Below are positions 1 to 64,000 of a DNA stretch of 64,000 nucleotides, one piece after another. Origin of the DNA: an uncultured Planctomycetota bacterium (GTDB taxonomy: Bacteria; Planctomycetota; Planctomycetia; Gemmatales; Gemmataceae); contig CAWIEZ010000001.1 of assembly GCA_963835245.1 (NCBI GenBank), positions 156,543-220,542 of the forward strand, in the 5' to 3' direction. How positions within the stretch are numbered: position 1 is the stretch's first letter; every line of letters begins with the position of its first letter. The position numbers and the translations under genes were made by a program. The notes under the pieces are model-generated. The model was not told the origin of the DNA and did no database searches. It was given only the letters and a program-made list of their open reading frames with translations.

Positions 1-49
1 ATGCTGTTCGTATTCAAATCGGCCCATCCTCTTACTCCAAGGAAGGAGA

Positions 50-892
50 ATGACGATGGCTCGATGGCGATTTTTAGCTTTGGCCTTGTTGGCCCTGACC
101 GTGGCTCTGGTGGGCAGTTCCGTGCCGACGAGAAGATCAATCGGACAAGAATTGATTGTGCCCTCCGCGACGCTCAAGATCACGGATGTTTCCGGCGCGG
201 ATGATCGATCCTATTCGATTTATTCGCTGAGCGACATGGGTTACGATGCGGACTTCGGCAAATGGATCGCCGAAACTATTCCGGAAGTGATCGAGCCGAA
301 CAGCTGGCAAAAGTCGGGCGGGCCGGGAGTTCTCCGCTACAATGCGGCAAAAAATTACTTGATTGTCAGCCACTCCGCTGGGGTCCAGGCCAAGGTGGAC
401 GGTTTTCTCAGGAAAGTGAAAACGTCTCTGCCGAAAGGAACCAAGACCAACTTCGCCGCGAACAAAAAATCACCGCACGCCGGCATCGTTCCCGCTTCCT
501 ACAGCGCGCCGGTTCTGCTCCACCCTTCCAATCCCGTGCCCGAAGCGTCCTCTTACCCCGTACCCGCTCCGGTCAAGCCGCCCAAGCATCTGTTTCACTT
601 CCTCATCCGCTACGAGGGCGAAGGGATCATCGACGATAACGTCGTCAAATACATGAAGGTGCAGGCGCAGGGCGAGAAAAAAAATACAAGCGACAAGGAA
701 GCGAGTCCGCCCGCGGTCACGGGCCACAGCTACAGTCCTGCTACCTCTCCAAGTCCGGTCCCGGTCCCGCCTGGAGCCGTACCCGTCTACAACGGGTCTT
801 CTGGTGGAACTCCTTCCCCGTCTCCTGTGCCGCAGGAAAAGGAAAATAAGCCCGCCGACAAGAAGGCGAAGGAAGACAAGTACCTGCGATGA
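50..892 (+). CDS. hypothetical secreted Pro/Ser-rich protein
   Basis: 280-aa ORF with a hydrophobic signal-like N-terminus (MTMARWRFLALALLALTVALVG). The C-terminal half is P/S/V-rich low complexity. No recognisable domain. Confidence 0.45.
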   Translation: MTMARWRFLALALLALTVALVGSSVPTRRSIGQELIVPSATLKITDVSGADDRSYSIYSLSDMGYDADFGKWIAETIPEVIEPNSWQKSGGPGVLRYNAAKNYLIVSHSAGVQAKVDGFLRKVKTSLPKGTKTNFAANKKSPHAGIVPASYSAPVLLHPSNPVPEASSYPVPAPVKPPKHLFHFLIRYEGEGIIDDNVVKYMKVQAQGEKKNTSDKEASPPAVTGHSYSPATSPSPVPVPPGAVPVYNGSSGGTPSPSPVPQEKENKPADKKAKEDKYLR

Positions 893-1183
893 TCCATTCG
901 GATCAGCCGCTTGCGGCTTGGCGCGAAGCCGCAAGCGGCTACCTACTCTCTCTTCCTTCGAGTAGAAGGCAGACCTCGTCGAAGAAAGCGTCTCAAGAGG
1001 CCGTGAAGCCTCCTACACATCTCAGTCCAGAGCAGACGCACGGGCCACTGGCCGCCCTGATCCTGGATGAAGCGGACGGCTACAACATGTCGGTGGCAAG
1101 CGACCATCTCGCGGTGTACACTTATTGAAGAAGACCGGACCCAATCGCTGGGATGACCGGGCTCCTACCCGGCGAGACTCACC

Positions 1184-4100
1184 ATGCCGCACTGCCGACC
1201 GCTGCCGACGACGCTCCTTCCACTCGCCCTTGCTCTCTTCGTCCCCGCGTCGCCGCTCTCCGCCGCCGAGAATAGCGATTTTTTCGAGAACAAAGTGCGT
1301 CCCCTGCTGGCGCAGCACTGCTATCGCTGTCACTCTGGGCAAGCGAAGAAACTGCGCGGCGGTCTGCGCTTGGACAGCCGCGAGGCGATGCTGGCCGGCG
1401 GAGACAGCGGGCCGGCCCTCACGCCGCGACAGCCGGACAAAAGCCGGCTTATCGAAGCCGTCACTTACAAAAACGTCGAGTTGCAGATGCCGCCGCGCGG
1501 CAAATTGTCCGATGCCGACATCGCCGACCTGACAACCTGGGTCCAAATGGGCGCGCCGTGGCCGAAACAACCATCGTCCGGCGAGTCGAACATCAGTCGA
1601 GCCGCTTTCGATCTCAAGGAGCGCAAACGTACTCACTGGGCCTGGCAGCCGATCCGCTCGCAAACTCTTCCCAAGGTGCGCGATGCGAATTGGCCGCGCG
1701 ATTCGCTCGATCGCTTCATTCTCGCCAAGCTCGATGACAAGGGACTGTCACCGGCGAAACCTGCCGACAAGCGGACGCTTCTCCGCCGACTGTATTTCGA
1801 TCTGATCGGTCTGCCGCCGTCGCGGCCAGAGGTCGAGGCATTTCTGCGCGATACCTCGCCCGATGCGGTCGAGAAGGTCGTGGATCGTCTGTTGGCGTCG
1901 CCGCACTTCGGCGAACGCTGGGGCCGCCATTGGCTCGATCTCGTGCGCTACGCCGAGACGCGCGGCCACGAATTCGACTATGCCATCCCCAACGCCTATC
2001 AGTACCGCGATTACGTCATCCGGGCGCTGAACGCCGATGTTCCGTACAACCAATTCGTCCTCGAGCATCTCGCCGGCGACTTGCTGACAAACCCGCGCCG
2101 GCATCCGCAACAGGGGTTCAACGAATCGATCCTCGGCACCGGCTTTTGGTTCCTCGGCGAAGAAGTGCATTCGCCGGTGGACATTCGGCAAGATCAAGCC
2201 GACCGCTTCGACAACAAGGTCGATGTGCTGTCCAAGGCGTTTCTCGGCCTGACCGTCGCCTGCGCACGTTGCCACGATCACAAGTTCGATGCCATCTCCA
2301 CGAAGGATTATTACGCGCTGTTCGGCTTCCTCCAGAGCAGTCATTATCGACTGGCGCGTTTCGATTCGATGGAACACAATCGCCGCGTCGCCGCGGAACT
2401 GTGGCAACTGCGCGCGAAGAGCCGGGCGACGATTCAGAAAGCGTTGGCGGAAGCGCTGCGGCCGGGAGCGGAGCGACTGGCCGACTACCTATTGGCGGCG
2501 CGACGGCGATGTTGGCTCATGCGGATGCGCCGATGCGACGTAGCGGAGATCGCCCATGCGCACAAGCTCGATGCCGCCATTCTGGGCCAATGGATAAAGC
2601 ACCTGGCAACGGCGGCGCGCGATGAAAACGATCCGCTGCACGTCTGGGCGAAGCTCGCTGCCGATCCCGCCGCGAAGTTTAGCCACGATCCGAAGCGAGA
2701 CGCGGCTAAACGGACACAAATGATAATCGATTATGCCAACAGCAAGCCGGACGACTGGCTGACCGATGGGTTCGCTTTCGGTTCCGGTCCCGTGCGTCCG
2801 GGCGAATTGCACATCGAGGGCGATGCGGCCAAACCAGAACTGCACTTTCGCGAGTATGCTGCCGCCGAGAAAGATGCGGTTTGGGACGTGTTGAAGCCGG
2901 CTCGCGGCGCGGAGAACGATCCGGGAGTGTTGGGCAGCGTGATGCGCGCCGGCCGGACGATCCGCACGCCGACGTTCCCGCTGACCACCGGCAAGGTGTT
3001 CTATCTCGTCAAGGGCAGCGGCTTCGTCTACGCCGCCGTCGGTTCGCACGTCATGATTGCCGGTCCCTTGCACGGCGCAGCTGATCCGCACTGTCCATGC
3101 TGGCGAGCGTTTCCAGTGGATCGCACACGATCTCAGCGATTACAAGGGACAACGCATCCATCTGGAGTTCACGCCCATCGGCGACGCCGCTTTCGCCGTC
3201 GCGCAGGTGGTGCAGGGCGAACCGGCAGCGTTAGCTGCCGGGTTGGGCTTACCCGACAGCTTTGGCTTACCCGGCAGCTTTGGCTTACCCGGCAGCTTAC
3301 GCAGCCGGTTCGCCAACACCGGCTCTCTCGACACGCTAGCGCAGTCGTATCAACAGCTTTTCCTCGACACGCTCCGCGAACTGGCCGCCGATCACCTCAT
3401 CGGTACGGCCGATGCGGTCGATCGCGCCCGCCTGGTGAACTGGATGACGAAGCACGCCGCTCTTTTCGGTTGCTCTGCTCCTGCTAGTGAGGAAGCCCGC
3501 ACATTCCTTGTCGAGCAAGGCAAGATTGCCGACCGCATTCACAAAGAATCGCGCCTGTGCGTGGCGATGATCGATGGCAGTGGGGAAAATGAATATGTTT
3601 TTATCCGCGGATCGCACAAGGCGCACGGCGAAACCGTGCCGCGCCGTTTCTTGGAAGCGCTCGCCGGACCTGCTCCGCTGGCGGCTCTACGCGGCAGCGG
3701 TCGGCTGGAACTGGCTCGCCAAATGATCGATCCCGCCCTCGATCCGTTTCTGCCGCGCGTTGTCGTCAATCGCGTCTGGCATCACTTGTTCGGTCGCGGC
3801 ATCGTCGCTTCGACCGATAATTTCGGCGTCCTCGGCGAGCGGCCAACGCATCCCGAATTGCTCGATTACCTCGCCGATCGCTTCATCAAGGAAGGCTGGT
3901 CGATCAAGAGATTGATTCGCCATCTCGTATTGTCGAGCGCTTATCGCATGTCGAGCCAGCCGGACACGGCCGCTGATCGCACCGATCCCGGCAATCTGTT
4001 GCTGCACCGCATGCGCCTACGTCGTTTGCAGGGTGAAGCGATCCGCGATGCCATGCTATCTCTCTCCGGGCGTTTGGACAAACGCATGCACGGCCGTTCG

Positions 4101-4559
4101 GTGTTGGTGCATCTGACGGCGTTTCAGGAAGGGCGCGGCCGGCCCGCCAGCGGGCCGCTTGACGGCGACGGTCGCCGCAGTGTGTACTTGGCAGTGCGGC
4201 GCAATTTCCTGTCGCCGTTCCTGCTCGCCTTCGATACGCCGAGTCCCTTCTCGACCGTCGGCCGCCGCACTGTTTCCAATGTGCCGGCACAGTCGCTCAT
4301 TCTGCTCAACGATCCGTTCGTGCATCAGCAAGCGTCGCTCTGGGCGAAGCGCGTCCTCGCCGAGCCTGGCCCGACCCGCGAGCGAATCATTCGCATGTAT
4401 GAAAGCGCTTTCACCCGTCCACCGACAGAATCAGAGTTGGCGGCGTGCGTGGCTTTCCTCGCTCGCCAGCCCGCAACGCAAGCAAGGGACGATCCCGCTG
4501 TGTGGGCGGACCTCGCGCATGTGCTGTTCAACGTCAAGGAATTTATTTTCGTGAACTGA
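1184..4559 (+). CDS. PSCyt1/DUF1549/DUF1553 family protein (Planctomycete cytochrome-C-domain protein); apparent frameshift near 3075-3085
   Basis: N-terminus has signal + CxxCH-type motif (HCYRCHSGQAKKLRGGLRLDS), then DUF1549-like (RDYVIRALNADVPYNQF) and DUF1553-like (VNRVWHHLFGRGIVASTDNFG) regions. The 1184 frame turns to nonsense after ~3080 and the 3057 frame continues the family. Paired with the downstream DUF1501 gene, as is typical. Confidence 0.8.
3245..3298 (+). repeat. 18-bp x3 in-frame tandem repeat (GLPDSF/GLPGSF/GLPGS) inside the PSCyt gene
   Basis: ggcttacccgacagcttt / ggcttacccggcagcttt / ggcttacccggcagctta, read directly from the sequence. Confidence 0.85.
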
Positions 4560-4577
4560 CAGCGGCGGAACACTTGT

Positions 4578-5990
4578 ATGCACTGCGGACGCTTCATCCC
4601 AACGCCCTTGAGCCGACGCGACATGCTGTTGCGTTGCGCCAACGGCTTCGGCGCCGTCGCGCTGTCGGCGCTGCTCGCCGAAGAGGGTCATTCCGCCGCC
4701 GCGCTGTCCGCGCCGCACTTCGCTGCCCGTGCTCGCAACATCATCTTTCTCTACATGGACGGCGGACCCTCGCAGGTGGATACCTTCGATTACAAGCCGC
4801 TCTTGGAGAAATATCACGGCCGCGATCCGCACAGCATCTTCAAGGTCGAGCCGACGCAGTTCAACAATGTCGGCCGCGTGATGGCCTCGCCGTGGAAGTT
4901 CCGCCGTCGCGGCCAAAGCGGTCTGTGGGTCAGCGATCTGTTTCCGCACGTCGCCGAGTGCATCGACGATCTCTGCGTCATCCGCTCGATGGTGTCGAAG
5001 TTCCCGGAGCATACTAGCGCCAATTATTTCCTCCACACCGGCTCCGGCGTGCAAGGTCGGCCGAGCATGGGCGCGTGGGTCAGCTACGGCTTGGGCAGCC
5101 TCAACAAGAACCTGCCCGGCTTCATCGTCCTCAACGGCGGCCTCATTCCGCCGGGCGGTGCGGACAATTTCAACAGCGGCTTCCTGCCCGCCGCTTATCA
5201 AGGATCGATCTTCCGCTCCACCGATCCGCCCGTGGCCAACATCCGCCGCTTGGAAGCGACCGACGAACAGCAGCGACGCAAACTCAATCTGCTGCGCCGC
5301 CTCGACGACAGCGTCGCGGCGCGCGGCGGACACGACGATGCCATCGAGTCGGCCATCGCCAATTACGAGACCGCCTACCGCATGCAGTCGGCCGTGCCGG
5401 AACTGATGGATCTCAAGGGCGAAAGCGCGGCGACGAAAAAACTGTATGGACTCGATGCGGAATACGCACCGACGCGCATCTTCGCCACGGAATGCCTCAT
5501 CGCTCGCCGCTTGATCGAACGCGGAGCGCGCTTCATCGAGCTAACCTGCCCCAGTGTAGGCGTCGATCGCTGGGATCAACACGGCGGATTGAAGGACGGA
5601 CACGAGAAGAACGCTCGCGCCGTCGATCAACCGATTGCCGCGCTCTTAAAAGACCTTAAAAGTCGCGGAATGCTGGAAGACACGCTGGTTCTCTGGGGCG
5701 GCGAGTTCGGCCGCACGCCGTTCGCGCAGGGCAGCGATGGCCGCGATCACGATCAATTCGGCTTCACGATCTGGATGGCCGGCGGCGGCGTCAAGGGCGG
5801 ATATGTCTACGGCGAGACCGATGAGTTCGGTTACAAAGTCGTCGCCGACAAGGTCGAGATCCACGATCTGCACGCTACGCTGCTGCATCTCTTGGGCGTC
5901 GATCACAAACGTCTGACGGTGCGCTTCGGCGGCCGCGATATGCGGCTGACCGATGTGCATGGCGAAATCGTCAAGGACATACTCTCCTGA
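4578..5990 (+). CDS. DUF1501 family protein (sulfatase-like, Tat signal)
   Basis: 470 aa. RRDML twin-arginine N-terminus and FLYMDGGPSQVDTFDYKP... motifs characteristic of DUF1501. Sits immediately downstream of the PSCyt/DUF1553 gene. Confidence 0.85.
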   Translation: MHCGRFIPTPLSRRDMLLRCANGFGAVALSALLAEEGHSAAALSAPHFAARARNIIFLYMDGGPSQVDTFDYKPLLEKYHGRDPHSIFKVEPTQFNNVGRVMASPWKFRRRGQSGLWVSDLFPHVAECIDDLCVIRSMVSKFPEHTSANYFLHTGSGVQGRPSMGAWVSYGLGSLNKNLPGFIVLNGGLIPPGGADNFNSGFLPAAYQGSIFRSTDPPVANIRRLEATDEQQRRKLNLLRRLDDSVAARGGHDDAIESAIANYETAYRMQSAVPELMDLKGESAATKKLYGLDAEYAPTRIFATECLIARRLIERGARFIELTCPSVGVDRWDQHGGLKDGHEKNARAVDQPIAALLKDLKSRGMLEDTLVLWGGEFGRTPFAQGSDGRDHDQFGFTIWMAGGGVKGGYVYGETDEFGYKVVADKVEIHDLHATLLHLLGVDHKRLTVRFGGRDMRLTDVHGEIVKDILS

Positions 5991-5999
5991 AAAACTCTC

Positions 6000-7082
6000 T
6001 CAAGATCTGGTAAAGAGCGTCGCCGTCAGCAGATAGCGGAAGCGATAGCGCTCCGGTTCCGCCTTCAAGCGGGCATGGATTCGCCCATATAACTCATCGA
6101 GGATTGTGCTATCGCCGTCATCTTCCACCAGGGCCGCTCGCGCCACCGGCTCGGAAAAAGCACGCAGAAAACCCGTATAATCATCTGCCAACTTCGTTCT
6201 ATCTCCGCGGCGCTCAAACTCGATGAAAAATGGAATCGGCACTTCCAACGTCTCGGCGCGATCGACCGTGAACGCGCCTTTTACCGACGAGTCGTCGCGC
6301 TCCAGCGGCGCCAGCGTCTCCGCCACGGTGCGGAAATACAAGGGCATCGTGAAGCGCTCATAGCGTTGATGCGGCAGTCGGCCGGCGGCAACCAAATCGA
6401 GGCAGGCATCGTTGAGTACGTCGTAGATTCCGTCGGCGAGGCGTTGCTCGGCGGCATCGCCGGGGCTGACGATCAGCAGCTTGCCTCCAGAAACCAATTC
6501 CGCAGCGCGGCACTCCAGAAAACGAACGAGATCGCCATCGGCCTGCCGCGCGAAAGCGTCGGCGGTCTCCGGCGGCACATGCAAACCCGGACGCGGCGGA
6601 TGCGGCCGGCGATAGACGACAAAGTCGGGCACGACCGCGGCCGGCAATTCATCGAGCCACAAGAGCGCGTTGAAGCACAGAGCGAAATGGACGCGGCAAG
6701 GCGGCACCAGCGGCTCGTAGAACGATCCCGCCGCCGCGCTGGCGAAGACGCCGGGATCGATACGGCCCGCCGTCCGCGCCTCGTGAAGATTCAGAAACAA
6801 GCGGTTGAAGTTATTGGATGGCAGATCGCTGTAAATCGTCTCCACGACCTGATCGCTCCGCCGTCGTCGAACCGCCTCCACGATCGTGTTCATGGTTACG
6901 AGCGCATTGCGTCCTTCCGAGGAGCCGAGATCCAGTACGGTCAAGGGGTGAGAAGCCGGCGGCAGCGGCAGGATAGCGACGGCGTTTTCGATCCAATCCT
7001 GTACTAGCTGCATCGATGCCAGCTGAGCCGCCGAGTATCGATCATAATAGCCCGCTCCTTTCATCCCTGTCGTCACCGGCAT
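6000..7082 (-). CDS. SAM-dependent methyltransferase, SABATH-like (Methyltransf_7)
   Basis: Motifs LDLGSSEGRNA, YSDLPSNNFN, GSFYEPLVPPCRVHFALCFNALLWL parallel the SABATH carboxyl-MT motifs (DLGCS / NDLPGNDFN / GSFYGRLFP..LHF..SS.SLHWLS). Confidence 0.55.
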   Translation of the reverse strand: MPVTTGMKGAGYYDRYSAAQLASMQLVQDWIENAVAILPLPPASHPLTVLDLGSSEGRNALVTMNTIVEAVRRRRSDQVVETIYSDLPSNNFNRLFLNLHEARTAGRIDPGVFASAAAGSFYEPLVPPCRVHFALCFNALLWLDELPAAVVPDFVVYRRPHPPRPGLHVPPETADAFARQADGDLVRFLECRAAELVSGGKLLIVSPGDAAEQRLADGIYDVLNDACLDLVAAGRLPHQRYERFTMPLYFRTVAETLAPLERDDSSVKGAFTVDRAETLEVPIPFFIEFERRGDRTKLADDYTGFLRAFSEPVARAALVEDDGDSTILDELYGRIHARLKAEPERYRFRYLLTATLFTRS

Positions 7083-7231
7083 GAATCAATCTCCTCTCTC
7101 CTCCCCTTCGCTGTCCGTGTAGCGACGCTCCGCCGAAGCGTTGCTAATTCGCAACCGCATCTTTTGCTATACTGGGTTTAGCGAGGGAGGAGTAGGCGGC
7201 GCACTGGGCAAACAAGAGTTGAGAGATTGCA

Positions 7232-7669
7232 ATGAACGATCGAGGGAGTGCAATCATGGGACGGATCAACGTGGAAGTCGGGCTGGCCAATAACATTGAT
7301 GTTCAGATGTGCGGGATGGGTGCGCTAGCAGCAGACAAGGTGCGGCGACTGCGGCTCACCTGCATGGTAGACACCGGCGCCAGTCATCTGGTATTGCCGG
7401 AGAGCGCGGTCAACCAACTGGGTCTGCCGGATGTGGGAACCGCCCCCGTCCGCTACGCCGACCAGCGGAAGGAAGTTCGCCGTGTCGTCGATCAGGTCGA
7501 GGTCGAGGTGCTGGGTCGCCGCGGCACTTTTAAGGCCGTGGTCGAGCCGGCCCGCAGCGACGCCCTCCTGGGTGCCATTGTTCTGGAAGATCTGGATTTG
7601 GTGCCGGACTGTCGCACGCAAACTCTCCAACCGCGCGATCCCAAACAGGTCATTTACGAGATCGAATAA
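7232..7669 (+). CDS. clan AA (retropepsin-like) aspartic protease, DTGA type
   Basis: VDTGASHLVLP active-site motif. ~130-145 aa, typical of bacterial retropepsin-like proteins. The start could be the internal Met at 7256. Confidence 0.7.
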   Translation: MNDRGSAIMGRINVEVGLANNIDVQMCGMGALAADKVRRLRLTCMVDTGASHLVLPESAVNQLGLPDVGTAPVRYADQRKEVRRVVDQVEVEVLGRRGTFKAVVEPARSDALLGAIVLEDLDLVPDCRTQTLQPRDPKQVIYEIE

Positions 7670-7732
7670 ATCCACAAAGACAGCGCCTCACCTCATCAGA
7701 AACGGAAATTTAGATTGGTAATCACCTGATAC

Positions 7733-8762
7733 TCATACGGTTTTGGTCCCGTTAAAGGCGCGTCCCACGCCGACGCCCAGCACGGCACGGCGCAGAAAGA
7801 CGTAAAAACCACCTGTGAAATCCATTATGAAGGGAAAGCCGATCGGCAGGCTGTCCAGACCCTGGTGATTGAGCGGCGAAGTTAAGTGTAGTTCCGCGTC
7901 CGGCACGATGGCGCAGGAGCCGATTCGGCTCGTCGCTGCGATAAAGCCAGTAACCCACGCCCACGCTCTTGAAGAAGAGTATTGCCTCGCGCGCATCGGT
8001 GGGCACGGCCACCGATAGGAACCCCTGCACGAAAAGACTTTTGCAATTCCATAGGTCGCCGAGCCACGGCTGGAAGATGACCGGATTGACCGACGATTGA
8101 CCCGGAAAATGCAAAGCCGGTCCCGTCGGAGCCGTCACCACCAGACCGCCCGCGAACACGTCGCCCGTAGCTCGATCATTAACGAAGGCGTACTTGAGAA
8201 GAACACTGACATCGCCGACGCGCGTTTCGTTCAAGCCAGGATCGCCGGTTAGCTGGAAGTACGGCAGACGCATACCGACCGAGGCGTTGCCTTGCAGAAA
8301 CGTCTTCTCGAAGCCAATCATTTCGCGGTACACATTGGCATAAGAAGCATTGGACGCGAACAACGATCGACCCACGCCGTTGAAATACTGGCCGGTTACA
8401 AAGACGCGATCCAGAGGGCGAGGACTTTCGTTGTCCGAGATTTTGAAGGAACTAAGGAACGCCACGGGAGCGATGGCTTCAACGCGGCTGCCGATGGCTT
8501 GGCGAAAGGCTTCGATTTCCAGCAGATCGCCGAACATGCCGGGAGGAGAGAGGAATAGCGGCGATGGTATCGTCTCCATCGCGCCGCCACGCAGGGGGTC
8601 GGCGAACGGTTGTTCCGGCACGGACGGCGCGGGCGGCAGCGAATTCCCCTCGGCCGGAACAGAGAGGGGAGGAAGGATACTTACCGGCTCCTGAGACGAG
8701 AGGAACGGCGACGGTAGGACGAAATAACTTCCGAGGCAGAGAAGCAAGCGCAGCCACTTCAT
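7733..8762 (-). CDS. putative outer-membrane/secreted beta-barrel-like protein; apparent frameshift near 7930-7996
   Basis: Start MKWLRLLLCLGSYFVLPS (signal). The body is in the 7752..8801 frame and the C-terminus continues in the 7733..7996 frame. No confident family assignment. Confidence 0.4.
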
Positions 8763-8950
8763 GTCGCCCCCGGTCCATCGCCGCTTCGGCGTCTTGGGCA
8801 AAATGGCGAAGCAAATCCAGCCGCGATTTCCCCGATGTCTGCCTGGCGATTTCGCGTTCAGCGGTCGGCGTCTATACCGTCTTCAAGGAATTGGCACAAG
8901 GGTAATTGTGATAGAATTATGATCGCATAGCCTGGAGTAAGCTGTTCCGG

Positions 8951-9322
8951 CTAAGGAAGTGCCTGGATGGCGACCTTGCCGTACTTGCGTACTTGCACCT
9001 TCAACTCGTAGCCGTCCAACAGCGCCATACCGATCAACGGCGCGGTGTCCGCTTCATCCACCGGGAGTTGGCGTCGCCGCCTGTCCCATACCACGGTGCC
9101 TTCATAGATGTCGAAAGGTGTTTCGCTGCCATCGGCCAACACAGCGTTACCGCGTCGCTGCCACGGCAACTCGAGTAGAGAGATAAGCGCGGGCGGTAAA
9201 CTGAGCCAGCCGTCGAAGCCGGTATCGATCACCGCTTCGATCCGCTGCTGATTCCCGGTGGGACCGCGCACGAGGAGACGGACGATCGCCTCTCGGTCAA
9301 CGTTGACGACGCCACGGATCAT
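8951..9322 (-). CDS. clan AA aspartic protease, DTGF type (AF_0612-like)
   Basis: IDTGFDGWLSLP motif. 123 aa. Overlaps the upstream partner gene by 4 nt (ATGA). Confidence 0.7.
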   Translation of the reverse strand: MIRGVVNVDREAIVRLLVRGPTGNQQRIEAVIDTGFDGWLSLPPALISLLELPWQRRGNAVLADGSETPFDIYEGTVVWDRRRRQLPVDEADTAPLIGMALLDGYELKVQVRKYGKVAIQALP

Positions 9323-9594
9323 AAAGCCGCCGACCGTCGAGGGGAACCAAATCGGCGCGAAAAACGCGAGCCAACGCGCCGCATCCAGACTTGCGCGTCA
9401 GGGTGGCGCGCCCGTAGACGATCCGACGCGGCCAACTCGCTCTCATCCACTTCAAACGCCCCCGTTTCGATGTCGATCAGCACAAAATGGCTTACGGGGA
9501 TCCCTTCGAGATGAGGGCGAATATCGCGCGCGAAAATCTCCTCACCGCGCCGAGCGAATTCTTCTTTACTGTAACGAGGTCGAGTAGATCCCAT
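9319..9594 (-). CDS. small conserved partner protein translationally coupled to the DTGF protease
   Basis: 91 aa (YSKEEFARRGEEIFARDIRP...FVLIDIETGAFEV...VWMRRVG). Its stop overlaps the protease start. Confidence 0.55.
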   Translation of the reverse strand: MGSTRPRYSKEEFARRGEEIFARDIRPHLEGIPVSHFVLIDIETGAFEVDESELAASDRLRARHPDAQVWMRRVGSRFSRRFGSPRRSAAL

Positions 9595-9695
9595 GATTTT
9601 TCTCTACCTTACAGAGAGGAAGTTCTGTCGAACCCAATGTAGACCATCTTCCGATGGCTGCCAAGAGACAAACCGCGAGCGTGTTTCCTCGAATC

Positions 9696-10814
9696 TCAAA
9701 TCGCCGCGCACTCCAGGCCGAACGTGGCGGCGACGGCGGGATTCGTCACTTTGCCCTGATGCACGTTGAGACCGTGCCGAAGCGCCGCGTTGTCACCGAT
9801 AGCACACTCGAACCCCTTACGCGCCAGTTCCAACACATACGGCAGCGTCACATTCGTCAGAGCATAGGTACTCGTTCTACCGACGGCGCCCGGCATGTTG
9901 GTGACGCAGTAGTGCAGCACGTCATCGACGAGAAACGTCGGTTGGCTATGCGTGGTGGGCCGCGACGTTTCGATGCAGCCGCCCTGATCGATGGCCACGT
10001 CGATGATGACGGCGCGCGGCGGCATGCGTTTGAGATCCTCGCGGCGCACCAGATTCGGCGTTCGCGCTCCAGGGATAAGCACCGCGCCGATGAGCAGATC
10101 CGTGCGCGCCAAACTGTCGAGGATGTTGTGGCGATCGCTGTACAGCGTGGTGACGTTGCGCGGCATCACGTCGTCGAGATAGCGCAGGCGATCGAGATTG
10201 ATGTCGAGAATGGCGACGTTGGCGCCGAGTCCGGCGGCGACCTTGGCTGCGTTGGCGCCGACGACGCCGCCGCCGAGAATGACCACGTTGGCGGGCAGTA
10301 CGCCGGGAACGCCGCCGAGCAGAATGCCGCGCCCCTCGAACGGTCGTTCGAGAAACTTCGCGCCTTCCTGAATGCTCATACGGCCGGCCACTTCGCTCAT
10401 CGGCGTCAACAGCGGCAGCCGGCCCTTGTCGTCGCGGATCGTCTCGTAGGCGATGGCGCTGATGCCCGACTGCATGACGGCGCGCGTCAGCGATTCATCG
10501 GCGGCAAAGTGGAAATAGGTAAAGACGATTTGCCCCGCGCGCATCAGCGGCCATTCGACCGGCAACGGCTCCTTGACTTTGACGATGAGATGAGCATGCC
10601 GCCACACGTCGGCGGCGCTGGCGACAATCTCGGCGCCGTGCTGCTGATACTGTTCGTCGCTGATGCCGCTGCCCTGGCCGGCCCCCGCTTGGATGAGAAC
10701 CTTGTGCCCCGCACGGGTCAATTCCTCGACGCCGACGGGAATGAGGGCGACGCGCGATTCGTGCGTTTTGATTTCGTTGGGGACGCCGACCACATAGTTC
10801 GATCCTTGTGGCAT
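9696..10814 (-). CDS. ald: alanine dehydrogenase
   Basis: Full-length match to the Ald family (VVGVPNEIKTHESRVALIP..., Rossmann GGGVVG). ATG at 10814 is preceded by a GAGG RBS. The ORF-track start at 10829 is a TTG. Confidence 0.9.
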   Translation of the reverse strand: MPQGSNYVVGVPNEIKTHESRVALIPVGVEELTRAGHKVLIQAGAGQGSGISDEQYQQHGAEIVASAADVWRHAHLIVKVKEPLPVEWPLMRAGQIVFTYFHFAADESLTRAVMQSGISAIAYETIRDDKGRLPLLTPMSEVAGRMSIQEGAKFLERPFEGRGILLGGVPGVLPANVVILGGGVVGANAAKVAAGLGANVAILDINLDRLRYLDDVMPRNVTTLYSDRHNILDSLARTDLLIGAVLIPGARTPNLVRREDLKRMPPRAVIIDVAIDQGGCIETSRPTTHSQPTFLVDDVLHYCVTNMPGAVGRTSTYALTNVTLPYVLELARKGFECAIGDNAALRHGLNVHQGKVTNPAVAATFGLECAAI

Positions 10815-11027
10815 CTTTTTGCCTCGCAATTGTCGTAATTAGACATTCGGAGCCACAACCTTGCGGCTTCCTTCTCGCAGATCGCAGGCTATTGTGGATA
10901 GCCTCGTCAAGTGAATCAAGCGCTATTTCTCTCGTCCCCACGCGGAGCGCGAGAACGAGATGGTTGCAGTCACGGTTGCATCCGGTTATGATCGCTGCCG
11001 AGTCGCCGACTTTCCCGGAGAACTACC

Positions 11028-13935
11028 ATGATTCGCAAAACCTCGTGTGTCCTCTTCTCCTTTGTCATCTTATCCGCCGCTGCTCGCGCCGCCGATCCTT
11101 CGCCTGTCGAACAGGCACTGGCCCGCGAGATAATCGGCCCGCGTCAGGCGCTTCTCGACGTGCAAGAGCGCATCGCCTCGCGCATTCCGCGCATGCCGAA
11201 TGTGAAGAGCCGCGACGAGTGGGAAAAGTACGCTCAGCGGCTCCGCCGCGACATTCTCGATCGCATTGTCTTTCGCGGCGAGGCCGCCGCTTGGCGCGAT
11301 GCCAAATGTCAGGTGAAATGGTTCGATGCCATTGCCGGCGGTCCCGGTTATCGCATCCGCAAACTGCGCTACGAGGCACTTCCTGGATTGTGGATACCAG
11401 CTCTTCTGTACGAACCGGACAACCTATCGGGCAAAGTGCCGGTGGTGCTGGCCGTCAACGGCCACGAACGCCAAGGCAAGGCGGCGGACTACAAACAGAT
11501 CCGTTGCATCAATCTCGCCAAGCGCGGCATGCTCGTCCTCAATGTCGAATGGCTGGGCATGGGGCAGTTGAGCAAACCGAGCTTGCAGCACTACCGCATG
11601 AATCAACTCGACCTGTGCGGCACAAGCGGATTGGCGCCGTTCTACCTGGCGATCACGCGCGGTCTCGACGTACTGTTGTCGCTGCCAGGCGCCGATACCG
11701 AGCGCGTCGCCGTCAGCGGTCTGTCCGGCGGCGGTTGGCAAACGATATTCGGCAGTTCGCTCGATCTGCGCGTCAAGCTGGCGAATCCGGTCGCCGGTTA
11801 CTCCAGCTTCCGCGTCAAATACCGCGATCATTTCAAGGATCTCGGCGATTCCGAGCAGACGCCGTGCGATCTCGGCACCCTCGCCGATTACACCCATCTG
11901 ACCGCCCTGCGCGCGCCGCGGCCAACGCTGTTGACGTTCAATGCCAAGGACAATTGTTGTTTCGAGGCCGGCTATGCACTGCCGCCGTTGCTCGATGCCG
12001 CTCGGCCCATTTTCAAGCTGTACGGGAAGGAAACGGCGCTGCGCACCCACGTCAACGATGATCCCGGCACGCACAACTACGAGAAAGACAATCGGCAAGC
12101 GTTCTACCGCATGATCGGCGATTTCTTCTATGCCGGCGATAAAAAGTATCGTGCCGAGGAAATACCATCCGAAAAAGAGGTCAAAACTCCACAAGAACTA
12201 GAGGTCGATCTGCCGATGGGCAACGCCGACTTCAACGCGCTAGCCCTGGATTTGGCGAAGAAGCTGCCGCGCGTGCCGGCACTGCCGGCGCAGCGCTCGA
12301 CGGCGGAAAAATGGCAACAGGTACAACGCGGTAAACTCCGTTCTCTTGTCCGCGCGGAGAATTTCACCGTGAAGGCGACGCGCTGCGGCGACAGCGAGAA
12401 GGACGGCTTAAAGGCGACATTCTGGAAACTGCGTGTCGGCGAAAAGTGGACAGTGCCCGTCGTCGAACTGCGGCGTGGCGATCCGAAGAACACCGTGATT
12501 CTGCTCAACGACGCCGGCCGCCGTGCCGATGCCGTCAACGCCGAGCGCTTGCTGCGTATGGGGCTGCGCGTCTTGGCCGTCGATCTGTTCTATTTCGGCG
12601 AAGCGAAGCTGATGGGCGAGGATCTGCACAAGCAGAAACCGCGCGATTTTCTGCTGGCACTGCTGTTGGCCTGCGTCGGAGATCGACCGCTCGGCGTGCA
12701 GGCGAGCGAGCTATCCGCCGTGGTGCGCTGGTCGATGGCCGAGCATAAAAACGGCCCGCTCGCCATCGCCGCTGTGGGACCGCGCATGAGTCTGATTTCG
12801 CTGGTCGCGGCCGCCCTCGAAGAGAAGGCCATCGGTCTTCTGGAATTGCGCGGCGCGCTCGGCAGCCTCAAAGAGATTGTCGAGCAGAATCGTTCGGTGG
12901 ATCAGATGCCGGAGATGTTTTGTTTCGGTCTTCTCGAAGCGTTTGATGTCAAGCAGTTGACAGCGCTCGTGGCTCCGCGGCAGGTGTCGTTGGCGGGAGC
13001 CAGCGAACGGGCGCGGAAAGAGTTAGCCGATCTGCATACGTGGTACTCCGTATTTGGCCGCAGCTTCGATCCAATTCTCGGCCCCTTGCCGGCTGGAGTC
13101 AAGCTCGTCCGCGATCTGCCCTACATACCCGACGGCCACGAGCGCCACAAACTAGATCTGTATCTGCCGGAGAAGGCGCGCGGCCCGCTGCCGGTGATCG
13201 TCTTCGTCCACGGCGGCGGCTGGGCGGGCGGCAGCAAAGACGCGGGCCGTCAGTTTCTACTGTTTGTTTCCAAAGGTTACGCCGTCGCCGCCATCAATTA
13301 TCGGCTCAGTCAACATGCCGTCTTCCCCGCCCAGATTGAGGATTGCAAAACGGCCGTGCGCTGGCTGCGCGCAGGCGATAAAATATAACCTCGATGCCCG
13401 CCGCTTCGGCGCCATCGGCGAATCGGCGGGCGGCCATCTCGTCGCTCTGCTCGGCACGACCGGCCACGCCAAGGAACTGGAGGGCAAGGGCAACCTCGAT
13501 CAATCCAGCCGCGTGCAAGCGGTGGTGGACTGGTACGGTCCCACCGACCTGACGCGGATGGGATCGCGGTTCGCTCGCGCCGATTCTCCCACGGGCAAGT
13601 TGATCGGCGGTCCCGTCGCCGACAACAAGGACAAAGCCGCCAAGGCCAACCCCATCGCCTACATCACCAAGGACGCCGCTCCGTTTCTGATTCTGCACGG
13701 CACGCGCGACCCCCTCGTGCCGATGGAGCAAAGCGATTTGCTGCACGACGCGCTGAAAAAAACCGGCGTCGAGACAACCATCATGCGCATCGAGGGTGCC
13801 GGACACGGCGGCCCGCAATTTCATACGCCGGAGGTGCTGAAAAGCATTGAGGAATTTTTCGATCGGCATCTCAAGGCCGCCAATTCGTCTGAGGAAAAGA
13901 AGAAAGCCACCCGCGGGGGAGCGGGTGGCTCATAA
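11028..13935 (+). CDS. two-domain secreted alpha/beta-hydrolase (acetyl-xylan-esterase/dienelactone-hydrolase-like plus esterase/lipase domain); apparent frameshift near 13360-13375
   Basis: Signal peptide. GLSGGGWQT nucleophile elbow in the first domain. C-terminal domain has HGGGWAGG ... GESAGGHL ... HGTRDPLVP (catalytic Ser/His region). The 11028 frame ends at 13388 and continues in the 13264 frame. Confidence 0.75.
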
Positions 13936-14370
13936 AGGGGTTCGGGGACTTGCATTATAGGCATGAGGGGGATGGGAGAAGCGTCGCTCAGGCACTCGCT
14001 TTCGAGGGAACGCGGCGGCATGCGTCGAAGGGACGGGGGAGTCTCTCGACGACCTTCGCGTTCCCCCACACGGACGGGGTAGCCGTGGGCGAAGCGGTGG
14101 GGGAGACCGTTCGCCAACCGTGCGAGTACCCGACCGTCGCTTCCACTTATCGGTCGGGTCGCCTTTGGTAATTGCAAGCACCGTGCCGGAAAACCGTACA
14201 CGGATGCTGAAGGGGATTAAGTGACGTATGGACAAGCGTTTAAGATTTTCCGTTCTCCTCTGTGAATGCCACGGAGAATGATGGACATTTGTAAAAACGA
14301 GTCGGAGCGTGTAACTGCTACCATTCGGCCACAGGTCCATTGCCATTCTTGCCTAATGTAGGCTGTCTTG

Positions 14371-14451
14371 GTAGGGTGGGTCGAGCGCAGCGAGACCCAC
14401 CGGGGAGTGGCGGGTTCCCCGGTGGGTCTCGCTGCGCTCGACCCACCCTAC
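14371..14451. repeat. 36-bp perfect inverted repeat (9-nt loop) in a convergent intergenic region
   Basis: gtagggtgggtcgagcgcagcgagacccaccgggga / loop gtggcgggt / exact reverse complement. Lies at the left edge of the lower-GC island. Confidence 0.9.
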
Positions 14452-14490
14452 AACTGAAGGAGAAGGACCACATCAGCCGAAACAGCCGAA

Positions 14491-14967
14491 TCACGACACC
14501 GAGGGAAGCGGGAGAAAGATTATCGGCGTTCCCTCTTTGATGACCTTCAAGAAGACCGTATCGATCTTACCCTCGCCATATCCATAGAGAACCGGCCGTT
14601 CCTTTTTCAGTAGTTCAGGGAGCCTCTTCTTATCGAGAGGTTTACCATCGCTGCCGATCAGCTTGATTTCCTTGGCATCGTAGGTTTGATCTTCCCAACC
14701 TTCGACTGTCTCGTAAAAAGTGTGTTTTTCTTCAACTTCCTTACCATCTCGAATGATGCGCGTTGCCGTCAGCGAGACATAGCGACTTGTCCAGATTTTG
14801 AGAACGAGTTGACCTTTCTTATTCAGCCGTGCCATCGCCGCCGAAAGATTCCATGATTCTGATAAGACGGGAAACGGTGGAGGCGGTTTGGGAGCAGACG
14901 GCGTATCGGCGCACAGTCCCGTCGCCACGATGGCTCCAAGAATCGCCACGAATAGCATGCGTTTCAT
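14491..14967 (-). CDS. hypothetical secreted protein
   Basis: Start MKRMLFVAILGAIVATGLCADTPSAP (signal). ~158 aa. No domain hit. The 20-bp repeat array lies directly upstream. Confidence 0.5.
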   Translation of the reverse strand: MKRMLFVAILGAIVATGLCADTPSAPKPPPPFPVLSESWNLSAAMARLNKKGQLVLKIWTSRYVSLTATRIIRDGKEVEEKHTFYETVEGWEDQTYDAKEIKLIGSDGKPLDKKRLPELLKKERPVLYGYGEGKIDTVFLKVIKEGTPIIFLPLPSVS

Positions 14968-15016
14968 GTCAGATGCTCCTTTCAGGGGCTTTGCAATAGA
15001 ACTGCCAAAATGACAG

Positions 15017-15092
15017 GCGTTCTCTTGCAGGCCAGTTCGTTTTCTTTCAACTGAATGGGTTCTCTTGCAGATGAACGGGTTTTCTTGCAAGC
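15017..15092. repeat. array A: 4 direct repeats of core TTCTCTTGCA(G/A) at exact 20-bp spacing
   Basis: Cores at 15020, 15040 (degenerate TTTCTTTCAA), 15060, 15080. 27-53 bp upstream of the minus-strand gene start at 14967. Confidence 0.85.
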
Positions 15093-15113
15093 CGCCATCG
15101 GGCAACAGTTTAG

Positions 15114-15440
15114 CTAAGGATTGGCGTTGCCAGCGTGAGGATTCGCCCCTCCCTGCTGTGGAGGCAGAGCTTGCTTCGCAATAATTACGCCCGTAACCAC
15201 TGTCCCGGCTGGCAAAGAGATTTGAGCGCCCCCGTCATTAAAGACGTATGCGTGGGCAAGGGTGATCGTAAGATGAGCGCCAATGGGCAAGTTAGCCGCA
15301 ACGTCATCAACCAGCACTGGACGACTTCCCCCGACCCAGATGTCCAAGGCAATGTTGTAGCGAAACACGGTTTGTTCCCCCTCGCCTAGCTCTAGCCAGC
15401 CAACCCTCGTGGTGGATTGTAGGGGAAAGCTGCGGGACAT
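15114..15440 (-). CDS. hypothetical protein
   Basis: 108-aa ORF in the island. Coding-like but no domain. Confidence 0.35.
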   Translation of the reverse strand: MSRSFPLQSTTRVGWLELGEGEQTVFRYNIALDIWVGGSRPVLVDDVAANLPIGAHLTITLAHAYVFNDGGAQISLPAGTVVTGVIIAKQALPPQQGGANPHAGNANP

Positions 15441-15463
15441 CCCAGCAACGGCTCAGTGGATGC

Positions 15464-15754
15464 TCACCGCCCCGAAAGACGAATCTTGTGCCCGCCTTTG
15501 GTGGTAAACTCCTCGGCGTTTGGCGGCTCGTAGGTCAAGATGGCCTCTCTTGCCAGCATTGCGGCATCTCGAACGCGATCCACGGCCCGGTCCCTATCCA
15601 CGGACCACGGCACGTTCTCAATTACCACCTTGGCGAACGCCTTCGCCGCTTCGTTGATAGCAGCGTATCGTTCTGCGTCCTCTGGCCGAGGGAACTTGCT
15701 GGCAAAATCGCGGTCCAGTTGCTCGATGCGTGTTTCATCAACAGATTTGAACAT
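15464..15754 (-). CDS. hypothetical protein
   Basis: 96 aa. AAGGAG RBS 7 nt upstream of the ATG at 15754. Confidence 0.5.
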   Translation of the reverse strand: MFKSVDETRIEQLDRDFASKFPRPEDAERYAAINEAAKAFAKVVIENVPWSVDRDRAVDRVRDAAMLAREAILTYEPPNAEEFTTKGGHKIRLSGR

Positions 15755-15771
15755 ACTGCTCCTTAAAAAAA

Positions 15772-15796
15772 GAAACGGGCCGGTTAAGGCCCGTTT
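15772..15796 (-). terminator. rho-independent terminator-like hairpin (AAACGGGCC-GGTTAA-GGCCCGTTT) with 7-U tract on the minus strand
   Basis: Palindrome followed (minus orientation) by the TTTTTTT run at 15762-15770. Downstream of the transposase/small-protein operon. Confidence 0.55.
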
Positions 15797-15826
15797 TAAG
15801 AGAGTGTCGTTGGCGATTTTTTGTGA

Positions 15827-16093
15827 CTACTTCACGCGCACGACTACAACCTCTTCGCCGCACCACGGACAGAACCGTATCTCGGTGAGGCCCAAAATGC
15901 AGTTGCCACTCCTCTGCATGTGGTGCGACGTGAAGATGTTCACTTCCCTGCTGGTGGTGCGCCGGTGGCCTTTGACGCCGAAGCCGACAAGGATGTCCCA
16001 CTCGTCCTGCATCTCTCGACAGCAAAAGTGGACAGCGATTTGCTCGTAGACAGTCTCGTAGCGACCACAACCAGATCGGTATGTAACGCGCAT
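15827..16093 (-). CDS. small Cys-rich (zinc-ribbon-like) protein co-transcribed downstream of the SWIM-DDE transposase
   Basis: 88 aa (…HFCCREMQ…CPWCGEE…). GAGGAG RBS overlaps the transposase stop. Start is 12 nt after the transposase stop. Confidence 0.45.
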   Translation of the reverse strand: MRVTYRSGCGRYETVYEQIAVHFCCREMQDEWDILVGFGVKGHRRTTSREVNIFTSHHMQRSGNCILGLTEIRFCPWCGEEVVVVRVK

Positions 16094-16104
16094 GGTGCTA
16101 CTCC

Positions 16105-17379
16105 TCAGTTCAAGAGGGCAGGGACGGCTGGCTTCTCCGCAGGCCAGAACACCGGCTCGACGCCTAACTCGATCTGCGATTGGTGGATGACACAGATGTT
16201 GTGGCAGAGGAACTTGCACAGCACTTCGTTTTTCATCGCCACGTCCGTCCTGCTCCGCACATGGTCGCGGAACTTCGCCTTCACCATGCTGAACGTACTC
16301 TCCGCATTGCTGCGCTGATGGTAATGACTCAGGAAGTCCTCGCGGTGAAGCTGGTAGTACAGGTACATTTTCTCCCACAGGCTTCCTGCCTCACCGGGTT
16401 GGCTGTTGCACTTGAAGGGAATGAAGGCCGTGCCGCCAAGACGCTGCACCAGTTCAAGGTTGTCGTGGCTGAGGTAGCCCTTGTCGGCGGGCACTTCCTT
16501 GACCGTGAAGTTCTTGGCCGTGGTTTTCACGAGGTCTTCAAAGAGCGGACAGTCGTTCGCGTCCCGGTCCAAAATCTCAACCGACGTGACGATGTTCGTC
16601 TTGACGCCGCAGATGGCATGAGCCTTCACCCAATCATGCCCGCTCCGCGTTGTGCCGTACTTCTCGTCGAACCACCGCACGAAGCGGCTGGTGGAGAAGC
16701 CGGTGCTGTCGGGGGCGAAGACGGTTTCGACGGCCCGGAGCGGCAGACTGCTCTGGACGATGAGTTGCTTGAGAAGCGGCGTCATCGGCTCGTATTCGAG
16801 ATAGGCACACACGCTGACGCTGTGCATCTTGTGGGAGAGGTAGCCTTTGGCGTAGGCATGTTTCAGGTCGGTGTCGAAGCGTCGGCTGGAAAAGGTCGTG
16901 TAGACCTTGAGGGCTGAGGCGAACACCATGTCCGACATCTCGGTGCGTTTCCGACCCGTCTTGGGCTGCGGGGCGGGAGGCACGGTGCGGCACAGGTCGA
17001 ACAGGAGCGCTTGAAAGCGGTCCTTCTCGGTCATCTGGGCTTCGTTGTACTTCGGCCAGTCCTGCTTGTAGGTCTTCTTCTCGGTGAACGTGATCGAGCG
17101 GGTTTCCGTCACCGTGCCGTCTGGGTTTTGTTCGCGGCGAATGGTGATTTCGACGGCGTACAGGTGCTTGCACTTGTGACCTTCTTCCTTGTGGTCAGGA
17201 CAGGTGCAGGTACAGTGGGTCGGGTCTACTTCGTACTTTTTGTCGTTCTTGGACTGCGACGGCACGAGCCAGATGCCATCATCGCGGCGCTGAAGCTTGC
17301 AGAGCGCGGCGATGATGATGCCGCGCTCCTCGCGTAGCTTGGCAGACGTGGGCTTGGGGGTGGTGGTTTGAGCGGTCAT
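16105..17379 (-). CDS. IS4/IS5-superfamily DDE transposase with N-terminal SWIM zinc finger (copy 1, intact)
   Basis: SWIM CxCxnCxH (CTCTCPDHKEEGHKCKHLYAV). DDE_Tnp_1 signatures ADKGYLSH and HQRSNAESTFSMVKAKF (R..E..F..K). 424 aa. Confidence 0.8.
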   Translation of the reverse strand: MTAQTTTPKPTSAKLREERGIIIAALCKLQRRDDGIWLVPSQSKNDKKYEVDPTHCTCTCPDHKEEGHKCKHLYAVEITIRREQNPDGTVTETRSITFTEKKTYKQDWPKYNEAQMTEKDRFQALLFDLCRTVPPAPQPKTGRKRTEMSDMVFASALKVYTTFSSRRFDTDLKHAYAKGYLSHKMHSVSVCAYLEYEPMTPLLKQLIVQSSLPLRAVETVFAPDSTGFSTSRFVRWFDEKYGTTRSGHDWVKAHAICGVKTNIVTSVEILDRDANDCPLFEDLVKTTAKNFTVKEVPADKGYLSHDNLELVQRLGGTAFIPFKCNSQPGEAGSLWEKMYLYYQLHREDFLSHYHQRSNAESTFSMVKAKFRDHVRSRTDVAMKNEVLCKFLCHNICVIHQSQIELGVEPVFWPAEKPAVPALLN

Positions 17380-17515
17380 AGCGAAAAATCCCTTTCCGGT
17401 TCACGGCGGGATGCGCTATAATGCTCTTGAGCAGAACGCATTCGGGCGCGACCCGCCTGAGTGTGTCTTGGCCCGCGCTTCTGTTACCAGCAGAGGCGCG
17501 GGCTTTTCTTTCTGC

Positions 17516-17526
17516 CTACATTGTAG
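17516..17526. promoter_or_regulatory. candidate RHH operator palindrome CTACATTGTAG in the transposase/RHH divergent promoter region
   Basis: The same CTACA-N-TGTAG palindrome recurs in the copy-2 divergent region (23030-23040). Related half-sites at 17591-17600 and 22947-22956. Confidence 0.35.
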
Positions 17527-17604
17527 TAAACATCTGTCCACGAATCAATAGCGGTAGACATTTTTTGTTTGACTTTTTGCTACTTTTTGTCTACACTGAG
17601 CGTC

Positions 17605-17814
17605 ATGGTACGACGAAGGAAAGACCCGAAACTCAGGATGGCAAAAGACCTTCGCATCCCCGTTACGGATGAGTTGAAGCGGTTGATTGAGGAAGCAACC
17701 AGCGATGAACCGGAAGGGATGGCGGCTTGGGCGAGGGGTGTTTTACGGGAAGCCGCTCAGAGGAAGGTGTCAGGCCGCGAGCGACCACAGGAGCCGCCCG
17801 ACGAGAAGGCGTAA
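17605..17814 (+). CDS. ribbon-helix-helix (Arc/CopG-like) small DNA-binding protein, divergent from transposase copy 1
   Basis: LRIPVTDELKRLIEEA...WARGVL aligns with LRIRLTEEERAMLDQVA...WARSEL of the 22748..22942 protein. Both sit divergent to a SWIM-DDE transposase. Confidence 0.5.
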   Translation: MVRRRKDPKLRMAKDLRIPVTDELKRLIEEATSDEPEGMAAWARGVLREAAQRKVSGRERPQEPPDEKA

Positions 17815-17875
17815 GCAACTTCGGCTGCGGTCCTTGCGGTCGTGGCAGCGGGCGTGTATGCTGTTGAGCTAGACG

Positions 17876-20128
17876 GTGGCGGTCGGGACAGTCCTCACCG
17901 AGCCGTCTGAGTCGCTTTTCGAGAGGGGCCGAGCGATGGCCCAACGCGAAAGTCCCACTCAGTTCGAGCTTGAGGCAGGCGCTCAAGTTCCCCACACACC
18001 CTATTGGCTCGTTCAGAGCATTGGCAAGGGATACTTCGGGGAAGTCTGGAAGGCCGTCCATCCGACGAGGGGCGAATTATACGCCCTCAAGTTCTGCAAG
18101 AGACGAGAGGCTCTCCCCTCGTTTCGTAACGAGGTACGGCATCTCGACCGGATCAAGAAGGCGGGCACTTTCGAGGGTTTCGTCGTCCTCAAAGAAATCT
18201 TTGACGAAGAGACCCGCGAGTTGCCCTTCGTCGCCTACGAGTACATTGAGGGCGTGGACTTTGGGAAGCTCCTCGAAAAGCGCTTTGCCGAGAGTGGGCG
18301 GTTCACCCCGTTTGAGGCAGCGGAAGTGATCTACGAACTGGCGAGCATCATGGCTCGCATCCACACCCTCAAAGACCCCATCGTCCACCGCGACCTCAAA
18401 CCATCGAATATCCTCCTTCTCAACGACCGACCGCCGTGGCGGTTCAAGATCGCGGACTTCGGACTGGGCGTCTTGGCGGTGGATGAGGCTCGCGCCGAAG
18501 AACTCACTCTGACCGACATCGGGCGCTGGATGCCGGGGGCCGGTACTCTTTTGTATATGTCCTACGAGCAGCGCTACCCTGAGCATGTGGGCGATCTTGG
18601 AAATCCATCCGATGACGTTCATGCGCTCGGAGTGATCTGGTACGAACTACTAACCAAAGGGCTGCACCAAACCTGTCTCCCGTGGACGTGCGCAATCGGA
18701 GAAAAGCCTCGTCTCAAGTGGCCTTTTTGGCCTCCGAGCCTAAGTCCCAAGACCTTCCCTTGGAAACGTCTTCGGAAAATGTTGCTCAAGCGCGGCATGA
18801 CGGAGCCAGAAGCAGACTTGCTTGAGTCCTGCCTGAAACGTCGTCCGCATCGGCCAGAACATGCCGGGGTGCTGGCGGCAAAAATCCGTGAGCTATACCC
18901 GCCACTCCGAGAAGAGGCACGCAAGGACGCTGCCGAACTGGAACGACAACGGCGAACTGGATGTGACTGGCTAGGATGCCTTTATCGGGTTGCCAAGAAG
19001 CAATTGGATACATGGAGCCAAGGTGCAAACCACTCCATCCCAGAAGCACACTGGCTCAAAGGTTTGTGCTTCCAGCATGGCATCGGCATGTACGCCGATC
19101 TCGACAAGGCGCGGGAGTGCTTTAGGTGGGCCTCCATCGCCGAATATCCTAATGCTCGGTGTGACTTGGCACTGCTGGACGCTGAGGATCAACGCGAACA
19201 AGCACTGGAACTTCTCAAGAAGGCTGCGGACCAAGGCCATGCGGAAGCTGCCTTTCGGCTCGCCAAGCTATTGTCAGAAGGCAGAGCGATTGACGTGCTT
19301 CCTTTCGTGCCTTCGGGCGACCCGGATGCTATTGCTGCATTGGTGACATGGAACGGCGAAGACGAAACAGGCACAGACTGTTGGGCAGGGGATCAGCAAC
19401 TCCTCGCACGTTACATTCTCCATTTATGCGACGGAGGAGAAGCACCAGAGCTTCCTATTGGCGTCCAATATGATGAGTTTGAGCGCCCGCCAAACGTGGA
19501 TATATTCGTTCTTGGCTATTCTTCGTGTGGAGTGCCACCCATCCGACTCTTGCTCGATTGTCCCATTGGCGAACTGCTCAATCTGTCGCCAGAAGTCAAT
19601 CATCATCTCGTAGAAGTATTTGGTCGTATGTCAGAAGAAGAGATGAAAGTGCTTCCGCCAAGACTGAAAGACATCTTGTCGCTCACAGAGAAAGAGTATT
19701 CTCTTAAAGGGGGAGCCGAATGCACATTTGCGGCGATGCGAGCGATGCTGGCTCAGTTGTGGTGTGATCCGTGGCTCATTGCGCAGCAGAAGACGAGAGA
19801 GTTCGTTGAGAAGGCTGCAAGCCTTGGATGCGCCAAGGCTCAGTTATGGCTTGCCAAGGTGTGCGATGAACAGGAAAGACCAGTAGAGGCCGAGAAATGG
19901 CTTCGCCTTGTGGCTCGACGTGAGAATTGGGAGGGGACGTGGCAGGGGCAGTTGCAACTCGCCAAACAGTTATTCGCTTTTTTCAAAACCCACGAGAAAA
20001 CAGATGGAGCCAAATGGTGTTTAGACGAGGCTTTTTCATGGTGCGCGCGTGCCAAGACTATCGCAGACGAAGTTGCTTGGATTAGGAGTGGCGGCGATGA
20101 ATTACTCGACAGAATATGGGCAAGTTAG
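17876..20128 (+). CDS. Ser/Thr protein kinase (Hanks-type) fused to C-terminal Sel1/TPR-like repeats
   Basis: Kinase subdomains GKGYFGEV…ALK, HRDLKPSNILL, DFG. C-terminal Sel1-like units (AHWLKGLCFQHGIGMYADLDKARECFRWA; DQGHAEAAFRLAKLL). The start may be the Met at 17936. Confidence 0.8.
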   Translation: MAVGTVLTEPSESLFERGRAMAQRESPTQFELEAGAQVPHTPYWLVQSIGKGYFGEVWKAVHPTRGELYALKFCKRREALPSFRNEVRHLDRIKKAGTFEGFVVLKEIFDEETRELPFVAYEYIEGVDFGKLLEKRFAESGRFTPFEAAEVIYELASIMARIHTLKDPIVHRDLKPSNILLLNDRPPWRFKIADFGLGVLAVDEARAEELTLTDIGRWMPGAGTLLYMSYEQRYPEHVGDLGNPSDDVHALGVIWYELLTKGLHQTCLPWTCAIGEKPRLKWPFWPPSLSPKTFPWKRLRKMLLKRGMTEPEADLLESCLKRRPHRPEHAGVLAAKIRELYPPLREEARKDAAELERQRRTGCDWLGCLYRVAKKQLDTWSQGANHSIPEAHWLKGLCFQHGIGMYADLDKARECFRWASIAEYPNARCDLALLDAEDQREQALELLKKAADQGHAEAAFRLAKLLSEGRAIDVLPFVPSGDPDAIAALVTWNGEDETGTDCWAGDQQLLARYILHLCDGGEAPELPIGVQYDEFERPPNVDIFVLGYSSCGVPPIRLLLDCPIGELLNLSPEVNHHLVEVFGRMSEEEMKVLPPRLKDILSLTEKEYSLKGGAECTFAAMRAMLAQLWCDPWLIAQQKTREFVEKAASLGCAKAQLWLAKVCDEQERPVEAEKWLRLVARRENWEGTWQGQLQLAKQLFAFFKTHEKTDGAKWCLDEAFSWCARAKTIADEVAWIRSGGDELLDRIWAS

Positions 20129-20520
20129 TTCATCGGCGGCGGTAGCTGACTCTGTGACGGGAAGTGCTGTGACAGATTACCCTGCTCCAAACGCTGTTTC
20201 TTGTTGGCGAGGTATTTGTAAACGGGCTGAAAGGCGTTCATTGCTTGACTTGACAACTTTTCCAGTTCTTCCGCGTTCACTTGTTCATCATCAAGCCAAG
20301 CATTTTCAAGCACTCCGTCCAAGTAGGAGAGTTTCTTGTACGTTTCAACCGCCCATTTCAGCGCTTCATCGAGGTTACGCCGGTCTGCTTCTTGTTCCAA
20401 GCGTGCTATATTCTCGCGCGATTGGTTGAATTGTGGCTGTGGCGGTTGCTCCCCCGGCAAGCGGTTCAATGCTTCACGAATGTTCTTTCGGCCCTTCTGC
20501 CAATCTTTGAAATAGCCCAT
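20125..20520 (-). CDS. hypothetical protein
   Basis: 132 aa starting MGYFKDWQKGRKNIREALNR. Coding-like. The ORF-track N-terminal extension overlaps the opposite-strand gene and is not credited. Confidence 0.45.
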   Translation of the reverse strand: MGYFKDWQKGRKNIREALNRLPGEQPPQPQFNQSRENIARLEQEADRRNLDEALKWAVETYKKLSYLDGVLENAWLDDEQVNAEELEKLSSQAMNAFQPVYKYLANKKQRLEQGNLSQHFPSQSQLPPPMN

Positions 20521-20613
20521 AATGCTCCCCAATGACTTTGCAGATATATAGAGCAAGACAGGGTTTTTTTTTGATGAAAGCGCATTTGACCAACCGCCAA
20601 GAGGCCGAGCGCC

Positions 20614-21063
20614 TTGTCCAGCAACAGGGCTTCGGCATCCTCGCGCCAACTCTACCAGCACATCGCGGACTCCAATGCCACCGAATGCACCTTCCACTTG
20701 ATGCCGCTGCCCGCCAAGCAAGTCGAACTGATCGTCAGCGACAACGACTCCCACCGCTTCACGGACCTGAACCACGTCCAAGCGGTCTTCAATGAATTAC
20801 TCATGTTGGCCTACTGCCAGAAGGCCAAACTCGCCACAACGAAGGGCACGGTCGTCTTCACGGAGCAGGGCATGGAAACGGCGCGCCTGCGGACGAACAT
20901 GGGCGCGGAGTTCTGGGCCACACTGGAAGGTGATGCCGAGCGCTACCGGCAGTTGGTGCAGGAGCTAGAGCGGGTGGTGGTGAGGCCGGGCTTACGGTTG
21001 GTTGTCCTTGTCCAAGAAGACGGGACGAGGATCGTCCGTGACGAAGAGGCCAAGGCACAATGA
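20614..21063 (+). CDS. hypothetical protein (possibly starts ~20563 with a frameshift near 20620)
   Basis: 149-aa ORF. The upstream in-frame-shifted segment MKAHLTNRQEAERLVQQQGFGI looks coding. Stop overlaps the next gene (ATGA). Confidence 0.4.
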   Translation: MSSNRASASSRQLYQHIADSNATECTFHLMPLPAKQVELIVSDNDSHRFTDLNHVQAVFNELLMLAYCQKAKLATTKGTVVFTEQGMETARLRTNMGAEFWATLEGDAERYRQLVQELERVVVRPGLRLVVLVQEDGTRIVRDEEAKAQ

Positions 21064-21413
21064 CCTACCCCGTTTACTTCTTGCGCCTCGGCGATGAACT
21101 ACGGGTCGTCTCCTCCCAAAAGGACATCGGCCACACCGACTTCTGGGAACAGACCGTCTCGCACATCGTCGCCAAGCACTACGGTATCCCGCAGCCGAAG
21201 CTGGCGAACCTGCCCTACTGCCAGCGAAGAGGCCGCGTCGTGGGGAATACGGTGTACTACGGCGAACGGTCTGCCCCTGAACTGCTGTGCCTGCTCCGCG
21301 AGGCGGTGGGCAACGATGAACTGGTGTTCTGCCATGACGAACACGAGAAGCGGCTTCGGGAGGACGTGCGGCAGTTCAGGCGGCTGGTGCGCCGAGCAAG
21401 GCAGTCAAGCTAA
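21060..21413 (+). CDS. hypothetical protein
   Basis: 117 aa, translationally coupled to the upstream ORF. No domain recognised. Confidence 0.45.
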   Translation: MTYPVYFLRLGDELRVVSSQKDIGHTDFWEQTVSHIVAKHYGIPQPKLANLPYCQRRGRVVGNTVYYGERSAPELLCLLREAVGNDELVFCHDEHEKRLREDVRQFRRLVRRARQSS

Positions 21414-21634
21414 GGGCTTGCGCTTTTTCTTGGGGCGGGGTACTATATTCAAGTAGAGGCTTGCCGGTTATGCGAACGAGGCTGTAAAAGTGGGACACCC
21501 CCAAGCTCAAGCCGCCCCCGTTGCTATCTATCCCTGCTTAGGGGATTATCGGACATGGGACGGCACGCAATGGTCAGCAAGGGGCGTGTCCTGCCCTCCA
21601 TTGTATCGCATCCGAGTGAGCGGAAAAGCATAAA

Positions 21635-21665
21635 CGCCACGGCTCATCACCGTGGCGTTTCTGAC
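21635..21665 (+). terminator. terminator-like hairpin CGCCACGG-ctcatcac-CCGTGGCG + TTTCT
   Basis: Read from the sequence. Lies downstream of the 21060..21413 gene, immediately before array B. Confidence 0.4.
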
Positions 21666-21757
21666 GTTCTCTTGCAAATTGACGAGTTCTCTTGCAGGTT
21701 CAGGAATTCTGTTGCAACCTGACGGGTTGCCTTGCAAAATGGTCTTCTATTGCAAAG
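21663..21757. repeat. array B: 5 direct repeats (TTCTCTTGCAA / TTCTCTTGCAG / TTCTGTTGCAA / TTGCCTTGCAA / TTCTATTGCAA) at a 20-bp period
   Basis: Cores at 21668, 21688, 21708, 21728, 21745. Same orientation as array A. Confidence 0.9.
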
Positions 21758-21810
21758 CCCCTTTCAGGGAGAAACGGTGAGCGATTCGGATAATTCCTTG
21801 ATAATATCCC

Positions 21811-22004
21811 GATAAGAGCGGCGTTGCAAGGAAACGCCATTCTGCAATAGAACTCTCCCACTTGCAAGAAAACTCCCTCGCCAACCTTATCTACCTGAAC
21901 AGGCGCGCACATCTTAAATAATTCTTCCATTTCTTGCAACCAGTTCTATTGACACCCCAAGAACACTTCTTACAATCAAGAAACAGGAAGAAATGTTCTT
22001 GGGG
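21811..22004. repeat. array B2: further TTGCAAG-type copies in both orientations, the 12-mer CGATAAGAGCGG, and a CCCCAAGAACA…TGTTCTTGGGG hairpin
   Basis: gcgttgcaaggaaacgc (itself a palindrome), cacttgcaagaaaactcc, atttcttgcaacc. The exact 12-mer cgataagagcgg is shared with 26132-26143. Hairpin at 21955-22004. Confidence 0.7.
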
Positions 22005-22222
22005 TCGCTAACCAGTGGACAAGCAGGCCGAGTTCGAGACCATGATCCAGCGGCATCTAACCCGCGCTCACAAGCTCCGCGCGATCCAGCAAATGATCGC
22101 CGAAGACCCCGGTATTGTTCCTGACATACTGGAGATATTGACGACCTCCGCGTGCGCACCCGTCGCCTCCGCGCGCCGAGGCCCGACGCCGCGTTGATGC
22201 CAAGACACAGGCCGAGAAGGTC

Positions 22223-22504
22223 GTGGCCTTCTTCAAGGCAAACGGCAATACGATGGCCTCGGTTCGCCAAATCGCTGACGCAACGGGCCTGACGAGGAAT
22301 ACGGTGAACGCCTTGTTCTACAACAGCAGCCAGAAAGGTCTGTTCAAGTCACTCACGATAGGGAAGAAGCGGAAGTTCTGGCGGCTGAAAGAGGACGAGC
22401 AGGACATGGATAGCGAGATGTCGCTTGAGGAGCTTGCGGAGATGGGCTTCGACGAAAGCGATCTCGATGGCGGTTCGGAGGACACGGACGAGCCAGAGGA
22501 GTAG
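22223..22504 (+). CDS. small winged-helix/HTH-like protein with acidic C-terminal tail (may extend to ~22015 if a frameshift is assumed)
   Basis: SVRQIADATGLTRNTVNALF… HTH-like segment, KKRKFWRL, then a D/E-rich tail. First gene downstream of the repeat arrays. Confidence 0.45.
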   Translation: MAFFKANGNTMASVRQIADATGLTRNTVNALFYNSSQKGLFKSLTIGKKRKFWRLKEDEQDMDSEMSLEELAEMGFDESDLDGGSEDTDEPEE

Positions 22505-22747
22505 CCAGTTGAGCTACGCCATTTTGCGGTCTAAAGAAAGGAGGGCAGCAATGACAAACGAGAGTGGCCGACCGGGTGGCCCACGAACGAAGCAAGGGCG
22601 GTAGGGTAATCCACCAAGATACCCCCTACCGCCCTTGACCCCGGCACGTCAGGCTTGCAGACGGCCTTGACCACACTTGTCGAGGCCCCGGAGATGGTCT
22701 GCACTCCGGGGCCGCTCATATTGATTTTAACGATGCAAGAAACATCG

Positions 22748-22942
22748 TCAAGTCTTTTTTGAGATTTCTTCCAAAGCTTTTTTCGCCAAGGCGATTAGCT
22801 CCGACCGCGCCCAAGTGGACGTATCGAGAGTCCTCGTCTCGGCAACCTGATCCAGCATGGCCCGCTCCTCCTCCGTGAGACGGATGCGCAGGACATTCTC
22901 GCGGGCCTGAGTTTCCAGCTTCTTTTTCCGTGATCCAGCCAT
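22748..22942 (-). CDS. ribbon-helix-helix protein, divergent from transposase copy 2
   Basis: MAGSRKKKLETQARENVLRIRLTEEERAMLDQVAETRT… Homologous to the 17605..17814 protein. ATG at 22942 confirmed by reverse complement. Confidence 0.5.
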   Translation of the reverse strand: MAGSRKKKLETQARENVLRIRLTEEERAMLDQVAETRTLDTSTWARSELIALAKKALEEISKKT

Positions 22943-23029
22943 GAAACACATTGTAGCCACACGCCTACCCCGCCACAAGACCGCGACGATTGTTCTGCCT
23001 ACCAACCTTGAGTGCGCGGTCCAACGTGG

Positions 23030-23040
23030 CTACACTGTAG
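23030..23040. promoter_or_regulatory. candidate RHH operator palindrome CTACACTGTAG
   Basis: Same palindromic motif as 17516-17526. Sits between the divergent RHH and SWIM-DDE genes. Confidence 0.35.
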
Positions 23041-23079
23041 CTATAGTGAACGCGGGTATAGTTATGGCTGGGCCTTCCG

Positions 23080-23767
23080 ATGGACCTCCGAGAGTTAAAG
23101 GGCTTGGAACTGGCGGCGCGGGTGAAAATCACCTACGTCGATGGCATCTGGTACGTTCCCTCGCAATCCGGCAAAGGCAGGTACGAGGTTCGGCTGAGTC
23201 CCAACCCAGAATCCTGCACCTGCGACGACTTCCAGCTTCGCCAGAAGCCATGCAAGCACATTTACGCCGCCCGCAACGTCCGCGAGCGGGAGCATGGCGG
23301 CGAGGCCGTGGTCATCGACACGGACACATTGCCGAAAAAGAAGTCCTCCAAGCAGGACTGGCCGTTGTACAACAAGGCGCAGATGACGGAGTTCAAGCGG
23401 TTCCTCGTCCTCCTCCACGATCTCGTCCAAGGCGTTGAGGAGCCGCCACAGCCGCGCACTGGGCGGCGGCGGACGCTCATGGCCGACATGGTGTACGCTT
23501 CGGCCCTCAAAGTCTACATGACCTTTGCCAGTCGCCGCTTTGACTTCGCCTTGGATTGGGCCAAAGAGAAGGGCTACATCTCGCAAAGGAAGATGCACCC
23601 TGTTAGCGTCTGCGCCTTCCTTGAAAGCGACCTGATGACCCCGGTGCTCCAGAAGCTCATCGTCCAGAGCAGCCTGCCGCTTGTATCCATCGAGAGCATT
23701 TTCGCGCCGGACTCTAGCGGGTTCAGCACGTCGCGGTACGTCCGCTGGTACGACGAGAAGTATGGTG
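23080..23767 (+). pseudogene. SWIM-DDE transposase copy 2, truncated by IS3-family insertion
   Basis: Colinear with copy 1 (about 60 percent identity by eye) through …YVRWYDEKYG, then diverges exactly at the IS3 left terminal inverted repeat (23768). The DDE C-terminal ~180 aa is absent. Confidence 0.7.
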
Positions 23768-23831
23768 TGGACTTCCCCACGATTAGTGGACAGCCAGTTA
23801 AGGGTGTATACTCACCCTGGGAGGTCCAGCA

Positions 23832-24128
23832 ATGGCGAAAACACGACGCACCTACACCCCGGAGTTCAAGGCGGAGGCTGTCAAGCTCGTCACCGAGCAG
23901 GGCTACTCCGTTGCCGAGGCCGCACGCTCCCTCGGCATCTGCGAGAACCTCATCCGCAACTGGAAGCAAACCCTCGAAGCCCACGGGGAACACGCCTTCC
24001 CCGGTCGTGGCAAGCTCTCCCCCTTCGAGGAGGAGAACCATCGCCTCCGCGCTGAGAACAAACGTCTCTTGGCGGAGCGCGACATCCTAAAAAAAGCGGC
24101 GGCGTTCTTCGCCAGGGAGGCGACATGA
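23832..24128 (+). CDS. IS3-family transposase OrfA (HTH)
   Basis: MAKTRRTYTPEFKAEAVKLV…, leucine-zipper-like C-terminus, typical IS3 OrfA. Confidence 0.85.
   Translation: MAKTRRTYTPEFKAEAVKLVTEQGYSVAEAARSLGICENLIRNWKQTLEAHGEHAFPGRGKLSPFEEENHRLRAENKRLLAERDILKKAAAFFAREAT
24089..24096 (+). promoter_or_regulatory. A AAA AAG slippery heptamer for programmed -1 frameshift (orfA to orfB)
   Basis: ctaAAAAAAGcgg, located just before the orfA/orfB overlap. Standard IS3-family mechanism. Confidence 0.6.
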
Positions 24129-25102
24129 CCTACCGCTTCATCGACCAACACAAGGAGCAATGGCCCGTGCACTGGCTTTGTGACACTCTGGAGGTTTCCC
24201 CCGCCAGCTACTATGCCTGGCGGCGATGCCTCCGCAGCGCAGGGGAGCAACGACGCCACATCCTGCTCGTGGAGATCCGCGCCATCCATGCCCAATTCAA
24301 GGCCCGTTACGGCAGCCCGCGCATCCACGCCGAACTGGTGGCCCGCGGCCACGACTGCTGCGTCAACACCGTCGCCAAACTGATGCGGGAGGCCGGTATC
24401 GCTGCGAAAACCGCGCGGAAGTTCCGCTGTACCACCACGGACTCCGACCACGACTTGCCTGTAGCGGAGAACCTCCTGGACCGCCAGTTTGATCCCGCCG
24501 CTGCCAACGAGTCCTGGGTTGCGGACATTACCTACATCCCGACTCGTGAAGGCTGGCTGTACCTGGCCGCCGTCGAGGATCTGTACGCTCGGCGGGTCGT
24601 TGGCTGGACGATGGCCGAACACAGGGAGAGCCGGTTGGTCGTGGACGCCTTGGCGATGGCCGTGCAGCGACGATTGCCGGGCGAGGGTCTGCTGGCGCAC
24701 TCGGATCGAGGCAGCCAGTACGCCAGCGAACATTACCAACTCCTCTTGGCCAAGCATGGGATCACATGCAGCATGAGTCGTCGGGCGGACTGCTGGGACA
24801 ACGCGCCGATGGAGAGCTTTTTCGCGTCGCTGAAGAAGGAACTGGTCCACGACGCCGACTTCGCCACGCGGTTGGAGGCGCGGGCGGCAATATTCGAGTA
24901 CATCGAGGTGTTCTACAATAACCAACGCCGTCACTCCTCGTTGGGATATGTGTCCCGGCGGAGTACGAGCAATCATCTACCCCTTAACTCCGTGTCCACT
25001 TTTCGTGGGGAATTCCATCAAGTCGAACCCAATTGTTCTTGGCGAGGTCCACGTTGTACCACTTCTTCACTTCGGCTTTTGTCACCGGAGATTCTTGAGT
25101 AA
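24125..25102 (+). CDS. IS3-family transposase OrfB (integrase core, DDE)
   Basis: …WVADITYIPT…GWLYLA…SDRGSQY…NAPMESFF… The ORF has no stop inside the right terminal repeat and reads about 28 codons into flanking DNA. Confidence 0.8.
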   Translation: MTYRFIDQHKEQWPVHWLCDTLEVSPASYYAWRRCLRSAGEQRRHILLVEIRAIHAQFKARYGSPRIHAELVARGHDCCVNTVAKLMREAGIAAKTARKFRCTTTDSDHDLPVAENLLDRQFDPAAANESWVADITYIPTREGWLYLAAVEDLYARRVVGWTMAEHRESRLVVDALAMAVQRRLPGEGLLAHSDRGSQYASEHYQLLLAKHGITCSMSRRADCWDNAPMESFFASLKKELVHDADFATRLEARAAIFEYIEVFYNNQRRHSSLGYVSRRSTSNHLPLNSVSTFRGEFHQVEPNCSWRGPRCTTSSLRLLSPEILE

Positions 25103-25373
25103 GGACCGGCTCGACGGCCTTCACGGTGTCGGTCTTCGGCTGCTGGACAAGAACAGCAGTGGGTACAGGAAGTGGCGGGGCCGTTGTAATCGTTTGAGGT
25201 GTTGAGAATAAGTCCTTCACCTTGTTTGCTGGTATCCACTTCGTCAAGCCCTCGCGCCACATCATGTCGGTCGGCAGAAGTTGACCTGATTTCGCAAGCA
25301 TCCGAAGTTCGGTTGATGAAACCGGACCATGCTTGCTCTTGCCGTCTCTCGTGTAAAACCACTCTTGCGCCAT
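24984..25373 (-). CDS. DUF4339/GYF-like domain protein, 3' end replaced by the IS3 terminus
   Basis: MAQEWFYTRDGKSKHGPVSSTELRMLAKSGQLLPTDMMWREGLTKWIP. GGGAGA RBS. The last 11 codons (…GIPHEKWTRS*) are encoded by the IS3 right terminal repeat. Confidence 0.6.
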   Translation of the reverse strand: MAQEWFYTRDGKSKHGPVSSTELRMLAKSGQLLPTDMMWREGLTKWIPANKVKDLFSTPQTITTAPPLPVPTAVLVQQPKTDTVKAVEPVLTQESPVTKAEVKKWYNVDLAKNNWVRLDGIPHEKWTRS

Positions 25374-25783
25374 TGCAGTTCTCCCGGTTGGCGGGGCGCA
25401 TGAAAAAGGAGCGCCGAACACTTGGCCGCTCCAGTGGCCCCCGCCAAGGGGCGCAGACGAACAGCACAAGACCCGACGCCCCTCTTGCGAGGGGCGTGCA
25501 AGCCAAGGGCTGCTTCGTCTGGATACAAGAGCGGTTGCCCGCTCAGGTTGGCGGTTTCACTGGAAGCAGTTCTTGACGCACGCGCGTCAATCAGGTTGTC
25601 CCCGTGGCCCTCGCAACGGTCAAAGCTCGTCGTCCTCCTTCAATGCGCAAAACGGTAATCGGCTGGCACTCGCCAGCCGTCACGATGATAACCGAGCAGA
25701 GAGCACTGTTCAAGAAGCCAGCGAAAAATCGGCTACCGACACTCCTTTATGGAGTACCGAGGCATAAACTACCGGGAGATCTG

Positions 25784-26062
25784 ATGATGAAAAGCAGGTG
25801 CATCATGGAAAAGACGCTGAAAGTGCCGTTCGAGGAGATCAATCTAGTCCGCATTCGCTGCAAACAGTGCGGGGACGCTGCCATCGAGATGCCGCTCTCG
25901 GCACTGGTGAACGGGCCGTTGATGTGTCCGGGGTGCGCGAAGGATTTGCGGAAGTCGGCTGCGAACGTGGACAAAGCGGTGACAGACATAGCGAACGGTA
26001 TTGTAGCTCTGAAGGACAATCCCATGATCGAACTTCAGTTCGTGCTGCCATTCGACCAGTGA
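25784..26062 (+). CDS. small zinc-ribbon protein (CxxC…CxxC)
   Basis: IRCKQCG…LMCPGCAKDL. GGGAGA RBS before the ATGATGAAA. Confidence 0.45.
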   Translation: MMKSRCIMEKTLKVPFEEINLVRIRCKQCGDAAIEMPLSALVNGPLMCPGCAKDLRKSAANVDKAVTDIANGIVALKDNPMIELQFVLPFDQ

Positions 26063-26067
26063 GGTAG

Positions 26068-26144
26068 CTTTGCAAGAAAACTCAGCCGTATGCAAGAGAA
26101 CTCATCGTTTTTCGGACGTTTTCTTGCAACGCCGATAAGAGCGG
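26068..26144. repeat. array C: TTGCAAG-type copies (2 on bottom strand, 20 bp apart; 1 on top) plus the CGATAAGAGCGG 12-mer
   Basis: ctttgcaagaaaactc (26068), gtatgcaagagaactc (26088), cgttttcttgcaacg-ccgataagagcgg (26117-26144). Confidence 0.8.
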
Positions 26145-26197
26145 AAGAAACCACTTCAATTTGCTCCTCACCACAGGCCATTCCCACGCTTTCTTCT

Positions 26198-26314
26198 CGT
26201 TCCCAAGCTCTGCTTGGGAACGCTGGGCGAGAAGCTCCGCTTCCCGTCCCACGCAGCGGCCAGCCGCGAAGCAGAGCTTCGCAACCGTGCGTTCCCAAGC
26301 TCAGCTTGGGAACG
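26198..26314. repeat. REP-like element family F1 (three hairpins, ~120 bp): CGTTCCCAAGCTCTGCTTGGGAACG … CGTTCCCAAGCTCAGCTTGGGAACG
   Basis: Outer hairpins at 26198-26222 and 26290-26314, with a central weaker inverted repeat. The same architecture (ACGC/GCGT in place of AAGC/GCTT) is at 46584-46693. Confidence 0.85.
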
Positions 26315-26498
26315 AGAGAGCAAGAGCCACCCCCAGAATCGGCGCAGGCACCCTGCCGCTCGCGGAGTTGATTGCACCACTGGCGAACGAGTGCGGCTCG
26401 GCATAGGATGGCAGGCGCGGTTCGGAGTAAAGTCAGTTATCCGGCCAGTACCCCCTTCGATATTCCGTCCCGCCCTGTTCCACAAGGGAGACGCCAAC

Positions 26499-27867
26499 GT
26501 GCCAGTCCTCTTCTCGTGTCCTTCGTGTTTTCCACTCCTCTGCGGGAGCGTGGCGCTCGCGGCGTGCCTCGTCGTCCCGTCCGCCAGTTCCGCCGCCCCG
26601 CCGCCCAATGTTGTCTTCATTCTCGCGGACGATCTCGGCTACGGGGATCTGGGCTGCTATGGGCAAAAGCTCATTCAAACGCCGAACCTGGATCGGTTGG
26701 CGGCAGGGGGAATGCGCTTCACGCAGGCTTACGCCGGCGCTACGGTGTGCGCGCCGTCGCGCTGTTCCCTGATGACGGGCCGGCACAACGGACACGCCTA
26801 CATCCGCGGCAATCGAGAGATCAAGCCGGAGGGTCAAGTGCCCATGCCGGCGAACACGTTCACCGTGGCCCACTTGATGAAACGAGCCGGCTACAGTACA
26901 GGCATCATCGGCAAATGGGGTCTCGGCCGCCCCGGCTCCGACAGCACGCCGGACAAAATGGGATTCGATTATTTCTTTGGCTACAACTGTCAACGACTAG
27001 CCCACGAGTATTACCCGGAGTACCTCTGGCGCAACCACGAAAAAGTCATGCTCAACGGCCGGAAATACTCGCACGACCTGATGGCCGATGAGGCACTGGA
27101 GTTTATACGGCGGCACCAGACGAAGCCATTCTTCCTTTATCTCGCCTTCACCATCCCGCACGCCAAGTTGCAAGTGCCGGACCTTGGACCATACGCCAAA
27201 GAGTCCTGGCCGGACAACCTAAAGAAATTGGCCGCCATGATTACGCGGATGGACCGCGACGTAGGCCGGCTGATGGCGCTGTTGAAAGAACTCCAGTTGG
27301 ACGGACGGACGCTCGTGTTTTTCGCCAGCGATAACGGCGCGGCTTATCAGGACAAGTTGTTCAATCATTCCGGGCCGCTGCGTGGGTTCAAGCGCGATAT
27401 GTACGAAGGCGGCATCCGCGCCGGTCCTCGCGTACTGGCCCGGCCACATCCAACGAGGGGCGGTGAACGAACAAGTTTGGGCGTTCTGGGATGTTCTGCC
27501 AACCTTGGCCGCACTGACGGGGCAACGACTGGACGCGGAGGGAGACGGCATTTCCATTCTGCCGGCGCTCTTGGAAAACAAAACGATCCCCCATCCGCCA
27601 CTGTACTGGGAGTTCCACGAGCGGGGATTCGACCAGGCCGCTCGCATCGGCGATTGGAAGGCCGTCCGCCGAGACGGGCCGAAAAGTCCCATCGAACTGT
27701 ACGATCTGAAAACGGATAGCGGCGAAAAACACGATGTTGCCGTCCAACACCCCGATGTGGTGAAACGATTCGCGGACTACTTCAAGACCGTGCGCACGGA
27801 TTCCGAACTGTGGCCCGTCCGCGAAGCCGTCAAAAAGCAATCTCCAGCCAAGGGGAGCAAGCCATGA
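26499..27867 (+). CDS. arylsulfatase-family sulfatase (secreted); apparent indel near 27417-27421
   Basis: GTG start with AAGGGAG RBS. Signal peptide. Sulfatase signature CAPSRCSLMTGR, DDLGYGDLGCYG. The frame switches from 26214.. to 27382.. within EGGIRA|PVLAYWPGH. Confidence 0.8.
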
Positions 27868-30018
27868 CCGTTCCCGGCACGCCAGACCGCTCTCGCCCCT
27901 CTGTCCTGGACCGCCGCACGGTACTGCGGACGGCAGCCGCGGCTGGCCTGGAGACTCTTTTCTCTGCCGCGGCGCTGAGCCGAGACGATAGCGGTCGATC
28001 CGCTGCTTCCTCGGCTGTGTTGACCTATCTCGCCGGGCTGGCCCGTCCTGACGGTGGATACGCCTGGTGGGAAGACCAATCGCAGACCCACCTCACGCCG
28101 ACTTTCGCCGCGGTCGGCTGCTTCCGCTTGCTCAAGCACGAACCGCCCAACAAGGCCAAGCTCGCCGAATATATCCGCGAGCATCACCCTTTTCGCATCA
28201 AGAAGTTGGAGCGCGATCTCCGCGTCTTCGAGTGGCAGCAGATTCAAAGTCTGCTCTGGCTCGATGAAAATGTATCCGCTTTCCGCGATCAGGTCCGCCG
28301 CTGGACGAAACCGACGACTTACCCCAAACAATACGAGCAGCACGGCTATCCGGTCTTCCGCTCGGAATTGACCGCCTTCGTGTGCCGGCGTCTGCTCGGA
28401 TTGCCGCACGATGACCTGACGCCGCAGTTTATCGACTATCTGCTGTCGCGCCGCCGAGACAACGGCAGCTTCAACAATACGCCCGCCTCGGACGGCAGCG
28501 ACGGGCACGCGATGAATACCTGGTGGGGCTTGGAGGCTTTGCACGCCCTGGACCGCGAGGTGCAAGGTCCGGAAAAAACCATCGCCTGGCTGCGCGACTG
28601 CCAACTCCCCAACGGCGGCTTCACCTACCAACCGCGGGCGAGCATCGGCGGTATAGACGACGTGGCGTACACATGGGCGGCCGTGCGCGCCCTCAAGCAC
28701 CTAGGTGCCGCACCCGCCGATCGGCAAGCGTGCGTCCGCTACCTCGGTTCGCTGGCCAACGCCGACGGTGGGTTCGGCGATCGACCCGGTTGGGCCAGCA
28801 ATCCGATGGCAACGTACTACGCCCTCGATGCGCTGAACGTCTTGGCCGCCGCCCCGGCGACGCGCCAAGCCGCGCCGAAGCGCGCGCTGCGCTTCCCGAC
28901 GATCTCAAAGTGTTCACGCTGCAAATGGAAGCGCACGGACAGGGCAGTCCGGCCGAGGCGGTGGACTTGGCCCGCGCTCTGCGCATCCACCTTTGGGCGC
29001 GAAGAACGCCAAGCCGCGATGGATCGCGCAGGCGCAAGCGTTGGCCGACCGGCAGAACGTGCCGGTGACTTTCTTCGTCGCCAACGAAGAATACGGCACC
29101 TGGGTCCAAGTGCCCGGCATGGGCACGTATAGCCACACCAGCGACATTATGGCGCCGGCGGGGACCGATTTTGGTCCATCTTTGGCCAACAAGGGAGTGG
29201 TTTCCTGGCTGGAGTTCTCCAAGCGACGCCTCGCTCCGCTCCACAAGGCGGGCGGGCGCTTGGTCTGGCAATTCGGCGAGAACGAGGAACTGACGCGCAT
29301 TTTCCTTGATGAATCGTTGCAGCACAGCGGCTTCGCGGCCATCAGCACGTTCCACTTCGGCAACCCGGACTTCACCAACAGCGAACCGTTCTTGCAGCGC
29401 TACCGCCACCAGCTTCCGTTCCTCGCTCTGCAAGACGCGCACGGCGGCGAACCGTGGTGGTTCGCGGACATGACGACAGGTTTTCGCACCGTGTTCCTCG
29501 CGCGGTCGGCGACCTGGGACGATTGGCTGACTGCGCTGCGGCGGAACTGGGTGGTTGCCGTTCGACGCGACGCCGTTAGCCGATTCCAAACATGGATGCA
29601 CGGCGGTTCGCGCGAAGTGTTGGACTTCGTCCGCCGGCACGAGCGCGACTGGCGCTGGTGGGACAATCCGACGATTCAGCGTCCTCTCGTGTCCATCGTG
29701 GCCGTCCGGCCCAGCGATGAGTTCGAGGCGGCGCGACCGGACAAAGGGGTCATGCTTCGCGTCCGCTGCGCGTGGGAAAACACCGCTCAGGGTCTTCCCA
29801 AGAAGCCCATCGCGGAGTTGGTCCAGCTGAGGGTAGACGGAGAGATCGTCATGCCGAAACTGGTGGAGAAGAAGCGACCGCGCGGCGACGCCAATGTTGA
29901 CTACTACCACCAGTTTCACTTGCCCGAGCCGGGGCCGGGGCGACATCGAGTCCAGGCGGTGGTTCGCACCCTCGAAACCAAGGAGGAATCGAGCCGGTCG
30001 ATTGAATCCACCGTCTGA
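27866..30018 (+). CDS. Tat-secreted prenyltransferase/squalene-oxidase-repeat protein with unknown C-terminal domain; two apparent frameshifts (~28885, ~29000)
   Basis: RRTVLRTAAAAGL Tat motif. Four QxxDGGF-type repeats (RPDGGYAWW, RDNGSF, LPNGGFT, NADGGFG). Spans ORF-track frames 27810.., 28523.. and 28993.. Confidence 0.55.
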
Positions 30019-30038
30019 AAAGCACATCGGGAAAAGAG

Positions 30039-30755
30039 TCAAGAGGTGCCAACCACGCAGCGCACCTCTCGTCCATCCTCAAGCTCCGCAATGCCTGCGG
30101 ACAACAGATGCGGCTCGCGGATCGACGCTTCCGGGTCGTAGATGAAGACCACGAGAACGCGCCCCTTGCCTTCGCGCCGATAGTACGCCGCATCCTCTCG
30201 AAGCTGCTCGACGAGCGCCGGTTGGGCGAACTTGAGGGTAAGGGCGATGTCCTCGCCGGCCAGCAAAAAGTCCGTCCGCGTGCCGGCGGCGTAGCTCGGT
30301 GTGCGGCATTGCGGGCGGATGTCGTCGAAGTGCAACGGTAAAATCGATCTCAAAAGGTCTTCCAAGTCGTTCTCATCGGCGACGCGGAAGGGCGGACGAT
30401 CACCGTGCCGCACGCGCAGTTGACGGATCGTCAACGGCAGACGGCGCAGCAGATTTTCGAGGACAAGGAGCGCTTCGCGTTTCGGCGGTCGTCGCCGCGT
30501 CGTCCAGGGGAAGGCGGCGCCGCACGCCGGGCAGTAGCGCGGCGCTTGGCGAACGCCCACCGGATGCAGGCCCGGCACGACGATGGCGCCCGGCAGTTCG
30601 CGGCCGCAGGTTTCGCAGCAATCGATGGTGGCGGAGCCACAGCGATCGCAGTGCGTCAAGGCGCGTTCGGGGCAGGTCCGCAGTAGATCCGTGATGACGT
30701 GGCCGTTGCGGCAAACCTGCATCACGTCCTGTGCGCTATCGGCGATACTGGACAT
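30039..30755 (-). CDS. DUF2321-like zinc-ribbon protein with C-terminal putative PD-(D/E)xK-like domain
   Basis: N-terminus has CRNGH…CDRCG…CCETCG…YCPACG (multiple CxxC). C-terminus has …TRTDFLL…GEDIALTLK… consistent with D…(D/E)xK (inference only). Confidence 0.5.
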   Translation of the reverse strand: MSSIADSAQDVMQVCRNGHVITDLLRTCPERALTHCDRCGSATIDCCETCGRELPGAIVVPGLHPVGVRQAPRYCPACGAAFPWTTRRRPPKREALLVLENLLRRLPLTIRQLRVRHGDRPPFRVADENDLEDLLRSILPLHFDDIRPQCRTPSYAAGTRTDFLLAGEDIALTLKFAQPALVEQLREDAAYYRREGKGRVLVVFIYDPEASIREPHLLSAGIAELEDGREVRCVVGTS

Positions 30756-30784
30756 GGTGATTCTCTCTTTCACGGGCGAACACA

Positions 30785-30838
30785 GAGCCGCGACCGTCAG
30801 GGAGCGGGGGCAGCATCGCTCCCTAACGGTCGCGGCTC
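30785..30838. repeat. REP-like hairpin family F2: GAGCCGCGACCGTCAGGGAGCG / loop / CGCTCCCTAACGGTCGCGGCTC
   Basis: 22-bp arms with 1 mismatch. Near-identical copy at 45871-45924. Lies between the flotillin stop and the DUF2321 gene start. Confidence 0.85.
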
Positions 30839-30845
30839 CGTCGCA

Positions 30846-33155
30846 TTACGACTTCACCGGCCCATTTGTCGGCGCCAGCGACGCCTGACGCAGCGATTCC
30901 AACGCTTCGCGCGTCAAACGCTCGCTGATCTCCTTGAGACCGCTGATCTCGCCGCTATCCACCGGCTGGAAGCCGGATTTCTCGGCCACCAGCAGATTGA
31001 GCAACAGTCCCAGCATGCCGGACACGCCGGCATTGCCGCCGGTCTCGCCTTGGCTTCCGGCCATGAACACGCGCTCCGGCACGAGCGGTTGACTACTGTG
31101 AGTCAGTTGCTCCGTGATGATCGACATGGCGTACAATCGTGGATCGCCAAAGGAGGCGATTTTGCGCATCAGCACCGACGCCTCGGACAGACCGATTTGC
31201 ATGACGCGCTGCGCCTCGCCGCGACCGGCGAGGACGCGCTGCCGGCTATCGGCCTCGGCCGTCACCACGGTTTGCTCGGCCTGCCGTCGTGACTTCGCCA
31301 ATTCGGCTTCGGCGTTCACGACCGTTTGCTCGGCCTGTTTGCGCGCCCGTGCCAGATCCGCCTCAGCCTGGCTCTCGGCAATCTGGATTTGCACGCGCGA
31401 ATTGGTCAACTGCGTTTGCATCGCCGCTTGGGCTTGCGCCTCGTTGAGCATGCGCAGTTTGTCGGCAGAGGCGCGCTGGCGATCGTAGGTTTCCAACTGC
31501 TCGATCGACAGTTGACGGACGCGCAGTTGTTCCAGCAGCGTCTCGATTTTGCCGCCGGCCTCGGCGGTGTCCGGCTTGCCGATCAGCACATCGACGCATT
31601 CGATGTCGAAATCGCGGAACTTGCGGCGCAGTTCCTCGCGCGATTCGGCTTGAATGGCGTCGCGCTGATGCAGCAGTTCCAGCATCGTCTTTTTGTGGGC
31701 CACGTCGCGGAAGTAGGCGCTCAGCATCGGATCGAGCGTTTGCGTGATGAGTTTTTTCACGTCGCCGAAGCGCTGAATCACGCCGGGGGCTTTTTGGTAG
31801 TCGATGTGGACGACGACCGACAACGGCAGCAGCGGCTCGTAAGCGTCCTTGGTCACGAGGTCGATGGAGCGCAGGCTTTCGTCGTAGCGGTGCGCTTCGG
31901 AGCGGCCGGTGATCCAGTGCAGGACGAAGTTGGTCGTCGGCACCATGACCATCTGCCCGGCGTAGGTGTTGAAGGGATATTTGCCGGGACCGAGCGGGCG
32001 TTCCCACACGCCGCGTTCGCCTTCGGCGACGCGCTCGCCGTGCCGGAAGGCGTCGCCGGACAGATCGCGGCCGACGCGGCCATAGTAGCTGACCACGACG
32101 CCGACGTAGCCGATCGGCACTACCGTTTTGGGAATCATCTCCACGGTGGCGAACCAGCGGTTGATGAAGTAGGTGCCGTCGGTCAACGGCACGTACTGCC
32201 GGCCACGCCGGCCGCCGGCCCGCAGGAACGCTTCGGGATCCTGATAGTTATTGTGATAATTCGGATCGCTGCTGTCGTTTCCTAACGCCGGAGCGATGAT
32301 CTCGCCGGGCACCAGCGAGGGACCATCTTGGACGGTGACGATGGCGACGGTGTCCACGTCGCGCTGCGCTTCGACATCCAGCGGCACGGGGGCTTCGGGT
32401 ATCGACGCGCCGACGATACGCCCACGCTTGACTCGCTGGGGCGAATCTTCCTCATCCGCCTCGGCCGCCACTGCTTCGCGCACGCGCATCGAAGCGCCGA
32501 CGATAACCGGACTGAAACCATCGATGCGCCGCAGTTCCTGCTGCCAGCTCATGAGGGTCTGATACTCGCGGGTTCCCGTCCGCATGCTCAGGTGATAAAC
32601 GGCGTCCTCCGTGATGACCATGAACAGCGCCGGATTGATGGCGTAAACGCCTTCGCGCAGGATGGCCCGTTGCCGGCCGCGCTGGCCGCAGACGCTCGGC
32701 GTCCCCTCCTCGCTCGGCGAACCGAGGAAAGTCCGCGCATCCTGGAAGTTGTTGCAGGAGACGACGCGGCCTAGCGTCTGACTGGGCGGCAGCGGTTCGC
32801 CGTCGCGCGCATAGATGTAGCCGATCTTGCCCTGCGGGATGGTGACGAGCGGAACTTTGTGAAGGCGATATTGCCATCTCCAAAGTCCGAAATGCAGACC
32901 GCCGCGCAGCAGATCCGCTTGATAGCCGGCTTCGCCGTCCAGCGCGATGATGCGGCCTTCCGGCACCGAGCCACTGCCTGACCACAGTTTCTCGACGACG
33001 GCCGCTTGCTGGTTCGGGATATAGCGCACCGTCAGCCAGACGATCAGCAACAGCAAGACCATGACGATCAGCAATCCCACGAGGATTTGACTCGCGAGCG
33101 GAGAGAACGGGAGCGTAATGTCTCCGCCGTTAGCCAACAGAAGCAGAGTGGACAT
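30846..33155 (-). CDS. flotillin-like SPFH/band-7 domain protein
   Basis: N-terminal TM (LASQILVGLLIVMVLLLLIVWL), SPFH region, long coiled-coil A/E/Q-rich segment (…AEQTVVNAEAELAKSRRQAEQTVVTAEAD…). Confidence 0.75.
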   Translation of the reverse strand: MSTLLLLANGGDITLPFSPLASQILVGLLIVMVLLLLIVWLTVRYIPNQQAAVVEKLWSGSGSVPEGRIIALDGEAGYQADLLRGGLHFGLWRWQYRLHKVPLVTIPQGKIGYIYARDGEPLPPSQTLGRVVSCNNFQDARTFLGSPSEEGTPSVCGQRGRQRAILREGVYAINPALFMVITEDAVYHLSMRTGTREYQTLMSWQQELRRIDGFSPVIVGASMRVREAVAAEADEEDSPQRVKRGRIVGASIPEAPVPLDVEAQRDVDTVAIVTVQDGPSLVPGEIIAPALGNDSSDPNYHNNYQDPEAFLRAGGRRGRQYVPLTDGTYFINRWFATVEMIPKTVVPIGYVGVVVSYYGRVGRDLSGDAFRHGERVAEGERGVWERPLGPGKYPFNTYAGQMVMVPTTNFVLHWITGRSEAHRYDESLRSIDLVTKDAYEPLLPLSVVVHIDYQKAPGVIQRFGDVKKLITQTLDPMLSAYFRDVAHKKTMLELLHQRDAIQAESREELRRKFRDFDIECVDVLIGKPDTAEAGGKIETLLEQLRVRQLSIEQLETYDRQRASADKLRMLNEAQAQAAMQTQLTNSRVQIQIAESQAEADLARARKQAEQTVVNAEAELAKSRRQAEQTVVTAEADSRQRVLAGRGEAQRVMQIGLSEASVLMRKIASFGDPRLYAMSIITEQLTHSSQPLVPERVFMAGSQGETGGNAGVSGMLGLLLNLLVAEKSGFQPVDSGEISGLKEISERLTREALESLRQASLAPTNGPVKS

Positions 33156-33561
33156 AGTGACACCTGTGGCGGCAATGCCACGAAAGAGAAGGGGGCTGCA
33201 CTTCGTCTTGAGAGCGAGACGGGTGTGCCCTTTCACGTTGGCCCGAACACCGCATCCGGGTCCGCCTACGAGGTTAGCTGACGGGCTAGGATGCGAAAGT
33301 ATCCCGGTCCCCGTGGACCTTCGCCCCGAGAGGCCGGCTCTCACCAGCCTGATGGTTCCCCCGTTCGCGCATGCACCGCAGCGCGATTCGGCTGCACTGT
33401 AGAGTTATTCTAGTTCCGCGTTCACTTCTTGCAAAAGAAATCACTTTTTCCCATCTGTTCGTCCGTTCAGAGGGGACGATTCTTTCGACACGCAAGGAAT
33501 CTTCGCCACTACAATGGGATTGGTTTCCGGTGATTACTTTTCCTTACGATGCGGAGGAGAC

Positions 33562-33813
33562 ATGGCCGACTCAAACGAACAGGCTGATTTGCGGCAGCGC
33601 GTGGCGCGGGTTGTCGCCGAGGAGGTGGCTCCGCTGTTGGGCATGGACGGCGGCGGCATTGATGTAGTGGCGGTCGAGGAGGGCGTGGTGCAGGTTCGGC
33701 TGCACGGCGCTTGCGGCTGCTGTCCGGGTTCGGTGCAGGCCATCATCGTGGGCATCGAGGAGGAACTGCGCCGGCGTGTGCCGGAAGTCGAGTATCTTGA
33801 AATGGTGCCGTGA
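33562..33813 (+). CDS. NifU-like (Nfu C-terminal domain) Fe-S assembly protein
   Basis: …VRLHGACGCCPGSVQAIIVGIEEEL… CxxC motif of the NifU C-terminal domain. GGAGGAGA RBS. Confidence 0.7.
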   Translation: MADSNEQADLRQRVARVVAEEVAPLLGMDGGGIDVVAVEEGVVQVRLHGACGCCPGSVQAIIVGIEEELRRRVPEVEYLEMVP

Positions 33814-33834
33814 AGGAAGTAAATAGGAGTCGTT

Positions 33835-35421
33835 TTAGGCGAAAATACGATAATCAATGTCCGGAAATAGATTGTGCCGCCCTTCGATGTCGTTGAGCCA
33901 GCTTTCGTCGATGCAATCCTGTCGGATCGACTCATAGAGATGATTGAAATTGTTCACATGAACGCGCGTGCGTTCCTTGGCATACTCGACCATGGTGCCG
34001 GTCTTGAGGATGAAGGCCCAATCGCTCGACTGTGCCAACAGTAGTTCGCGGGCGGCCTGATTGAGAGCGCGGCGGCGCAGCGGCGACGGCTCGGCATTGA
34101 CGCGGGCCAATTCGATCATGCGCTCCGCCCCCTCGTGTAAATGACGATAAATCCAATCGTTGGAACCTTCCAACCATACCTCGCAGTAACCCTTATATCC
34201 CCAACTCGATAGCGTCGGCTGTGCCACTTGCAGGCGCGGATGACGGTCGAGGTATTCGGGTACGGTGATGGTTTTCACCGTTTGTTGATCGAAGTGCATT
34301 TTCCGCAAGAGGAAATTGATCCAATCCGGTCCCTCGAACCACCAATGGCCGAACAACTCAGCGTCGTAAGGCGCGACAATCAGCGCCGGCCGGCCGTCCA
34401 TCGAGCCGGACAGCCATTCAACCTGTTTTTCGCGGTTGAACATGAAATTGCCGGCGTGTTCGGCGGCTTTTTCCATGGCCGCCTTGGGATTATAAGGCAA
34501 TTTATGATCGGTGCGCCCGGTGATCTTGTAATACTTGATGCCGAGCAAACTGCGAATGCCGGTTTGGTGCAGATGGGGTTTGAGGTACTCATAATCGAGA
34601 TCGAAGCCAACGTCGCGGTAGAAATCGCGGTAATTATAATCGCCGGGATAGCCTTCGATGGCGCTCCAAACCTGTTTGGATGATTCGCTGTCGCGGGCCA
34701 GGCAGGCGACGTTGCTTCCGGGCACCATCAGCGGAGCATAGACGCCGAAGCGCGGCCGCGGCTCGGCGAACAAGACGGCGTGCGTATCGGTGAAAAAATA
34801 GCGAATGCCGGCGTGTTGCAGCTGTTGCTCGACGCCCGGGGCGTAGCCGCACTCCGGCAGCCAAATGCCGCGCGGCCGCCGGCCGAAGTGACGCTCAAAC
34901 TCACGACAGCCAATCTCGATCTGCGCCCGCCGCGCGTTCTCCTGGTGGATCATCAGCGGCAGAAAACCGTGCGTGGCGCCGCAAGTGATTAATTCCAGTT
35001 TGCCCGAATCGAAGAAACGCTTGAAACCGTGCAGCAGATTGTTGCCGTATTGATTGACGAACACCTCGCGGGCGCGCGTGAAGCGGCGCTGATACATCTC
35101 GGCGAGGGGGTGAAACTCCGGCTCGAAGCGCGTGCGTTCGATTTCCTTACCGGCCAAGGCGATGAGGTTGTCGAGATGACGCAGGTAGCGCGATTGCAAC
35201 AGCGGATCGCCGAGCATGGCGGCCAGCGTCGGCGTCACCGACATGGTGAGACGCCAATCGACGCCGTCGCGCTCCAGTCCCTCGAAAACTTCGAGCAAAG
35301 GAATATAGGTTTCGGTGATGGCTTCGTAGAGCCAATCTTCTTCGAGGAAATCCTCGTATTCGGGATGGCGAACGAACGGCAGATGCGCGTGCAGGACCAG
35401 GCAGAGATAACCGAGCGGCAT
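33835..35421 (-). CDS. GH57-family 1,4-alpha-glucan branching enzyme
   Basis: LVLHAHLPFVRHPE…, …ITCGATHGFLPL…, …PYDAELFGHWWFEGP… canonical GH57 motifs. Confidence 0.85.
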   Translation of the reverse strand: MPLGYLCLVLHAHLPFVRHPEYEDFLEEDWLYEAITETYIPLLEVFEGLERDGVDWRLTMSVTPTLAAMLGDPLLQSRYLRHLDNLIALAGKEIERTRFEPEFHPLAEMYQRRFTRAREVFVNQYGNNLLHGFKRFFDSGKLELITCGATHGFLPLMIHQENARRAQIEIGCREFERHFGRRPRGIWLPECGYAPGVEQQLQHAGIRYFFTDTHAVLFAEPRPRFGVYAPLMVPGSNVACLARDSESSKQVWSAIEGYPGDYNYRDFYRDVGFDLDYEYLKPHLHQTGIRSLLGIKYYKITGRTDHKLPYNPKAAMEKAAEHAGNFMFNREKQVEWLSGSMDGRPALIVAPYDAELFGHWWFEGPDWINFLLRKMHFDQQTVKTITVPEYLDRHPRLQVAQPTLSSWGYKGYCEVWLEGSNDWIYRHLHEGAERMIELARVNAEPSPLRRRALNQAARELLLAQSSDWAFILKTGTMVEYAKERTRVHVNNFNHLYESIRQDCIDESWLNDIEGRHNLFPDIDYRIFA

Positions 35422-35697
35422 TGTGTGGCTCCCCTTCTTGCTGTTCACCACAAGGATGCGGGTGGAGTTAGGGGTATGACTTTTCCACCGCGAGTTCAAG
35501 TTTAGCCGCGCCCCACGGAGGAGCATTTGGGTGGCCGAGTCGCTCCGCCACGGGCCGCGCACTCGCGGAGCGACTGCTCCCCACTCGGCATCCACGCTCG
35601 CGCCGAATCCGAATTGTCGCGGGAACCCTGTTCCTGGTATAATTGTCCTGTTGACGCCCCTTGTAAGGGCAGAACGATTATTCCCATGAGGAACGCG

Positions 35698-36807
35698 ATG
35701 AACGCTGATTTACGACGCCGTAGCGATGAGGTTTTGAGCCGTTTGACCCAGCTGCGGGACTCTCTTTGACATCTCCAGCAAACAATCCCTGCGCGAACAA
35801 CTCAACGCCCGCATGGGGCAGCCCAATTTCTGGGACAATCCCGAAAGGGCGCAGCAAATCATCGCGCAGTTGAAGCCGCTCAACGGTCTACTCAAGCCCT
35901 ACGAGGATCTGGAATCCGCCGCCGGCGACGTGCAAGCGCTGGTCGAGTTGGCCGACGAAGACTCCAGCCTGGAGTCCGAACTGGAAAGCGAACTGACGCC
36001 GTTCGAGAAGCGTCTGGACGACTTCGAGATGCGCGCCATGCTCGATGGACCGCAGGACGCCAGCAATGCCTATCTGCGCATCCAGGCCGGCACTGGCGGC
36101 ACCGAAGCCTGCGATTGGGCGCAGATGCTCATGCGCATGTACGCGCGCTGGGCCGAGAGTCACGGCTACGAAGTCGAAATCGTCGATGAATTGCCCAACG
36201 AGGAAGCCGGCATCCGCAACGCTACTTTGCACATCAGCGGCGATTATGCTTACGGCAACCTCCAGAGCGAGGCCGGCGTGCATCGCCTAGTGCGCATCAG
36301 TCCGTTCGACGCCAACGCGCGGCGGCAAACATCGTTCGCGGCGGTGGACGTGATCCCGGAGATCGAAGGGACAATCGAGATCGAAATACGATCCGATGAA
36401 CTGCGGCGCGACACCTTCCGCAGCGGCGGTCCCGGCGGTCAGCATCAGAATAAGACCGAGAGCGGCGTGCGCTACACGCACCTGCCGACCGGAATCGCCG
36501 CCGAGAGCCGCAGTCAACGCAGCCAACACAAAAACGATGAGATGGCCCTGAAAATGCTCAAGGCCAAGCTCTATCAGATCGAGGAGCAGAAGCGCGAGCC
36601 GAAGTCGAGAAGCTGTACGACGAAAAGGGCGAGGTGGCCTGGGGCTATCAGATCCGAAATTACGTCATGCAGCCGTACACGCTGGTCAAAGACGTTCGCA
36701 CCGAGGTGCAGACGCCGCAAGTGCAGAACGTCCTCGACGGCGAAATTGATGACTTCATTCAAGCGTATCTGCGTTTGAAGGCGGAGCGGCGGCACAAGAG
36801 AAAGTAA
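35698..36807 (+). CDS. prfB: peptide chain release factor 2, with programmed +1 frameshift plus one extra apparent 1-nt deletion near 36598
   Basis: ATG at 35698, 23 codons, then CTT TGA C at 35764-35770 and continuation in +1 (GGQ motif [24 protein letters not shown]). The C-terminus is only colinear (…[28 protein letters not shown]…) if one base is restored at ~36598. Confidence 0.9.
35764..35770 (+). promoter_or_regulatory. prfB programmed +1 frameshift site CUU UGA C
   Basis: Exact canonical heptanucleotide, with an in-frame UGA after 23 codons. Confidence 0.85.
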
Positions 36808-36984
36808 GAAGCGTGTCCTTTTGCCGACAAGCCCAGAGCGCCCGCGATGGGGCGAACCCGTCGCGGGCGCTCCGGGCTTGTATATTATCTCGTTCGTTCT
36901 GGTTTGTCCGTCAAATCGTAAGCTAGAATCTTTACAGATCGTCAAATCGTCCCCTCAACTATTCTCTCCTTCGAGGATGTTTTT

Positions 36985-39900
36985 ATGAATTGGCGGCTGC
37001 GCGGATTCCTCGGACTTTTTCTGTTCCTAATCGTGGTCGGTCCAGTTGGCGGCGTGAAAAATCTGGTGCCGGACTCTTCTTTCGAGGAGCCGATGGAGAA
37101 AGATCGCTGGGGCCACGTCTTCGCCAAGTGGGGAGGGTGGATTTATGAGGGCGAGTGCGAATTTCGCGTTTCCGACGTTGCTCACAGCGGCAAACATTCG
37201 CTCCTCATGATGGGTGGAACCAATCCGAAAATCCGTGCTTGGCCGGAGAAACTTTCCCTGTCTCCGGGGCGCTACCGCATCATTGCTTATCTGCGCGGTT
37301 TGGACATTGGTACCAATGCGGATGGCCAATCGACGGAATTAATGTTTGACGAGAAATACATTGCAGCTGAACAAGAAAGGTACCTTCGGCTGGAGCCGGC
37401 TAACGTATGTCGGCGAGATTACGAAAGAGTGCGACAATGGCCATCCCAGTTTCGGCTTGATGGCTCCCGGCTACCTCTGGGTCGATGATGTGACCGTCGA
37501 GAAGGTCGGCGCCGAGACGGCGCTGACGCCGGAACCGATTCTTGGCAAGGAAGAGAAAACAATTGAACCGCCGGGACGCTTGAGCGATGCCGCCATTCAT
37601 TGCCCGGAGTGCGGCTATCGCAATCTGCCGGCGTGGCAGCACTGCTATGCTTGCGGCTCCGCGCTGGAGACGAAGAAGACCGCCCCGGCTGGCGAAGCAA
37701 TCAAACGCATCATCTCTTTCGAGAATAAGCAATCCCTTCGACGGCGGCACCGTGACGGACAAGCATGCCACGCACGGTGGCAAAGCTCTGCGTCTCGATT
37801 GCGGTTCTGCTGTTATGGATACTGCTCAGAACTGGAGCGGTTACGACTATCTCAAGGCCGATGTATATACTGACGCTGACTAAGCCGCTGGAATTGTATG
37901 TTGAGGTTAGGGATCGTCAAACACGCGATTATTGGACGCGCGTTAATTACACCACTGTCATACCACCCGGCGCCAGCACGCTTATCATTCCCACGGCTCT
38001 TTATGTCGGCGAAAAGGCGCGTCCCGGACGAGCGTTGCTGCTGGATGGCATCACACGTCTAGTATTCTCCATCGGCGACAAGCCGGAGGCACCGCTTTTC
38101 ATCGATAATATCCGGCTGGAACGCGACACTGAAACGGCGCAGCGTCCAGTTCGATGGTTTGTGGGCCTTCGATGTCGGTCCAATCGGCCAGTCCGGTCAT
38201 GGAAGGTTTCACACCGCTGGACATGAGCAAGCGATACACCAAAGGCCGCGGCTACGGTTGGAAGGACGCTCAATTCTGGCGCGCCTTCGACGCTCTGCAA
38301 CCCGATCCGCTCTACCGCGATTTCCTCTGCATCGAAAAGGGCGGATTGGCTCTCGACGTGCCCAACGGCAAGTATCACGTTTTCGTCAACATGGATTCGC
38401 CCTCCGGCTTCTGGGGCGAGTATCAGATTTATCGCCAGCGAGCGCTGATCGTCGAAGGCGTTCGCCATGAAGATACGATGGATTTGGCATCGTTCAAAAA
38501 ATGTTATTTCCACAATTGGGATAAAGAAGACCTTCCGACTGAGGACACCTTCGATAAATATCAGATACCGTATTTCCAAGAAAAGCACGTTACGGCTGAA
38601 GTCAGCGATGGGCAGTTAAACATCGAATTTGAGGGCGAGAATTGGGCCTGCTGCGTATCGGCCATCATCGTCTATCCCGATAGCAAGGCGGCGGAGGGGC
38701 AACGGTTCCTCGATTTCGTCAAGGAACGGCGGCGTTTCCATTTCAACAATGCCTTCAAGCGAGTGCTGCATACGCCTAGCGGCGATGCGCTGCCGAACTA
38801 CCGAACCGGAGAAACAGCGGGGTTTCGTCGTCTTCGCGCGCGATTGGATGCGCGATGTCTACCACAACGATCGCCCTCTGCCCGGCGAGCGCGTCGAGCG
38901 TTTGAGCGCATCGGCTTTTGCTGGCGAATATGAGCCGATTACCGTTTCGCTCGTCCCCCTCAAAGACACCTGCTCCGTGACAGTCACTATCAGCGATCTG
39001 AATGGTCGAGAAGGTGCATCGATCTCCGCCCGACAGATCGACGTTGGTTACGTTCAGCACCGCATCACGCGCGTCAACGCGGAGGGCAGCGTCTACACGA
39101 TCGCGCCGCGGCTGCATCATCCCGCGCAACCGGCGCCGCTGCCGGCCGGCGTGACGCGCACCTTCTGGCTGACGGTCAAGGTCGCCGGCCGACGCTCGGC
39201 CCGGCGTCTATCGCGGCACGGTGCGGATTCAAACCGAGCGCGGCGGCGATTGCTCGCTGCCGCTGGAATTCACGGTGCGCAAGGGGACGCTCGATGCCGT
39301 TGATGTTCCGGCCGGCCCTTTCGGCTACACCATCGATTTGCCGTGGTACGCTGAAGAGGCCGACCGATTGGAACCGCGATCTGGCCGTCAAATCGCTGCG
39401 AAGACTGCGCGAATACGGCTTCACCACCGTCAGCGGCTTGCCCGTCGTCGCCTATCAAGGCTTCAAGGACGGCGTGCCGCAGTTCGACTTCGCGCAGGCC
39501 GACGCCCAGATGAAGCTGCTGAAGGACAACGGTTTCCGCATGCCGGTCCTCTCCTACTGTCCCTTCAACGGCCTGAGTCTCTACTACAAGGACGAGGACG
39601 CGATGCACGACGCCGGCTTCACGGATTACAGCCGATTCATCCGCGCCGTGTTCGGCGCGGTGCAGAAGCACGCCGAAGCGGCGGGCTGGCTGCCGGTGTA
39701 CTGGAACATCGGCGATGAGCCAGTCGGCGACGATGTGGAACGCAGCGCCGAGAACGCCGAGGCGTATCGCAAGGCTTTTCCCAAGGGTCCGCCCTGGTTC
39801 ACCGCCGCCAGTTCGTTTCGCGGCTCCAAGCGCGACGATCCGCACTTCCGGCTGTCGCGCGCCCTCCACGTCGCCGACTGGAACGATCACGACGAGGCCA

Positions 39901-40363
39901 GCGTGAATCTTCTCCACGAAGCGGGCGGCGATTGGGCCTTCTACAACGGCGGCAATCGCTGGACCTATGGCGTTTATCTGTACAAGGCCGCCAAGCAGTT
40001 CGACATGAAGTTCCGCATCGTCGTGGCACTGGAACGCCGCGGCCGGCGATCCGTATTACGCGCTGGATTGCCGCGAGGACGATTACGCTTGGTGTAGCGC
40101 GAGTCCCGGACGGCGAGTTGATTTCAACGCCGCACTTCGAGCGGCTGCGCGAGGGACTGGACGATTATCGCCGCCTGTTGACATTGGCGCGGTTGGCCAA
40201 AGAACACGCCGGCATACCGGCCGCGCGGATGGCGGAGAAATTGCTCGCGGAAATTCTCGGCGGATTTCGGCTCGGCGATCGGGAAATAAAGGGCGTGGAG
40301 AGTTTCCCGAAGCTGCGTGAGCGCCTGGACGCGGTGATCGAGCGGCTTCGCGACGAAGGATAG
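36985..40363 (+). CDS. large secreted multidomain protein (CBM-like N-terminus, glycoside-hydrolase-like TIM-barrel region), multiply frameshifted
   Basis: Signal peptide. The colinear reading requires about 7 frame changes (ORF-track pieces 36985, 37346, 37587, 37765, 38154, 38629, 39294, 39932). YWNIGDEP resembles the clan GH-A NEP motif. Confidence 0.45.
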
Positions 40364-40378
40364 CGCGACACAACTTTT

Positions 40379-40450
40379 CTTTGCCAGCCCGCAGCGCCAG
40401 CAAGGGTGAGTCATCCCTTGCTGGCGCTGCGGGCTGGCAAAGTTTTAGCG
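40379..40450 (+). terminator. REP-like hairpin family F3 (28-bp arms) followed by a TTTT tract; candidate bidirectional terminator between convergent genes
   Basis: CTTTGCCAGCCCGCAGCGCCAGCAAGGG-tgagtcat-CCCTTGCTGGCGCTGCGGGCTGGCAAAG-TTTTAG. Related copy at 56195-56243. Confidence 0.6.
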
Positions 40451-43400
40451 CCCGGACGACCTGCTTAGATCGAGACGCCGCAGCGACTCCTTGGCTTCGC
40501 GTGTCAATCGAGATTCCGGAGCGCCTTTCGCCAGTTCCTCCAGCAGCCGCCGCGCTTCGGAATTGCCGATGTCCTCCAACACGCCCACGGCGCGCAACGA
40601 ACGCAACCGTTCTGGCCGCGTTACCGGGCCGCGCAATGCGCTCCAACACTGCTTCCACACGGCGGCGCATTTCCAATGCCGGCTTGTTCGCTAACGTCTC
40701 TCGCAACGCTGGCTCGGCCAAGTCGCCGAGTTCGGCCAACTCTTCCTGTGCCTTTTCGCGCACGGTGAATGGTTCGCTCTCCAGGTCGGCCAACAATCGG
40801 CGTAATCGCCGCGGATCGGCTGCTTTGGCCGGATGCAAGCGCTCCTTCAACAGCGTCATTGTCTCCGCCGGCGCTGCCGCCAGCGTCCAGCGGACCGCGA
40901 AGGCTGTGCGGGCGTCGGCGGCGAGATCGTCCCAGGCGCGCCGCAGACTCTCGGCATCAAGCGCGGCCGGTCGATCCTCGCCTCGGACAGCGGCCACGTC
41001 CCAAATCAACAGGGTGCTATCGTACAAACCGGAAATGAGCCGGCGGCCGTCGGGCGAGAATGCCAGCGAAGTCGTCGAGGAGCCGAAGTCTTTAAAACGA
41101 TGCAGCTCTTTGCCTCTTCTGAGATCCCACAAGAGAATTTCTCCCTGCGGAGCGATCGCGGCCAGCAGACGGCCATCGGGAGAAACGGCGGCTTTGGCCG
41201 AGAGGTAAATGGAGATCGGCAAATCGAGCAACTCGCTCGCCGTCAACACTTCCCACAAGCGCAGCGTTCGGGTGAAACCGTTCGGCACCGCCGCCGACGG
41301 TGCCGAACCCGGCGCCGGCGGCGGTGCCGAAGTCGATGTGTCCGAGAGCAGTAAACGTCCATCGAGCGAGAAGGCCCGTGGGTTGGTTTCTCCTTTAAGG
41401 ATCGGAAAAGTCAGCAACCGTTCGCCCGTCTCCACATCTTCCAGGCGCATCGGTTCGCGTTTCACGCTGGGGAAGGCGAATACCTTGGCGTCCGGCGATA
41501 CCGCGATCTCCGGAAGGCTACTCTGAAAGCGCCAATTGGCGGCGAAACAGTTGCTTTCGCGCGATCGTATCCCAGCAGGTCATCCGCCAATCGTTCTCTC
41601 GCCCTCCTCCTGGCCCGTAGCCTCCCGGCGACAAATTGCGGAGGACGATCGCTTTGCGGCCGTCGCGGGATACGTGCATGCCCATGTAGGGATGCCCGTT
41701 CCGCCGCCTCCAATCGTTCGTTTCCAAGACGTGCAGTTCGCGGCCGGTGGCGGCGTCGGAGAGAAGCACCTTATCATCCCAGCACGAAATCAACGTCTTT
41801 CCATCGACCGAAAGGACGCACTCCAGCACTGTACTCGGTGAGCGACGCAGCAGCGCGAGCTGCCTGCCGGATGTCGCGTCCCAAATGCGGATCGTGCCAT
41901 CCAAACCGCCGCTAGTTGTGACGCGCTTGCCGTCAGGCGAAAACGTCGGCGTGCGGACCCAGTTGGTGGAATGGCCTTCGGCTTCGGGCTTCAATTCGCC
42001 TGTGGCCACGTCCCACAGGTGGATGACGCCACACATGCCCTCCGCGATGGCCAGCGTCTTGCTGTCCGGCGCGAACGACGCCGCGGTGGAGTTGAACGAC
42101 CGGCCCTCTCCCTTGAGGTGCCTGCGGTCTCGGCCACTGACCGTATCCCAGAAGTGGACCTCCCGCTTACTGACTGTGGCCAGCATTTTGCTGTCCGCTG
42201 TGAAGGCGACGGACTCGATACCGTCCTGATCGGCGGCGACGGTGTGCGCGGCCTTTCCGGTCATCAGATTCCACAATTGCACGAAAATCTTGTCGGCGGC
42301 GTCCCTAGATAGCGAGGCCAGCCAACAGCCATCGGGCGAGAAAACCAGGCTGTTATGGAAAGCGAAACGGCCCTCGGTTTTGAAGACCCATCGTTCTTTG
42401 CCGGTGGTCATATCCCAGACGTGGGCGGCCCCCGATTTATCGCCGGCAGCCAAAACATTTTTCCCCACCGCACAAGGGGCAGGGGTGTCGCGAAAAGGAT
42501 CGGACAGGTTCTTCTCGGTGAAGCGCCGCTTCCGGCCGGTCGCCATCTCGTGAAGGTTGATTGCTCCTTTGCTCTGCCAAACAACCAGCGGCTGTCCGTC
42601 CACCGTCCAACCCAGACAGGATATGTTCTCCAATTCCACCTCGGCTGTTTTTTGTCCACCGTACACGTCCCAAATTTGCACGAGGGATTTTTGCTCCATC
42701 CGAAAGCCGGATTTCTCCCAGACGACTTTACTCCCTTGAGTCGCTGCTGCCAGTAGCCGCTTGCTATCCGGCGAAAATGCGATGCGCCAAAACGACGTAG
42801 CGTGTAGACGAATAGTTTTTCTCAATTTGCCGGTAGCCGTATCGAATATCCACAGCCCGTCATCGGACGCGGCAGCGATCGTCTTGCCATCGGGAGCAAA
42901 CGCCAGTTCCCGCACATCTTGCGTATCGATGCGAAAACGCCGCGTGCCCAGCCGTGCCACGGCTCCCGGCGGCAGCGGCTCGCCGTCCCGATCGCGGCGC
43001 GGTTCGTCTTTCGCTTGCGCCGGCGGCGCGGCTGGTGAACCCACGGCAGGTATTTCCTCCCGCGGGGCACGGAGCATCGACAGACCGGCCGCCATACCAA
43101 CCGCCGCCACAATCACAGCCAGCCCGGCGATCTTCAGTTTCAACGCCGGCATCATCCCACCGGCCAGGGCGTCGATTGCGGCGGGAACCGTTCCGCTCAG
43201 ACCCCGAACGCCGTCGGCCAACAACTTCTCCGGCACTGCCGCAGGCGCCAGCAGCATCACGGCTCCCACGGACAGATCCAAACCTCGTTGGCTCAACCGC
43301 TCGCGTAGTCGTTCGCGGCCGCGCGTCAACCGGCCGCGCAGCGAACCGATGCTCCAGCCGAGTTGCCGCGCCGCCTCCTCGATCGTCCGCCCTTGCATCA

Positions 43401-43878
43401 AGCACAGCAACACCGGCAATCGATACACCTCCGGCAAACGACCGATCTCCTCATCGATCAACGCGAGCAATTCGCGGCCGCTGAGTACGTCCAGCGCGGG
43501 CGGTTGCGGATCGATCGGCTCCGGCGTCTGGGCATTGGTCTGCATCCGCTGTCGCCGCCGCAGCGCCGCGCGAGCTTTCCGCGCCAGCCGCCGAGCCACG
43601 GTATGCAAAAAGCCGGCCAACGATTCGGGCTGACGCAAAGGAGAAGTCTGACGCGCAAGGACGAGAAACGTCGCTTGGAAGACATCTTCGGCTTCTTGCA
43701 CGTCGCCGAGAATGCGGCGACAGACGCCGAGAACCATCGGTCCATGCCGCGCCATCAGAGCGGTGAAAGCGTGTTGATCGCGCTGTTGCGTCCAACGGGT
43801 CAACAGCGCGTCATCCGGCGCCGCCGGCGCGGCGAGGCGATGCAGATGCGTCAGAAGAGATCGGCTGTGTGCGGACAT
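40445..43878 (-). CDS. ECF sigma-70 (regions 2/4) - TM - WD40 beta-propeller fusion protein; apparent frameshifts near 41490 and 40650
   Basis: N-terminus …[34 protein letters not shown]…[30 protein letters not shown] (sigma region 2/4), one TM, many WD40 units. The conserved C-terminal tail (…[29 protein letters not shown]) is in a third frame. Confidence 0.7.
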
Positions 43879-44061
43879 GGCATGATCCTTATGCGGGCAA
43901 CAACGAATGTCCTCTGCCCTTATTGTGTCCCGCCAGCCTTCCGCGCACACTCTTTTTTTCGTCATGAACTTCACGGCGCCGAGGACAGGACGCCGCCGCG
44001 TCCACTTTTTTCGTTCGACAAGGATAATTTCCCATGCACGCGCACTTCCTATAGTATGTAA

Positions 44062-45150
44062 ATGATGCGACGACTCCTTTTCCTTTTTCTCATTGTGGCC
44101 TGTCTGCCCGCTCCCGCCCGCGCCGGCGACAAGGCGTGGATCGCTGTCTCAAAGGACAACAAAGGTTTTGTCCTCAAGCCGTCCGGGAAGCGGTTCGTAC
44201 CGTGGGGCTTCAACTACGACCACGATGAGAAGGGCCGGCTGCTCGAAGATTATTGGCGCTCGGAGTGGCCGAAGGTCGAGCGCGACTTCCGCACGATGAA
44301 GAAGCTGGGGGCCAACGTCGTCCGCATTCACCTGCAACTCGGCAAGTTTTTGGACGGCCCGAATCAGGCGAATGAGAAGTCTCTCGACCGGCTGACGAAG
44401 CTCTTGCGGCTGGCCGATGAAGTCGGACTCTACCTCGACGTGACCGGCTTGGGCTGCTACCACAAGGCCGATGTGCCGGCATGGTACGACAATCTCACCG
44501 AGCGAGATCGCTGGGAGGTGCAGGCTCGATTCTGGCGAGCCATCGCCGAGCGCTGTGCCGGCAGTTCCGCCGTCTTCTGCTACGATCTGATGAACGAGCC
44601 GATCGTGCCCGGAGGCAAGGGAAACAATTGGCTGGCACCGGCCTTCGCCGGCAAGCATTTCGTCCAGTTTATCGCGCGCGACCAGCAAGATAGACCGCGG
44701 CCCGACATTGCTCGCCAATGGCTGCGACATCTGACGGCTGCCATCCGCGAGAAGGACAAGCGACATCTGATTACGGTGGGTCTGGTGGCTTGGAGTCTGG
44801 ATCGCCCCGGCCTGACTTCCGGCTTCGTGCCGGAGAAGGTGACGGCCGACCTCGATTTCGTCAGCGTCCACTTGTATCCCAAAAAAGGGAAGGTGGACGA
44901 GGCGCTCAAGACGTTGGCCGGTTTTGCAGTCGGCAAACCCGTTCTGATCGAGGAGACGTTCCCGCTGGCATGTTCCGCGCAAGAGCTTGACGAATTTATC
45001 GAGGCGTCGGCGAAGCATGCCGCTGGCTGGATCGGCTTTTATTGGGGCAAAACTCCCGAAGAATTACGTCGCCCTGAAACAATCGGGGATGCTATAACGC
45101 GCGAGTGGCTGGAGCTGTTTCAGAAGCGAGCGAAAGCGCTGGGGAAATGA
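44062..45150 (+). CDS. secreted glycoside hydrolase family 5-like (cellulase-type) protein
   Basis: Signal peptide. NVVRIHL…, …YDLMNEP… (NEP acid/base), …LIEETF… pattern. Confidence 0.75.
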   Translation: MMRRLLFLFLIVACLPAPARAGDKAWIAVSKDNKGFVLKPSGKRFVPWGFNYDHDEKGRLLEDYWRSEWPKVERDFRTMKKLGANVVRIHLQLGKFLDGPNQANEKSLDRLTKLLRLADEVGLYLDVTGLGCYHKADVPAWYDNLTERDRWEVQARFWRAIAERCAGSSAVFCYDLMNEPIVPGGKGNNWLAPAFAGKHFVQFIARDQQDRPRPDIARQWLRHLTAAIREKDKRHLITVGLVAWSLDRPGLTSGFVPEKVTADLDFVSVHLYPKKGKVDEALKTLAGFAVGKPVLIEETFPLACSAQELDEFIEASAKHAAGWIGFYWGKTPEELRRPETIGDAITREWLELFQKRAKALGK

Positions 45151-45160
45151 CGGCGCCCCG

Positions 45161-46540
45161 TTACACCATTAGCAGACTCGCCACTAGCACGGCGATGATT
45201 CCGGCCAGCAGCGGAAGCGCGAGACGGCGCACCAGCTGCAAGGGATGGACCTCGGCCAGCGAAGCGGACATCAGCGTCACCGCCGCCACTGGCGACAGAG
45301 TGCGCCCGGCCGACGCCGACAGCGCGATCAACGCGCCCAGCCGCAGCGGATCGTAGCCGAGCCGATGAGCCGGCTCGACAAAGAACACGAATAAACTCTG
45401 CGTCGCCGCCATGCCGGAGCCGCACAGCAGAGCGAACAACAGCGGCAAAATAACCGCCGCCGGTGTCAGCAAGCTCGGCCATGTTTGCAGCGCCTGAGCG
45501 AGCAACGTCGCCAAGCCGATGAGCTTGATTGCCTCGCCGAAACAATTGGCGGCGACGATCAACGAGATGATCCGTGCGAAGGCGAAGCCGACACCCTCGA
45601 AGAACGTCTCCGCGGTGCGCGGCGACTTGCCGGCGATCCGTCAGCGCGGCGGCGGCCACGCCGAGGAGCATGGCCGCGCCGATCAGCCGGCTCTCGAAAA
45701 CCGCGCGCAATTCCGACTCCGTGCCCTTGAAGTGGGCCACGTCCACCAGCCAAGTAACCGGCACAGAAAACAGACGAAACGGCTCCGGAAAGGCGGTTAA
45801 AAACAACAACACAATCGGCACGAACGGCATGACCGCCTTAAAAGGATTGATGCGGAACGGATCTTCCTCAGAGCCGCGACCGTCGGGGAGCGGTTTGGCC
45901 TCCGCTCCCTGACGGTCGCGGCTCAGCTTGGATTCGCGCACGGACTCAGCAGCCAGAAAACCACCGTCGCCACGAACAGTTCGATAACCAATAGAGGCAG
46001 CGCGTGGACAATCCAACGGTCGGCCGAGAACGGCACCTTCGCGGCCTCGCTGACGGTGCGCACTTCCGGCGCACCGGGGTTCAGCAAATCGCCGCCCAGC
46101 GAGGAGCCGAGCAGCAACGCCGCGCCGATGGTGACGGGAGAAATCCGCGCCGTCCGCAACAGCGGCACTAGCACCGTGCCCACCAACACCGCCGTACTCA
46201 TCTGGCTGATGACGGGGACGTTCACCAGGACGCCGACAAGCACGGCGCCCGGAATCAACAAGGGCCGTACTCGCCGCATGGGCCGCACCAGCAGATGAAC
46301 GAGGTGTTGATCGCAGCCGGTTTGCCGCAGAACGTAAGCGAATCCGAGCGAGCAACCCAGAGGAATGGCGAACTGCTCGTTGACCAGTGTGGTTAGGAAC
46401 TTTTGCACGATGACATCCGGCCGGCCGGCCAAACAGCCCAACGCCAGCGCCGCCAACAACAACGTCAGACGCACATCGGCGCGGCGCACGATGGCCAAGA
46501 TGACCACGACGATCACGAACAAGCCCGCGGATAACGTCAT
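45161..46540 (-). pseudogene. ArsB/NhaD-superfamily anion permease, disrupted (two or more frame changes; REP-F2 hairpin at the break)
   Basis: Hydrophobic multi-TM segments in three different frames (46540-45923, ~45850-45600, 45562-45161). The stop of the first piece lies inside the F2 hairpin at 45871-45924. Confidence 0.55.
45871..45924. repeat. REP-like hairpin family F2, second copy
   Basis: GAGCCGCGACCGTCGGGGAGCGG-tttggcct-CCGCTCCCTGACGGTCGCGGCTC. Compare 30785-30838. Confidence 0.85.
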
Positions 46541-46583
46541 GTGCAAAATCCGAAAACAAGGCGGGAAACATCTCATTCATCCT

Positions 46584-46693
46584 CGTTCCCACGCTCCGCG
46601 TGGGAACGCACGTCTGGACGCTCTGCGTCCCGTACCGCCGAAACGCGACGCGGAGCGTCGCCTGCTTGCGTTCCCACGCGGAGCGTGGGAACG
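46584..46693. repeat. REP-like element family F1, second locus: CGTTCCCACGCTCCGCGTGGGAACG … CGTTCCCACGCGGAGCGTGGGAACG
   Basis: Outer hairpins at 46584-46608 and 46669-46693, with a central GACGCTCTGCGTC…GACGCGGAGCGTC inverted repeat. Lies in the divergent intergenic region between the permease and pepF. Confidence 0.85.
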
Positions 46694-46773
46694 AGAAGGC
46701 GGCGAACATCTCATTTGATATTATGCCTTTGAATTGCTTTCGGATTTCGGATTTTGAATTGAAGGATCAAACC

Positions 46774-48606
46774 ATGTCCATCAACGATACAACCATCCTC
46801 AACGCTCGTCCTCGCAGCAGCGCCGAGGGCGTCTCCTGGGATCTCGCCGACCTGTACGCCGGCGCGGACGATGCCAAGATTGGCCGCGATCTCGACGTCG
46901 CGTTGAAACGCGCGCAAGCCTTCGAGTCGGCCTATCGTGGCAAGATCGATGTATCCGGCGGTCCCTCCGCCGATGTCCTGCTCGCCGCTGTGCGCGAGTT
47001 GGAGAACCTGTGCGAGCAGATGGACAAGCCGATCATCTACGCCGGTCTGCTGCACGCCGCCAAGACCGACGATCCCAAGCGCGGCGCCCTACTGGCCCGC
47101 ACGCGCGAACAACGCACCGTTATCAACAAGCACCTTATTTTCTTCGATCTCGAATGGGTCAAAGTCGCCGAGGATGCCGCAGGCCGTCTGTTGGTCGAGC
47201 CGTCGCTGGCGCGCTTTCGGCATTATCTGGAGCAGAAACGCGCTTGGCGTCCGCATTATCTGAGCGAGCCGGAAGAGAAAATCCTCGAAGAAAAAGCAGT
47301 CACCGGCCGCGCCGCTTTCGTGCGTTTGTTCGATGAATCTGTGGCCGCGCTGCGTTTTCCTTTCGAGCATGCCGGCCGGAGCGAAACGCTGTCGTTGCAA
47401 CAGATCAACGCCTACCTCTACGACGCCGAGCGCGACATGCGCCAGGCCGCCGCCGAGGGCCTGACGCGCGGCTTGCGCGACAATGCACGGCTGTTGACCT
47501 ACCTGATGAACACGCTCGTACTCGATCATCGCTCCGATTGCAACCTGCGGCACTTCGACAATCCGATGGGGCCGCGCCACCTCGCCAACGAGATCACCCC
47601 TTCCGTCGTCGATGCTTTGATGACCGCCGCGGAGCGCTATCACGGCACCGTACAGCGTTATTATCGTCTCAAGGGCCGCTTGCTGGGTGTCGATTCCCTC
47701 TACGATTACGACCGCTATGCTCCGCTATTTCCCGACATGCCGGCGTGCGATTGGCCGACGGCGCAAAGCATCGTGCAAGAGAGCTATGAGGCGTTCAGTC
47801 CCCGCGCCGGCTCCATCATCCGCGAATTTTTCGAGAAAAACTGGATCGACGCCGAACTGCGCGACGGCAAGCGCGGCGGCGCTTTCAGCAGCAGCACGGT
47901 GCCGAGCGCCCATCCGTACATCCTGATGAATTTCACCGACAAGCTGCGCGACGTGATGACATTGGCGCACGAACTCGGCCACGGTCTGCATCAATATCTG
48001 TCGCGCGGCGTGGGCTATCTCCAGTGCGATACGCCGTTGACGACGGCGGAGATGGCCAGCATTTTCGGCGAGATGTTGACCTTTCAGCGCTTACGGCAGC
48101 GCTACACGGAGCCGCGTATCCGTCTGGCCATGCTGTGCGGCAAGATCGAGGACAGCTTCGCCACGGTGTTCCGCCAAGTGGTGCTGACACGCTTCGAGCA
48201 AGCGCTGCACCAAGCCCGCCACGAGCGCGGCGAACTGACGACAGAGCAAATCAACGAGTTGTGGCTGAACGCCAATCGACCGATGCACGGCGACGTAGTG
48301 CGACTGACCGACGGTTACGGTTGGTGGTGGTCGTACATCGGCCATTTCGTGCATGTGCCGTTTTATTGCTATGCGTATGCGTTCGGCGAATTGTTGGTGC
48401 TGGCGCTGGTGCAGAAGCACAAGCAGGAAGGGGCGGCGTTCGTGCCGCGTTATCTGGAATTATTGTCGGCGGGCGGCTCGGCTGCGCCGCACGTGTTGCT
48501 CGGCAAACTCGGCGTCGATGTCAACGATCCGGCTTTCTGGGAGTTGGGATTGCGATTGCTCGACGACATGGTTTCGGAGGCCGAAGAGTTGGCGCGGCGC
48601 ATCTGA
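46774..48606 (+). CDS. pepF: oligoendopeptidase F (M3 family)
   Basis: HELGHGLHQY zinc-binding HEXXH. Full-length M3B-like architecture. Confidence 0.85.
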   Translation: MSINDTTILNARPRSSAEGVSWDLADLYAGADDAKIGRDLDVALKRAQAFESAYRGKIDVSGGPSADVLLAAVRELENLCEQMDKPIIYAGLLHAAKTDDPKRGALLARTREQRTVINKHLIFFDLEWVKVAEDAAGRLLVEPSLARFRHYLEQKRAWRPHYLSEPEEKILEEKAVTGRAAFVRLFDESVAALRFPFEHAGRSETLSLQQINAYLYDAERDMRQAAAEGLTRGLRDNARLLTYLMNTLVLDHRSDCNLRHFDNPMGPRHLANEITPSVVDALMTAAERYHGTVQRYYRLKGRLLGVDSLYDYDRYAPLFPDMPACDWPTAQSIVQESYEAFSPRAGSIIREFFEKNWIDAELRDGKRGGAFSSSTVPSAHPYILMNFTDKLRDVMTLAHELGHGLHQYLSRGVGYLQCDTPLTTAEMASIFGEMLTFQRLRQRYTEPRIRLAMLCGKIEDSFATVFRQVVLTRFEQALHQARHERGELTTEQINELWLNANRPMHGDVVRLTDGYGWWWSYIGHFVHVPFYCYAYAFGELLVLALVQKHKQEGAAFVPRYLELLSAGGSAAPHVLLGKLGVDVNDPAFWELGLRLLDDMVSEAEELARRI

Positions 48607-48616
48607 ACCACTTCAA

Positions 48617-49378
48617 TCAATCGCCCTCGGCGTCCGATTCCGGCATGACGCCGGTCTCGACCGCGACACGCATCTCCTCCGAAGCGGCATCCCATGCCCG
48701 CTGGTAGGTCAACTCCAAGGGAACGGGGACGTGCATGCCGGCGGCCAGAAAAAGCGCCATGTCCGGCAGAACGTCACCCACCCCGACCGTATCGATGTAC
48801 GCCGCCCGTTCGCTGCCGCTTTCGTAGGAGACGAGAAGGCGGTCTTTTCCTTCGGGAAACGTGAAATCCTCCTCGACGATTTCATCCCAAATCGCCTTGT
48901 GAATGCCGAATGGATCGCGCGGCGATGGCGGAAACAGATCGACGATCGAAACGTGAATCCCCTGGCGAAGAAAGTCCACGGTCTTGTCCACGAAATCGCG
49001 CAAGGCCGCTCGACTGTCCTTGTTTCCCGGCGACAAGATCTCGATAACGGCGACGATGCGGCCGAGATGGTGGCGGACAACGATGCGATTGGCCCTGCCG
49101 GCGTCCAGGGCGCGCGTCGTCCTTCGCACGATGCGGGTAACGGGGCGCTCCATCACCAACAGACCTTTGCCCTCGCTCGATCCCGTTCCTTGGCCGATTT
49201 TCGTCGATTCCACGGTCAAGACATCGGCCTCGCGGGGGCCAGCCCTTTGCTCGACCAAAGCGGATAGACCTTTCGGCAGCCGTCCCGCGTTCAAGGCCGT
49301 CTTGAGGTGGATCGACCAAGTTTGATGGAAGTCGTGAACCAGTCCCGAAGGAACTCGGGTCCAATCGTGCATCGGCAT
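48617..49378 (-). CDS. DUF4058 family protein
   Basis: MPMHDWTRVPSGLVHDFHQTW… characteristic DUF4058 N-terminus. 253 aa. Confidence 0.6.
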   Translation of the reverse strand: MPMHDWTRVPSGLVHDFHQTWSIHLKTALNAGRLPKGLSALVEQRAGPREADVLTVESTKIGQGTGSSEGKGLLVMERPVTRIVRRTTRALDAGRANRIVVRHHLGRIVAVIEILSPGNKDSRAALRDFVDKTVDFLRQGIHVSIVDLFPPSPRDPFGIHKAIWDEIVEEDFTFPEGKDRLLVSYESGSERAAYIDTVGVGDVLPDMALFLAAGMHVPVPLELTYQRAWDAASEEMRVAVETGVMPESDAEGD

Positions 49379-49439
49379 GGCCTTTCCCTCCAAAGGGGCA
49401 GTGGTCTCCTGCCCCCGACGCATTATAACGGGATAATGT

Positions 49440-52400
49440 TCACTTCCGCGACGACTCTTTTTCCGCAGCGACCTTCGCCTCATTCAGTTTCTTACGCCAC
49501 TTGGCCGCTTCATCCTTTTTGTCCATCGCCTCGTACATTTGAACCAGGCGTTCGAGCGCCTCGGTCAAGTGGACCTTGCTTTGCGGCGGAATTTTCGCCT
49601 CACGCTGCCTCATGCCCTGGTAACTGGACAGTAGCAGCGGTTCGGCGTCGGTGAATTTCTTCTGTCCCAGCAGAGCGCCGCCCAGCGAAGAGTGAGCATG
49701 GAAAGTCTGCCAATCGTCGGGCTGCTTCGTCTGGTGGATCTTGAGAGCGTCGCGCAACATCGGCTCGGCGTCGGCGTATTTGTGTTGCCGCAGCAGACAG
49801 GAAGCCATCCACATCATCTGACCGACCGTGCGCGGATCGGCGGAGCCGAATTGTCGCCGCGCTTGCTCCAGCGCAGCGCGGCAGAGCGGTTCGGCCTTGG
49901 CGAATTGTCCGGCGATGCCGTACGCCTCGATCAGATTGCCGCGGCAGGCGAGCGTGTGGGGATGATTAGCGCCGAGCTTCGCCGCCAGCTGCGGGAGAGT
50001 CTGCTCGAAGAGCAGGATAGCCTCGGTGGTGCGGCCGGCGGATTGATACGTGAGAGCCAGGTTGTTGCGGGAGCGGAGTGTATCGGCATGGTCGGCGCCC
50101 ATTTTGTCCTCCATCTGCTTAAGGGTCTGCTCAGACAGGTGGAGAGCCTCGGCAGTGCGGCCGGCGGATCGGTAAGCCTCGGCCAAGTCGTTGGCGGATC
50201 GGAGCGTATCGAGATGGTCGGCGCCGAGCTTGATCCCCTTCTGCTTGAAAGTCTGTTCGTGCAGACGGACGGCTTCGGCGGTGCGGCCGGCGGACAGGTA
50301 CGTATTGGCCAGATTAGCGCGGCAGGTGAGCGTAGTCGGATGGTTGGCGCCGAGTTTGGCCTCCATCTGCTGGAGGGTCTGATCGAAGAGGCGGAGAGCA
50401 TTGTCGGTGTGGCCGGCCGAGTGATACGCCCAGGCCAAGTTGTGACGGGAGAGGAGAGTATTGGGATGATCGCCGCCCAGCTGGACCTCCTTCTGCTTGA
50501 CGATCTGCTCGTAGAGGCGGAGCCTCGGCGGTGCGGCCGGCAGACAGGTACACCCCCGCCAGGTTGTGGCGTAATTGGAGCGTGTCGGCATGGTCGCCGC
50601 CGAGTTGGGCCTCCTTTTGCTTGACGATCTGCTCGTAGAGGCGGAGCGCCTCGTCGGTGCGGCCGGCGGATTGATACGCCAACGCCAAGCCGCCGCGGGA
50701 CCGGATTGTGTCAGGGTGGTCGGGTCCGAGCTTGGCCTCCCGCTGCTTGAGATTCTGCTCGTAGAGGCGGAGTGCCTCATCGGTGCGGCCGGCTGATTGA
50801 TAGGCCAGAGCCAAATTGCCGCGGGATTTGAGCGGGTCGGCATGGTCGGCACCGAGTTGGGCCTCGCGCAACGCCAACGCTCGCTTGTATTGCTCGATCC
50901 CCAAAGTGAACTCGCCCAGATACCAGTAGGTCGCGCCCAAAGTGTTACGAATCTCCGCTTCGACTAGCGGACGATCCTTGAAAGCATCGGCGATAGTCGG
51001 CGCTGCCGCGTCCACCGCCTTGCGCAAGGTCACGTCATTTCCCTGACCACCGCCCTGACCCTTCGGCCGGCCCGCCGACAGAACCTTGGTGCGGAAGAAA
51101 ATCAGCACCGCTTTGGTGTCCGCCTCCGATTGCCTGGTCTCTCGCTCGGCCTTGACCGCGCGATCGCGTTCCGTCGCCGTGGCCTTCCGCGCTTCCTCCG
51201 TCCGATCGCGCTGATCCGTGGCCTCCTTTTCCGCATGCACGGCCCGGTTCCGTTCGTCCAGCGCCCATACGGCCAGTGAGGTACTCACTATCGCAGCCAC
51301 GACGACAAGCAGCAGCAACGCCGCCACCATCGCCAAGCCGCGGCGATGCTTCCAGGCCAGCTTGCGCAGCCGATACCGCGCCGACGGCGGACCTGCCTCT
51401 ACCGGCTCGTCGGCCAGATAGCGTTCGATGTCGCGCGCCAAGCCGTTGGCCGTCTCATAGCGGCGGCTGCGGTCTTTCTCCAGCGCCTTCATGACGATCC
51501 AGTCTACTTCGCCGCGCAACGCCTTGACCAGCGCCGCCGGCTCCATATGACGCTGCGCCGAAACCGTCGCCAACGAATCCTTCGACCCACTCAAGCGCGT
51601 ACTCGGACGCGGCGGCTCTTCCTCGCGGATCAGACGCAACACCTCCACGATCGATGTTTCGTTGAGACGCTGCCGCGACAACGGCGTACTCCCCGTCAAC
51701 AGTTCGTACAGCAACACGCCCAGCGAATAAATGTCGCTGCGTGTGTCGATGTCTAGGGCATTGAACTCGGCTTGCTCCGGACTCATGTACTCCAACGTGC
51801 CCACAATACCGCCAAAGCCGGTGAACAGCGTGCGCTCCGTCAGCTTTCCGCCCGTCGCCTTGGCCACGCCGAAATCAATCACCTTGGGCACCGGCTTGCC
51901 GTCGTAAGCTGCGATGAGGACGTTGCTGGGCTTGATGTCGCGGTGGATGATGCCTTTCTGATGGGCGTGTTGAATCGCCTGGCAGACCGGCACGAACAAC
52001 TCTAGCCGTTGCCGCGGCGTCAATCGCTGTTCATCGCAATACTTGGTGATGGGGATGCCCTTGACCAACTCCATGACGAAATAGGGACGGCCGCTGGCGG
52101 TGGTGTCGGCCTCCAACACCTTGGCGATATTGGGATGATCCATCAGTGCCAACGCTTGCCGTTCTTGCTCGAAGCGGGCGATGATTTGCGCCGAATCCAT
52201 GCCGGCCTTGATGACCTTCAAGGCGACCATACGGCGCACGGGTTGTTGTTGTTCGGCCATGAAGACGACGCCCATGCCGCCTTCGCCGATCTGTTGCAGC
52301 AGTTTGTACGGCCCGATGCGGCTGCCCACCCCTTCCAGGGGAGCGGCGGACAAATCGCTGGCATCGAGCCACTGTCCGGGGGCGACGTTGCTGGTCAGCG

Positions 52401-52588
52401 CCCGGCGTGGTGTGTTTGTCCAGAAAGTTGTCGGCCTCATCGTAGGCATGCAACAACGCCTCGACCCGTTGGCGCAGTGGGGCATTGTCGCCGCAGGCTT
52501 CGTCGAGATAGGCCCGTCGTTCTTCCGGCGCGGTGATTTCGTGAGCGCGATCGAAGACGGACTTGGCGGTCGGCAAGAGGTTGTCCAC
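49440..52588 (-). CDS. Ser/Thr protein kinase with TM segment and C-terminal TPR array (copy 1); frameshifts near 50520 and 52400
   Basis: GTG at 52588 with AGGAG RBS. The kinase domain is near-identical to the downstream paralog. The TPR region at 50500-50560 is scrambled. Confidence 0.7.
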
Positions 52589-52617
52589 GATGACGACTCC
52601 TACGCAGGGAGAAAAAG

Positions 52618-55600
52618 CTACTTCTTCGCGGCATTCTTGGTCTTCGCTTGACGAGCTTGCTCCAGTTGCTTGCGCCACTTGGCCGCATCCTCTTTCTTGT
52701 CCATTGCTTCGTACAGTTGTACCAGACGTTCGAGCGCCTCGGTCAAGCGAATCTTGCCTTGCGGCGGAATCTTGGCCTCGCGTTGTTTCATGCCGTCGTA
52801 GCCTTTGAGCAGCAGCGGCTCGGCATCGGCGTATTTCTTCTGACCCACCAGCGCGGCGCCCAGCAGCGATTGGGCGTTGAAGGTGGCCCAATCGTCGGGC
52901 TGCTTGGCGAGACGGACTTTGAGGCAGTCGCGCAGCAGCGGCTCGGCGTCGGTGAATTTGTGCTGGTGCAGCAGATTCAGACCCAGCACAGCCATTGGCG
53001 CCGCCGTACGCGGATCGTCGGCGCCGAACTGCCGCCGCGCTTGTTCCAGAGCATCGCGGTGGATGGACTCTGATTTGGCGAACTGTCCGGCGCGTTCATA
53101 GGTCTTGGCCAAAGCACCGAGAATCCAGGGGAGTTGAGCCGGCGAACCGCCGGGACGGTTGCGGCCGCGTTTCAGAGCTTCTTCGAGGAGCGGGATGGCA
53201 TCCTTGAACCTTCCTGCATCGCGGTAATTGATGGCCAGATTGGCCATCACCTGGAGCGTGTCGGGGTGGTCGGTCCCGAGCTTGGCCTCGCTCTGCTTGA
53301 GGGTCTGTTCCAAAAGAGGGATGGCCTCGGTGATGCGGCCGGCGGACCAGTACGCCATGGCCAGGCCGGTGCGTGAAAGGAGCGTGTGGGGGTGGTCGGG
53401 TCCGAGTTTGACCTCCCTCTGCTTGAGGTTCTGTTCGTGCAGACGGATGGCCTCCTCGGTGCGGCCAACGGACCAGTACGCCAGGGCTAGATTGTTGCGG
53501 GAGGTGAGCGTGTCGGGGTGGTCGGTTCCGAGCTTGGACTCCTTCTGCTTGAGGGTCTGTTCGTGCAGGCGGATGGCGTCGGCGGCACGACCGGCGGACC
53601 AGTACGCCAGGGCCAGGTTGTTGCGGGATTGGAACGTGTCGGGGTGGTCGGGTCCGAGCTTGGCCTCCTTCTGCTTGAGGGTCTGTTCGTGCAGGCGGAT
53701 GGCGTCGGTGATACGGCCGGCGACACGGTACACCTCGGCAAGATTGTTGCGGGAGGTGAGTGTGTCGGCGTGGTCGGGTCCGAGCTTGGACTCCATTTGT
53801 TTGAGGGCCTGTTCGTAGAGACGGATGGCCTCGGCGCTGCGGCCGGCGGACCAGTATGCCGCGGCCAGGTTGTTGCGGGATTGGAGCGTGTCAGGATGGT
53901 CAGTGCCGAGCTTGGCCTCCCTCTGCTTGATGATCTGTTCGTGCAGGCGGATGGCGTCGGCGGTGCGGCCGGCGGACCAGTACGCATTGGCCAGGTTGTT
54001 GCGGGAGGTGAGCGTGTGGGGGTGGTCGGGTCCGAGCTTGGCCTCGTACTGCTTGAGGGTCTGTTCGTGGGGACGGATGGCCTCGGCGATGCGGCCGGCG
54101 GAATAGTACGCCAGAGCCAGGTTGTTGCGGGATATGAACGTATGGGGATGGTCGGCTCCGAGCTGGGTCTCACGCAAGGCCAGCGCCCGCTCATGCTGAC
54201 CGATCGCCAACACCGCCTCGCCCAAATACCAATAGGTCAAGCCCAGCGTGTTGCGGATCGACGCCTCCACCAACGGACGATCCGCGAACGATTTGGCGAT
54301 GTCCGGCTCGGCCGCATCCACCGCTTGACGCAACATCACCTTATTACCCAAACCGCCCTCCTGACCCGCCGGACGGCCCGCCGACAATACTTTGTCCTGG
54401 AAATACGCCAACACCGCCTTGGCGTCCTTCTCCGACTCCACGGCTTTGTCACGCTGCTCCGCCGTCGCCGTCCGCGCCGCCACCGCTTCATCCCGTTGAT
54501 CCTTGGCTTCCGTCTCCGCCATTGTGGCGCGAGCGCGTTCCTTCATTGCCCACACCGCCAACAGCGTACTCGCTACGGCGCCGACGACCACCAACAATAG
54601 CAACGCCGACGCCGTGGCCAAGCCGCGACGATGCTTCCACGCCAGCTTGCGTAGCCGATAGCGCGCCGACGGCGGACCTGCCTCCACGGGCTCATCGGCC
54701 AAATACCGTTGGATGTCGTGCGCCAGTCCATTGGCCGTGTCATAGCGGCGGCTGCGGTCCTTCTCCAACGCCTTCATAACCATCCAATCCACTTCGCCAC
54801 GCATCGCCTTGAGTAATCCCGCCGGCTCCAAGTGGCGCTGCGCCGACACCGACGCCAACGAATCCTTCGACTCGCTCAGCCGTGTGCTGGGACGCGGCGG
54901 CTCCTCTTCGCGGATCAGCCGCAGCACTTCCAGGATAGCCGCGTCTTTGATCCGCTGTCGGCTTAGCGGTGTGCTGCCCGTCAGCAGTTCGTACAGCAAC
55001 ACGCCCAGGCTGTAGATGTCCGAGCGCGTGTCGATGTCCAGAGCGTTGAACTCGGCTTGCTCCGGACTCATGTACTCCAAGGTGCCCACAATGCCGCCAA
55101 AGCCGGTGAACAGCGTGCGCTCCGTCAATTTCTGTCCCGTCGCCTTGGCCACGCCGAAATCAATGACCTTGGGCACCGGCTTGCCGTCGTAGGCGGCGAT
55201 CAATACATTGGACGGCTTGATGTCGCGGTGGATGATGCCCTTCTGATGAGCGTGCTGAATCGCTTGGCAAACGGGCGCGAACAATTCCAAGCGTTGCTTC
55301 GGCGTCAGTCGTTGCTCATCGCAATACTTGGTGATGGGGATGCCTTTGACCAACTCCATGACGAAATAGGGCCGGCCCGTTTGTGTCGTGCCCGCATCCA
55401 GCACCTTGGCGATGTTGGGATGGTCCATCAGTGCCAGCGCTTGCCGCTCCGCCTCGAAGCGAGCGATGACCTGAGCCGAGTCCATGCCGGCTTTGATGAT
55501 CTTGAGAGCGACCATGCGGCGGACGGGTTGTTGCTGTTCGGCCATGAAGACGACGCCCATGCCGCCTTCGCCGATTTGTTGCAGCAGTTTATACGGCCCG

Positions 55601-55854
55601 ATGCGGCTGCCCACCCCTTCCAGGGGAGCGGCGGACAAATCGCTGGCATCGAGCCACTGTCCGGGCGAGACATCGCTGGTGGCGCCGGCGTCGGGCTTGT
55701 CCAGAAAACTGCCGGCTTGCTCGTGAGCGCGCAGCAACGCCTCGACGCGGCGGCGCAGTTCGACATCGCCGCCGCAGGCTTGCTCCAGGAAGGCGGCGCG
55801 CTCGGCGGCATCGCGGCGCGCCAGCGCTTCGGCGAACAAAGATTCCTCGGTCAT
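52618..55854 (-). CDS. Ser/Thr protein kinase with TM segment and ~12 TPR repeats (copy 2, intact)
   Basis: MTEESLFAEALARRDAAERAAFLEQACGGD…, Hanks motifs ([16 protein letters not shown]). Near-identical 42-aa TPR units (…[34 protein letters not shown]…). Confidence 0.85.
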   Translation of the reverse strand: MTEESLFAEALARRDAAERAAFLEQACGGDVELRRRVEALLRAHEQAGSFLDKPDAGATSDVSPGQWLDASDLSAAPLEGVGSRIGPYKLLQQIGEGGMGVVFMAEQQQPVRRMVALKIIKAGMDSAQVIARFEAERQALALMDHPNIAKVLDAGTTQTGRPYFVMELVKGIPITKYCDEQRLTPKQRLELFAPVCQAIQHAHQKGIIHRDIKPSNVLIAAYDGKPVPKVIDFGVAKATGQKLTERTLFTGFGGIVGTLEYMSPEQAEFNALDIDTRSDIYSLGVLLYELLTGSTPLSRQRIKDAAILEVLRLIREEEPPRPSTRLSESKDSLASVSAQRHLEPAGLLKAMRGEVDWMVMKALEKDRSRRYDTANGLAHDIQRYLADEPVEAGPPSARYRLRKLAWKHRRGLATASALLLLVVVGAVASTLLAVWAMKERARATMAETEAKDQRDEAVAARTATAEQRDKAVESEKDAKAVLAYFQDKVLSAGRPAGQEGGLGNKVMLRQAVDAAEPDIAKSFADRPLVEASIRNTLGLTYWYLGEAVLAIGQHERALALRETQLGADHPHTFISRNNLALAYYSAGRIAEAIRPHEQTLKQYEAKLGPDHPHTLTSRNNLANAYWSAGRTADAIRLHEQIIKQREAKLGTDHPDTLQSRNNLAAAYWSAGRSAEAIRLYEQALKQMESKLGPDHADTLTSRNNLAEVYRVAGRITDAIRLHEQTLKQKEAKLGPDHPDTFQSRNNLALAYWSAGRAADAIRLHEQTLKQKESKLGTDHPDTLTSRNNLALAYWSVGRTEEAIRLHEQNLKQREVKLGPDHPHTLLSRTGLAMAYWSAGRITEAIPLLEQTLKQSEAKLGTDHPDTLQVMANLAINYRDAGRFKDAIPLLEEALKRGRNRPGGSPAQLPWILGALAKTYERAGQFAKSESIHRDALEQARRQFGADDPRTAAPMAVLGLNLLHQHKFTDAEPLLRDCLKVRLAKQPDDWATFNAQSLLGAALVGQKKYADAEPLLLKGYDGMKQREAKIPPQGKIRLTEALERLVQLYEAMDKKEDAAKWRKQLEQARQAKTKNAAKK
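53230..54200. repeat. ~126-bp near-identical tandem repeats (TPR-coding) inside the kinase gene
   Basis: Recurrent …gagggtctgttcgtgcaggcggatggcgtcggcg…gtacgccagggccaggttgttgcggga… units. A similar block is in copy 1 (49900-50850). Confidence 0.8.
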
Positions 55855-56194
55855 GGCGGACCCTCGCTGTTGGAGACGGCAAAAATTGACAGCTACATCC
55901 ATCCATGCGAAAAGCGGGGCGGAAAAGCCTCACGGCGTTGACAATTTTTCGTCGCCGTCGTGGCCGCGCGTGAGTTCGACATGAAGCCAGACGCGCGTAG
56001 GTCCACCCCAGGCGAAGATAGGCTTCGTGAACGAGAGCTGTGGCGTCGAGCGTTGGTCCGGGTTTCTCGTGACCAGCGGCAATAAATGGTCGGCCGCGCG
56101 CGCATCGCCGGCTTCTAGGGCGTTCAAAAATTGGATCGCGTCGCTCATGTTCGTCGAGCATACCGCGATCCGCCGGCAATGCCAACTTTTTCCA

Positions 56195-56243
56195 CCAGCC
56201 CGCCGCGCCAGCAAGGGATGCCCTTGCTGGCGCGGCGGGCTGG
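56195..56243. repeat. REP-like hairpin family F3, second copy: CCAGCCCGCCGCGCCAGCAAGGG-atg-CCCTTGCTGGCGCGGCGGGCTGG
   Basis: 23-bp perfect arms, immediately downstream of the SGNH hydrolase stop. Related to 40379-40442. Confidence 0.85.
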
Positions 56244-56251
56244 CAAGCCGG

Positions 56252-57499
56252 CTACTTCATCGCCTTCAACTCAAAGCGATGTGCCGCCGGCTGCACTTTT
56301 TTGTAGATCGCTTCCTGACGGGACTGAATCTCGTCCATGAGTTTTTTCAATTCCTTCGGCTTGCGTTCCTTGTAGACATCAGCCAACCAGTAGGCTGACG
56401 GCGGCGGCGCCATTACTACCTGACGGAAACGCTTGTGAACGATATTGTTCTTCTCGTTTATCATCTTGAACACTTCCTGCCCCTGGTCAAAAAGCGCTCC
56501 GCTGCCGAGATTGCCGAGGTTGACGCCCTTGCTCAACTCCTCCGCCGTGTATTCGCCGACCTTCTTGCCATCGATGCTCAGAGCATACTTACCGTCGCTC
56601 AACCCCGTCGCCTTGAGTCCGTAATAATTGAGTTCTTTTAACTCGCTGACATAAGGCAGAATGGGCCGCCAATCCGGCTGAATGGGCATCGGCAGCGCCT
56701 TGTCCGTGCGCTGGAACGAGATACCGTCGCTCGTCACCGCCAGTTCCTCGATGGTGCAATCGGTCGGCGTGGCCTTTTTGGCGGCGGCGTCGATCTCGAC
56801 ATCGCTGACGATGGCGGGCGCCCGCAAGCCGGTGAGGATCGTATGGGCCATCAGCAGGCCGCCGGGTCCGTTGGTGTGAACGCCATCCGGGAATGGGTGG
56901 ACGTTGGCATTGTCCTCGGCGATCTTGGCCAGCACTTTGCGCGTCACGGCATACTGATCGACGAACGGCACGTTGTATTTCTCGGCCAATTCCTTGAGAG
57001 GAGCGTAGAACTTCTGCTGCGTCTCCAGGTAGGTCTTCAAGAACGGCTTGGCGCGGACTTCGACGGCGTTGGGCGAAATAAGGGCGACACGGACGCCGGC
57101 TTTCTTGGCGGCTTGCAGCATGGCCTCGGTTTTCTTAATGTACTCCGCGGCGAACATGGGAATGAAAGCTCCATAGCGGCCGTCGTTCATGCCGAAATCG
57201 ATGGTCAGCGCCGTCGGCTTCTCGGCCAGGACGTGATTGGTGAAACGACTCGCGCCGCCGTTGGCCGTATCGCCGCCGATGCCGGTGTTGATGAACGTCA
57301 TTTTGCCGTGCGGAAAGCGCGTCGTCAGATACAATTCGATGTCGGTGGAATACTGGTACTGCTCGGTGATGCTGTCGCCGAGAAAGACAATGCGATCGCC
57401 TTTGCGGAAGAAGAAGTCCTTGCCATTGTCCGCCGCGACGAGCGGAGCCGACACGAGGACGAGCGACACGAGGGACAGATACGATGTGGCGCGGTGCAT
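56252..57499 (-). CDS. SGNH/GDSL-family hydrolase (secreted)
   Basis: Signal peptide. GDSIT(E) block I (IVFLGDSITEQY), GIGGDT block II, further SGNH blocks. Confidence 0.7.
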   Translation of the reverse strand: MHRATSYLSLVSLVLVSAPLVAADNGKDFFFRKGDRIVFLGDSITEQYQYSTDIELYLTTRFPHGKMTFINTGIGGDTANGGASRFTNHVLAEKPTALTIDFGMNDGRYGAFIPMFAAEYIKKTEAMLQAAKKAGVRVALISPNAVEVRAKPFLKTYLETQQKFYAPLKELAEKYNVPFVDQYAVTRKVLAKIAEDNANVHPFPDGVHTNGPGGLLMAHTILTGLRAPAIVSDVEIDAAAKKATPTDCTIEELAVTSDGISFQRTDKALPMPIQPDWRPILPYVSELKELNYYGLKATGLSDGKYALSIDGKKVGEYTAEELSKGVNLGNLGSGALFDQGQEVFKMINEKNNIVHKRFRQVVMAPPPSAYWLADVYKERKPKELKKLMDEIQSRQEAIYKKVQPAAHRFELKAMK

Positions 57500-57568
57500 G
57501 ATTGAGATCTCCGGTAGGTTTTGGTCCAGTCCCGTTGTAACGGCGGCGCGCTGCCTCGGCAACTCCCT

Positions 57569-58453
57569 TCAACCGCGATTCAACTCCGTCCACAGGGCTT
57601 TGTAATAGCGCAGCATCTCCACGCCGGACGATTCATTCGGCTCGATGCGGCCAACTTCGCACAGCGTCGCGCGATCGTAACCGTGTTCGCGGAACAGGCG
57701 GAACAGTTCGCGGTAGGGATAGACGCCAGCCGCGTCCTTGTACAATTCATTGATGTGGCAAGAGCGAATCCACGGCCATAGAAGATGGAAATACTCCGCT
57801 ACAGAACCGCCTTTGAGATCGCTGGCGTTGGCGTTCCACGTCAGGCCGACTTGCCGATGGCGGCAATGCTCCATGATGGTTTTCATGTGCGGCGGATGGG
57901 CCGTGCCGCGGCCGTGAACCTCGACCCAGATTTCGACGCCGGCATCCGCCGCCGCCTGGCCGCACGGAATCAACGCTTTGCCGATCTGCTCCAGCGTCTT
58001 CTCGACCGGCACATCCTTGGGCAGACCATTGGGCCGCACTTTGACGCCGCGTCCGCCGAGGTCGGCGACGAGATCGACGAAGCGCTTGCACGTTTCGATG
58101 TTCTTCTCGACCACGGCGGCGTCCGGCGATTGAAACTCGCAAGTGGTGCCGCAGCCCCAGATGGTGATGCCGGCATCGGCGAAGCGCCGGCGTACTTCCT
58201 TACGCTGGTCTTTGCTAAGCGATGGCTCGACGCCGTGCTTGTGCGTGGTGCGCAGCTCCACCGGCGAGATGCCGGCGCTTTTGCATACACGCAGCAGTGT
58301 GGTGAGATCCCATGACGCGGCCAGATTGTAGGTGACGAGACCGAGACGGAATTTCGGCGTCTTATCGTCTTTGACAGCTGGAGCGGCGGAAGCGGTTGGG
58401 ACGGCGAGTCCGGCGGCGAGAGCGCCGGCTTGCAAGAAACGACGGCGGTGCAT
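57569..58453 (-). CDS. sugar phosphate isomerase/epimerase (xylose-isomerase-like TIM barrel), Tat signal
   Basis: MHRRRFLQAGALAAGLAVPTASA twin-arginine signal. TIM-barrel pattern with HxxxxE-like metal residues (WVEVHG, EVGRIE). Confidence 0.7.
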   Translation of the reverse strand: MHRRRFLQAGALAAGLAVPTASAAPAVKDDKTPKFRLGLVTYNLAASWDLTTLLRVCKSAGISPVELRTTHKHGVEPSLSKDQRKEVRRRFADAGITIWGCGTTCEFQSPDAAVVEKNIETCKRFVDLVADLGGRGVKVRPNGLPKDVPVEKTLEQIGKALIPCGQAAADAGVEIWVEVHGRGTAHPPHMKTIMEHCRHRQVGLTWNANASDLKGGSVAEYFHLLWPWIRSCHINELYKDAAGVYPYRELFRLFREHGYDRATLCEVGRIEPNESSGVEMLRYYKALWTELNRG

Positions 58454-58683
58454 GGTGATAACTCCCGGAAGAAAAAATGGCTTGACGGCGCGGCGACCAT
58501 TCATCCGTCGCCTACTCTATCCGGCGATACGGCGAATGCTAGAGAAAGAAGACGGATAATACCTTCGGGAGTTAGAGCCATTAACAGAATGAGCGAGTAG
58601 GCCGCCGATTACGACCGATGGGAGAATCTGTGGTACAAAAGGAGAAGGTTGAACCGCGAAAGACACGAAAAAAGGAGAAGACC

Positions 58684-58926
58684 ATGACGACAACAATGGC
58701 GGTGGAAGACATCAAGTTGACGCTGCCGGATCTCCTCGACAGTCTGACACCAGGCGATGAGATCATCTTGACCCGGAATCAGCAGTCCGTGGCGAAGTTA
58801 GTGAGTACGGTAGCGATCCCACAGCCGAAGCAGCGGCCCGATCCTGGTCTGTGCAAAGGGATGATTACCTACATCGCCCCGGACTTCGACGCTCCGCTCG
58901 AAGATATGAAGGAGTACATGGAGTGA
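58684..58926 (+). CDS. vapB: type II antitoxin (Phd/YefM- or VapB-like)
   Basis: 80 aa. Its stop overlaps the GTG start of the PIN gene (GTGA). Confidence 0.65.
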   Translation: MTTTMAVEDIKLTLPDLLDSLTPGDEIILTRNQQSVAKLVSTVAIPQPKQRPDPGLCKGMITYIAPDFDAPLEDMKEYME

Positions 58927-59318
58927 AACTCCTGCTCGATACGCACACACTCTTATGGCACGCCGACGGCGACCCGCGGATGAGTGCCACAGCTACCGCT
59001 TTACTCATCGACCCGGCGAATGCGTTGTTCTTGAGCATGGCGACCGTGTGGGAAATCGCCATCAAAGTGGGCCTGACGAAACTCACCCTGTCGGCCCCCT
59101 ATGTCGCCTTCATGACACGGGCAATTACAGGATACGGGCTGACGGTGTTGCCGATGACGTTGGGCGACTGTGCGGCTTACGAGCAGCTTCCGTTTCCCCA
59201 TCAGCAGCACCGCGATCCATTCGACCGGATGATTGTCATCCACGCCATTCGGAACGGACTTTCGGTGATTGGCGTTGACGCGGCGTTCGATCCCTACGGC
59301 ATCAGCCGCTTGTGGTGA
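58923..59318 (+). CDS. vapC: PIN-domain ribonuclease toxin
   Basis: LLLDTHTLLW… N-terminal Asp and the conserved acidic residues of PIN. 131 aa. Confidence 0.8.
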   Translation: MKLLLDTHTLLWHADGDPRMSATATALLIDPANALFLSMATVWEIAIKVGLTKLTLSAPYVAFMTRAITGYGLTVLPMTLGDCAAYEQLPFPHQQHRDPFDRMIVIHAIRNGLSVIGVDAAFDPYGISRLW

Positions 59319-59453
59319 AAACCGGAGCGGAAAAGGTTCCTGACCATTTCTCGGTAAGCAGCAGGAATAATTCTTGCCGCCATCCTCCGGCACGATAGGA
59401 TGGAGTTCCTGACATCGCTTCTCCGCCCTTCATCCTTGTTCACGGAGAAAACC

Positions 59454-60680
59454 ATGCGCCGATTGCTCGTTCTCCAAGTGTTTGTCGTGAATGTTCTGGT
59501 TCTGACGGCGGCGCCGCCAAGCACGCCGGCCAAAAAGGATGCCACACCAACGCGCATTGTCGGCTACTTCCCGGAGTGGAGCGTTCCCGGCCGCAAAGCC
59601 GGCATCGCCGATCTGCCCGCCGACAAGCTCACGCACATCAACTACGCCTTCGCCCGCATTCATGACGGCGAGTGCGCTCTCAATGACGCCCGCGCCGCCG
59701 TCGAGAGGGTCTACCCCGGCGACGACATGGCTAAGGGAGCGCTGCACGGCCACTTCAACCAACTACGCAAGCTCAAGGCCAAGCATCCCCATTTGAAGAC
59801 ACTTCTCTCCGTCGGCGGATGGACGCTGTCCGGCGAGTTCTCCGACGCCGCTCTGAGCGAGCAATCGCGCGGCAAGTTCGCTCGTTCGGCCGTCGCCTTC
59901 TTACCCCGCTACGGTTTCGACGGCATCGACATCGATTGGGAGTTTCCCGTCGGCGGAGGGTTGGAAAAGAACAAGGCCCGACCAGAGGACAAGCGCAATT
60001 TCACGCTGTTATTGGCGGCGCTGCGCAAGGAACTGGATGCCCGCGGCAAGGCAGACAGCCGCCATTACCTGTTGACTATCGCCGCTCCAGCCGGTCCGAA
60101 AACTTATGCCAACATGGAACTGGACCGAATCGCGCCGCTGCTGGATTGGATCAACCTGATGACTTACGATTTTCATGGCAGTTGGAGTCCGCTGACCAAC
60201 TTCAACGCTCCGCTGTATGCGTCGAAAGACGATCCGGCGACCGACGAAACGGTTCGTCGCCGCTTCAACGTCGATGCGGCGGTGCAGGGTTATCTCGACG
60301 CGGGAGTGCCGGCGGACAAGATCGTGGTGGGCGTGCCGTTTTACGGCCACGGCTGGGGCGGCGTCAAGGACGTCAATCACGGTCTGTATCAGCCGCATGG
60401 CCGCACCGCGCCGCACGGCGGTTCCTGGGACTACCGCGATTTGGCCGCCAACTATCTGGGCAAACTGCCGCGCTATTGGCACGCCGATGCCAAGGTGCCC
60501 TGGCTGTACGACGCTAAAAACGGCGTCATGATCTCTTACGACGACGCGGAATCGCTGAAACTGAAAGCGGAGTACGTTCGGCAAAAGAAGCTCGGCGGCG
60601 CGATGATCTGGGAATTGACCGCCGATGCCAAGGATTGGCCGCTGCTGGACGCGCTGCACGGCGCGTTGCGGGGAAAATGA
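59454..60680 (+). CDS. GH18 chitinase (secreted)
   Basis: DGIDIDWEFP (DxxDxDxE catalytic motif), …MTYDFHG…, …GAMIWEL… Signal peptide. RBS GGAGAAAAC. Confidence 0.9.
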   Translation: MRRLLVLQVFVVNVLVLTAAPPSTPAKKDATPTRIVGYFPEWSVPGRKAGIADLPADKLTHINYAFARIHDGECALNDARAAVERVYPGDDMAKGALHGHFNQLRKLKAKHPHLKTLLSVGGWTLSGEFSDAALSEQSRGKFARSAVAFLPRYGFDGIDIDWEFPVGGGLEKNKARPEDKRNFTLLLAALRKELDARGKADSRHYLLTIAAPAGPKTYANMELDRIAPLLDWINLMTYDFHGSWSPLTNFNAPLYASKDDPATDETVRRRFNVDAAVQGYLDAGVPADKIVVGVPFYGHGWGGVKDVNHGLYQPHGRTAPHGGSWDYRDLAANYLGKLPRYWHADAKVPWLYDAKNGVMISYDDAESLKLKAEYVRQKKLGGAMIWELTADAKDWPLLDALHGALRGK

Positions 60681-60835
60681 GTGAAAGGGAGAGCCGATCG
60701 TTCGGTTCGTGCCTCGCAGCGAAGTATAATGGTCAAAGGAGATAATTGCCGATCTCTTGAGGCATCCTCCGCTTGGCCTTTATAATGAAAGCTGTCCGCG
60801 ACGGACGATAAGAGCGTTCCCTGGGAGTCACAACG

Positions 60836-63800
60836 ATGGCGACCGATCTGGGCCGCGTCAAGTCCACGCCGGCGAGCAAGTACGATGCCTTCGTCGCCTC
60901 GCAACTGGCCCAAGCCGAGAAGCGTATCCGTCTTCTCGACATGGCGGCCGGTCTACTCGGCTTCGCCGCTTTGAGCTTGGCCTATGTCGTGGTCATGGTT
61001 TTCTGCGATAGCAAACTAATGCTCGCGCCGCAGACGCGGCAGCGGTCGCTGTACTTCTTCCTGGCCGGCGGCGCCGTCTATTTGTTCTTCGTCATCCTCC
61101 GCCCCCTCTGGCTGCGCGTCAATCCGTACTATGCGGCGCGGCAGGTCGAGCAGCTGCTGCCGCACGCCAAGAACAGCATCGTCAACTGGGTCGATCTGCA
61201 CGAGCAGCCGCTGCCGCCGGCCATCCGCGGCGCACTGGGCCAGCGAGCCGCCAAGGATCTGTCGCACGTCGATCTCGATCGCGCTATCAGCGGACGCCGT
61301 GCCGCCTGGATGGGCGGTTTCGCCGGTCTGTTCGCCGTCGTCTTTATCGTCTCGTTCTTCTTGCTCGGCCCTTCGCCGTTTCTGTCGTTGCTCAAGCGGA
61401 CATTCAACCCGTTCGGCGGAGCCGGCATCTCCACGCGCACGCAGCTGACGCTTCTGAAGCCGCAAGGCGGCAACGCCACCGTCACGGTGGGACGGGGAAT
61501 CAATTTCGTCGTCGAGGTCAACGGCAAGGTGCCCGATCCGAAAGCGCCGGATGCGGTGAAAATGCTGTATCGCTATGAAGAGGGCGATCCCTGGCTCGAA
61601 CGTCTGCTCGTCCAGGAGCCGAGCCGCGAATGGACGACATCGCTGTCGGCCATCGAGGTCAAGAACGGATTTTGCTACCGCATCACCGGCGGCGATGCCG
61701 CGACAGAGGAATATCGCGTCGGCGTCCGCGCCGCTCCAGCCATCACCAATTTCCTGGCGACGTATCACTTCCGCCCCTACGTCGCCCGCGCCGATGAGAT
61801 CCGCCGCGAACGCGAAGTGAAGGAGCTGCGCGGCACGGAGGTTCTACTGCGTGTGCGCACCAATCGCATGCTCCGCGATGGCCGGATGGAGTTCGAGGGC
61901 AAGGACGGCGCGAAGATCGTGCGCGGCGACATGGACCCCAATGATCCGCATACCCTGCTCGTTCGTTTCGTCCTCAATGAAGACGGCAAATATCGCTTGC
62001 ACTTCACTTCGACCGAAAGCGAGGCGTATAGCGATCTCGTCTCCTATCGCGTAACGGTGATTGCCGATCGGCCGCCGGTGGTTGAGTTGACGAAGCCGGG
62101 CAAGGACATCCGTTTGCCGGCCGATGCACTGCTCACCCTAGAAGGCAAGGCCGAGGACGACATCGGCGTCAAGAGTTTGACGCTGCGTCTGCGCGTGGTT
62201 GCCGGCGACAAGCTGCGCGGACAGCCGTATCGCTCAGACAACCAATTGCGCTTGGCCGATGGCGGTTATCCGCGCAAGCTGGAATACAAGGACTTTATCG
62301 AACTGTCCCGCGTCAAGACGGAGGACGGTCAGGCATTTCCGCTGCGCGCCGGCATGGAGTTGGAATACTGGCTGGAAGCGAGCGACGCCTGCGATTATCC
62401 GCAGGCCAACGTCGCTGAGAGCAAGCATTATCGCGTGCTGCTAACCGAGCCGGAAAAGAATGAGCCGAAGCGCCAGCAAGAAAAGAAACAGAGCGAGAAA
62501 GACAAAAAACAGCACGAACAGAAGCAGGATCAGAAAAACCAGAAGGAGAATCGGGAACGTCAACAACAGCGACAAGAGCAGGAGGCACGGAACAAAGAGG
62601 AAGAGAACAAGAGCAAGGATGCCGACAAGGGTGCCGCCGGTGAACAGTCTAAGGGAAAAGAAGGTGAACAAGGAAATAACGCCGAAAACGAGGATAACAA
62701 AGAAGGACAGGGCGCGAACAACAAAGAGCAGGGCGAGAAAAATGAGTTGTCGAAAGAAGATCAAAAGACTGAGGAGCAGATCAAGAAAGCCCTAGAAAAG
62801 AAGGAAGCCGGCGAGGATGGCAAGGGCGAAGCCAAGCCCGATAAGGGCGATCGAGGCGAAGGGAAGGAAGGACAACAGGGCAAACCGGATGGCGACAAGT
62901 CCGGCGGTGAAGGCAAGGGAGCGGACCCAAAGGACGCCAAGGAGTCCGGCGAAGGCAAGGACAAATCTCAACCGCAAGCCGGCGGCGACCCCTCGCAGGG
63001 CGATGGCAAAGGCGATAACCAGCCCAGCCCGAAGCCCGGCGATAAGAGCGAGCCAAAAGGCAACGATCCGATGAACCAGACCGGCGCCGGCAAGACGAGC
63101 GAGGGCAAGGGCAAACCGGATGCGACGCCGCAGCCGAACAAGGGCGCCGGGCAGGATCGAGATTCCGCCAAGGGCGAAAGCAAACCTACCGACGGCAAAG
63201 GACAGCAAAGCCAGCGCGAGACGGCCGCCGACCCGAAGGGCAAGGGCGGCCAACCGTGGCGAGGGCGAGCGCAAGGACGACGGCAAAGCGGAGGCTAAGC
63301 AGGGCGATTCGCCGCCCAAGGGCGCGCCATCCACCGAGAACGGCGCTAAACCGCCCTCCGGCAAAAAGGAAAACGATTCCACGGGTAAGAGCGAGGGCAA
63401 GCCGGACGCCGTCGCTCAAGCGCGCAACGCCACGGCGAAGGAGATTGAGGATCTGGCCAAAGAATTGCAGAGCAAAGATGCGCCGGCAGCGCGAAGAGGC
63501 GAAGCGCCGGCTGCAACGCATCGAGAAGGAAGCCGCCGATCCCGATGCCCGCGACAAAGCCGGCGAAGCGCTGGAAAAAGCAGGCCAGCCGGACGGTCCC
63601 GCCGACAAGGGATCGCCGAAATCAGGCAACGGCTCCGATGGCAAGCCGGACGGCGAACGCAAGGACGGTGAAGACGGCGACAAGAGCAAAGGTTCCGGGC
63701 AAGAGAATGGCCAGGGCGGCAAGGACAAGCAGGGTTCGTCATCCGGCGATAAACCAAGAGAAAGTAAAAGCTCCGAGGGCGGCAACACGCCGGGAGACGG

Positions 63801-64000
63801 CGGCGCGCGCGGCGCAGCGGCGATGGCGACAGCAATCCGGGCGATGCCTCTCCTTCCAAAAGCAAACCTGCCAAGCCGCGCGATCATCGCGCCGCCCAGA
63901 TGCAACTGGAAGACTTCGCCAAGAAAGTGAACAAGGACATCCTCAAGGACGCCGGCGTCTCCGAAGAGGCGTGGAAGAGATATCTTGAGTCCAAGCGCAA
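60836..64000 (+). CDS. large membrane-anchored protein with extremely K/E/G/D/Q-rich low-complexity C-terminal region (partial, runs off the window; frame changes after ~63240)
   Basis: N-terminal TM helices (LLGFAALSLAYVVVMVF; YFFLAGGAVYLFFVIL; GGFAGLFAVVFIVSFFLLG) and a globular middle region. Charged repeats start ~62450 and continue in shifted frames (63120.., 63256.., 63545..). Confidence 0.55.

Follow-up and report, generated by a model that had tools for sequence, protein, structure and literature searches.

The window analysed here, i.e. the whole 64,000-nucleotide stretch of DNA, carries ~28 reading-frame breaks that are spread over 11 genes (Table 1). In 10 of the 11 the breaks are backed by homologues or protein-family profiles; the 11th, a DUF4175-like gene with three breaks, was assigned from its reading frames. 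Frames were called ab initio by a codon-usage Viterbi pass across the window, which recovered nearly all of the break positions listed in the original prediction, and past every break the coding signal resumes in a new frame. The pervasive breakage originally claimed is thus real in the deposited sequence. The accompanying figure of about 15 affected genes was an overcount, although the total of breaks exceeds the number listed. Of the larger genes in the window, roughly one in four is split or cut short in the public record, and seven of the window proteins are NCBI-derived predictions on a single contig of 1,761,349 bp.

Table 1. Reading-frame breaks and the programmed frameshift site in the window. 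Net shifts in five genes and the three breaks in the low-complexity tail are placed to intervals only.
Gene (extent)	Event	Position	Strand	Basis or remark
PSCyt1-PSCyt2-PSD1 gene (1184-4559)	break, net +1	3079-3102	+	Pfam and homologue
OMP-like gene (7733-8801)	break, net +1	7912-7914	-	homologue
Esterase gene (11028-13935)	break, net +1	13373-13384	+	profile and homologue
Sulfatase gene (ORFs 26214-27719 and 27382-27867)	break, net +1	27421-27422	+	Pfam and homologue
Prenyltransferase-repeat gene (27864-30018)	two 1-nt deletions	after 28884, after 28994	+	DNA alignment with L083
prfB (35698-36807)	programmed +1 frameshift site CTT TGA C	35764-35770	+	natural; conserved in 8/8 aligned relatives
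prfB	1-nt deletion	36595-36596	+	gap against all 8 aligned relatives
GH123_N_2/DUF6067-type (GH123-like) gene (36985-40363)	11 single-base insertions (of 12 indels)	37361, 37727, 37877, 38141, 38188, 38793, 39114, 39183, 39363, 40020, 40104	+	DNA alignment
GH123-like gene	1-nt deletion (of 12 indels)	after 39131	+	DNA alignment
ECF-sigma/WD40 gene (40445-43878)	break, net +1, near C-terminus	40626-40636	-	homologues
ECF-sigma/WD40 gene	break, net +1	41525-41539	-	cuts called product to 786 aa
DcuC transporter gene (45161-46540)	1-nt deletion; 1-nt insertion	45937; 45624	-	DNA alignment with L084
Kinase-TPR gene 1 (49443-~52600)	break, net +1, 2 nt shorter than paralogue	50512-50522	-	paralogue
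Kinase-TPR gene 1	N-terminal break, net +1, 4 nt longer than paralogue	52399-52415	-	paralogue
DUF4175-like gene (start 60836), K/E/G-rich tail	three switches: +1; +1; -1	~63257; ~63478; ~63800 (to 63815)	+	reading frames

A break in the essential gene prfB had been claimed at ~36598, in addition to the programmed shift, and it is borne out by the single-base deletion at 36595; the frame switches relative to the RF2 proteins of the relatives at 36595-36598. Yet the 69-residue tail that is left out of frame retains 94-96% identity to the closest relatives (L001 and L002). The prfB frame is uninterrupted in 78 of 80 relatives, and the only other internally broken prfB among these 80 comes from a Nanopore MAG (L056). 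A scan of genome contigs with prfB gave, among the matches listed, a best identity of 95% at the amino acid and 86% at the nucleotide level, and no synteny beyond prfB was found among those matches.

For the GH123-like gene about seven breaks had been proposed in 37380-39930; these are real, but the count was too low, since DNA alignment with two orthologues (L081 and L082), by which each indel was placed, gives 12. Along the gene the frames run 1>2>3 in ten cycles. Removal of 11 bases and addition of one restores an 1122-residue protein with no stop codon, and the stitched product is 78% identical to 1118-residue homologues at 100% coverage. None of the 171 columns that are invariant in 111 homologues is violated in the corrected protein, the five deviations at columns conserved to at least 95% equal the median of the intact homologues, and dN/dS for the corrected gene is 0.13-0.14 as compared with 0.11 between two intact orthologues. 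When metagenome contigs were scanned for the exact pattern at the 37877 insertion, both with the additional base and lacking it, there was no match, and no contig of the same species was met in the comparisons made.

Two other genes were resolved to the base by orthologue DNA. In the DcuC gene ~104 codons are out of frame between the two indels, and stitching gives a product with 77% identity to an intact 459-residue homologue (P0121); the corrected protein violates none of 44 invariant columns, with two deviations at columns conserved to at least 95%, again the median of intact homologues. The idea that this permease could be a genuine pseudogene is thus not supported. The stitched prenyltransferase-repeat product is 83% identical to an intact 695-residue protein (P0241) and when corrected violates none of 85 invariant columns, its three deviations at columns conserved to at least 95% also being the median. 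After correction the damage in the GH123-like, DcuC and prenyltransferase-like proteins consists of indels only; no stop codons are present.

In the remaining genes the breaks are located by the way domains and homologues divide between frames. Pfam places PSCyt1 and PSCyt2 together on the first of two overlapping ORFs and PSD1 on the second, and an 1100-residue relative (L008) is matched over residues 65-616 in frame 2 and 623-1100 in frame 3. Similarly, the two ORFs of the sulfatase gene carry the Sulfatase domain and SGSH_C, respectively, with residues 33-305 of a related sulfatase (L060) in one frame and 306-475 in the next. The BD-FAE profile of the esterase is split between positions 1-79 on ORF 11028-13388 and 79-215 (of 215) on ORF 13264-13935, and a relative (L035) is colinear over both frames. 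The OMP-like gene does contain the predicted break, although not at ~7950; alignment with an intact 350-residue homologue (L085) follows residues 1-292 in one frame to 7914 and residues 294-350 in another from 7912. Full-length homologues of the ECF-sigma/WD40 protein (1122-1152 residues) follow one frame to about residue 768-777 (at 41536-41539), are picked up in the next at 41525, and change frame again at 40626-40636; the shortened 786-residue product (P0396) is present at 100% identity in the public protein library.

The kinase 1 breaks were found by tblastn and DNA alignment against its intact tandem paralogue at 52621-55902, and a further relative (L004) likewise switches frame at 50512-50522. 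In the DUF4175-like tail the breaks were located by the Viterbi path and three-frame translation, and the low-complexity sequence there makes their placement approximate.

Some frame changes in the window have ordinary explanations. A break that had been proposed at ~20620, alone among those listed, is not supported, because two ordinary divergent ORFs, one on the minus strand at 20125-~20560 and one on the plus strand at 20614/20644-21063 in the ab initio frames, account for the region; no homologue, Pfam/NCBIfam family or viral-contig relative was found for it. Viterbi switches at 23847 and 24114 were not counted as errors, since they belong to an IS3 element and its orfA/orfB overlap (near 24089-24128), in which an A-run is presumably the -1 slippery site. 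The IS3 element lies inside a transposase copy and is a genuine disruption of a gene by a mobile element. Likewise not counted were the switch at 58924, which marks a toxin-antitoxin pair, and those at 9389, 16112 and 56157/56264, which are gene boundaries. What look like in-frame stops (57563-8 and 59316-8) lie between distinct genes and keep them apart.

The indels have a narrow spectrum. All 17 events that could be resolved to the base against orthologues are exactly 1 nt (12 insertions and five deletions), and over all ~28 breaks the net shifts are 22 of +1 and six of -1. Base runs of at least three contain two of the 17, where ~12% would be expected by chance, and none of the 17 lies inside any of the window's 148 runs of five or more; the possibility raised in the original prediction that the breaks fall in homopolymers is therefore answered in the negative, and the homopolymer-type error of the 454, Ion Torrent and Nanopore R9 platforms is rejected at this chance-level frequency. 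In eight of the 12 insertions the added base is unlike both of its neighbours. A GCG^CG-like context is seen at three deletions (28884, 36595 and 45937), a sample that is too small to interpret. In the DNA alignments of prfB and of the GH123-like, DcuC and prenyltransferase-like genes the indels are missing from every orthologue examined.

The distribution along the window is strongly uneven, with 14 breaks lying within the 4.6 kb from 36985 to 41540 (Poisson P = 5e-8). Hidden compensated frameshifts were sought in the intact GH57 gene adjacent to this cluster and in the alanine dehydrogenase gene, and none was found; clusters of mismatches in the two genes are variable loops. The mostly intact state of the island genes had been taken as a slight argument against uniform error, but it carries little weight: at the density outside the cluster ~3 events would be expected in the 12 kb of the island, and its short hypothetical ORFs have low power to reveal breaks. 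The non-uniform density fits a locally poor consensus and is no argument against error.

From the places, size, context and clustering of the indels, and the lack of other signs of decay, we infer that the breaks arose as technical errors in the consensus as deposited, on a long contig probably assembled from long reads, and not as mutations in the organism, with a probability of roughly 0.9. Sequencing or assembly error was also the explanation favoured in the original prediction; it agrees with all of the tests that were run, and it gains support from the single-nucleotide lesions, the retained constraint and the conserved prfB tail. Changes that are indels only, of about 1 nt, mostly insertions and without relaxed selection point to consensus error rather than gene decay. 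Single bases would have been inserted, or more rarely lost, essentially at random with respect to sequence, at a rate locally far higher across 36985-41540 and once more beyond 63250; a local excess of this kind would be expected where read support or polishing is poor. Each error would shift the frame, so that gene callers would put out truncated or split proteins. As to platform, the absence of a homopolymer preference and of any visible substitution excess weakly suggests a spectrum nearer to that of PacBio continuous long reads, or of a low-coverage long-read consensus, than to 454, Ion Torrent or Nanopore R9; the suggestion is weak because an insertion excess is atypical of Nanopore consensus. 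PacBio CLR errors are reported to include ~15 times more indels than substitutions, and to be random and without homopolymer bias (PMC4719071). Fragmentation of genes by long-read consensus indels is well documented (PMC9262707, PMC12007338).

A genuine, very recent and extensive pseudogenisation, in which the organism is losing many genes including prfB, would also leave breaks in the public record such as the 786-residue ECF-sigma/WD40 product. Such loss could be tolerated in the paralogue-rich kinase, sulfatase and PSCyt families that are among those broken, and the window does contain one real disruption by a mobile element. It is nonetheless very improbable, inasmuch as constraint is not relaxed in the three genes tested (GH123-like, DcuC and prenyltransferase-like). 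Twelve neutral indels in one gene predict dozens of substitutions along with some in-frame stops, whereas none of the 171 invariant GH123-like columns is changed. Nor does decay resemble 12 independent lesions in one 3.4-kb gene beside clean genes, or the breaking of an essential prfB whose shifted tail stays conserved. The single-nucleotide, insertion-biased spectrum is the opposite of that in natural bacterial pseudogenes, in which the insertion:deletion ratio is 0.76-0.94, sizes are broad and the mean deletion is ~19 nt (PMC6054270). It is less improbable, but still unlikely, that most of the breaks are errors and one or a few are real inactivations, most plausibly that of kinase-TPR gene 1. 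The intact tandem paralogue could make this gene redundant, the two events measure +4 and -2 nt against it rather than 1 nt, and the ATG of the paralogue falls opposite a 2-nt gap in kinase 1. However, both events have the net +1 shift of the error class, and a 1-nt insertion on top of a natural length difference of codon size between the paralogues could account for them; the kinase domain has a Pfam score on a par with that of the paralogue (E = 4e-43 and 4e-44, respectively), and dN/dS between the two copies is 0.19.

Readings in which the indels are present in the organism and are tolerated or corrected, whether through a recent localised insertion-biased burst (e.g. where a polymerase or repair system is defective) or through recoding that restores the frame, are together extremely improbable. 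Were the indels real, this would be a very unusual case of localised, insertion-biased frameshift mutation striking an essential gene. Biological recoding in particular, whether through programmed ribosomal frameshifting or through bases being taken out of the RNA during expression, merits next to no credence. The window does offer precedents in the CTT TGA C site of prfB and the putative slippery site of the IS3 orfA/orfB overlap, but no slippery or stop-codon motif is common to the remaining break sites, the previous frame stays open for 60-780 nt beyond each of them, insertions and deletions are both present, and with no examined orthologue carrying the indels nothing about them is conserved. 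We know of no base-deleting RNA editing described in bacteria.

In the organism itself the affected genes are almost certainly whole, and for this reason the breaks have no biological importance; the practical value of the finding lies in flagging the quality of the assembly. A truncated member has already entered the public protein collection, at 786 residues as against ~1130 in its homologues, and a broken essential marker gene such as prfB would lower estimates of completeness. Users of gene content, pseudogene counts or protein families from this genome should first apply frameshift-aware correction or re-polishing.

Among known systems, two real frame changes occur in the window itself, the +1 shift of RF2 autoregulation in prfB and the IS3 orfAB shift, both with a recognisable motif, whereas the other 28 breaks have neither motif nor conservation. 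Natural pseudogene decay, as in leaf-nodule Burkholderia and Mycobacterium leprae, is alike in its many frameshifted genes and in some mobile-element activity nearby. However, such decay shows an excess of deletions, indels of widely varying size, a build-up of substitutions and stops, and intact essential genes (PMC6054270), unlike the window, in which the indels are 1 nt and insertion-biased, extra substitutions are absent and prfB is broken. The classic Nanopore signature is deletion in homopolymers. The events of the window avoid homopolymers and are mostly insertions, and in this they are closer to the PacBio CLR profile (PMC4719071). The likeness to long-read consensus error (PacBio CLR or Nanopore) lies in single-base indels that split otherwise conserved genes, that are worse under poor coverage or polishing, that occur in a long contig (here 1.76 Mb) and whose truncated products reach the protein databases; errors of this kind are assessed by IDEEL-type length tests and corrected with tools such as proovframe and Kastor (PMC9262707, PMC12007338).

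The window has a GC content of ~60% and carries genes typical of planctomycetes (PSCyt/PSD1 with DUF1501, sulfatase, ECF-sigma/WD40 and Ser/Thr kinase-TPR). A six-frame Viterbi path, using a codon-usage model trained on the window's own long ORFs, changes frame on the same strand and without a gap at almost exactly the positions where the original prediction had placed pervasive frame breaks, and Pfam splits and homologue alignments reproduce these; their extent is greater than was supposed, about 28 breaks in 11 genes. The BD-FAE profile is divided over consecutive ORFs (positions 1-79 and 79-215, break about 13375), PSD1 stands apart from PSCyt1+PSCyt2 on consecutive ORFs (about 3080), and SGSH_C lies on a separate ORF from the Sulfatase domain (about 27420). 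Proteins translated from 80 related loci give colinear two-frame alignments at 3079-3102, 13373-13384, 27421/2, 36595-8 and 50512-22, and hundreds of intact, full-length homologues match the products stitched over the breaks, with 78% identity along the whole length (100%) for the GH123_N_2/DUF6067-type protein (the GH123-like gene), 77% for DcuC and 83% for the prenyltransferase-repeat protein. The ECF-sigma/WD40 ORF ends at residue 786 of about 1130, the rest running on in two further frames, and metagenomic homologues place the OMP-like break at 7912-7914. Three putative switches in a K/E/G-rich tail after 63250 are called from reading frames, and a break proposed near 20620 is unsupported by frame, family and homologue checks. 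The AT skew is extreme (0.52) at 62000-64000 because of the long K/E/G/D-rich low-complexity tail of a DUF4175-like membrane protein starting at 60836.

Several frame changes were considered as errors and rejected: the prfB shift at CTT TGA C (35764-35770) is a conserved programmed site, IS3 orfA and orfB overlap naturally, as do the ORFs of a DUF2281 antitoxin/PIN toxin pair (58618-59318), and further switches are ordinary gene junctions. The IS3 element has an A-run at about 24089-24095, and its orfB extends about 85 nt beyond the right inverted repeat. Directly 5' of it lies a truncated SWIM+DDE_Tnp_1 transposase copy (23086-23766) that retains only residues 15-242 of its intact counterpart at 16105-17379; here a mobile element has truly disrupted a gene. 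The region 14000-26000 has lower GC (0.54-0.58) and looks like a mobile island; besides transposases and many short family-less ORFs it encodes a Sel1-repeat kinase (17876-20128). An ORF at 15464-15754 gives a weak Acb2/Tad1-hairpin match (E about 1e-3, under the Pfam cutoff).

Components of the IS3-family element (window positions)
Feature	Coordinates	Detail
IS3-family element	23768-25017	37-nt inverted repeats 23768-23804 and 24981-25017
orfA	23832-24128	HTH_Tnp_1
orfB	24125-25102	rve

The lesions were resolved by DNA alignment. Against two orthologues of about 80% nucleotide identity, the GH123-like gene (36985-40363, + strand) carries an extra base at eleven sites and lacks one at a twelfth. 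Two 1-nt deletions lie in the prenyltransferase-like gene, DcuC combines a deletion with an insertion, and prfB, aligned with its relatives, has a single deletion. Eight of 12 inserted bases are unlike either neighbour and none of the 12 lies within a run of at least 3, while 2 of 5 deletions shorten GGG or GGGG runs. Homopolymers, which the original prediction had named as a place to look, do not concentrate the breaks: 2 of 17 base-resolved events fall in runs of at least 3, the chance expectation since such runs make up about 12% of the window, and none involves any of its 148 runs of at least 5. Of the net shifts, 22 are +1 and 6 are -1. Their distribution is uneven, with 14 events in 36985-41540 against 2.1 expected (Poisson P = 5e-8) and an index of dispersion of 4.0 over 4-kb bins; in the neighbouring GH57 gene and in the alanine dehydrogenase gene there is no evidence of concealed shifts that compensate each other. 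A GH123-like orthologue in the related locus L081 (about 11805-11835) carries a 30-nt in-frame insertion, the near-perfect palindrome CCCCACCCTACCCTCCCCCAAATTGGGGGAGGGAAGGGTGGGG, absent from the window and from a second related locus, L082. This insertion could be a small hairpin element within coding sequence.

The key test of genuine decay is whether the broken genes differ in anything besides indels. Removal of the eleven inserted bases and restoration of one give the GH123-like gene an uninterrupted 1122-codon frame, whose product departs from the consensus at none of the 171 columns invariant in 111 homologues and at 5 of 367 columns at least 95% conserved, the median of intact homologues. 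The corresponding values are 0/44 and 2/109 (median 2) for corrected DcuC and 0/85 and 3/207 (median 3) for the prenyltransferase-like protein, and the corrected GH123-like gene has a dN/dS against orthologues of 0.13-0.14, compared with 0.11 for an intact orthologue pair. A gene adrift for long enough to gather twelve neutral indels would be expected to show substitutions by the dozen, and some stop codons as well. Moreover, the lesions are 1 nt and mostly insertions, the opposite of natural bacterial pseudogenes, in which deletions outnumber insertions and indel sizes range widely (PMC6054270), so that real mutation through decay is very improbable.

A separate inactivation of one gene amid erroneous breaks elsewhere is somewhat less remote for kinase 1, the downstream and only broken member of tandem Ser/Thr kinase-TPR paralogues (49443-52600 and 52621-55902; over the kinase half 78% identical in nucleotides and 80% in amino acids), both with internally repeated TPR units. 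Its breaks, mapped against the intact paralogue, its only comparator, are +4 and -2 nt, but its kinase domain and the dN/dS of 0.19 between the copies look healthy; its real inactivation is unlikely.

prfB is an essential gene. Its 69 residues past the deletion, in the shifted frame, keep 94-96% identity to the closest relatives, and the frame is uninterrupted in 78 of 80 relatives; that of locus L063 is only cut by a contig end, and the sole other internally broken prfB is at L056 10001-10992 (MFD01213.bin.2.21, a Nanopore Microflora Danica MAG). One-nucleotide indels, intact constraint and this conserved shifted tail bear out the cause originally preferred, and on these evolutionary and statistical arguments the frame breaks are very probably sequencing or assembly errors (probability about 0.9). 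They are no biological feature, and their one use is to warn of the assembly's quality.

Seven proteins of the window are found unchanged in a large protein collection, NCBI-derived and all from one 1,761,349-bp contig, and 5 of the 7 are singleton clusters at 90% identity; the window thus comes from a very contiguous public assembly without close relatives on record. With prfB as query, the nearest genomes among the matches listed are Gemmataceae-like MAGs of at most 95% amino-acid and 86% nucleotide identity, which among those matches share no synteny beyond prfB. Protein databases already contain a product of the assembly's frameshift errors: the truncated 786-residue ECF-sigma/WD40 protein (41521-43878, - strand) is present at 100% identity as a cluster representative (P0396) in a library of 1.84 billion proteins.

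Indels only, of 1 nt, context-independent, mostly insertions and locally dense, form the pattern of residual long-read consensus error, which is documented to fragment genes (PMC9262707; PMC12007338). Such error stays in a consensus built from single-molecule long reads wherever few reads support it or it is poorly polished, and the 1.76-Mb contig is compatible with long-read assembly. Errors of the 454, Ion Torrent or Nanopore R9 type would favour homopolymers, and the absence of that preference here speaks against them. The error profile is more like that of PacBio continuous long reads, whose reported errors are likewise random and indel-dominated (PMC4719071), so that a platform of this kind may have been used.

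Follow-up and report, generated by a model that had tools for sequence, protein, structure and literature searches.

Three clusters of a short direct repeat with a 20-bp period, arrays A, B and C, lie in the 64-kb window (the whole stretch of DNA analysed here), which raises the question of what they delimit and which protein would read them. The clusters are real: TTCTCTTGCAA-like 11-mers (at most two mismatches) number 35 in the window, where shuffled sequences give 14.0 ± 3.6 and none of 100 shuffles reaches 35, and 18 of the 35 sit in three short clusters of about 430 bp in all, at exact spacings of 18, 20 or 29 bp. From start to start, the spacings are 20/20/20 in array A, 20/20/20/18 and 18/20 in array B, and 20/29 in array C. 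The other 17 matches are single and as numerous as chance predicts for a 64-kb window, so within it the motif is not a site scattered in genome-wide fashion at similar density, the finding that the preliminary description had named as counting against its arrays.

Array A has plus-strand copies at 15020, 15040, 15060 and 15080, as first described, and a fifth, inverted copy at 14991-15001 that had been missed. In array B, plus-strand copies start at 21667, 21687, 21707, 21727 and 21745 (the first four had been placed 1 nt too high, the fifth correctly), with minus-strand copies at 21824, 21842 and 21862 and a further plus-strand copy at 21929. Array C comprises minus-strand copies at 26070 and 26090, previously given as 26068 and 26088, and a plus-strand copy at 26119; the latter position and the strands stand. 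Array B is made of two distinct ends placed back to back (21667-21759 and 21820-21872), and the three clusters are the four ends of two neighbouring transposon copies, not three island markers: array A and the first five B copies are the ends of Element 1, and the rest of B and array C those of Element 2. The placement of the clusters is non-random, as had been proposed, in that they coincide with element boundaries, but they do not mark the left, middle and right of one island. Nor are A and C the inverted ends of a single element, since A pairs with the first half of B and the second half of B with C. We consider it very probable that two related transposons inserted here independently, that the arrays form their terminal and subterminal repeats, and that these contain predicted transposase-binding sites.

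Element 1 has terminal inverted repeats that are perfect over 15 bp, and its transposase lies on the minus strand, which puts the transposase-downstream end at 14987 and the transposase-upstream end at 21759. Its features are as follows.

14978-14986, no strand: target-site duplication CCTTTCAGG, left copy; the identical 9-mer recurs at the right end, both abut the termini, and the length is that seen in about 30 related elements
14987-21759, minus strand: Element 1, intact IS903-like transposon of 6,773 bp, with perfect 15-bp terminal inverted repeats, a 9-bp target-site duplication, an intact transposase, and termini and site geometry as in elements of other genomes
14987-15001, plus strand: terminal inverted repeat GGCTTTGCAATAGAA of the transposase-downstream end, holding the terminal motif copy
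15002-15016, no strand: short palindrome CTGCCAAAATGACAG with an A/T centre (flagged as a hairpin), between the terminal inverted repeat and the first inverted subterminal site
15020-15090, plus strand: array A, four subterminal sites (15020-15030, 15040-15050, 15060-15070, 15080-15090)
15114-15754, minus strand: two small cargo ORFs (15114-15440, 108 aa; 15464-15754, 96 aa), not conserved in other elements
16105-17379, minus strand: transposase of 424 aa, with an N-terminal SWIM zinc finger and an IS4/IS5-type DDE domain
17569-17814, plus strand: small putative RHH gene, divergent from the transposase and first in the cargo operon; its family holds the same position in 16 of 28 elements
17876-21413, plus strand: cargo, namely a Ser/Thr kinase with TPR/Sel1 repeats (17876-20128) and ORFs at 20614-21063 (149 aa) and 21060-21413 (117 aa)
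21667-21737, plus strand: first part of array B, four subterminal sites (21667-21677, 21687-21697, 21707-21717, 21727-21737)
21745-21759, minus strand: terminal inverted repeat of the transposase-upstream end (TTCTATTGCAAAGCC on the plus strand), which is the fifth array B copy
21760-21768, no strand: target-site duplication CCTTTCAGG, right copy

The array A sites face the opposite way to the terminal copy and stand at offsets of 34, 54, 74 and 94 from the terminus, and the B sites of the upstream end run in the same direction as their terminal copy, at offsets of 84, 64, 44 and 24. Related elements have palindromes like that at 15002-15016 in the corresponding place, such as TGCCATTTTGGCA in L001 and L060. 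Element 1 is apparently single-copy in its own genome.

Element 2 lies 60 bp away. Its ends read GGCGTTGCAAG(G/A)AAA, and the two termini match at 16 of 17 positions. The exact 12-mer CGATAAGAGCGG that had been reported as common to arrays B and C is indeed found at 21810-21821 and 26133-26144, and its core proves to be the target-site duplication of this element.

21811-21819, no strand: target-site duplication GATAAGAGC, left copy
21820-26133, plus strand: Element 2, second family member of 4,314 bp, inactivated, with termini GGCGTTGCAAGGAAACG and GGCGTTGCAAGAAAACG, a 9-bp target-site duplication and the end geometry of Element 1
21820-21872, plus strand: transposase-upstream end (the sub-array first called B2), terminal inverted repeat at 21820-21834 and same-direction sites at 21842-21852 and 21862-21872
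21929-21939, plus strand: extra inverted motif copy at offset 110 of the transposase-upstream end
21949-22504, plus strand: promoter-like TTGACA-16-TACAAT (21949-21976) and a weak-HTH gene (22223-22504, 93 aa)
22748-23005, minus strand: putative RHH gene, divergent from the transposase
23080-23766, plus strand: transposase remnant with the SWIM domain and N-terminal half only, sharing 56% identity with residues 15-242 of the Element 1 transposase
23768-25017, plus strand: IS3-family insertion sequence interrupting Element 2, with 37-bp imperfect inverted repeats, TG...CA ends, an HTH_Tnp_1 orfA and an rve orfB
25604-26062, plus strand: cargo ORF of 152 aa with CxxC...CxxC
26070-26133, plus strand: array C, the transposase-downstream end, with inverted sites at 26070-26080 and 26090-26100, an 18-bp spacer and the terminal inverted repeat at 26119-26133
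26134-26142, no strand: target-site duplication GATAAGAGC, right copy

The inverted extra copy also occurs in relatives, at offset 110 in L026 and 119 in L066. An 11-bp inverted repeat (arms 21955-21965 and 21994-22004) overlaps the promoter-like site, which together with the weak-HTH gene is cargo or regulation of Element 2 and lies outside the arrays. Both elements encode transposases with SWIM and DDE_Tnp_1 domains, that of Element 2 being truncated by the IS3-family insertion. This insertion is flanked by GTG and TCA, with no 3-bp duplication, and the transposase C-terminus is absent downstream of it, from which we infer an adjoining deletion. An empty site was recovered for neither Element 1 nor Element 2.

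The same structures recur in other genomes. In a search of 79 loci around the transposase, mostly from Gemmataceae, for an inverted repeat accompanied by a 9-bp duplication, with the end sequence left unconstrained, a candidate was found in 33 loci, and 32 of these begin with GGC(T/C)TTG. About 30 related elements of 2.7-6.2 kb were recovered, with GGCTTTG termini, 9-bp duplications and a common site geometry. The site offsets are kept across 28 elements (6, 24 and 44 in the same direction at one end; 6, then 34 and 54 inverted, at the other). Identical copies with sharp boundaries starting GGCTTTGC are present at different sites (L007/L008/L020, L034-L037, L043/L046 and L047/L048), most of them with their own 9-bp duplication (none at L034-L037 and L046); the family is therefore mobile. 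The motif itself varies between elements (for example TGCAAGAGAA, TGCACCACGGAA, TGCACAACAGAA, TGACAC and TGCCCATAAA), with a site identity of 0.57 among the sites of one element, 0.38 for sites from different elements and 0.21-0.29 when the register is shifted.

The transposase is the sole protein conserved in all elements. That of Element 1 matches the Pfam models SWIM (1.3e-5) and DDE_Tnp_1 (4.4e-20), and its best NCBIfam model is the IS903-type NF033579, at 94.6 bits (below the cutoff of 140), on which IS903 and ISVa2 score 353-386 bits; hhalign against the IS903 transposase gave a probability of 88.9% (E 2.4e-6). CxCx9CxH, D224, D299, E360 and the Y-R-E-K motif are unchanged in all 20 homologues compared, and the retention of the catalytic D, D, E and Y-R-E-K residues predicts catalytic competence. 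The termini, the duplication length and this distant transposase match together indicate the IS903 group of IS5 as the nearest kin. Large, mainly from Planctomycetota and distantly related to that group, the family has members that carry cargo; it is apparently an undescribed branch of the IS903/IS5 group, though the family may already have been named. The earlier suggestion of subterminal transposase sites in a Tn7/Mu-like element was essentially right in kind, but the enzyme is of the DDE_Tnp_1 and not the rve type, and this SWIM-bearing transposase and the IS903-like features rule out a Tn7/Mu-like identity.

The ends follow one layout. A terminal site occupies positions 5-16 of every inverted repeat. 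To this the transposase-upstream end adds 2-5 further 11-bp motif copies in the same direction, starting at 24, 44, 64 and 84; at the transposase-downstream end the additional copies point the other way and start at 34, 54, 74 and 94. The transposase must recognise the terminal site, and in both window elements the motif there is that of the subterminal sites. Judging from these sequence features, we infer that the transposase is the protein that binds the arrays. Several protomers would occupy the terminal and subterminal sites, the 20-bp phasing would set them on one DNA face, and together they could form an asymmetric multi-protomer complex that would distinguish the left end from the right when the ends are synapsed and cut.

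The arrays might instead be operators for the element-encoded RHH protein or the HTH protein of Element 2, controlling transcription into or out of the ends, as had also been proposed; we regard this as unlikely. Of 28 elements, 16 (both window elements among them) have an RHH gene standing divergently beside the transposase; its relatives gave only sub-threshold NikA-like, TacA and DUF6290 matches. RHH proteins typically bind tandem short repeats. TTGCAA resembles a -35 hexamer and is used by one outward promoter-like site. Against this, the remaining 12 elements keep arrays without an RHH gene of the family, among them L001, which has the longest (5-6 sites per end), the RHH-transposase intergenic regions of both window elements are free of motif copies, other elements do not conserve the HTH gene, and the site offsets are fixed to the termini, not to any gene. 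A second DNA-binding protein would fit the relatives L010, L031, L032 and L008, in which the subterminal motif differs from the terminal one. No single DNA-binding specificity can therefore account for all elements, and the arrays may be read by a second domain or a second protein. Motif similarity showed no clear correlation with the SWIM, middle or catalytic domains.

Iterons of a plasmid- or ICE-type replication origin, or a partition site in a genomic island, resemble the arrays in spacing only (a 20-bp period with 4-5 direct copies) and are barely conceivable here, given ORFs that include no Rep, ParA/ParB or conjugation genes, arrays that come in pairs, each at a set distance from a terminal inverted repeat with a 9-bp duplication beside it, identical related copies at different sites, in most cases each with its own duplication, and 2.7-kb relatives, essentially the transposase alone, that carry arrays and occur as several chromosomal copies. 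Chance matches or a generic host regulator site, for which the shortness of the motif and nothing else speaks, have a negligible probability in view of the excess over shuffles, the exact spacings and the same geometry with other motifs in other genomes.

Read as transposon ends, the arrays are best compared with the IS903 group of the IS5 family (IS903, ISVa2, ISPko1). IS903 and ISVa2 have termini of the form GGCTTTGTTG..., and ISVa2 makes a 9-bp duplication (PMC8477213; PMC3281130). The GGCTTTG start is shared (IS903 GGCTTTGTTGAATAAATC, ISVa2 GGCTTTGTTGCTTAAATCG, window GGCTTTGCAATAGAA; PMC8477213), as are the 9-bp target duplications (PMC3281130). Common to both are also an IS4/IS5-type DDE enzyme, in which the N-W-x-Y-N, DSTG, ADxxY and R-x3-E-x6-K blocks align, and NF033579 as the model matched by IS903 and ISVa2 and the best NCBIfam model of the window protein. 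In contrast, IS903-group elements are about 1.05 kb long, have a single site at each end and encode a 307-aa transposase without a SWIM domain, whereas the window family spans 2.7-6.8 kb with cargo, its transposase has an N-terminal SWIM zinc-finger extension of about 100 aa, and its ends hold 2-5 phased subterminal sites in an arrangement that differs between ends; the model score of its transposase is below the cutoff, and the identity to IS903-group proteins is 22-26%.

IS-like elements that carry passenger genes, known as transporter IS, have been noted in the IS231 group of IS4 (PMC2266710). Similarly, an IS-type transposase and inverted repeats here bracket variable genes between one end and the transposase, but in the window elements repeat arrays flank the cargo, and the enzyme belongs to another family. 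Among eukaryotic elements, PIF/Harbinger transposases are related to those of IS5 and depend on subterminal repeats, which in Harbinger a separate Myb-like protein binds, and Mutator transposases combine subterminal binding sites with a SWIM finger, placed C-terminal to a different (IS256-like) catalytic domain; for both, the likeness to the window family is by analogy only. Mu, Tn7 and Tn5053/Tn402 carry cargo and have several transposase sites per end, with numbers and arrangements that differ between left and right, and they use RNase-H-fold rve/Mu-type transposases with the helpers MuB, TnsC and TniB, respectively, and make 5-bp duplications. The window elements differ in that they have just one IS5-type DDE_Tnp_1 enzyme, lack an AAA+ helper and make duplications of 9 bp. 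By analogy, they appear to work like the multi-site ends of Mu, Tn7 or Tn5053, with an end complex that would be built by an IS5-type enzyme, yet they are not members of those families.

A scan of the window for the motif TTCTCTTGCAA, allowing up to two mismatches and using dinucleotide-preserving shuffles (n = 100) as the control, recovered 35 matches compared with 14.0 ± 3.6 in the shuffles, none of which (0/100) reached 35. Eighteen matches fell within three short stretches (14991-15090, 21667-21939, and 26070-26129), with start-to-start spacings of 20/20/20, 20/20/20/18, 18/20, and 20/29 bp in the clusters; the other 17 were dispersed singles, at the chance rate within the window. The 20-bp-periodic repeats that a preliminary description had sorted into three arrays (A, B, and C, near 15020, 21668, and 26068) are thus real, and their positions were correct to 1-2 nt, with one inverted copy at 14991-15001 having been overlooked. 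A repeat search of the same region returned two inverted pairs, one perfect over 18 nt (14984-15001 with 21745-21762) and one identical at 17 of 18 positions (21819-21836 with 26117-26134). The start of each terminus within these pairs was set by comparison with related elements, which delimited two neighbouring transposons whose termini are separated by 60 bp (window 21760-21819). The main features of both, including a small putative ribbon-helix-helix (RHH) protein gene beside each transposase gene, are listed below.

Features of the two transposons (window coordinates)
14978-14986 and 21760-21768: Element 1 target-site duplication, 9 bp, direct repeat CCTTTCAGG
14987-21759: Element 1, termini GGCTTTGCAATAGAA, perfect over 15 bp
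16105-17379, minus strand: Element 1 transposase, 424 aa, N-terminal SWIM zinc finger and IS4/IS5-type DDE_Tnp_1 domain (Pfam and NCBIfam scans of ORFs)
17569-17814, plus strand: RHH gene of Element 1
21811-21819 and 26134-26142: Element 2 target-site duplication, 9 bp, GATAAGAGC
21820-26133: Element 2, termini GGCGTTGCAAG(G/A)AAACG
22748-23005, minus strand: RHH gene of Element 2
23080-23766, plus strand: Element 2 transposase remnant, 56% identical to the Element 1 enzyme over residues 15-242, then cut off
23768-25017: IS3-family insertion sequence interrupting the Element 2 transposase gene, TG...CA ends, 37-bp imperfect inverted repeats, orfA and orfB

Given these boundaries and duplications, Element 1 has array A at one end and the first five copies of B at the other, and Element 2 is likewise bounded by the rest of B and by array C. 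The otherwise puzzling 11-kb region is accounted for by two members of a large IS903-like transposon clade, apparently unnamed, whose ends are phased and multi-site; one member is intact and the other dead, and between them they carry a kinase operon among other cargo. The 12-mer CGATAAGAGCGG, previously noted as shared by arrays B and C, is indeed exact; it consists of the Element 2 duplication plus adjoining bases that match by coincidence.

Downstream of the IS3-family insertion, no trace of the C-terminal half of the Element 2 transposase was detected, even at E = 100, and the insertion lacks a 3-bp target duplication, so that a deletion adjacent to it is the likely cause of the loss. The orfB frame of this insertion extends about 85 bp beyond its right inverted repeat. 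The small ORFs downstream of the two transposases show no mutual similarity; they are cargo rather than conserved parts. Among the Element 1 cargo, a Ser/Thr kinase with TPR/Sel1 repeats (17876-20128) matched kinase models of candidate anti-phage systems (mad6, 4.8e-34, and PD-T4-6) through its kinase domain alone, and this generic domain was the sole match of a PADLOC defence-system search; the 149-aa and 117-aa ORFs that follow it matched no known family. No known RNA families were detected by Rfam over 14000-27000.

Several local sequence features were also recorded. In Element 2, a near-consensus promoter-like sequence (TTGACA-16-TACAAT, within 21949-22004) lies upstream of a weak-HTH gene (22223-22504) and is partly covered by a perfect inverted repeat with 11-bp arms (CCCCAAGAACA at 21955-21965 and TGTTCTTGGGG at 21994-22004); together they probably form the operator of the weak-HTH gene itself, unrelated to the arrays. 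At 14967-14986, the Element 1 insertion lies 11 bp before the start codon (ATG) of a gene for a signal-peptide/lipoprotein-like product (14491-14967, minus strand), just outside the AGGAGC ribosome-binding site of that gene, so this gene must now be transcribed from inside, or through, the Element 1 end. A 36-bp perfect inverted repeat occurs just downstream of the same gene (within 14371-14451), and REP-like palindromic units (CGTTCCCAAGCTNNGCTTGGGAACG) lie to the right of Element 2 (26195-26317), with a related copy some 20 kb away (46582-46698). The reconstructed empty site was written as ...GATGCTCCTTTCAGG-GAGAAACGG...ATATCCCGATAAGAGC-GGAAGAAACC..., and the exact 24-nt reconstructed junction of Element 1 had no match in the metagenome collection.

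A protein collection search with the transposase returned 5,322 clusters of relatives at E ≤ 1e-10, and a genome scan located 79 related loci (numbered with the prefix L), mostly in Gemmataceae and other Planctomycetota, with some in Acidobacteriota and Haliangiales; genome annotation labels these proteins just "transposase". Identical copies were found at separate places within single genomes (L007/L008/L020, L034-L037, L043/L046, and L047/L048), which is direct evidence that the family transposes. When aligned, these copies showed sharp boundaries, delimiting elements of 2.7-4.7 kb that each begin and end with GGCTTTGC, and most had their own perfect 9-bp duplication, differing from site to site. 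We also ran an unbiased boundary search over the 79 loci, requiring an exact 8-mer inverted repeat (up to 3 mismatches in 16) and a 9-bp duplication while leaving the end sequence unconstrained. Candidates of 2.7-6.2 kb emerged in 33 loci, and 32 of these 33 start with GGC(T/C)TTG. Relatives contributed about 30 perfect 9-bp duplications, and family members, those of the window included, span 2.7-6.8 kb with cargo. This cargo is highly variable, the transposase being the sole universal gene; toxin-antitoxin-like genes take the place of the kinase operon in L036:8153-8979 and L014:1345-2826 (element coordinates; a HigB/HigA-like pair, and a pair made up of a metallopeptidase and an XRE protein). 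A large, apparently unnamed family is thereby delimited, and full-text literature searches turned up no SWIM-bearing IS5/IS903-like family and no multi-site ends in IS5 elements.

The ends of 28 elements were then aligned by position, with orientation set by the transposase gene. At the transposase-upstream end, a copy of the 11-bp motif starts at position 5-6 within the terminal repeat and is followed by same-direction copies starting at 24 and 44, with additional copies at 64 and 84 in the window-like subclade. At the transposase-downstream end, the copies beyond the terminal one run in the opposite direction and start at 34 and 54, with two more at 74 and 94 in the same subclade. Across the family, an end carries 3-6 sites. 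Both window elements obey this rule exactly, provided that Element 1 is taken in minus-strand orientation. A short A/T-centred palindrome, which could be a bend or host-factor site, often occupies the gap at the transposase-downstream end; in Element 1 it is CTGCCAAAATGACAG (15002-15016), separating the terminal repeat from the nearest inverted subterminal site, and in relatives TGCCATTTTGGCA, at the same offset in the right ends of L001, L060, L028, and L066. The first five terminal bases, GGCTT, are conserved, and the motif after them differs by element: TGCAAGAGAA in the window and TGCACCACGGAA, TGCACAACAGAA, TGCACATTTA, TGACAC, or TGCCCATAAA elsewhere. In fixed register, site identity was 0.57 within elements and 0.38 between elements, falling to 0.21-0.29 when the register was shifted, which indicates that geometry is conserved while specificity drifts. 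A motif that drifts at fixed geometry is the mark expected of protein-DNA recognition that co-evolves inside each element, and divergence this fast at constant geometry makes the clade informative on the evolution of end specificity. Together, the GGCTTTG terminus, the 9-bp duplication, and the 6/24/44 versus 6/34/54 site rule provide a practical delimiter of elements and their cargo, applicable to Planctomycetota and Acidobacteriota genomes.

As to which protein reads these sites, one explanation is that the arrays are operators for the RHH or HTH proteins. The RHH gene stands divergently beside the transposase gene in 16 of the 28 elements, including both in the window. However, it is missing from the other 12, all of which retain arrays; L001, for instance, has 5-6 sites per end and a transposase 79% identical to that of Element 1, yet no RHH gene. 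Moreover, the RHH-transposase intergenic regions hold no motif copy (window scan, up to two mismatches). Operator function may thus be a secondary role and is not the primary explanation. In an all-against-all comparison of element ORFs, the transposase alone was universal, and the motif is shared between subterminal sites and terminal repeat. Since the only universal protein is the transposase and 12 array-bearing elements lack the RHH gene, the most economical reading would be that the transposase itself occupies both terminal and subterminal sites.

The preliminary suggestion of subterminal transposase-binding sites was accordingly right in kind; its assignment to a Tn7/Mu-like element, and its pairing of the ends, were wrong. 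A Tn7-, Mu-, or Tn5053-type element was rejected, as the transposase is of the DDE_Tnp_1 type, the elements encode no rve/Mu-type transposase and no AAA+ protein, and the duplications are 9 bp rather than 5 bp; the single rve protein in the region belongs to the unrelated IS3-family insertion. An iteron-type replication origin, also proposed earlier, fails on the lack of replication genes (none of the ORFs in 14491-26062 has a Rep-like domain), the fixed position of the arrays relative to terminal repeats and duplications, and the existence of multi-copy 2.7-kb relatives. Chance is excluded by the motif scan against shuffles and by the site-register identities.

Within the reading that the transposase occupies the sites, four loci (L010, L031, L032, and L008) have a subterminal motif that differs from the terminal one, hinting that there may be two separate DNA-recognition modules; for example, IS903-like N-terminal helices would read the terminus and the SWIM module the arrays. 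In these ends, the motif of the terminal repeat (TTGCTCCTAAA or TTGCCATTTTT) bears no relation to the subterminal one (for example, TGAAACGAAA), and the combinations appear to reassort among elements. Domain-wise transposase identities for the same four loci gave no clear pattern, and motif similarity was weakly rank-correlated with each of the three domains (SWIM, middle, and catalytic): the maximum was 0.41 (subterminal motif versus catalytic domain), and no value exceeded 0.24 for either of the other two. An AlphaFold2 model of the transposase was confident only at residues 10-210 (mean pLDDT 58, catalytic half too poor to use), and a Foldseek search of the PDB with this model returned no match at E < 1.

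Just outside element ends, cognate motif copies were enriched 6.5-fold over a distance of 200 bp. Of 56 ends, 8 have another family terminus at a distance of exactly one 9-bp duplication, the background for such an 8-mer being 0.0027 per position; this pattern suggests that target sequences resembling a terminus draw insertion into the adjoining 9 bp. These abutting ends were found on both sides of the L060 element (8144-12489) and on one side each in L055, L064, L070, L051, L066, and L041. What adjoins them in L060, L064, L070, and L051 is another complete, divergent member encoding a transposase of its own; in L066 and L041 it is a solo or degenerate terminus alone. Transposon clusters could arise simply in this way, by insertion exactly one target duplication from the terminus of a relative. 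The window pair, 60 bp apart and of the same motif class with transposases merely 56% identical, fits this clustering tendency rather than exact abutment. A broader scenario, which we offer as speculative and consider rather improbable in its entirety, is that an undescribed IS903-like clade gained a SWIM module and phased, end-specific arrays, which equipped an IS5-type enzyme with a Mu/Tn7-style multi-protomer transpososome, and that the same end recognition directs insertions to the 9 bp outside a resident relative's terminus, so that members stack head-to-tail into cargo islands. The Element 1-Element 2 pair would then exemplify an island built by stacking different members.

Compared with known systems, the ends of this family are functionally similar to those of Mu, Tn7, and Tn5053, but enzyme class, helpers, and duplication length all differ. 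The closest affinity is with the IS903 group of the IS5 family. Inverted repeats of about 15-27 bp starting GGC(TTTG), typical of that group, are present in Element 1, Element 2, and 32 relatives, and the 9-bp duplication, listed for every IS903-group IS (PMC3281130, Table 2), is shared by the window elements and by their relatives; the terminus of IS903 is GGCTTTGTTGAATAAATC (annotated record; also quoted in PMC8477213), and ISVa2 has GGCTTTGTTGCTTAAATCG and is flanked by the 9-bp duplication CCTCTGAAC (annotated record). The window transposase belongs to DDE_Tnp_1 (PF01609, 4.4e-20, 72.7 bits, above a cutoff of 23). Residues D224, D299, E360, Y353, R356, and K367 (the triad and Y-x2-R-x3-E-x6-K) are invariant across 20 homologues, as are the SWIM residues CxCx9CxH in the family. 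With hhalign, the family profile (residues 105-376) aligned to the translated IS903 ORF (residues 23-290) with a probability of 88.9% and an E of 2.4e-6, and tblastn against plasmids gave only distant matches (22-26% identity) to IS5-family transposases such as ISVa2 and ISPko1, the latter placed in the IS903 group (PMC3281130). The curated IS903-type model NF033579 is still the best NCBIfam match; the window protein covers profile positions 108-287 only and reaches 94.6 bits where the cutoff is 140, whereas IS903 scores 353 bits and ISVa2 386 bits. With shared termini, duplication length, and homology but a score below this cutoff, the window elements are best placed, on sequence criteria, outside the IS903 group, as its distant sister.

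In contrast to the compact ISs of that group, each about 1,050 bp (PMC3281130) with one transposase ORF and one site per end, this family has an added SWIM module, multi-site asymmetric ends, often an RHH gene, and cargo. A clade with strictly phased, left/right-asymmetric multi-site ends offers a natural system for how IS4/IS5-type enzymes assemble higher-order complexes. The usual picture of such enzymes, modelled on Tn5, Tn10, and IS903, is one of ends with a single site.

Follow-up and report, generated by a model that had tools for sequence, protein, structure and literature searches.

Tn903 is a compound transposon in which two inverted IS903 copies flank a resistance gene. The SWIM zinc finger takes its name from SWI2/SNF2 and MuDR, and in MULEs it follows a Mutator/IS256-like catalytic domain. 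ISPko1, which belongs to the IS903 group of the IS5 family, has 18-bp inverted repeats and a 9-bp direct repeat (PMC3281130), and a transporter IS (tIS) or unit transposon holds its transposase and passenger genes within one inverted-repeat pair and moves as a unit (PMC9330008).

In the window, i.e. the whole 64-kb stretch of DNA that was analysed, the initial annotation had described a composite-transposon-like structure at 15827-23767. Two inverted, diverged SWIM-DDE transposase genes, each accompanied by a divergent small gene of ribbon-helix-helix (RHH) type, were located as claimed, and the same holds for their orientation, the inward-facing small genes and an interior with a Pkinase-Sel1 gene, small ORFs, a repeat array and an HTH-like gene. 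However, the real units occupy 14978-26142, and the interval 15827-23767 crosses their borders. We consider it probable (roughly 0.85) that the locus consists of two related yet distinct unit transposons that inserted independently and in opposite orientation, separated by 60 bp of host DNA (Table 1).

The end scan, which used GG[CT][TG]TTGC, a repeat identity of at least 13/20 and a target-site duplication (TSD) identity of at least 7/9, returned exactly two pairs from the 64 kb, both with TSDs matching at 9/9 positions (chance 4^-9 per pair). Each element has GGC[T/G]TTGCAA... TIRs and its own perfect 9-bp TSD, with element 1 spanning 14987-21759 (6773 bp, TSD CCTTTCAGG) and element 2, which has the HTH gene aboard, spanning 21820-26133 (4314 bp, TSD GATAAGAGC). 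The separate pairs of terminal inverted repeats match at 15/15 positions for element 1 (14987-15001 against the inverted copy at 21745-21759; 16/20 across 20 nt) and at 17/20 for element 2 (RHH-side repeat against the inverted copy ending at 26133). Both elements contain several subterminal copies of their own element-specific repeat core; the core has 18 matches in the window versus 3.4 expected, 13 of which fall within the four predicted ends. What had been annotated as repeat array B (20-nt repeats, 21666-21725) is the subterminal repeat set of element 1 with its 20-nt spacing, and offsets of 6, 44, 64 and 84 from the element 1 end recur in relatives. The GC content is 0.53-0.59 in the elements versus 0.60-0.64 in the flanks.

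The 9-bp repeats and the GGCTTTGC ends mark the proposed element boundaries. The first TSD copy of element 1 overlaps the ribosome-binding site of a flanking secreted-protein gene (14491-14967, minus strand).

Table 1. Features of the two elements in the window
Feature	Position	Strand	Remarks
Element 1 TSD, copy 1	14978-14986		CCTTTCAGG; the 9-mer recurs at 21760-21768; both copies abut the inverted repeats
Element 1 end, transposase 3' side	14987-15090	+	TIR GGCTTTGCAATAGAA at 14987-15001
Subterminal core copies, element 1 transposase 3' end	15020, 15060; 15080		TTCTCTTGCA at 15020 and 15060; TTTTCTTGCA at 15080
Two passenger ORFs, element 1	15114-15440; 15464-15754	-	108 aa; 96 aa; ORF list
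Hairpin terminator-like site	15773-15796		beyond passenger ORFs 15114-15754
Small Cys-rich ORF	15827-16093	-	88 aa; directly downstream of tnp1
tnp1, intact transposase	16105-17379	-	424 aa; Pfam DDE_Tnp_1 and SWIM
Element 1 divergent control region	17380-17604		between tnp1 and RHH1
Palindrome CTACATTGTAG	17516-17526		overlaps -10-like TACAAT for tnp1
RHH1, small divergent gene	17605-17814	+	69 aa; RHH type via homology to RHH2 subfamily
Ser/Thr protein kinase, C-terminal Sel1/TPR-like repeats	17876-20128	+	Pkinase E 1.4e-25; element 1 passenger
Three small passenger ORFs, element 1	20125-20517(-); 20614-21063(+); 21060-21413(+)		ORF list
Element 1 end, RHH/cargo side	21666-21759	-	core copies at 21667, 21687, 21707, then TIR 21745-21759
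Element 1 TSD, copy 2	21760-21768		CCTTTCAGG
Element 2 TSD, copy 1	21811-21819		GATAAGAGC; same 9-mer at 26134-26142
Element 2 end, RHH side	21820-21875	+	inverted repeat GGCGTTGCAAGGAAACG; core copies at 21843, 21863
Element 2 RHH-side genes	22015-22197; 22223-22504	+	60-aa ORF; 93-aa HTH-like; conserved in L013
RHH2, small divergent RHH-type gene	22748-22942	-	64 aa; sub-threshold NikA-like, DUF6290 and RelB matches
Palindrome CTACACTGTAG	23030-23040		RHH2-tnp2 control region
tnp2, transposase pseudogene	23080-23766	+	N-terminal 229 codons; 56% identity to tnp1 residues 15-242
IS3-family insertion sequence	23768-25017	+	1250 bp; interrupts tnp2; NF033516 349 bits, cutoff 160
Element 2 past the deletion	25018-26062		3'-truncated GYF-domain gene and ORF 25604-26062(+)
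Element 2 end, transposase 3' side	26071-26133	-	core copies at 26071, 26091; inverted repeat ending at 26133
Element 2 TSD, copy 2	26134-26142		GATAAGAGC

These borders bear directly on the composite architecture, in which two inverted IS copies would mobilise the 4.9-kb segment including the kinase in the manner of Tn903. The kinase and HTH genes do lie between transposase genes of inverted orientation, and the outermost ends at 14987 and 26133 are also inverted, both reading GGC.TTGCAA, but the kinase gene and repeat array B lie inside the TIRs of element 1 and the HTH gene inside those of element 2, so that two element ends, two differing 9-bp TSD copies and the host DNA are found between the transposase genes. 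Because the outer flanks are unequal (CCTTTCAGG versus GATAAGAGC), the pair did not arrive as a single unit. The repeat cores also differ between the elements (TGCAATAGAA versus TGCAAGGAAA), copy 2 is without its catalytic half, and in relatives the passengers sit inside single elements. We therefore regard a composite as very improbable, and this part of the initial annotation was abandoned.

Adjacent and inverted elements could also stem from one ancestral element that was duplicated by local rearrangement, which we find scarcely credible given that each element has a separate TSD and that identity between them is low. The transposases, judged colinear and about 60 percent identical by eye, measured 56% identity over 231 aa (E 2e-82), and the RHH proteins share 25%. 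Each element is closer to one from another genome than to its neighbour, element 1 to L002 or L012 and element 2 to L013. Their passenger genes are unrelated and are placed on both sides of the tnp/RHH core.

Element 1 is, as judged from its sequence, intact. The proposed fusion of a SWIM finger to an IS5-type DDE transposase was borne out by Pfam matches of tnp1 to DDE_Tnp_1 (E 4.4e-20) and SWIM (25.1 bits, cutoff 19.6). An N-terminal extension of roughly 100 residues contains the zinc finger residues C58, C60, C70 and H72, and residues 103-397 constitute a complete IS903-group-like transposase with the catalytic triad D224, D299 and E360 and the Y-R-E-K motif Y353-R356-E360-K367; all of these residues are invariant across 22 relatives. 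This region aligns to the entire ISPko1 transposase, including DSTG, ADxxY and YHxRSxxE, and NF033579 is the top NCBIfam model for both proteins, with a score for tnp1 of 94.6 bits, under the cutoff of 140. AF2 gave a poor model for the catalytic core, and searching by fold returned nothing.

Element 1 has among its passengers the kinase-Sel1 gene together with six small ORFs. The database protein of the kinase-Sel1 gene starts at 17936 (730 aa); its PADLOC matches are limited to the kinase domain, as are its nearest homologues (50-55% identity). The Cys-rich ORF has homologues (47-58% identity) in the same position and strand behind the transposase in L012, L023 and L028 and is a conserved accessory gene of the subfamily. 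No family was assigned to the two ORFs at 15114-15754, of which the 96-aa one weakly matches Acb2/Tad1-hairpin below the threshold (E 1e-3), or to the three small ORFs at 20125-21413, and homologues of these five were absent from the related loci.

RHH1 gave no direct match in Pfam or PDB, and family-level searches with RHH2, whose AF2 monomer has two helices after an extended segment, gave RHH matches. The two proteins, initially described as homologous, resemble each other weakly in pairwise comparison (25% identity, E 0.004). Because hhalign of profiles from close relatives of RHH1 and RHH2 gave a probability of 96.7% (E 4e-10), we accept their homology. In L007 and L012, RHH1 has homologues (64% identical) upstream of the transposase, and L013 has an RHH2 homologue (79% identical). 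The RHH gene had been described as always paired with the transposase, which was too strong: this RHH class is present in 30 of 79 related loci and other RHH-like genes in about five more, making a divergent RHH-type partner recurrent (30-35 of 79); 13 of the 79 have a zinc-ribbon gene in the RHH position, and the remainder have neither.

Within the control region of element 1 lies a hairpin of 16 pairs (17470-17504), and both strands bear promoter-like sites. Exact CTACANTGTAG sites occur only twice in the 64-kb window, at 17516-17526, a putative operator, and at 23030-23040. Both window elements have the exact CTACAnTGTAG palindrome, which other RHH-bearing loci lack, although L013 and L007 do keep a related block.

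The two transposase copies are inverted and diverged as annotated; copy 2 proved to be a truncated pseudogene. Its SWIM match scores 33 bits, its homology stops at 23766, the IS3 boundary, and its C-terminal half was found nowhere in the window by tblastn. The IS3 insertion is bounded by TG...CA and by inverted repeats of 37 nt; it encodes orfA (23832-24128) and orfB (from 24125, -1 frame). Because a flanking direct repeat is missing (the two sides read GGTG and TCAA), a deletion adjoining the insertion came afterwards. These events disabled element 2, the deletion taking the catalytic half of its transposase. On the far side, the GYF-domain gene (minus strand, start 25469; GYF_2 E 2.6e-15) runs into the IS3 end; passengers with a GYF domain are also present in L002 and L012. 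The first 1949 bp of element 2 are 75% identical to the intact L013 element, which has counterparts of the 60-aa ORF (54%) and the HTH-like protein (39%) in the same place; Pfam HTH matches of the protein at 22223-22504 are weak only.

Among the 79 related loci, the end scan delimited 35 as elements of 2.7-7.9 kb, with perfect 9-bp TSDs for 34 and an 8/9 TSD for one (L036). When 34 elements were taken together, the terminal 160 bp showed an enrichment of the repeat core of about 150-fold over the interior, and its offsets were conserved. Near-identical elements at several sites agree with the initially suggested mobile multi-copy family. The three 2.7-kb elements L009, L010 and L024 (99.96% identical) and the 4.7-kb elements L061 and L062 have a distinct perfect TSD at each site, which shows that whole elements, including passengers, moved recently; matching TSDs are missing in some identical multi-copy relatives (L041-L044, L057). 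Passenger genes of relatives are often of defence type.

This multi-copy state in relatives argues against both elements of the window being immobile remnants, or their transposase being domesticated, with chromosomal inheritance alone maintaining the structure. In favour of relics, element 2 is plainly dead, tnp1 in its exact form is on record from a single contig, and metagenome scans yielded no second copy or empty site of either element, with relatives at only 68-74%. However, tnp1 is full length with all catalytic and zinc-binding residues kept, and in element 1 the repeat termini match at 15/15 positions, the subterminal repeats are undamaged and the TSD copies are identical. We consider fixed relics unlikely.

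For the two unit transposons, we infer that the N-terminal region of the transposase (SWIM finger with the IS903-like N-domain) would bind the element-specific inner part of the repeats and their subterminal copies, and that the enzyme would cleave at the conserved GGC termini. Insertion would proceed by 9-bp staggered cuts in an IS903-like manner, with everything between the ends carried along. The most likely role of the RHH protein is repression of the divergent tnp/RHH promoters.

The elements are passenger-carrying IS (transporter IS) of the IS5 family, IS903 group, and come from a large, apparently undescribed family of IS903-like transposons with passengers and a SWIM-extended transposase; no description of such a tIS lineage was found in the literature. 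A Tn3-family element was rejected, as a resolvase is absent. The window family shares with the IS903 group the DDE_Tnp_1 catalytic domain with its D/D/E and Y-x2-R-x3-E-x6-K motif, the top NCBIfam model, ends beginning GGCT.TG and a 9-bp target duplication (PMC3281130), and with ISPko1 (ends GGCTCTGTTGCAC) colinearity over the whole protein, including the N-terminal W-P-x-Y-N-E-A motif. In contrast, identity to the group is only about 25%, with the window transposase under the NCBIfam cutoff, and the family has about 100 added N-terminal residues with the SWIM finger, a length of 2.7-7.9 kb versus about 1.05 kb, a divergent small regulator-like gene, variable passengers and multiple subterminal repeats. 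As in tIS and other unit (non-composite) transposons, one TIR pair holds transposase and passengers, here with IS5-type chemistry. The likeness to Tn903, inverted IS903-type copies around cargo, is superficial; the cargo in the window lies within each element's own ends and not between two complete insertion sequences, and the target duplications are separate. MULE/MuDR-type transposases likewise join a CxCxnCxH SWIM finger to a DDE transposase, but in the window family the finger precedes an IS5/IS903-like catalytic domain, and given this difference in order and domain type the fusion is an independent one.

A search of the window for the terminus GGCTTTGC returned two sites, 14987 (+) and 21759 (-), which are the ends of element 1. 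Its inverted repeat, GGCTTTGCAATAGAA, matches at 15/15 positions between the two ends, and the perfect 9-bp target-site duplication (TSD) CCTTTCAGG is present on both sides. The neighbouring element 2 has the inverted repeat GGCGTTGCAAG[G/A]AAACG, at 21820 (+) and 26133 (-), and is likewise flanked on both sides by a perfect 9-bp TSD, GATAAGAGC. A formal end scan of the 64-kb window (a GG[CT][TG]TTGC pair 1.5-12 kb apart, repeats identical at 13/20 positions or more, flanks at 7/9 or more) yielded exactly these two pairs, each with a 9/9 duplication. In each element, a single inverted-repeat pair and TSD surround the transposase and the passengers; the gap between the elements holds one TSD copy of each, and GC content is 0.53-0.59 across both elements versus 0.60-0.64 outside. 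Two weak motif matches had hinted at another family element, near 33.4 kb; this candidate was dropped after sequence reading and a rescan for ends.

Coordinates of the two elements and of associated features in the window
Feature	Coordinates (strand)	Size
REP-like palindromic repeats	14371-14451; 26195-26317; 46582-46695	
Signal-peptide protein gene	14491-14967 (-)	
Element 1	14987-21759	6773 bp
Passenger ORF	15464-15754 (-)	96 aa
Cys-rich ORF	15827-16093 (-)	88 aa
tnp1, transposase of element 1	16105-17379 (-)	424 aa
Hairpin followed by T-rich run	17470-17504	
RHH1, small gene divergent from tnp1	17605-17814 (+)	
Repeat array B	21666-21725	3 x 20 nt
Gap between elements	21760-21819	60 bp
Element 2	21820-26133	4314 bp, IS3 element counted in
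RHH2, small gene divergent from tnp2	22748-22942 (-)	
tnp2, transposase pseudogene of element 2	23080-23766 (+)	
IS3-family element	23768-25017	1250 bp
Truncated GYF_2-domain gene	24984-25469 (-)	

In the metagenome scan, the reconstructed empty site of element 1 (...GATGCT CCTTTCAGG GAGAAACGG...) had no match, and the terminal 20-mer of element 1 was found at 27 loci, with no identical copy and with a transposase homologue (68-74%) at only two of them. The insertion point lies 11 bp upstream of the start codon of the signal-peptide protein gene (14967-14986), where the duplicated 9-mer overlaps the AAGGAG ribosome-binding site. Because element 1 inserted upstream of this gene, the gene has been cut off from its promoter and now lies downstream of the outward-facing end of the element. 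REP-like palindromic repeats lie on either side of the transposon pair: one flank has a hairpin with perfect 36-nt arms, the other has paired GCGTTCCCAAGC...GCTTGGGAACG units, and a further pair is at 46.6 kb.

The initial annotation had interpreted this region as composite-transposon-like, with two inverted transposase modules flanking a kinase-containing cargo. Its inventory of the parts was accurate: both ORFs combine SWIM and DDE sequences, with tnp1 matching Pfam DDE_Tnp_1 (PF01609, E 4.4e-20) as well as SWIM, and the interior contains a Pkinase+Sel1 protein, small ORFs, array B and an HTH-like gene. A composite transposon consists of cargo between two complete IS, with one duplication flanking the whole. 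Here, however, the outer flanks are CCTTTCAGG and GATAAGAGC, each of which is matched by an internal copy instead, leaving no single TSD around the pair. The supposed cargo is split in two by host DNA and two internal ends, with the kinase inside the ends of element 1 and the HTH gene inside those of element 2, and one transposase of the pair, tnp2, is dead. Moreover, each element is closer to one in another genome, namely L002 (79%) or L012 for element 1 and L013 for element 2 (L-numbers denote 79 related loci in other genomes). The separate ends, unequal outer flanks and closer relatives elsewhere point to two separate arrivals, the composite model is refuted, and the kinase is reassigned as a passenger of one intact element. 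Yet the family behind that model is real, large and apparently unannotated.

The SWIM domain (PF04434) was detected in tnp1 and tnp2 with 25.1 and 33 bits, respectively (cutoff 19.6), and its CxCxnCxH ligands (C58, C60, C70, H72) are invariant among 22 relatives. The DDE triad expected by the initial annotation is present (D224, D299, E360), is aligned with that of ISPko1 and is invariant in the same 22 relatives together with Y353, R356 and K367, giving the Y-(2)-R-(3)-E-(6)-K signature. The 310-aa ISPko1 transposase is covered from end to end by its alignment to tnp1 residues 103-397 (25% identity, E 9e-14), which takes in the N-terminal WPxYNEA motif, DSTG, ADxxY and YHxRSxxE. The first ~100 residues of tnp1 are an addition. 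Both proteins score best against the same NCBIfam model, NF033579, with 383.9 bits for ISPko1 and 94.6 bits for tnp1; the tnp1 score is below the cutoff of 140, and its match is confined to the C-terminal portion of the profile (positions 108-287 of 289).

When the SWIM region of tnp1 was searched alone against 1.84 billion representatives, it matched 301 proteins at E <= 1e-10, counted regardless of their architecture; most of the matches listed are shorter than the ~424-aa transposase. The full tnp1 search returned 5323 cluster representatives at 90% clustering, a number that may include more distant IS5-type transposases, and the database label of these proteins is at most 'transposase'. 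A tblastn search of PLSDB plasmids with tnp1 found no family member, only distant IS903-group elements at 24-25%. In an AF2 model of tnp1 based on the 22-sequence alignment, the N-terminal 210 residues were confident and the catalytic core had pLDDT < 50, and a Foldseek search of the PDB had no match below E 0.7. Because of the poor core and the empty search, this model was not used.

The homology of tnp2 to tnp1 (56% identity over 231 residues, E 2e-82) ends at 23766, and the C-terminal catalytic half of tnp2 was found nowhere in the window. The break is the left end of the IS3-family element, which has 37-nt inverted repeats TGGA...TCCA with TG...CA ends, an orfB scoring 349 bits on NF033516 (cutoff 160) and, according to the coordinates, orfA and orfB in a -1 frame relationship. 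No short (3-4 bp) target duplication surrounds it (flanks GGTG versus TCAA), and the GYF-domain gene across the IS3 element from tnp2 is also truncated. Because the flanks lack a direct repeat and the GYF gene is truncated, we infer that a deletion followed the insertion, which also accounts for the missing half of tnp2. The first 1949 bp of element 2 (a small ORF, the HTH gene, RHH2 and the tnp2 N-terminus) are 75% identical to the intact element in L013; the rest of element 2 is made up of what remains of the GYF gene, a single ORF and the right end. GYF_2-domain proteins are passengers in three different family elements, namely element 2 and those in L002 and L012.

From the end nearest the 3′ end of tnp1, element 1 contains three repeat-core copies, two orphan ORFs, a terminator hairpin, the 88-aa ORF and tnp1, followed by a 225-bp divergent control region, RHH1, the kinase-Sel1 gene, three small ORFs, array B and the terminal repeat. 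The Cys-rich 88-aa ORF, which ends in ...CPWCGEE..., directly follows tnp1 and has homologues at the same position in L012, L023 and L028 (47-58% identity); judging from this conservation, it is possibly a third core gene of the tnp1 subfamily. The 96-aa passenger ORF showed a weak sub-threshold hairpin match to Acb2/Tad1 (E 1e-3, 19.7 bits, cutoff 27), an anti-defence sponge family. A GC-rich hairpin of 16 pairs, with a T-rich run after it, separates the tnp1 start codon from the predicted promoter of that gene and could act as an attenuator or a read-through barrier.

Array B comprises three copies of a repeat core located 44, 64 and 84 nt from the end of element 1. The core, TTCTCTTGCA, occurs 18 times in the window, versus 3.4 expected, and 13 of the 18 occurrences lie within the four predicted ends. 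In a set of 34 elements with defined ends, the core specific to each element is ~150-fold more frequent in the outermost 160 bp than in the interior, with recurring offsets of 6, 24, 44, 64 and 84 from the end. The terminus GGCTTTGC is constant family-wide, whereas repeat positions 9-20, the stretch copied subterminally, vary from one element to another.

The 79 related loci, obtained from a scan of one genome per species, belong mostly to Gemmataceae/Planctomycetota and Acidobacteriota. Near-identical copies within several MAGs share 2.7-4.7 kb of DNA, versus 1.25 kb for the gene, and the shared DNA is always bounded by GGCTTTGC... in inverted orientation. With the formal end scan, 35 of the 79 loci yielded delimited elements, 2.7-7.9 kb long and with GGCTTTGC at their ends; the 9-bp TSD is perfect in 34 and matches at 8/9 in L036. 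Among near-identical copies, the perfect duplication differs from site to site in the three of L009/L010/L024 and in the two of L061/L062, which is direct evidence that whole elements with their passengers transposed recently and bears out the proposal that this transposase family is a multi-copy mobile element elsewhere. Four identical 3.4-kb copies in one MAG (L041-L044) and L057 in another have intact ends and no matching 9-bp flanks; this mismatch could result from recombination between copies or from assembly joins at repeats.

Of 37 delimited elements, 12 have another family terminus within 150 bp, a tendency towards an end-to-end layout that is seen in Acidobacteriota relatives (L051-L053, L056, L065-L068 and L077) as well as in the window. 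In five cases the neighbour's end (...GGCAAAGCC) is exactly 9 bp away, equal to the TSD length, and the TSD is present in two or three tandem repeats in L052, L056 and L067. The arrangement suggests repeated insertion at or beside resident ends. The host-side flanks of L051 (7252-7560), L052 (8693-9000), L053 (8089-8400) and L066 (7867-8170), from four different Acidobacteriota genomes, have conserved non-coding blocks in common: GATACTTGGTTACCACTGTATACCTGG, a second ATACTGGGTAACCAC copy and TGGCACGG-N-TTGTAATGGA, the last of which looks like a sigma-54 promoter. These common blocks hint at a region favoured for attachment. Two delimited elements, also in Acidobacteriota, enclose a tRNA-Ala(TGC) gene (L051, 4780-4855; L053, 7266-7339), which thus travels as a passenger.

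PADLOC matched the window kinase to mad6, PD-T4-6 and MkoA over the generic kinase domain only, and its nearest homologues (50-55% identity, again in the kinase domain only) are ordinary planctomycete kinases; it is not assigned to a named defence system. We also surveyed 81 larger passenger ORFs from 32 relatives with Pfam and PADLOC. The passengers included GmrSD/RmrA-type nucleases (3), HEC-06 (2), M78/CapP-like peptidases with HTH partners (3), type I and IIG methylases, a dCTP-deaminase-like protein, HNH, SocA/Panacea, toxin-antitoxin parts and others. Defence-type passengers look frequent in the relatives, on raw counts.

The homology between RHH1 and RHH2 proposed by the initial annotation was upheld: pairwise identity is 25% (E 0.004), and profiles of their relatives align with 96.7% probability in hhalign (E 4e-10), this profile-profile homology being the only tie of RHH1 to the RHH2 subfamily. 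The claim that the transposase is always paired with an RHH gene was too strong. Two gene classes had been seen upstream of the transposase, and HMMs made for them picked out an RHH-class member at 30 of the 79 loci and a zinc-ribbon member (CxxC...CPxCKSPYWNRPR) at 13, among them L002, which is the nearest relative of tnp1. Other RHH-like or HTH genes occur at a few more loci, and the remainder have neither. It is fair to say instead that the transposase usually has a small partner of nucleic-acid-binding type.

Among 12 RHH family members, NikA-like was matched by 9, DUF6290 by 8, TacA1 by 5 and RHH_1 by one, in matches listed at E up to 0.1 irrespective of curated cutoffs (best E 1e-5); RHH2's own matches, at 18.7 and 17.4 bits, are below the cutoff of 27. 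Against the PDB, the family profile matched the CopG-family regulator 7ak7 (E 8e-4) and VapB26 (E 2e-3). The assignment to the RHH type draws on these PDB matches and on the family matches, which are consistent though sub-threshold. RHH1 had no direct family match, and its subfamily profile had no RHH match in the PDB. An AF2 monomer of RHH2 (two-sequence alignment, pLDDT 72.6), with an extended segment at 19-23 and helices at 24-36 and 41-63, is compatible with the RHH fold but not decisive. The RHH protein is most likely a repressor of the divergent tnp/RHH promoters. The palindrome CTACANTGTAG has only two exact occurrences in 64 kb, one per element and each overlapping a -10-like hexamer (0.17 expected, counted at up to one mismatch), and a related block is conserved in L013 and L007. 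Because none of the other loci with an RHH gene has the exact palindrome, CTACAnTGTAG was rejected as a family-wide operator and is kept as a local candidate only.

In IS903, the terminal repeat is divided between transposase binding and catalysis. The constant GGCTTTGC and the variable, subterminally repeated positions 9-20 fit such a division; by analogy, the conserved GGC terminus would serve catalysis and the inner, element-specific part would be the binding site. The N-terminal region with its extra SWIM finger is a candidate reader of repeats such as TGCAATAGAA, and the RHH protein would repress the divergent promoters. The ends, TSD length, catalytic residues, subterminal repeat layout and recent movement of relatives are read directly from sequence. 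We tentatively propose, with a probability of roughly 0.3, a large and so far undescribed IS903-derived lineage of cargo transposons, mainly in Planctomycetota and Acidobacteriota. In this lineage, the SWIM N-terminus would read element-specific subterminal repeats, a swappable RHH or zinc-ribbon partner would control or direct transposition, and new copies would prefer sites beside relatives, building arrays of defence-type passengers. Landing beside resident relatives, if true, would account for the end-to-end elements of the window.

In the literature on SWIM/IS5, IS903 passengers, transporter IS in the IS5 family and SWIM in Planctomycetes, a survey that did not extend to ISfinder, we found no description of a SWIM-bearing, cargo-carrying IS903-like lineage. 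Knowledge of the ends allows annotators to delimit elements and cargo in Planctomycetota and Acidobacteriota genomes, and the family is a tractable system for the role of a SWIM finger in a prokaryotic transposase. IS5/IS903-type elements are textbook minimal insertion sequences; in the present family, elements that are larger by a factor of three to seven and carry variable passengers are driven by IS903-type chemistry, with the corresponding ends and 9-bp duplication. ISPko1, of the IS5 family and IS903 group, is 1050 bp long with 18-bp inverted repeats and 9-bp direct repeats, and the group has inverted repeats of about 15-27 bp and a 9-bp TSD (PMC3281130). The ends of ISPko1 read GGCTCTGTTGCAC. 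The window elements resemble the IS903 group in their GGC start, 9-bp TSD and catalytic features, but whereas that group is compact (~1.05 kb), with a single ~310-aa transposase ORF and no passengers, the present family spans 2.7-7.9 kb, has a 424-aa SWIM-extended transposase, always carries extra genes, and its member tnp1 misses the curated NCBIfam cutoff. The concept of the transporter IS or unit transposon (PMC9330008) fits these elements, and a trait of transporter IS, whole units in multiple copies, is seen in the relatives L009/L010/L024 and L061/L062.

Follow-up and report, generated by a model that had tools for sequence, protein, structure and literature searches.

A palindrome shared by two divergent transposase/RHH promoter regions as a putative operator in IS903-like cargo transposons

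Two intergenic regions in the 64-kb window (i.e., the whole stretch of DNA analysed here) raise the question of whether a small transposon-encoded protein may control the transposase gene divergent from its own. A preliminary description pointed out the palindrome CTACA-N-TGTAG between divergently transcribed genes in both regions and regarded it as a putative operator for RHH proteins. We confirmed the coordinates of both sites as well as the two gene pairs: each 11-bp palindrome lies between a gene for a transposase with SWIM and DDE domains and a divergent small RHH-like gene, namely tnp1/RHH1 in copy 1 and RHH2/tnp2 in copy 2 (Table 1). CTACATTGTAG and CTACACTGTAG are the sole exact matches of the palindrome in the window. 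With up to one mismatch allowed, CTACANTGTAG matched three times in the window against 0.17 expected, a number reached in none of 100 shuffles, and both of its exact matches are these two sites.

Table 1. Positions in the window of the transposons, genes, predicted promoters and motifs discussed in the text
Feature	Position	Strand	Description
W1	14987-21759	-	IS903-like transposon, 6773 bp, carrying tnp1, RHH1 and cargo; termini GGCTTTGCAATAGAAC and reverse complement of GGCTTTGCAATAGAAG; target duplication CCTTTCAGG at 14978-14986 and 21760-21768
tnp1	16105-17379	-	424 aa; N-terminal SWIM zinc finger and DDE_Tnp_1
Palindrome 1	17516-17526		CTACATTGTAG; spans the P_tnp1 -10 hexamer, down to about -3
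P_tnp1 (predicted)	17520-17548	-	TTGATT (17548-17543), 17 nt, TACAAT (17525-17520); promoter scan
Central conserved element, copy 1	17553-17560	-	GGTAGACA on the + strand, reverse complement TGTCTACC; alignment island
P_rhh1 (predicted)	17569-17597	+	TTGACT, 17 nt, TACACT; promoter scan
RHH1	17605-17814	+	69 aa, RHH-like; predicted DNA-reading strand LRIPVT
W2	21820-26133	+	IS903-like transposon, 4314 bp including the IS3 insertion; termini GGCGTTGCAAGGAAAC and reverse complement of GGCGTTGCAAGAAAAC; target duplication GATAAGAGC at 21811-21819 and 26134-26142
RHH2	22748-22942	-	64 aa, RHH-like; predicted DNA-reading strand LRIRLT
P_rhh2 (predicted)	22950-22978	-	TTGTGG (22978-22973), 17 nt, TACAAT (22955-22950), 7 nt to ATG
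Central conserved element, copy 2	22999-23006	+	CTACCAAC; directly 5' of the tnp2 -35
P_tnp2 (predicted)	23008-23036	+	TTGAGT (23008-23013), 17 nt, TACACT (23031-23036)
Palindrome 2	23030-23040		CTACACTGTAG; over the P_tnp2 -10
tnp2	23080-23767	+	N-terminal 229 codons only; interrupted by an IS3-family insertion
IS3-family insertion sequence	23768-25017	+	orfA/orfB, 37-nt terminal inverted repeats; disrupts tnp2

Both modules reside in complete elements, W1 and W2, whose termini read GGC(T/G)TTGC, whose subterminal repeats are phased by 20 bp and which are flanked by 9-bp target duplications. The termini start with GGCTTTGC in W1 and GGCGTTGC in W2, and those of the relatives all start with GGCTTTGC; the 9-bp duplication was found at the relative L008 as well, and multi-copy relatives were defined by the same terminus type together with such duplications. 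W1, W2 and the related elements are 2.7-6.8 kb long and carry a regulator gene and cargo. These boundaries correct the annotation from simple insertion sequences to cargo transposons of 3-7 kb. The repeat at the element ends is TGCAAGARAAC, to which the transposase would be expected to bind. As the palindromes are located 2.5-4 kb from the transposon ends, we rejected them as transposase end sites, and the terminal and subterminal repeats, the likely transposase sites, bear no relation to their motif.

The transposase encoded by tnp1, which has more than 5000 homologues, matched DDE_Tnp_1 (4e-20, 72.7 bits) and SWIM (1e-5) in Pfam, and its best NCBIfam model was the IS5 family, albeit with a score of 94.6 bits that falls under the cut-off of 140. 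The tnp2 product is 56% identical to that of tnp1, and the window does not contain its C-terminal DDE half. The elements share the DDE_Tnp_1 transposase with the IS903 group of the IS5 family, and the nearest annotated relatives are IS5 and ISPko1 with 24-25% identity (PMC3281130). IS903B possesses termini starting with GGCTTTG, the inverted repeat GGCTTTGTTGAATAAATC and 9-bp target duplications (PMC10569121, PMC9769513), and both the terminus type and the duplication length recur in W1 and W2. Nevertheless, the members of that group are compact single-gene elements of ~1 kb, whereas the elements described here have cargo genes, a transposase extended by a SWIM domain at its N terminus, subterminal arrays of 11-bp repeats with a spacing of 20 bp, and a divergent regulator gene.

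The proteins encoded opposite the transposases, about 21-28% identical to each other, had been taken for RHH proteins, and our searches support their being RHH-like. RHH2 matched the Pfam models NikA-like (E = 0.001) and DUF6290 (E = 0.0026), both under the gathering score. Among 30 RHH2 homologues, 27 matched NikA-like (best 4e-6), 26 DUF6290 and six TacA1, and the JGI annotation places RHH2 homologues in the DUF1778 family. A Pfam search of RHH1 and 29 homologues gave no match, while hhalign linked the RHH1 and RHH2 families with a probability of 97.5% (E = 5e-12). The AF2 monomer model of RHH1 (pLDDT 72) has an extended N-terminal segment and helices at residues 22-31 and 36-57, and its top Foldseek matches in the PDB were the RHH proteins AtaR, KacA, the PrpA RHH domain, NikR and ParD, none of which was significant (all E > 1).

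In copy 1, a promoter scan with a threshold of 9/12 detected two promoter-like sites against 0.2 expected, and the -10 hexamer on the tnp strand lies inside the palindrome. P_rhh2 and P_tnp2 each score 8/12 by hand count and were thus not listed by the scan; they were called by reading the sequence and by their homology with copy 1 in the alignment. As the -10 of P_rhh1 ends only 7 nt upstream of the ATG at 17605, the RHH1 mRNA would be leaderless or nearly so, and a -10 hexamer precedes the RHH ATG by 6-7 nt in nearly all of ~40 RHH modules. This arrangement bears on the half-site relatives proposed next to the RHH starts, CTACACTGAG (17591-17600) and CACATTGTAG (22947-22956): both are present, but they are primarily the -10 hexamers, TACACT and TACAAT, of the leaderless RHH promoters.

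Because the palindrome covers the tnp -10 hexamer, the similarity between the two sites is in part ordinary promoter sequence; the hexamer alone accounts for 6 of the 11 palindrome positions, and a large part of the motif amounts to no more than a -10 box. The strongest competitor to an operator, although we consider it unlikely, is promoter architecture only, in which C-TACAnT-G is a local flavour of the sigma-70 -10 at four element promoters and the tnp promoters show dyad symmetry by coincidence, with no repressor involved. All four CTACANTG copies at these promoters are indeed -10 hexamers correctly spaced from -35-like hexamers or the RHH ATG. This shorter core occurs 11 times in the window against 1.9 expected. 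Six of the 11 occurrences of this 8-mer fall within the two intergenic regions, and three coincide with apparent host promoters (33395(-), 33509(+) and 9635(-)). Moreover, the family as a whole shows no enrichment of perfect 5-N-5 palindromes (7 observed against 5.5 expected), indicating that the dyad symmetry is limited to these lineages.

What argues against this explanation is the behaviour of the bases outside the hexamer, which co-vary within an element and differ among lineages of a comparative set of about 170 related loci. The exact palindrome is retained solely in the closest relatives and absent from most family members: CTACATTGTAG occurs unchanged in the closest RHH1 modules of other genomes, L161 and L162 (82% and 88% RHH identity, respectively). 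The preliminary description had regarded absence from other copies of the module as evidence against an operator. We do not read it so, because each lineage has an equivalent word of its own at the same positions, present at both divergent promoters. W1, L161, L162 and W2 all retain the GTAG extension 3' of the tnp -10. In L164, the tnp -10 is TATAAT, closely followed by one copy of the word TTGACTACA, and a second copy is located at the RHH -10; as the word persists beside a changed -10, it is separable from the hexamer. Palindrome 2 is itself part of a longer word, GTGGCTACAcTGTa, which recurs in inverted form at the RHH2 -10 as GTGGCTACAaTGTg, and the putative operator geometry in the RHH2-like group is TGTAGCA-N7-TGCTACA. 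Among the W2-like relatives, L172 bears GTGGCTATA at both promoters, and L170, in which 17 bp correspond to 6 bp in W2, carries GTGGCTACAT-N10-ATGTAGCCAC, an inverted repeat with 10-nt arms. W1 and W2 themselves have only one perfect palindrome each, and in L012, L171 and L173 the tnp spacer and -10 are covered by a pair of pseudo-palindromes whose centres are 11 bp apart. Such an inverted repeat and such phased pairs speak against promoter architecture only, and an 11-bp phasing would be expected if two RHH dimers were to bind next to each other.

Chance resemblance, or plain shared ancestry of homologous intergenic regions with no function, would explain some of the identity, but we regard it as scarcely credible, given that (i) the aligned W1 and W2 regions have diverged overall to near random around conserved islands (the palindrome, TCAA of the tnp -35, GGTAGnCA, and TGnCTACAnTG beside the RHH start), (ii) an exact match of 10 specified bases in a 137-nt region has a probability of ~1e-4 by our own estimate, and (iii) the motif is kept in L161 and L162. 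The data support the view that the motif is a genuine cis element, kept by selection in the two divergent promoter regions.

If a protein recognises this element, family-wide covariation bears on its identity. In 39 RHH-type modules, we compared the 9-mer at the RHH -10 with the half of the intergenic region next to tnp, where it recurs with a better match within an element (7.6/9) than between elements (6.5/9; permutation p < 5e-5). The 5 nt upstream of the hexamer also co-vary between the two promoters (3.54/5 vs 2.79/5, p < 5e-5) in 28 elements chosen as one representative per word. This pattern points to a lineage-specific DNA-binding factor that would act on both promoters. Word similarity tracks RHH identity (r = 0.49, partial Mantel p < 2e-4), a correlation that in part reflects physical linkage, and no correlation was found with the identity of the transposase N-terminal region (r = 0.03; partial -0.07, p = 0.77). 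L011 speaks against the RHH protein as the binder: its predicted reading strand is LRIPVT as in RHH1, yet its word, GGCCATAnTATGGCC, is different.

The lack of correlation weakens the explanation that the transposase itself binds the word via its SWIM/N-terminal region and autoregulates, with the RHH protein serving for cargo control or as a transposition accessory. Repression of their own promoters is known for many IS transposases or N-terminal fragments thereof (e.g., IS1 InsA and IS911 OrfA), and the SWIM domain is a possible nucleic-acid binder. InsA, OrfA and Mu Ner/c are element-encoded DNA-binding proteins that lower transposase promoter activity; however, they are of the helix-turn-helix type and usually bind in or near terminal repeats, unlike the internal site and the RHH-like protein described here. 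In addition, two close transposase relatives differ in regulator type and word: L001, 79% identical to tnp1, has a Zn-ribbon gene as regulator, and L002, 74% identical, has an RHH2-type word. Together with the different repeat at the element ends, at which the transposase is expected to bind, these observations make the transposase an improbable reader of the word.

We thus favour, with moderate confidence, the reading in which the palindrome is the core of a putative operator overlapping the transposase promoter -10, the repressor being the divergent RHH protein. This reading presumes promoter activity as predicted, binding by the RHH protein and repression as a result of that binding. The operator-bearing promoter would be one of two divergent promoters arranged back to back within an IS903-like cargo transposon, and the divergent leaderless RHH gene would encode the cognate repressor. 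At the tnp -10, RHH dimers would occupy the CTACA/TGTAG word, with two sites separated by one helical turn in the W2-like relatives, and they would also bind the related word at the -10 of their own gene. As an outcome, transposase expression would stay low and the RHH gene would be autoregulated, and the cargo genes 3' of it would probably be under the same control.

Such a mechanism has precedents. RHH dimers read short, partly palindromic sites with paired beta-strands, and adjacent dimers sit about one helical turn apart. The operators of P22 Arc/Mnt (immI), MetJ (met-boxes) and pSM19035 omega (heptads) overlap -10 or -35 elements, including those of divergent promoters (Arc at Pant/Pmnt). 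Nevertheless, none of these repressors has a detectable sequence relationship to RHH1 or RHH2, and the operator geometry proposed here (5-N-5, the 11-bp-phased pseudo-palindromes in relatives and the heptad-armed form with N7) was read from sequence alone. The circuit type itself is already known: the RHH protein Arc encoded by IS605 was recently shown to repress a bidirectional transposon promoter, with motifs in opposite orientation over -35 and -10, as demonstrated by ChIP-seq and reporters (Moon et al., bioRxiv 10.64898/2026.09.24.754181). Both systems have a small transposon-encoded RHH or RHH-like protein and sites, candidate ones in our case, over a bidirectional promoter between transposon genes. 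However, IS605 combines a Y1 TnpA with TnpB, neither of which was found among the ORFs examined in W1 or W2, while the elements here are IS903-like with SWIM + DDE_Tnp_1 and cargo. Furthermore, the RHH gene here stands by itself on its strand, seems to be leaderless and has cargo genes behind it, the RHH families are without a significant Pfam assignment, and binding and repression, demonstrated for IS605, are predictions for W1 and W2.

It is tempting to speculate further, if only tentatively, that the palindrome is one visible part of a family of IS903-like cargo transposons that has not been described before and would be widespread among Planctomycetota and Acidobacteriota. Its members may combine a SWIM-DDE transposase with ends made of multiple repeats and with target duplications of 9 bp. 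Control of the transposase may lie with a regulator cassette that can be exchanged (RHH or a CxxC...CPxCKSPYWNxPR zinc-ribbon protein) and may always be divergent and apparently leaderless, and operators may co-evolve at both promoters; the W1 lineage may add an antisense small RNA against the transposase 5' UTR. As the regulator gene heads the cargo (kinase, restriction-modification, GmrSD/HEPN), cargo expression would be coupled to transposase repression. If the RHH protein binds, the idea of a bidirectional promoter shut by an RHH protein would no longer be confined to IS605 but would also hold for a family of DDE transposons that is abundant in Planctomycetota and Acidobacteriota of soil. 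The lineage words would then form a natural series of matched proteins and operators (GTTGCTACA, GTGGCTACA, GTGGCTATA, GGATATACA, GTCGGTACA and GGCCATAnTATGGCC), useful for studies on RHH specificity and as orthogonal repressor-promoter pairs.

The two intergenic regions also share the central conserved element. W1 has only a variant of the family pattern (CTACCGCT); of 40 RHH-type intergenic regions, 15 contain the pattern itself, CTAC[CT][GA]A[CG], compared with 0.5 expected.

The two CTACA-N-TGTAG palindromes lie exactly where the preliminary description placed them, each flanked by a transposase gene and a small ORF, and the observation itself is real. When the 64 kb were searched with CTACANTGTAG allowing up to one mismatch, three matches were recovered against 0.17 expected, and the exact pair among them corresponded to the two 11-mers. 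The transposase genes of the two modules (tnp1 in copy 1, tnp2 in copy 2) encode products sharing 56% identity across 230 residues. A promoter scan detected exactly two promoter-like sites in copy 1 (0.2 expected), and those of copy 2 were located by alignment with copy 1; both of the latter reach 8/12 by manual count, the threshold of the scan being 9/12. From these sites, the palindrome spans the transposase -10 and the bases immediately downstream. Half-site relatives had also been noted next to the RHH starts (17591-17600 and 22947-22956); such sites do exist, but they correspond to the -10 hexamers of the predicted, leaderless promoters of the RHH genes. A TAnnnT hexamer, mostly TACAAT, is found 6-7 nt 5' of the ATG in nearly all RHH modules. 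Transcription is predicted to start near 17604 for RHH1 (leaderless), 17513 for tnp1, 23043 for tnp2 and 17429 for a candidate antisense RNA on the + strand.

Features of the IS903-like transposons W1 and W2, their tnp/RHH modules and related sites
Feature	Position	Strand	Remarks
W1	14987-21759		termini GGCTTTGCAATAGAA(C/G); 9-bp target duplication CCTTTCAGG each side
W2	21820-26133		termini GGCGTTGCAAG(G/A)AAAC; 9-bp target duplication GATAAGAGC each side
Transposon ends	14987-15089, 21666-21759, 21820-21873, 26071-26133		terminal GGC(T/G)TTGC, then TGCAAGARAAC arrays, 20-bp spacing
tnp1	16105-17379	-	424 aa; Pfam SWIM + DDE_Tnp_1
RHH1	17605-17814	+	69-aa ORF
RHH2	22748-22942	-	64-aa ORF
tnp2	from 23080	+	interrupted at codon 230
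IS3-family element (orfA/orfB)	23768-25017		interrupts tnp2
Truncated GYF-domain gene	25018-25470	-	abuts IS3 end
Palindrome, copy 1	17516-17526		CTACATTGTAG
Palindrome, copy 2	23030-23040		CTACACTGTAG
tnp promoter-like site, copy 1	-10 at 17525-17520	tnp strand	TTGATT-17-TACAAT; -10 within palindrome
RHH promoter-like site, copy 1	ends 17597	RHH strand	TTGACT-17-TACACT; 7 nt 5' of ATG
tnp2 promoter-like site, copy 2	TTGAGT 23008; TACACT 23031-23036		TTGAGT-17-TACACT
RHH2 promoter-like site, copy 2	TACAAT 22955-22950		TTGTGG-17-TACAAT; 7 nt to ATG
CTAC[CT][GA]A[CG] element	22999-23006, 17553-17560
CTACANTG at apparent host promoters	33395-33402	-
CTACANTG at apparent host promoters	33509-33516	+
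CTACANTG at apparent host promoters	9635-9642	-
Ser/Thr kinase gene, Sel1/TPR repeats	17936-20128	+	W1 cargo
Small W1 ORFs	15827-16096, 15464-15754, 15114-15440	-	between tnp1 stop and W1 end
Intrinsic terminator	~15770-15800		after ORF 15827-16096
Candidate antisense small RNA	17417-17512	+	TATAAT 17417-17422, two hairpins, terminator (stem 17470-17504 + T-run)

The best-supported reading, which we regard as rather probable, is that the palindrome belongs to a repressor operator which overlaps the transposase -10 and is bound by the RHH protein, a second, related site covering the -10 of the RHH gene itself. Binding of RHH to the putative operator would repress the transposase, and the same protein would bind the related site at its own gene. 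The mechanism is of an already known kind; the closest demonstrated system is Arc of IS605-family elements, for which ChIP-seq locates motifs of opposite orientation on both core elements (-35 and -10) of a bidirectional promoter, and repression was seen with reporters (bioRxiv 10.64898/2026.09.24.754181). The earlier interpretation stays plausible, strengthened by the comparative data described below and amended as to the half-sites and the generality of the palindrome.

For the comparison, approximately 170 related loci were gathered from genomes, metagenomes and exact-protein look-ups. L161 and L162, the closest RHH1 modules, retain the exact palindrome, which is missing from most loci, and perfect 5-N-5 palindromes are not enriched in the family's 47 intergenic regions (7 vs 5.5 expected). 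As the exact-motif search of 80 related genome loci was almost empty, the search was shifted to lineage-specific equivalents. Other lineages were found to carry a word of their own at each of the two promoters: GTTGCTACA in the RHH2-like group, often as TGTAGCA-N7-TGCTACA over the tnp spacer and -10; GGCCATAnTATGGCC, occurring twice, in L011; GGATATACA in L027 and L105; GTCGGTACA / GTCTGTACA in L038 and L040; ATGGCTACAAT at each -10 of L165; and GTGGCTATA at each promoter of L172. The W2-like loci possess either two pseudo-palindromes 11 bp apart (L012, L171 and L173) or 10-nt arms with a 10-nt gap (L170).

The chief alternative, that promoter similarity alone accounts for the shared sequence, appears unlikely. 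In its favour, CTACANTG is present at three further sites that look like host promoters, suggesting that -10 elements of the form C-TACAnT-G are common in the source genome; two of these sites are paired divergently, with an Nfu-like gene on one side and a gene for a large membrane protein on the other, and the third lies 5' of a small ORF. Against it, L164 has TATAAT as its tnp -10, with TTGACTACA located just 3' of this hexamer and once more at the RHH -10, indicating that the word is more than the -10 hexamer alone. With one representative for each distinct word (28 elements), scoring restricted to the five bases 5' of the hexamer gave 3.54 vs 2.79 of 5 (p<5e-5). That the transposase autoregulates via the same word is, in our judgement, improbable: word similarity shows no correlation with identity of the N-terminal 225 residues of the transposase (r=0.03), and follows that of the RHH protein (r=0.49, partial Mantel p<2e-4), with the caveat that the word is linked to the RHH gene. 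Chance or neutral ancestry is barely credible. A comparison of the RHH -10 9-mer with the tnp-proximal half of the intergenic region gave 7.6/9 for an element's own 9-mer vs 6.5/9 for those of other elements (permutation p<5e-5); the longest exact repeat against shuffles of each intergenic region was too weak a statistic and gave a mixed outcome. A role as RNA hairpin or terminator was also rejected: five base pairs closed by a single-nucleotide loop are unable to fold.

Of 40 RHH-type intergenic regions, 15 (0.5 expected) have a third conserved element, CTAC[CT][GA]A[CG], adjoining the RHH -35; among them are those of L005, L015, L022, L024, L038, L040, L045 and L047, at an offset of 35-43 from the RHH ATG. 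It occurs independently of the element's lineage-specific -10 word, and could be an UP-like element, belong to the tnp -35 region or serve as the binding site of some other factor.

Among multi-copy relatives from other genomes, the common DNA extends far past the transposase gene, and the shared blocks carry GGCTTTGC at both start and finish, followed by lineage-specific subterminal repeats; a 9-bp target duplication is present in L008. These boundary features, applied to the window, delimit two complete elements, W1 and W2, separated by 60 bp with their regulator-side ends pointing toward each other. They are not arms of a composite transposon, as each possesses its own end pair and its own target duplication. 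The TGCAAGARAAC array has direct orientation on the regulator side of the element and inverted orientation on the transposase side, and relatives share this layout using other 9-11-mers (TGCACCACG, TGCTCCCTA, TGCACAACAG and others). By these boundaries, the palindromes lie well inside the elements, at a distance of 2.5-4 kb from the ends, and are unrelated to the end repeats; a role as transposon end or transposase end-site was rejected, since the ends bear the unrelated TGCAAGARAAC repeat. A GGCTTTG terminus and a 9-bp duplication characterize IS903B of the IS5 family (PMC10569121, PMC9769513), and W1 and W2 match in both respects. The nearest annotated transposases are IS5 and ISPko1 (24-25% identity), the latter an IS903-group element (PMC3281130), and the transposase scores under the cut-off of the NCBIfam IS5 models. 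The remainder of tnp2, with its DDE half, is missing from the window, which together with the IS3 insertion renders W2 non-autonomous; this loss and the truncated gene abutting the IS3 end suggest an IS3-associated internal deletion. The W2 ends are intact and of the same type as those of W1. Three small ORFs, one with CxxC pairs, precede the W1 end and hence belong to the transposon.

Regarding the regulators, RHH2 and most of its 30 homologues gave sub-threshold matches to NikA-like (27) and DUF6290 (26) models, and several homologues are labelled DUF1778 by JGI. RHH1, with 34 homologues, had no match in Pfam, and profile searches with both families against PDB sequences yielded nothing meaningful. 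The two families align with an hhalign probability of 97.5%, LRIPVT matching LRIRLT and a common WAR motif being aligned. In the AF2 model of RHH1 (pLDDT 72), the N-terminal segment is extended and there are two helices; the model's top Foldseek matches in PDB, albeit without significance, are RHH antitoxins/regulators. A toxin-antitoxin role was rejected, as the downstream genes are cargo or a convergent gene, none toxin-like in an operon.

Among 162 loci scanned for the upstream gene (160 from two collection scans plus the two window copies), a divergent RHH-like gene lies immediately upstream of the transposase in 46, and in 35 it is replaced by a gene for a zinc-ribbon protein of ~50 aa (CxxC...CPxCKSPYWNxPR). 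Elements of the latter type (L001, L004, L031, L044, L055-L080 and L095-L159) have back-to-back TTGACA promoters at which a distinct word, (A)GTATATAC, is repeated. As the transposase of L001 is 79% identical to that of tnp1, the regulator cassette has been swapped between close transposase relatives. Neither the transposon family nor its exchangeable regulator cassette appears to have been described so far. Genes 3' of RHH on the same strand are cargo, a kinase gene in W1 and, in relatives, restriction-modification (L165/L167, N6_Mtase/Eco57I) or GmrSD/HEPN defence genes (L168, GmrSD_N, HEPN); given this arrangement, cargo expression may also be under RHH control.

A candidate antisense small RNA lies within the tnp1 5' UTR and would thereby have complementarity to the leader of the transposase mRNA. 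It is missing from copy 2, and neither the candidate nor the rest of 14900-26200 matched Rfam at gathering score. Several of its G-U pairs are possible on the + strand alone, and the region is kept in L161 and L164 with two compensatory pairs.
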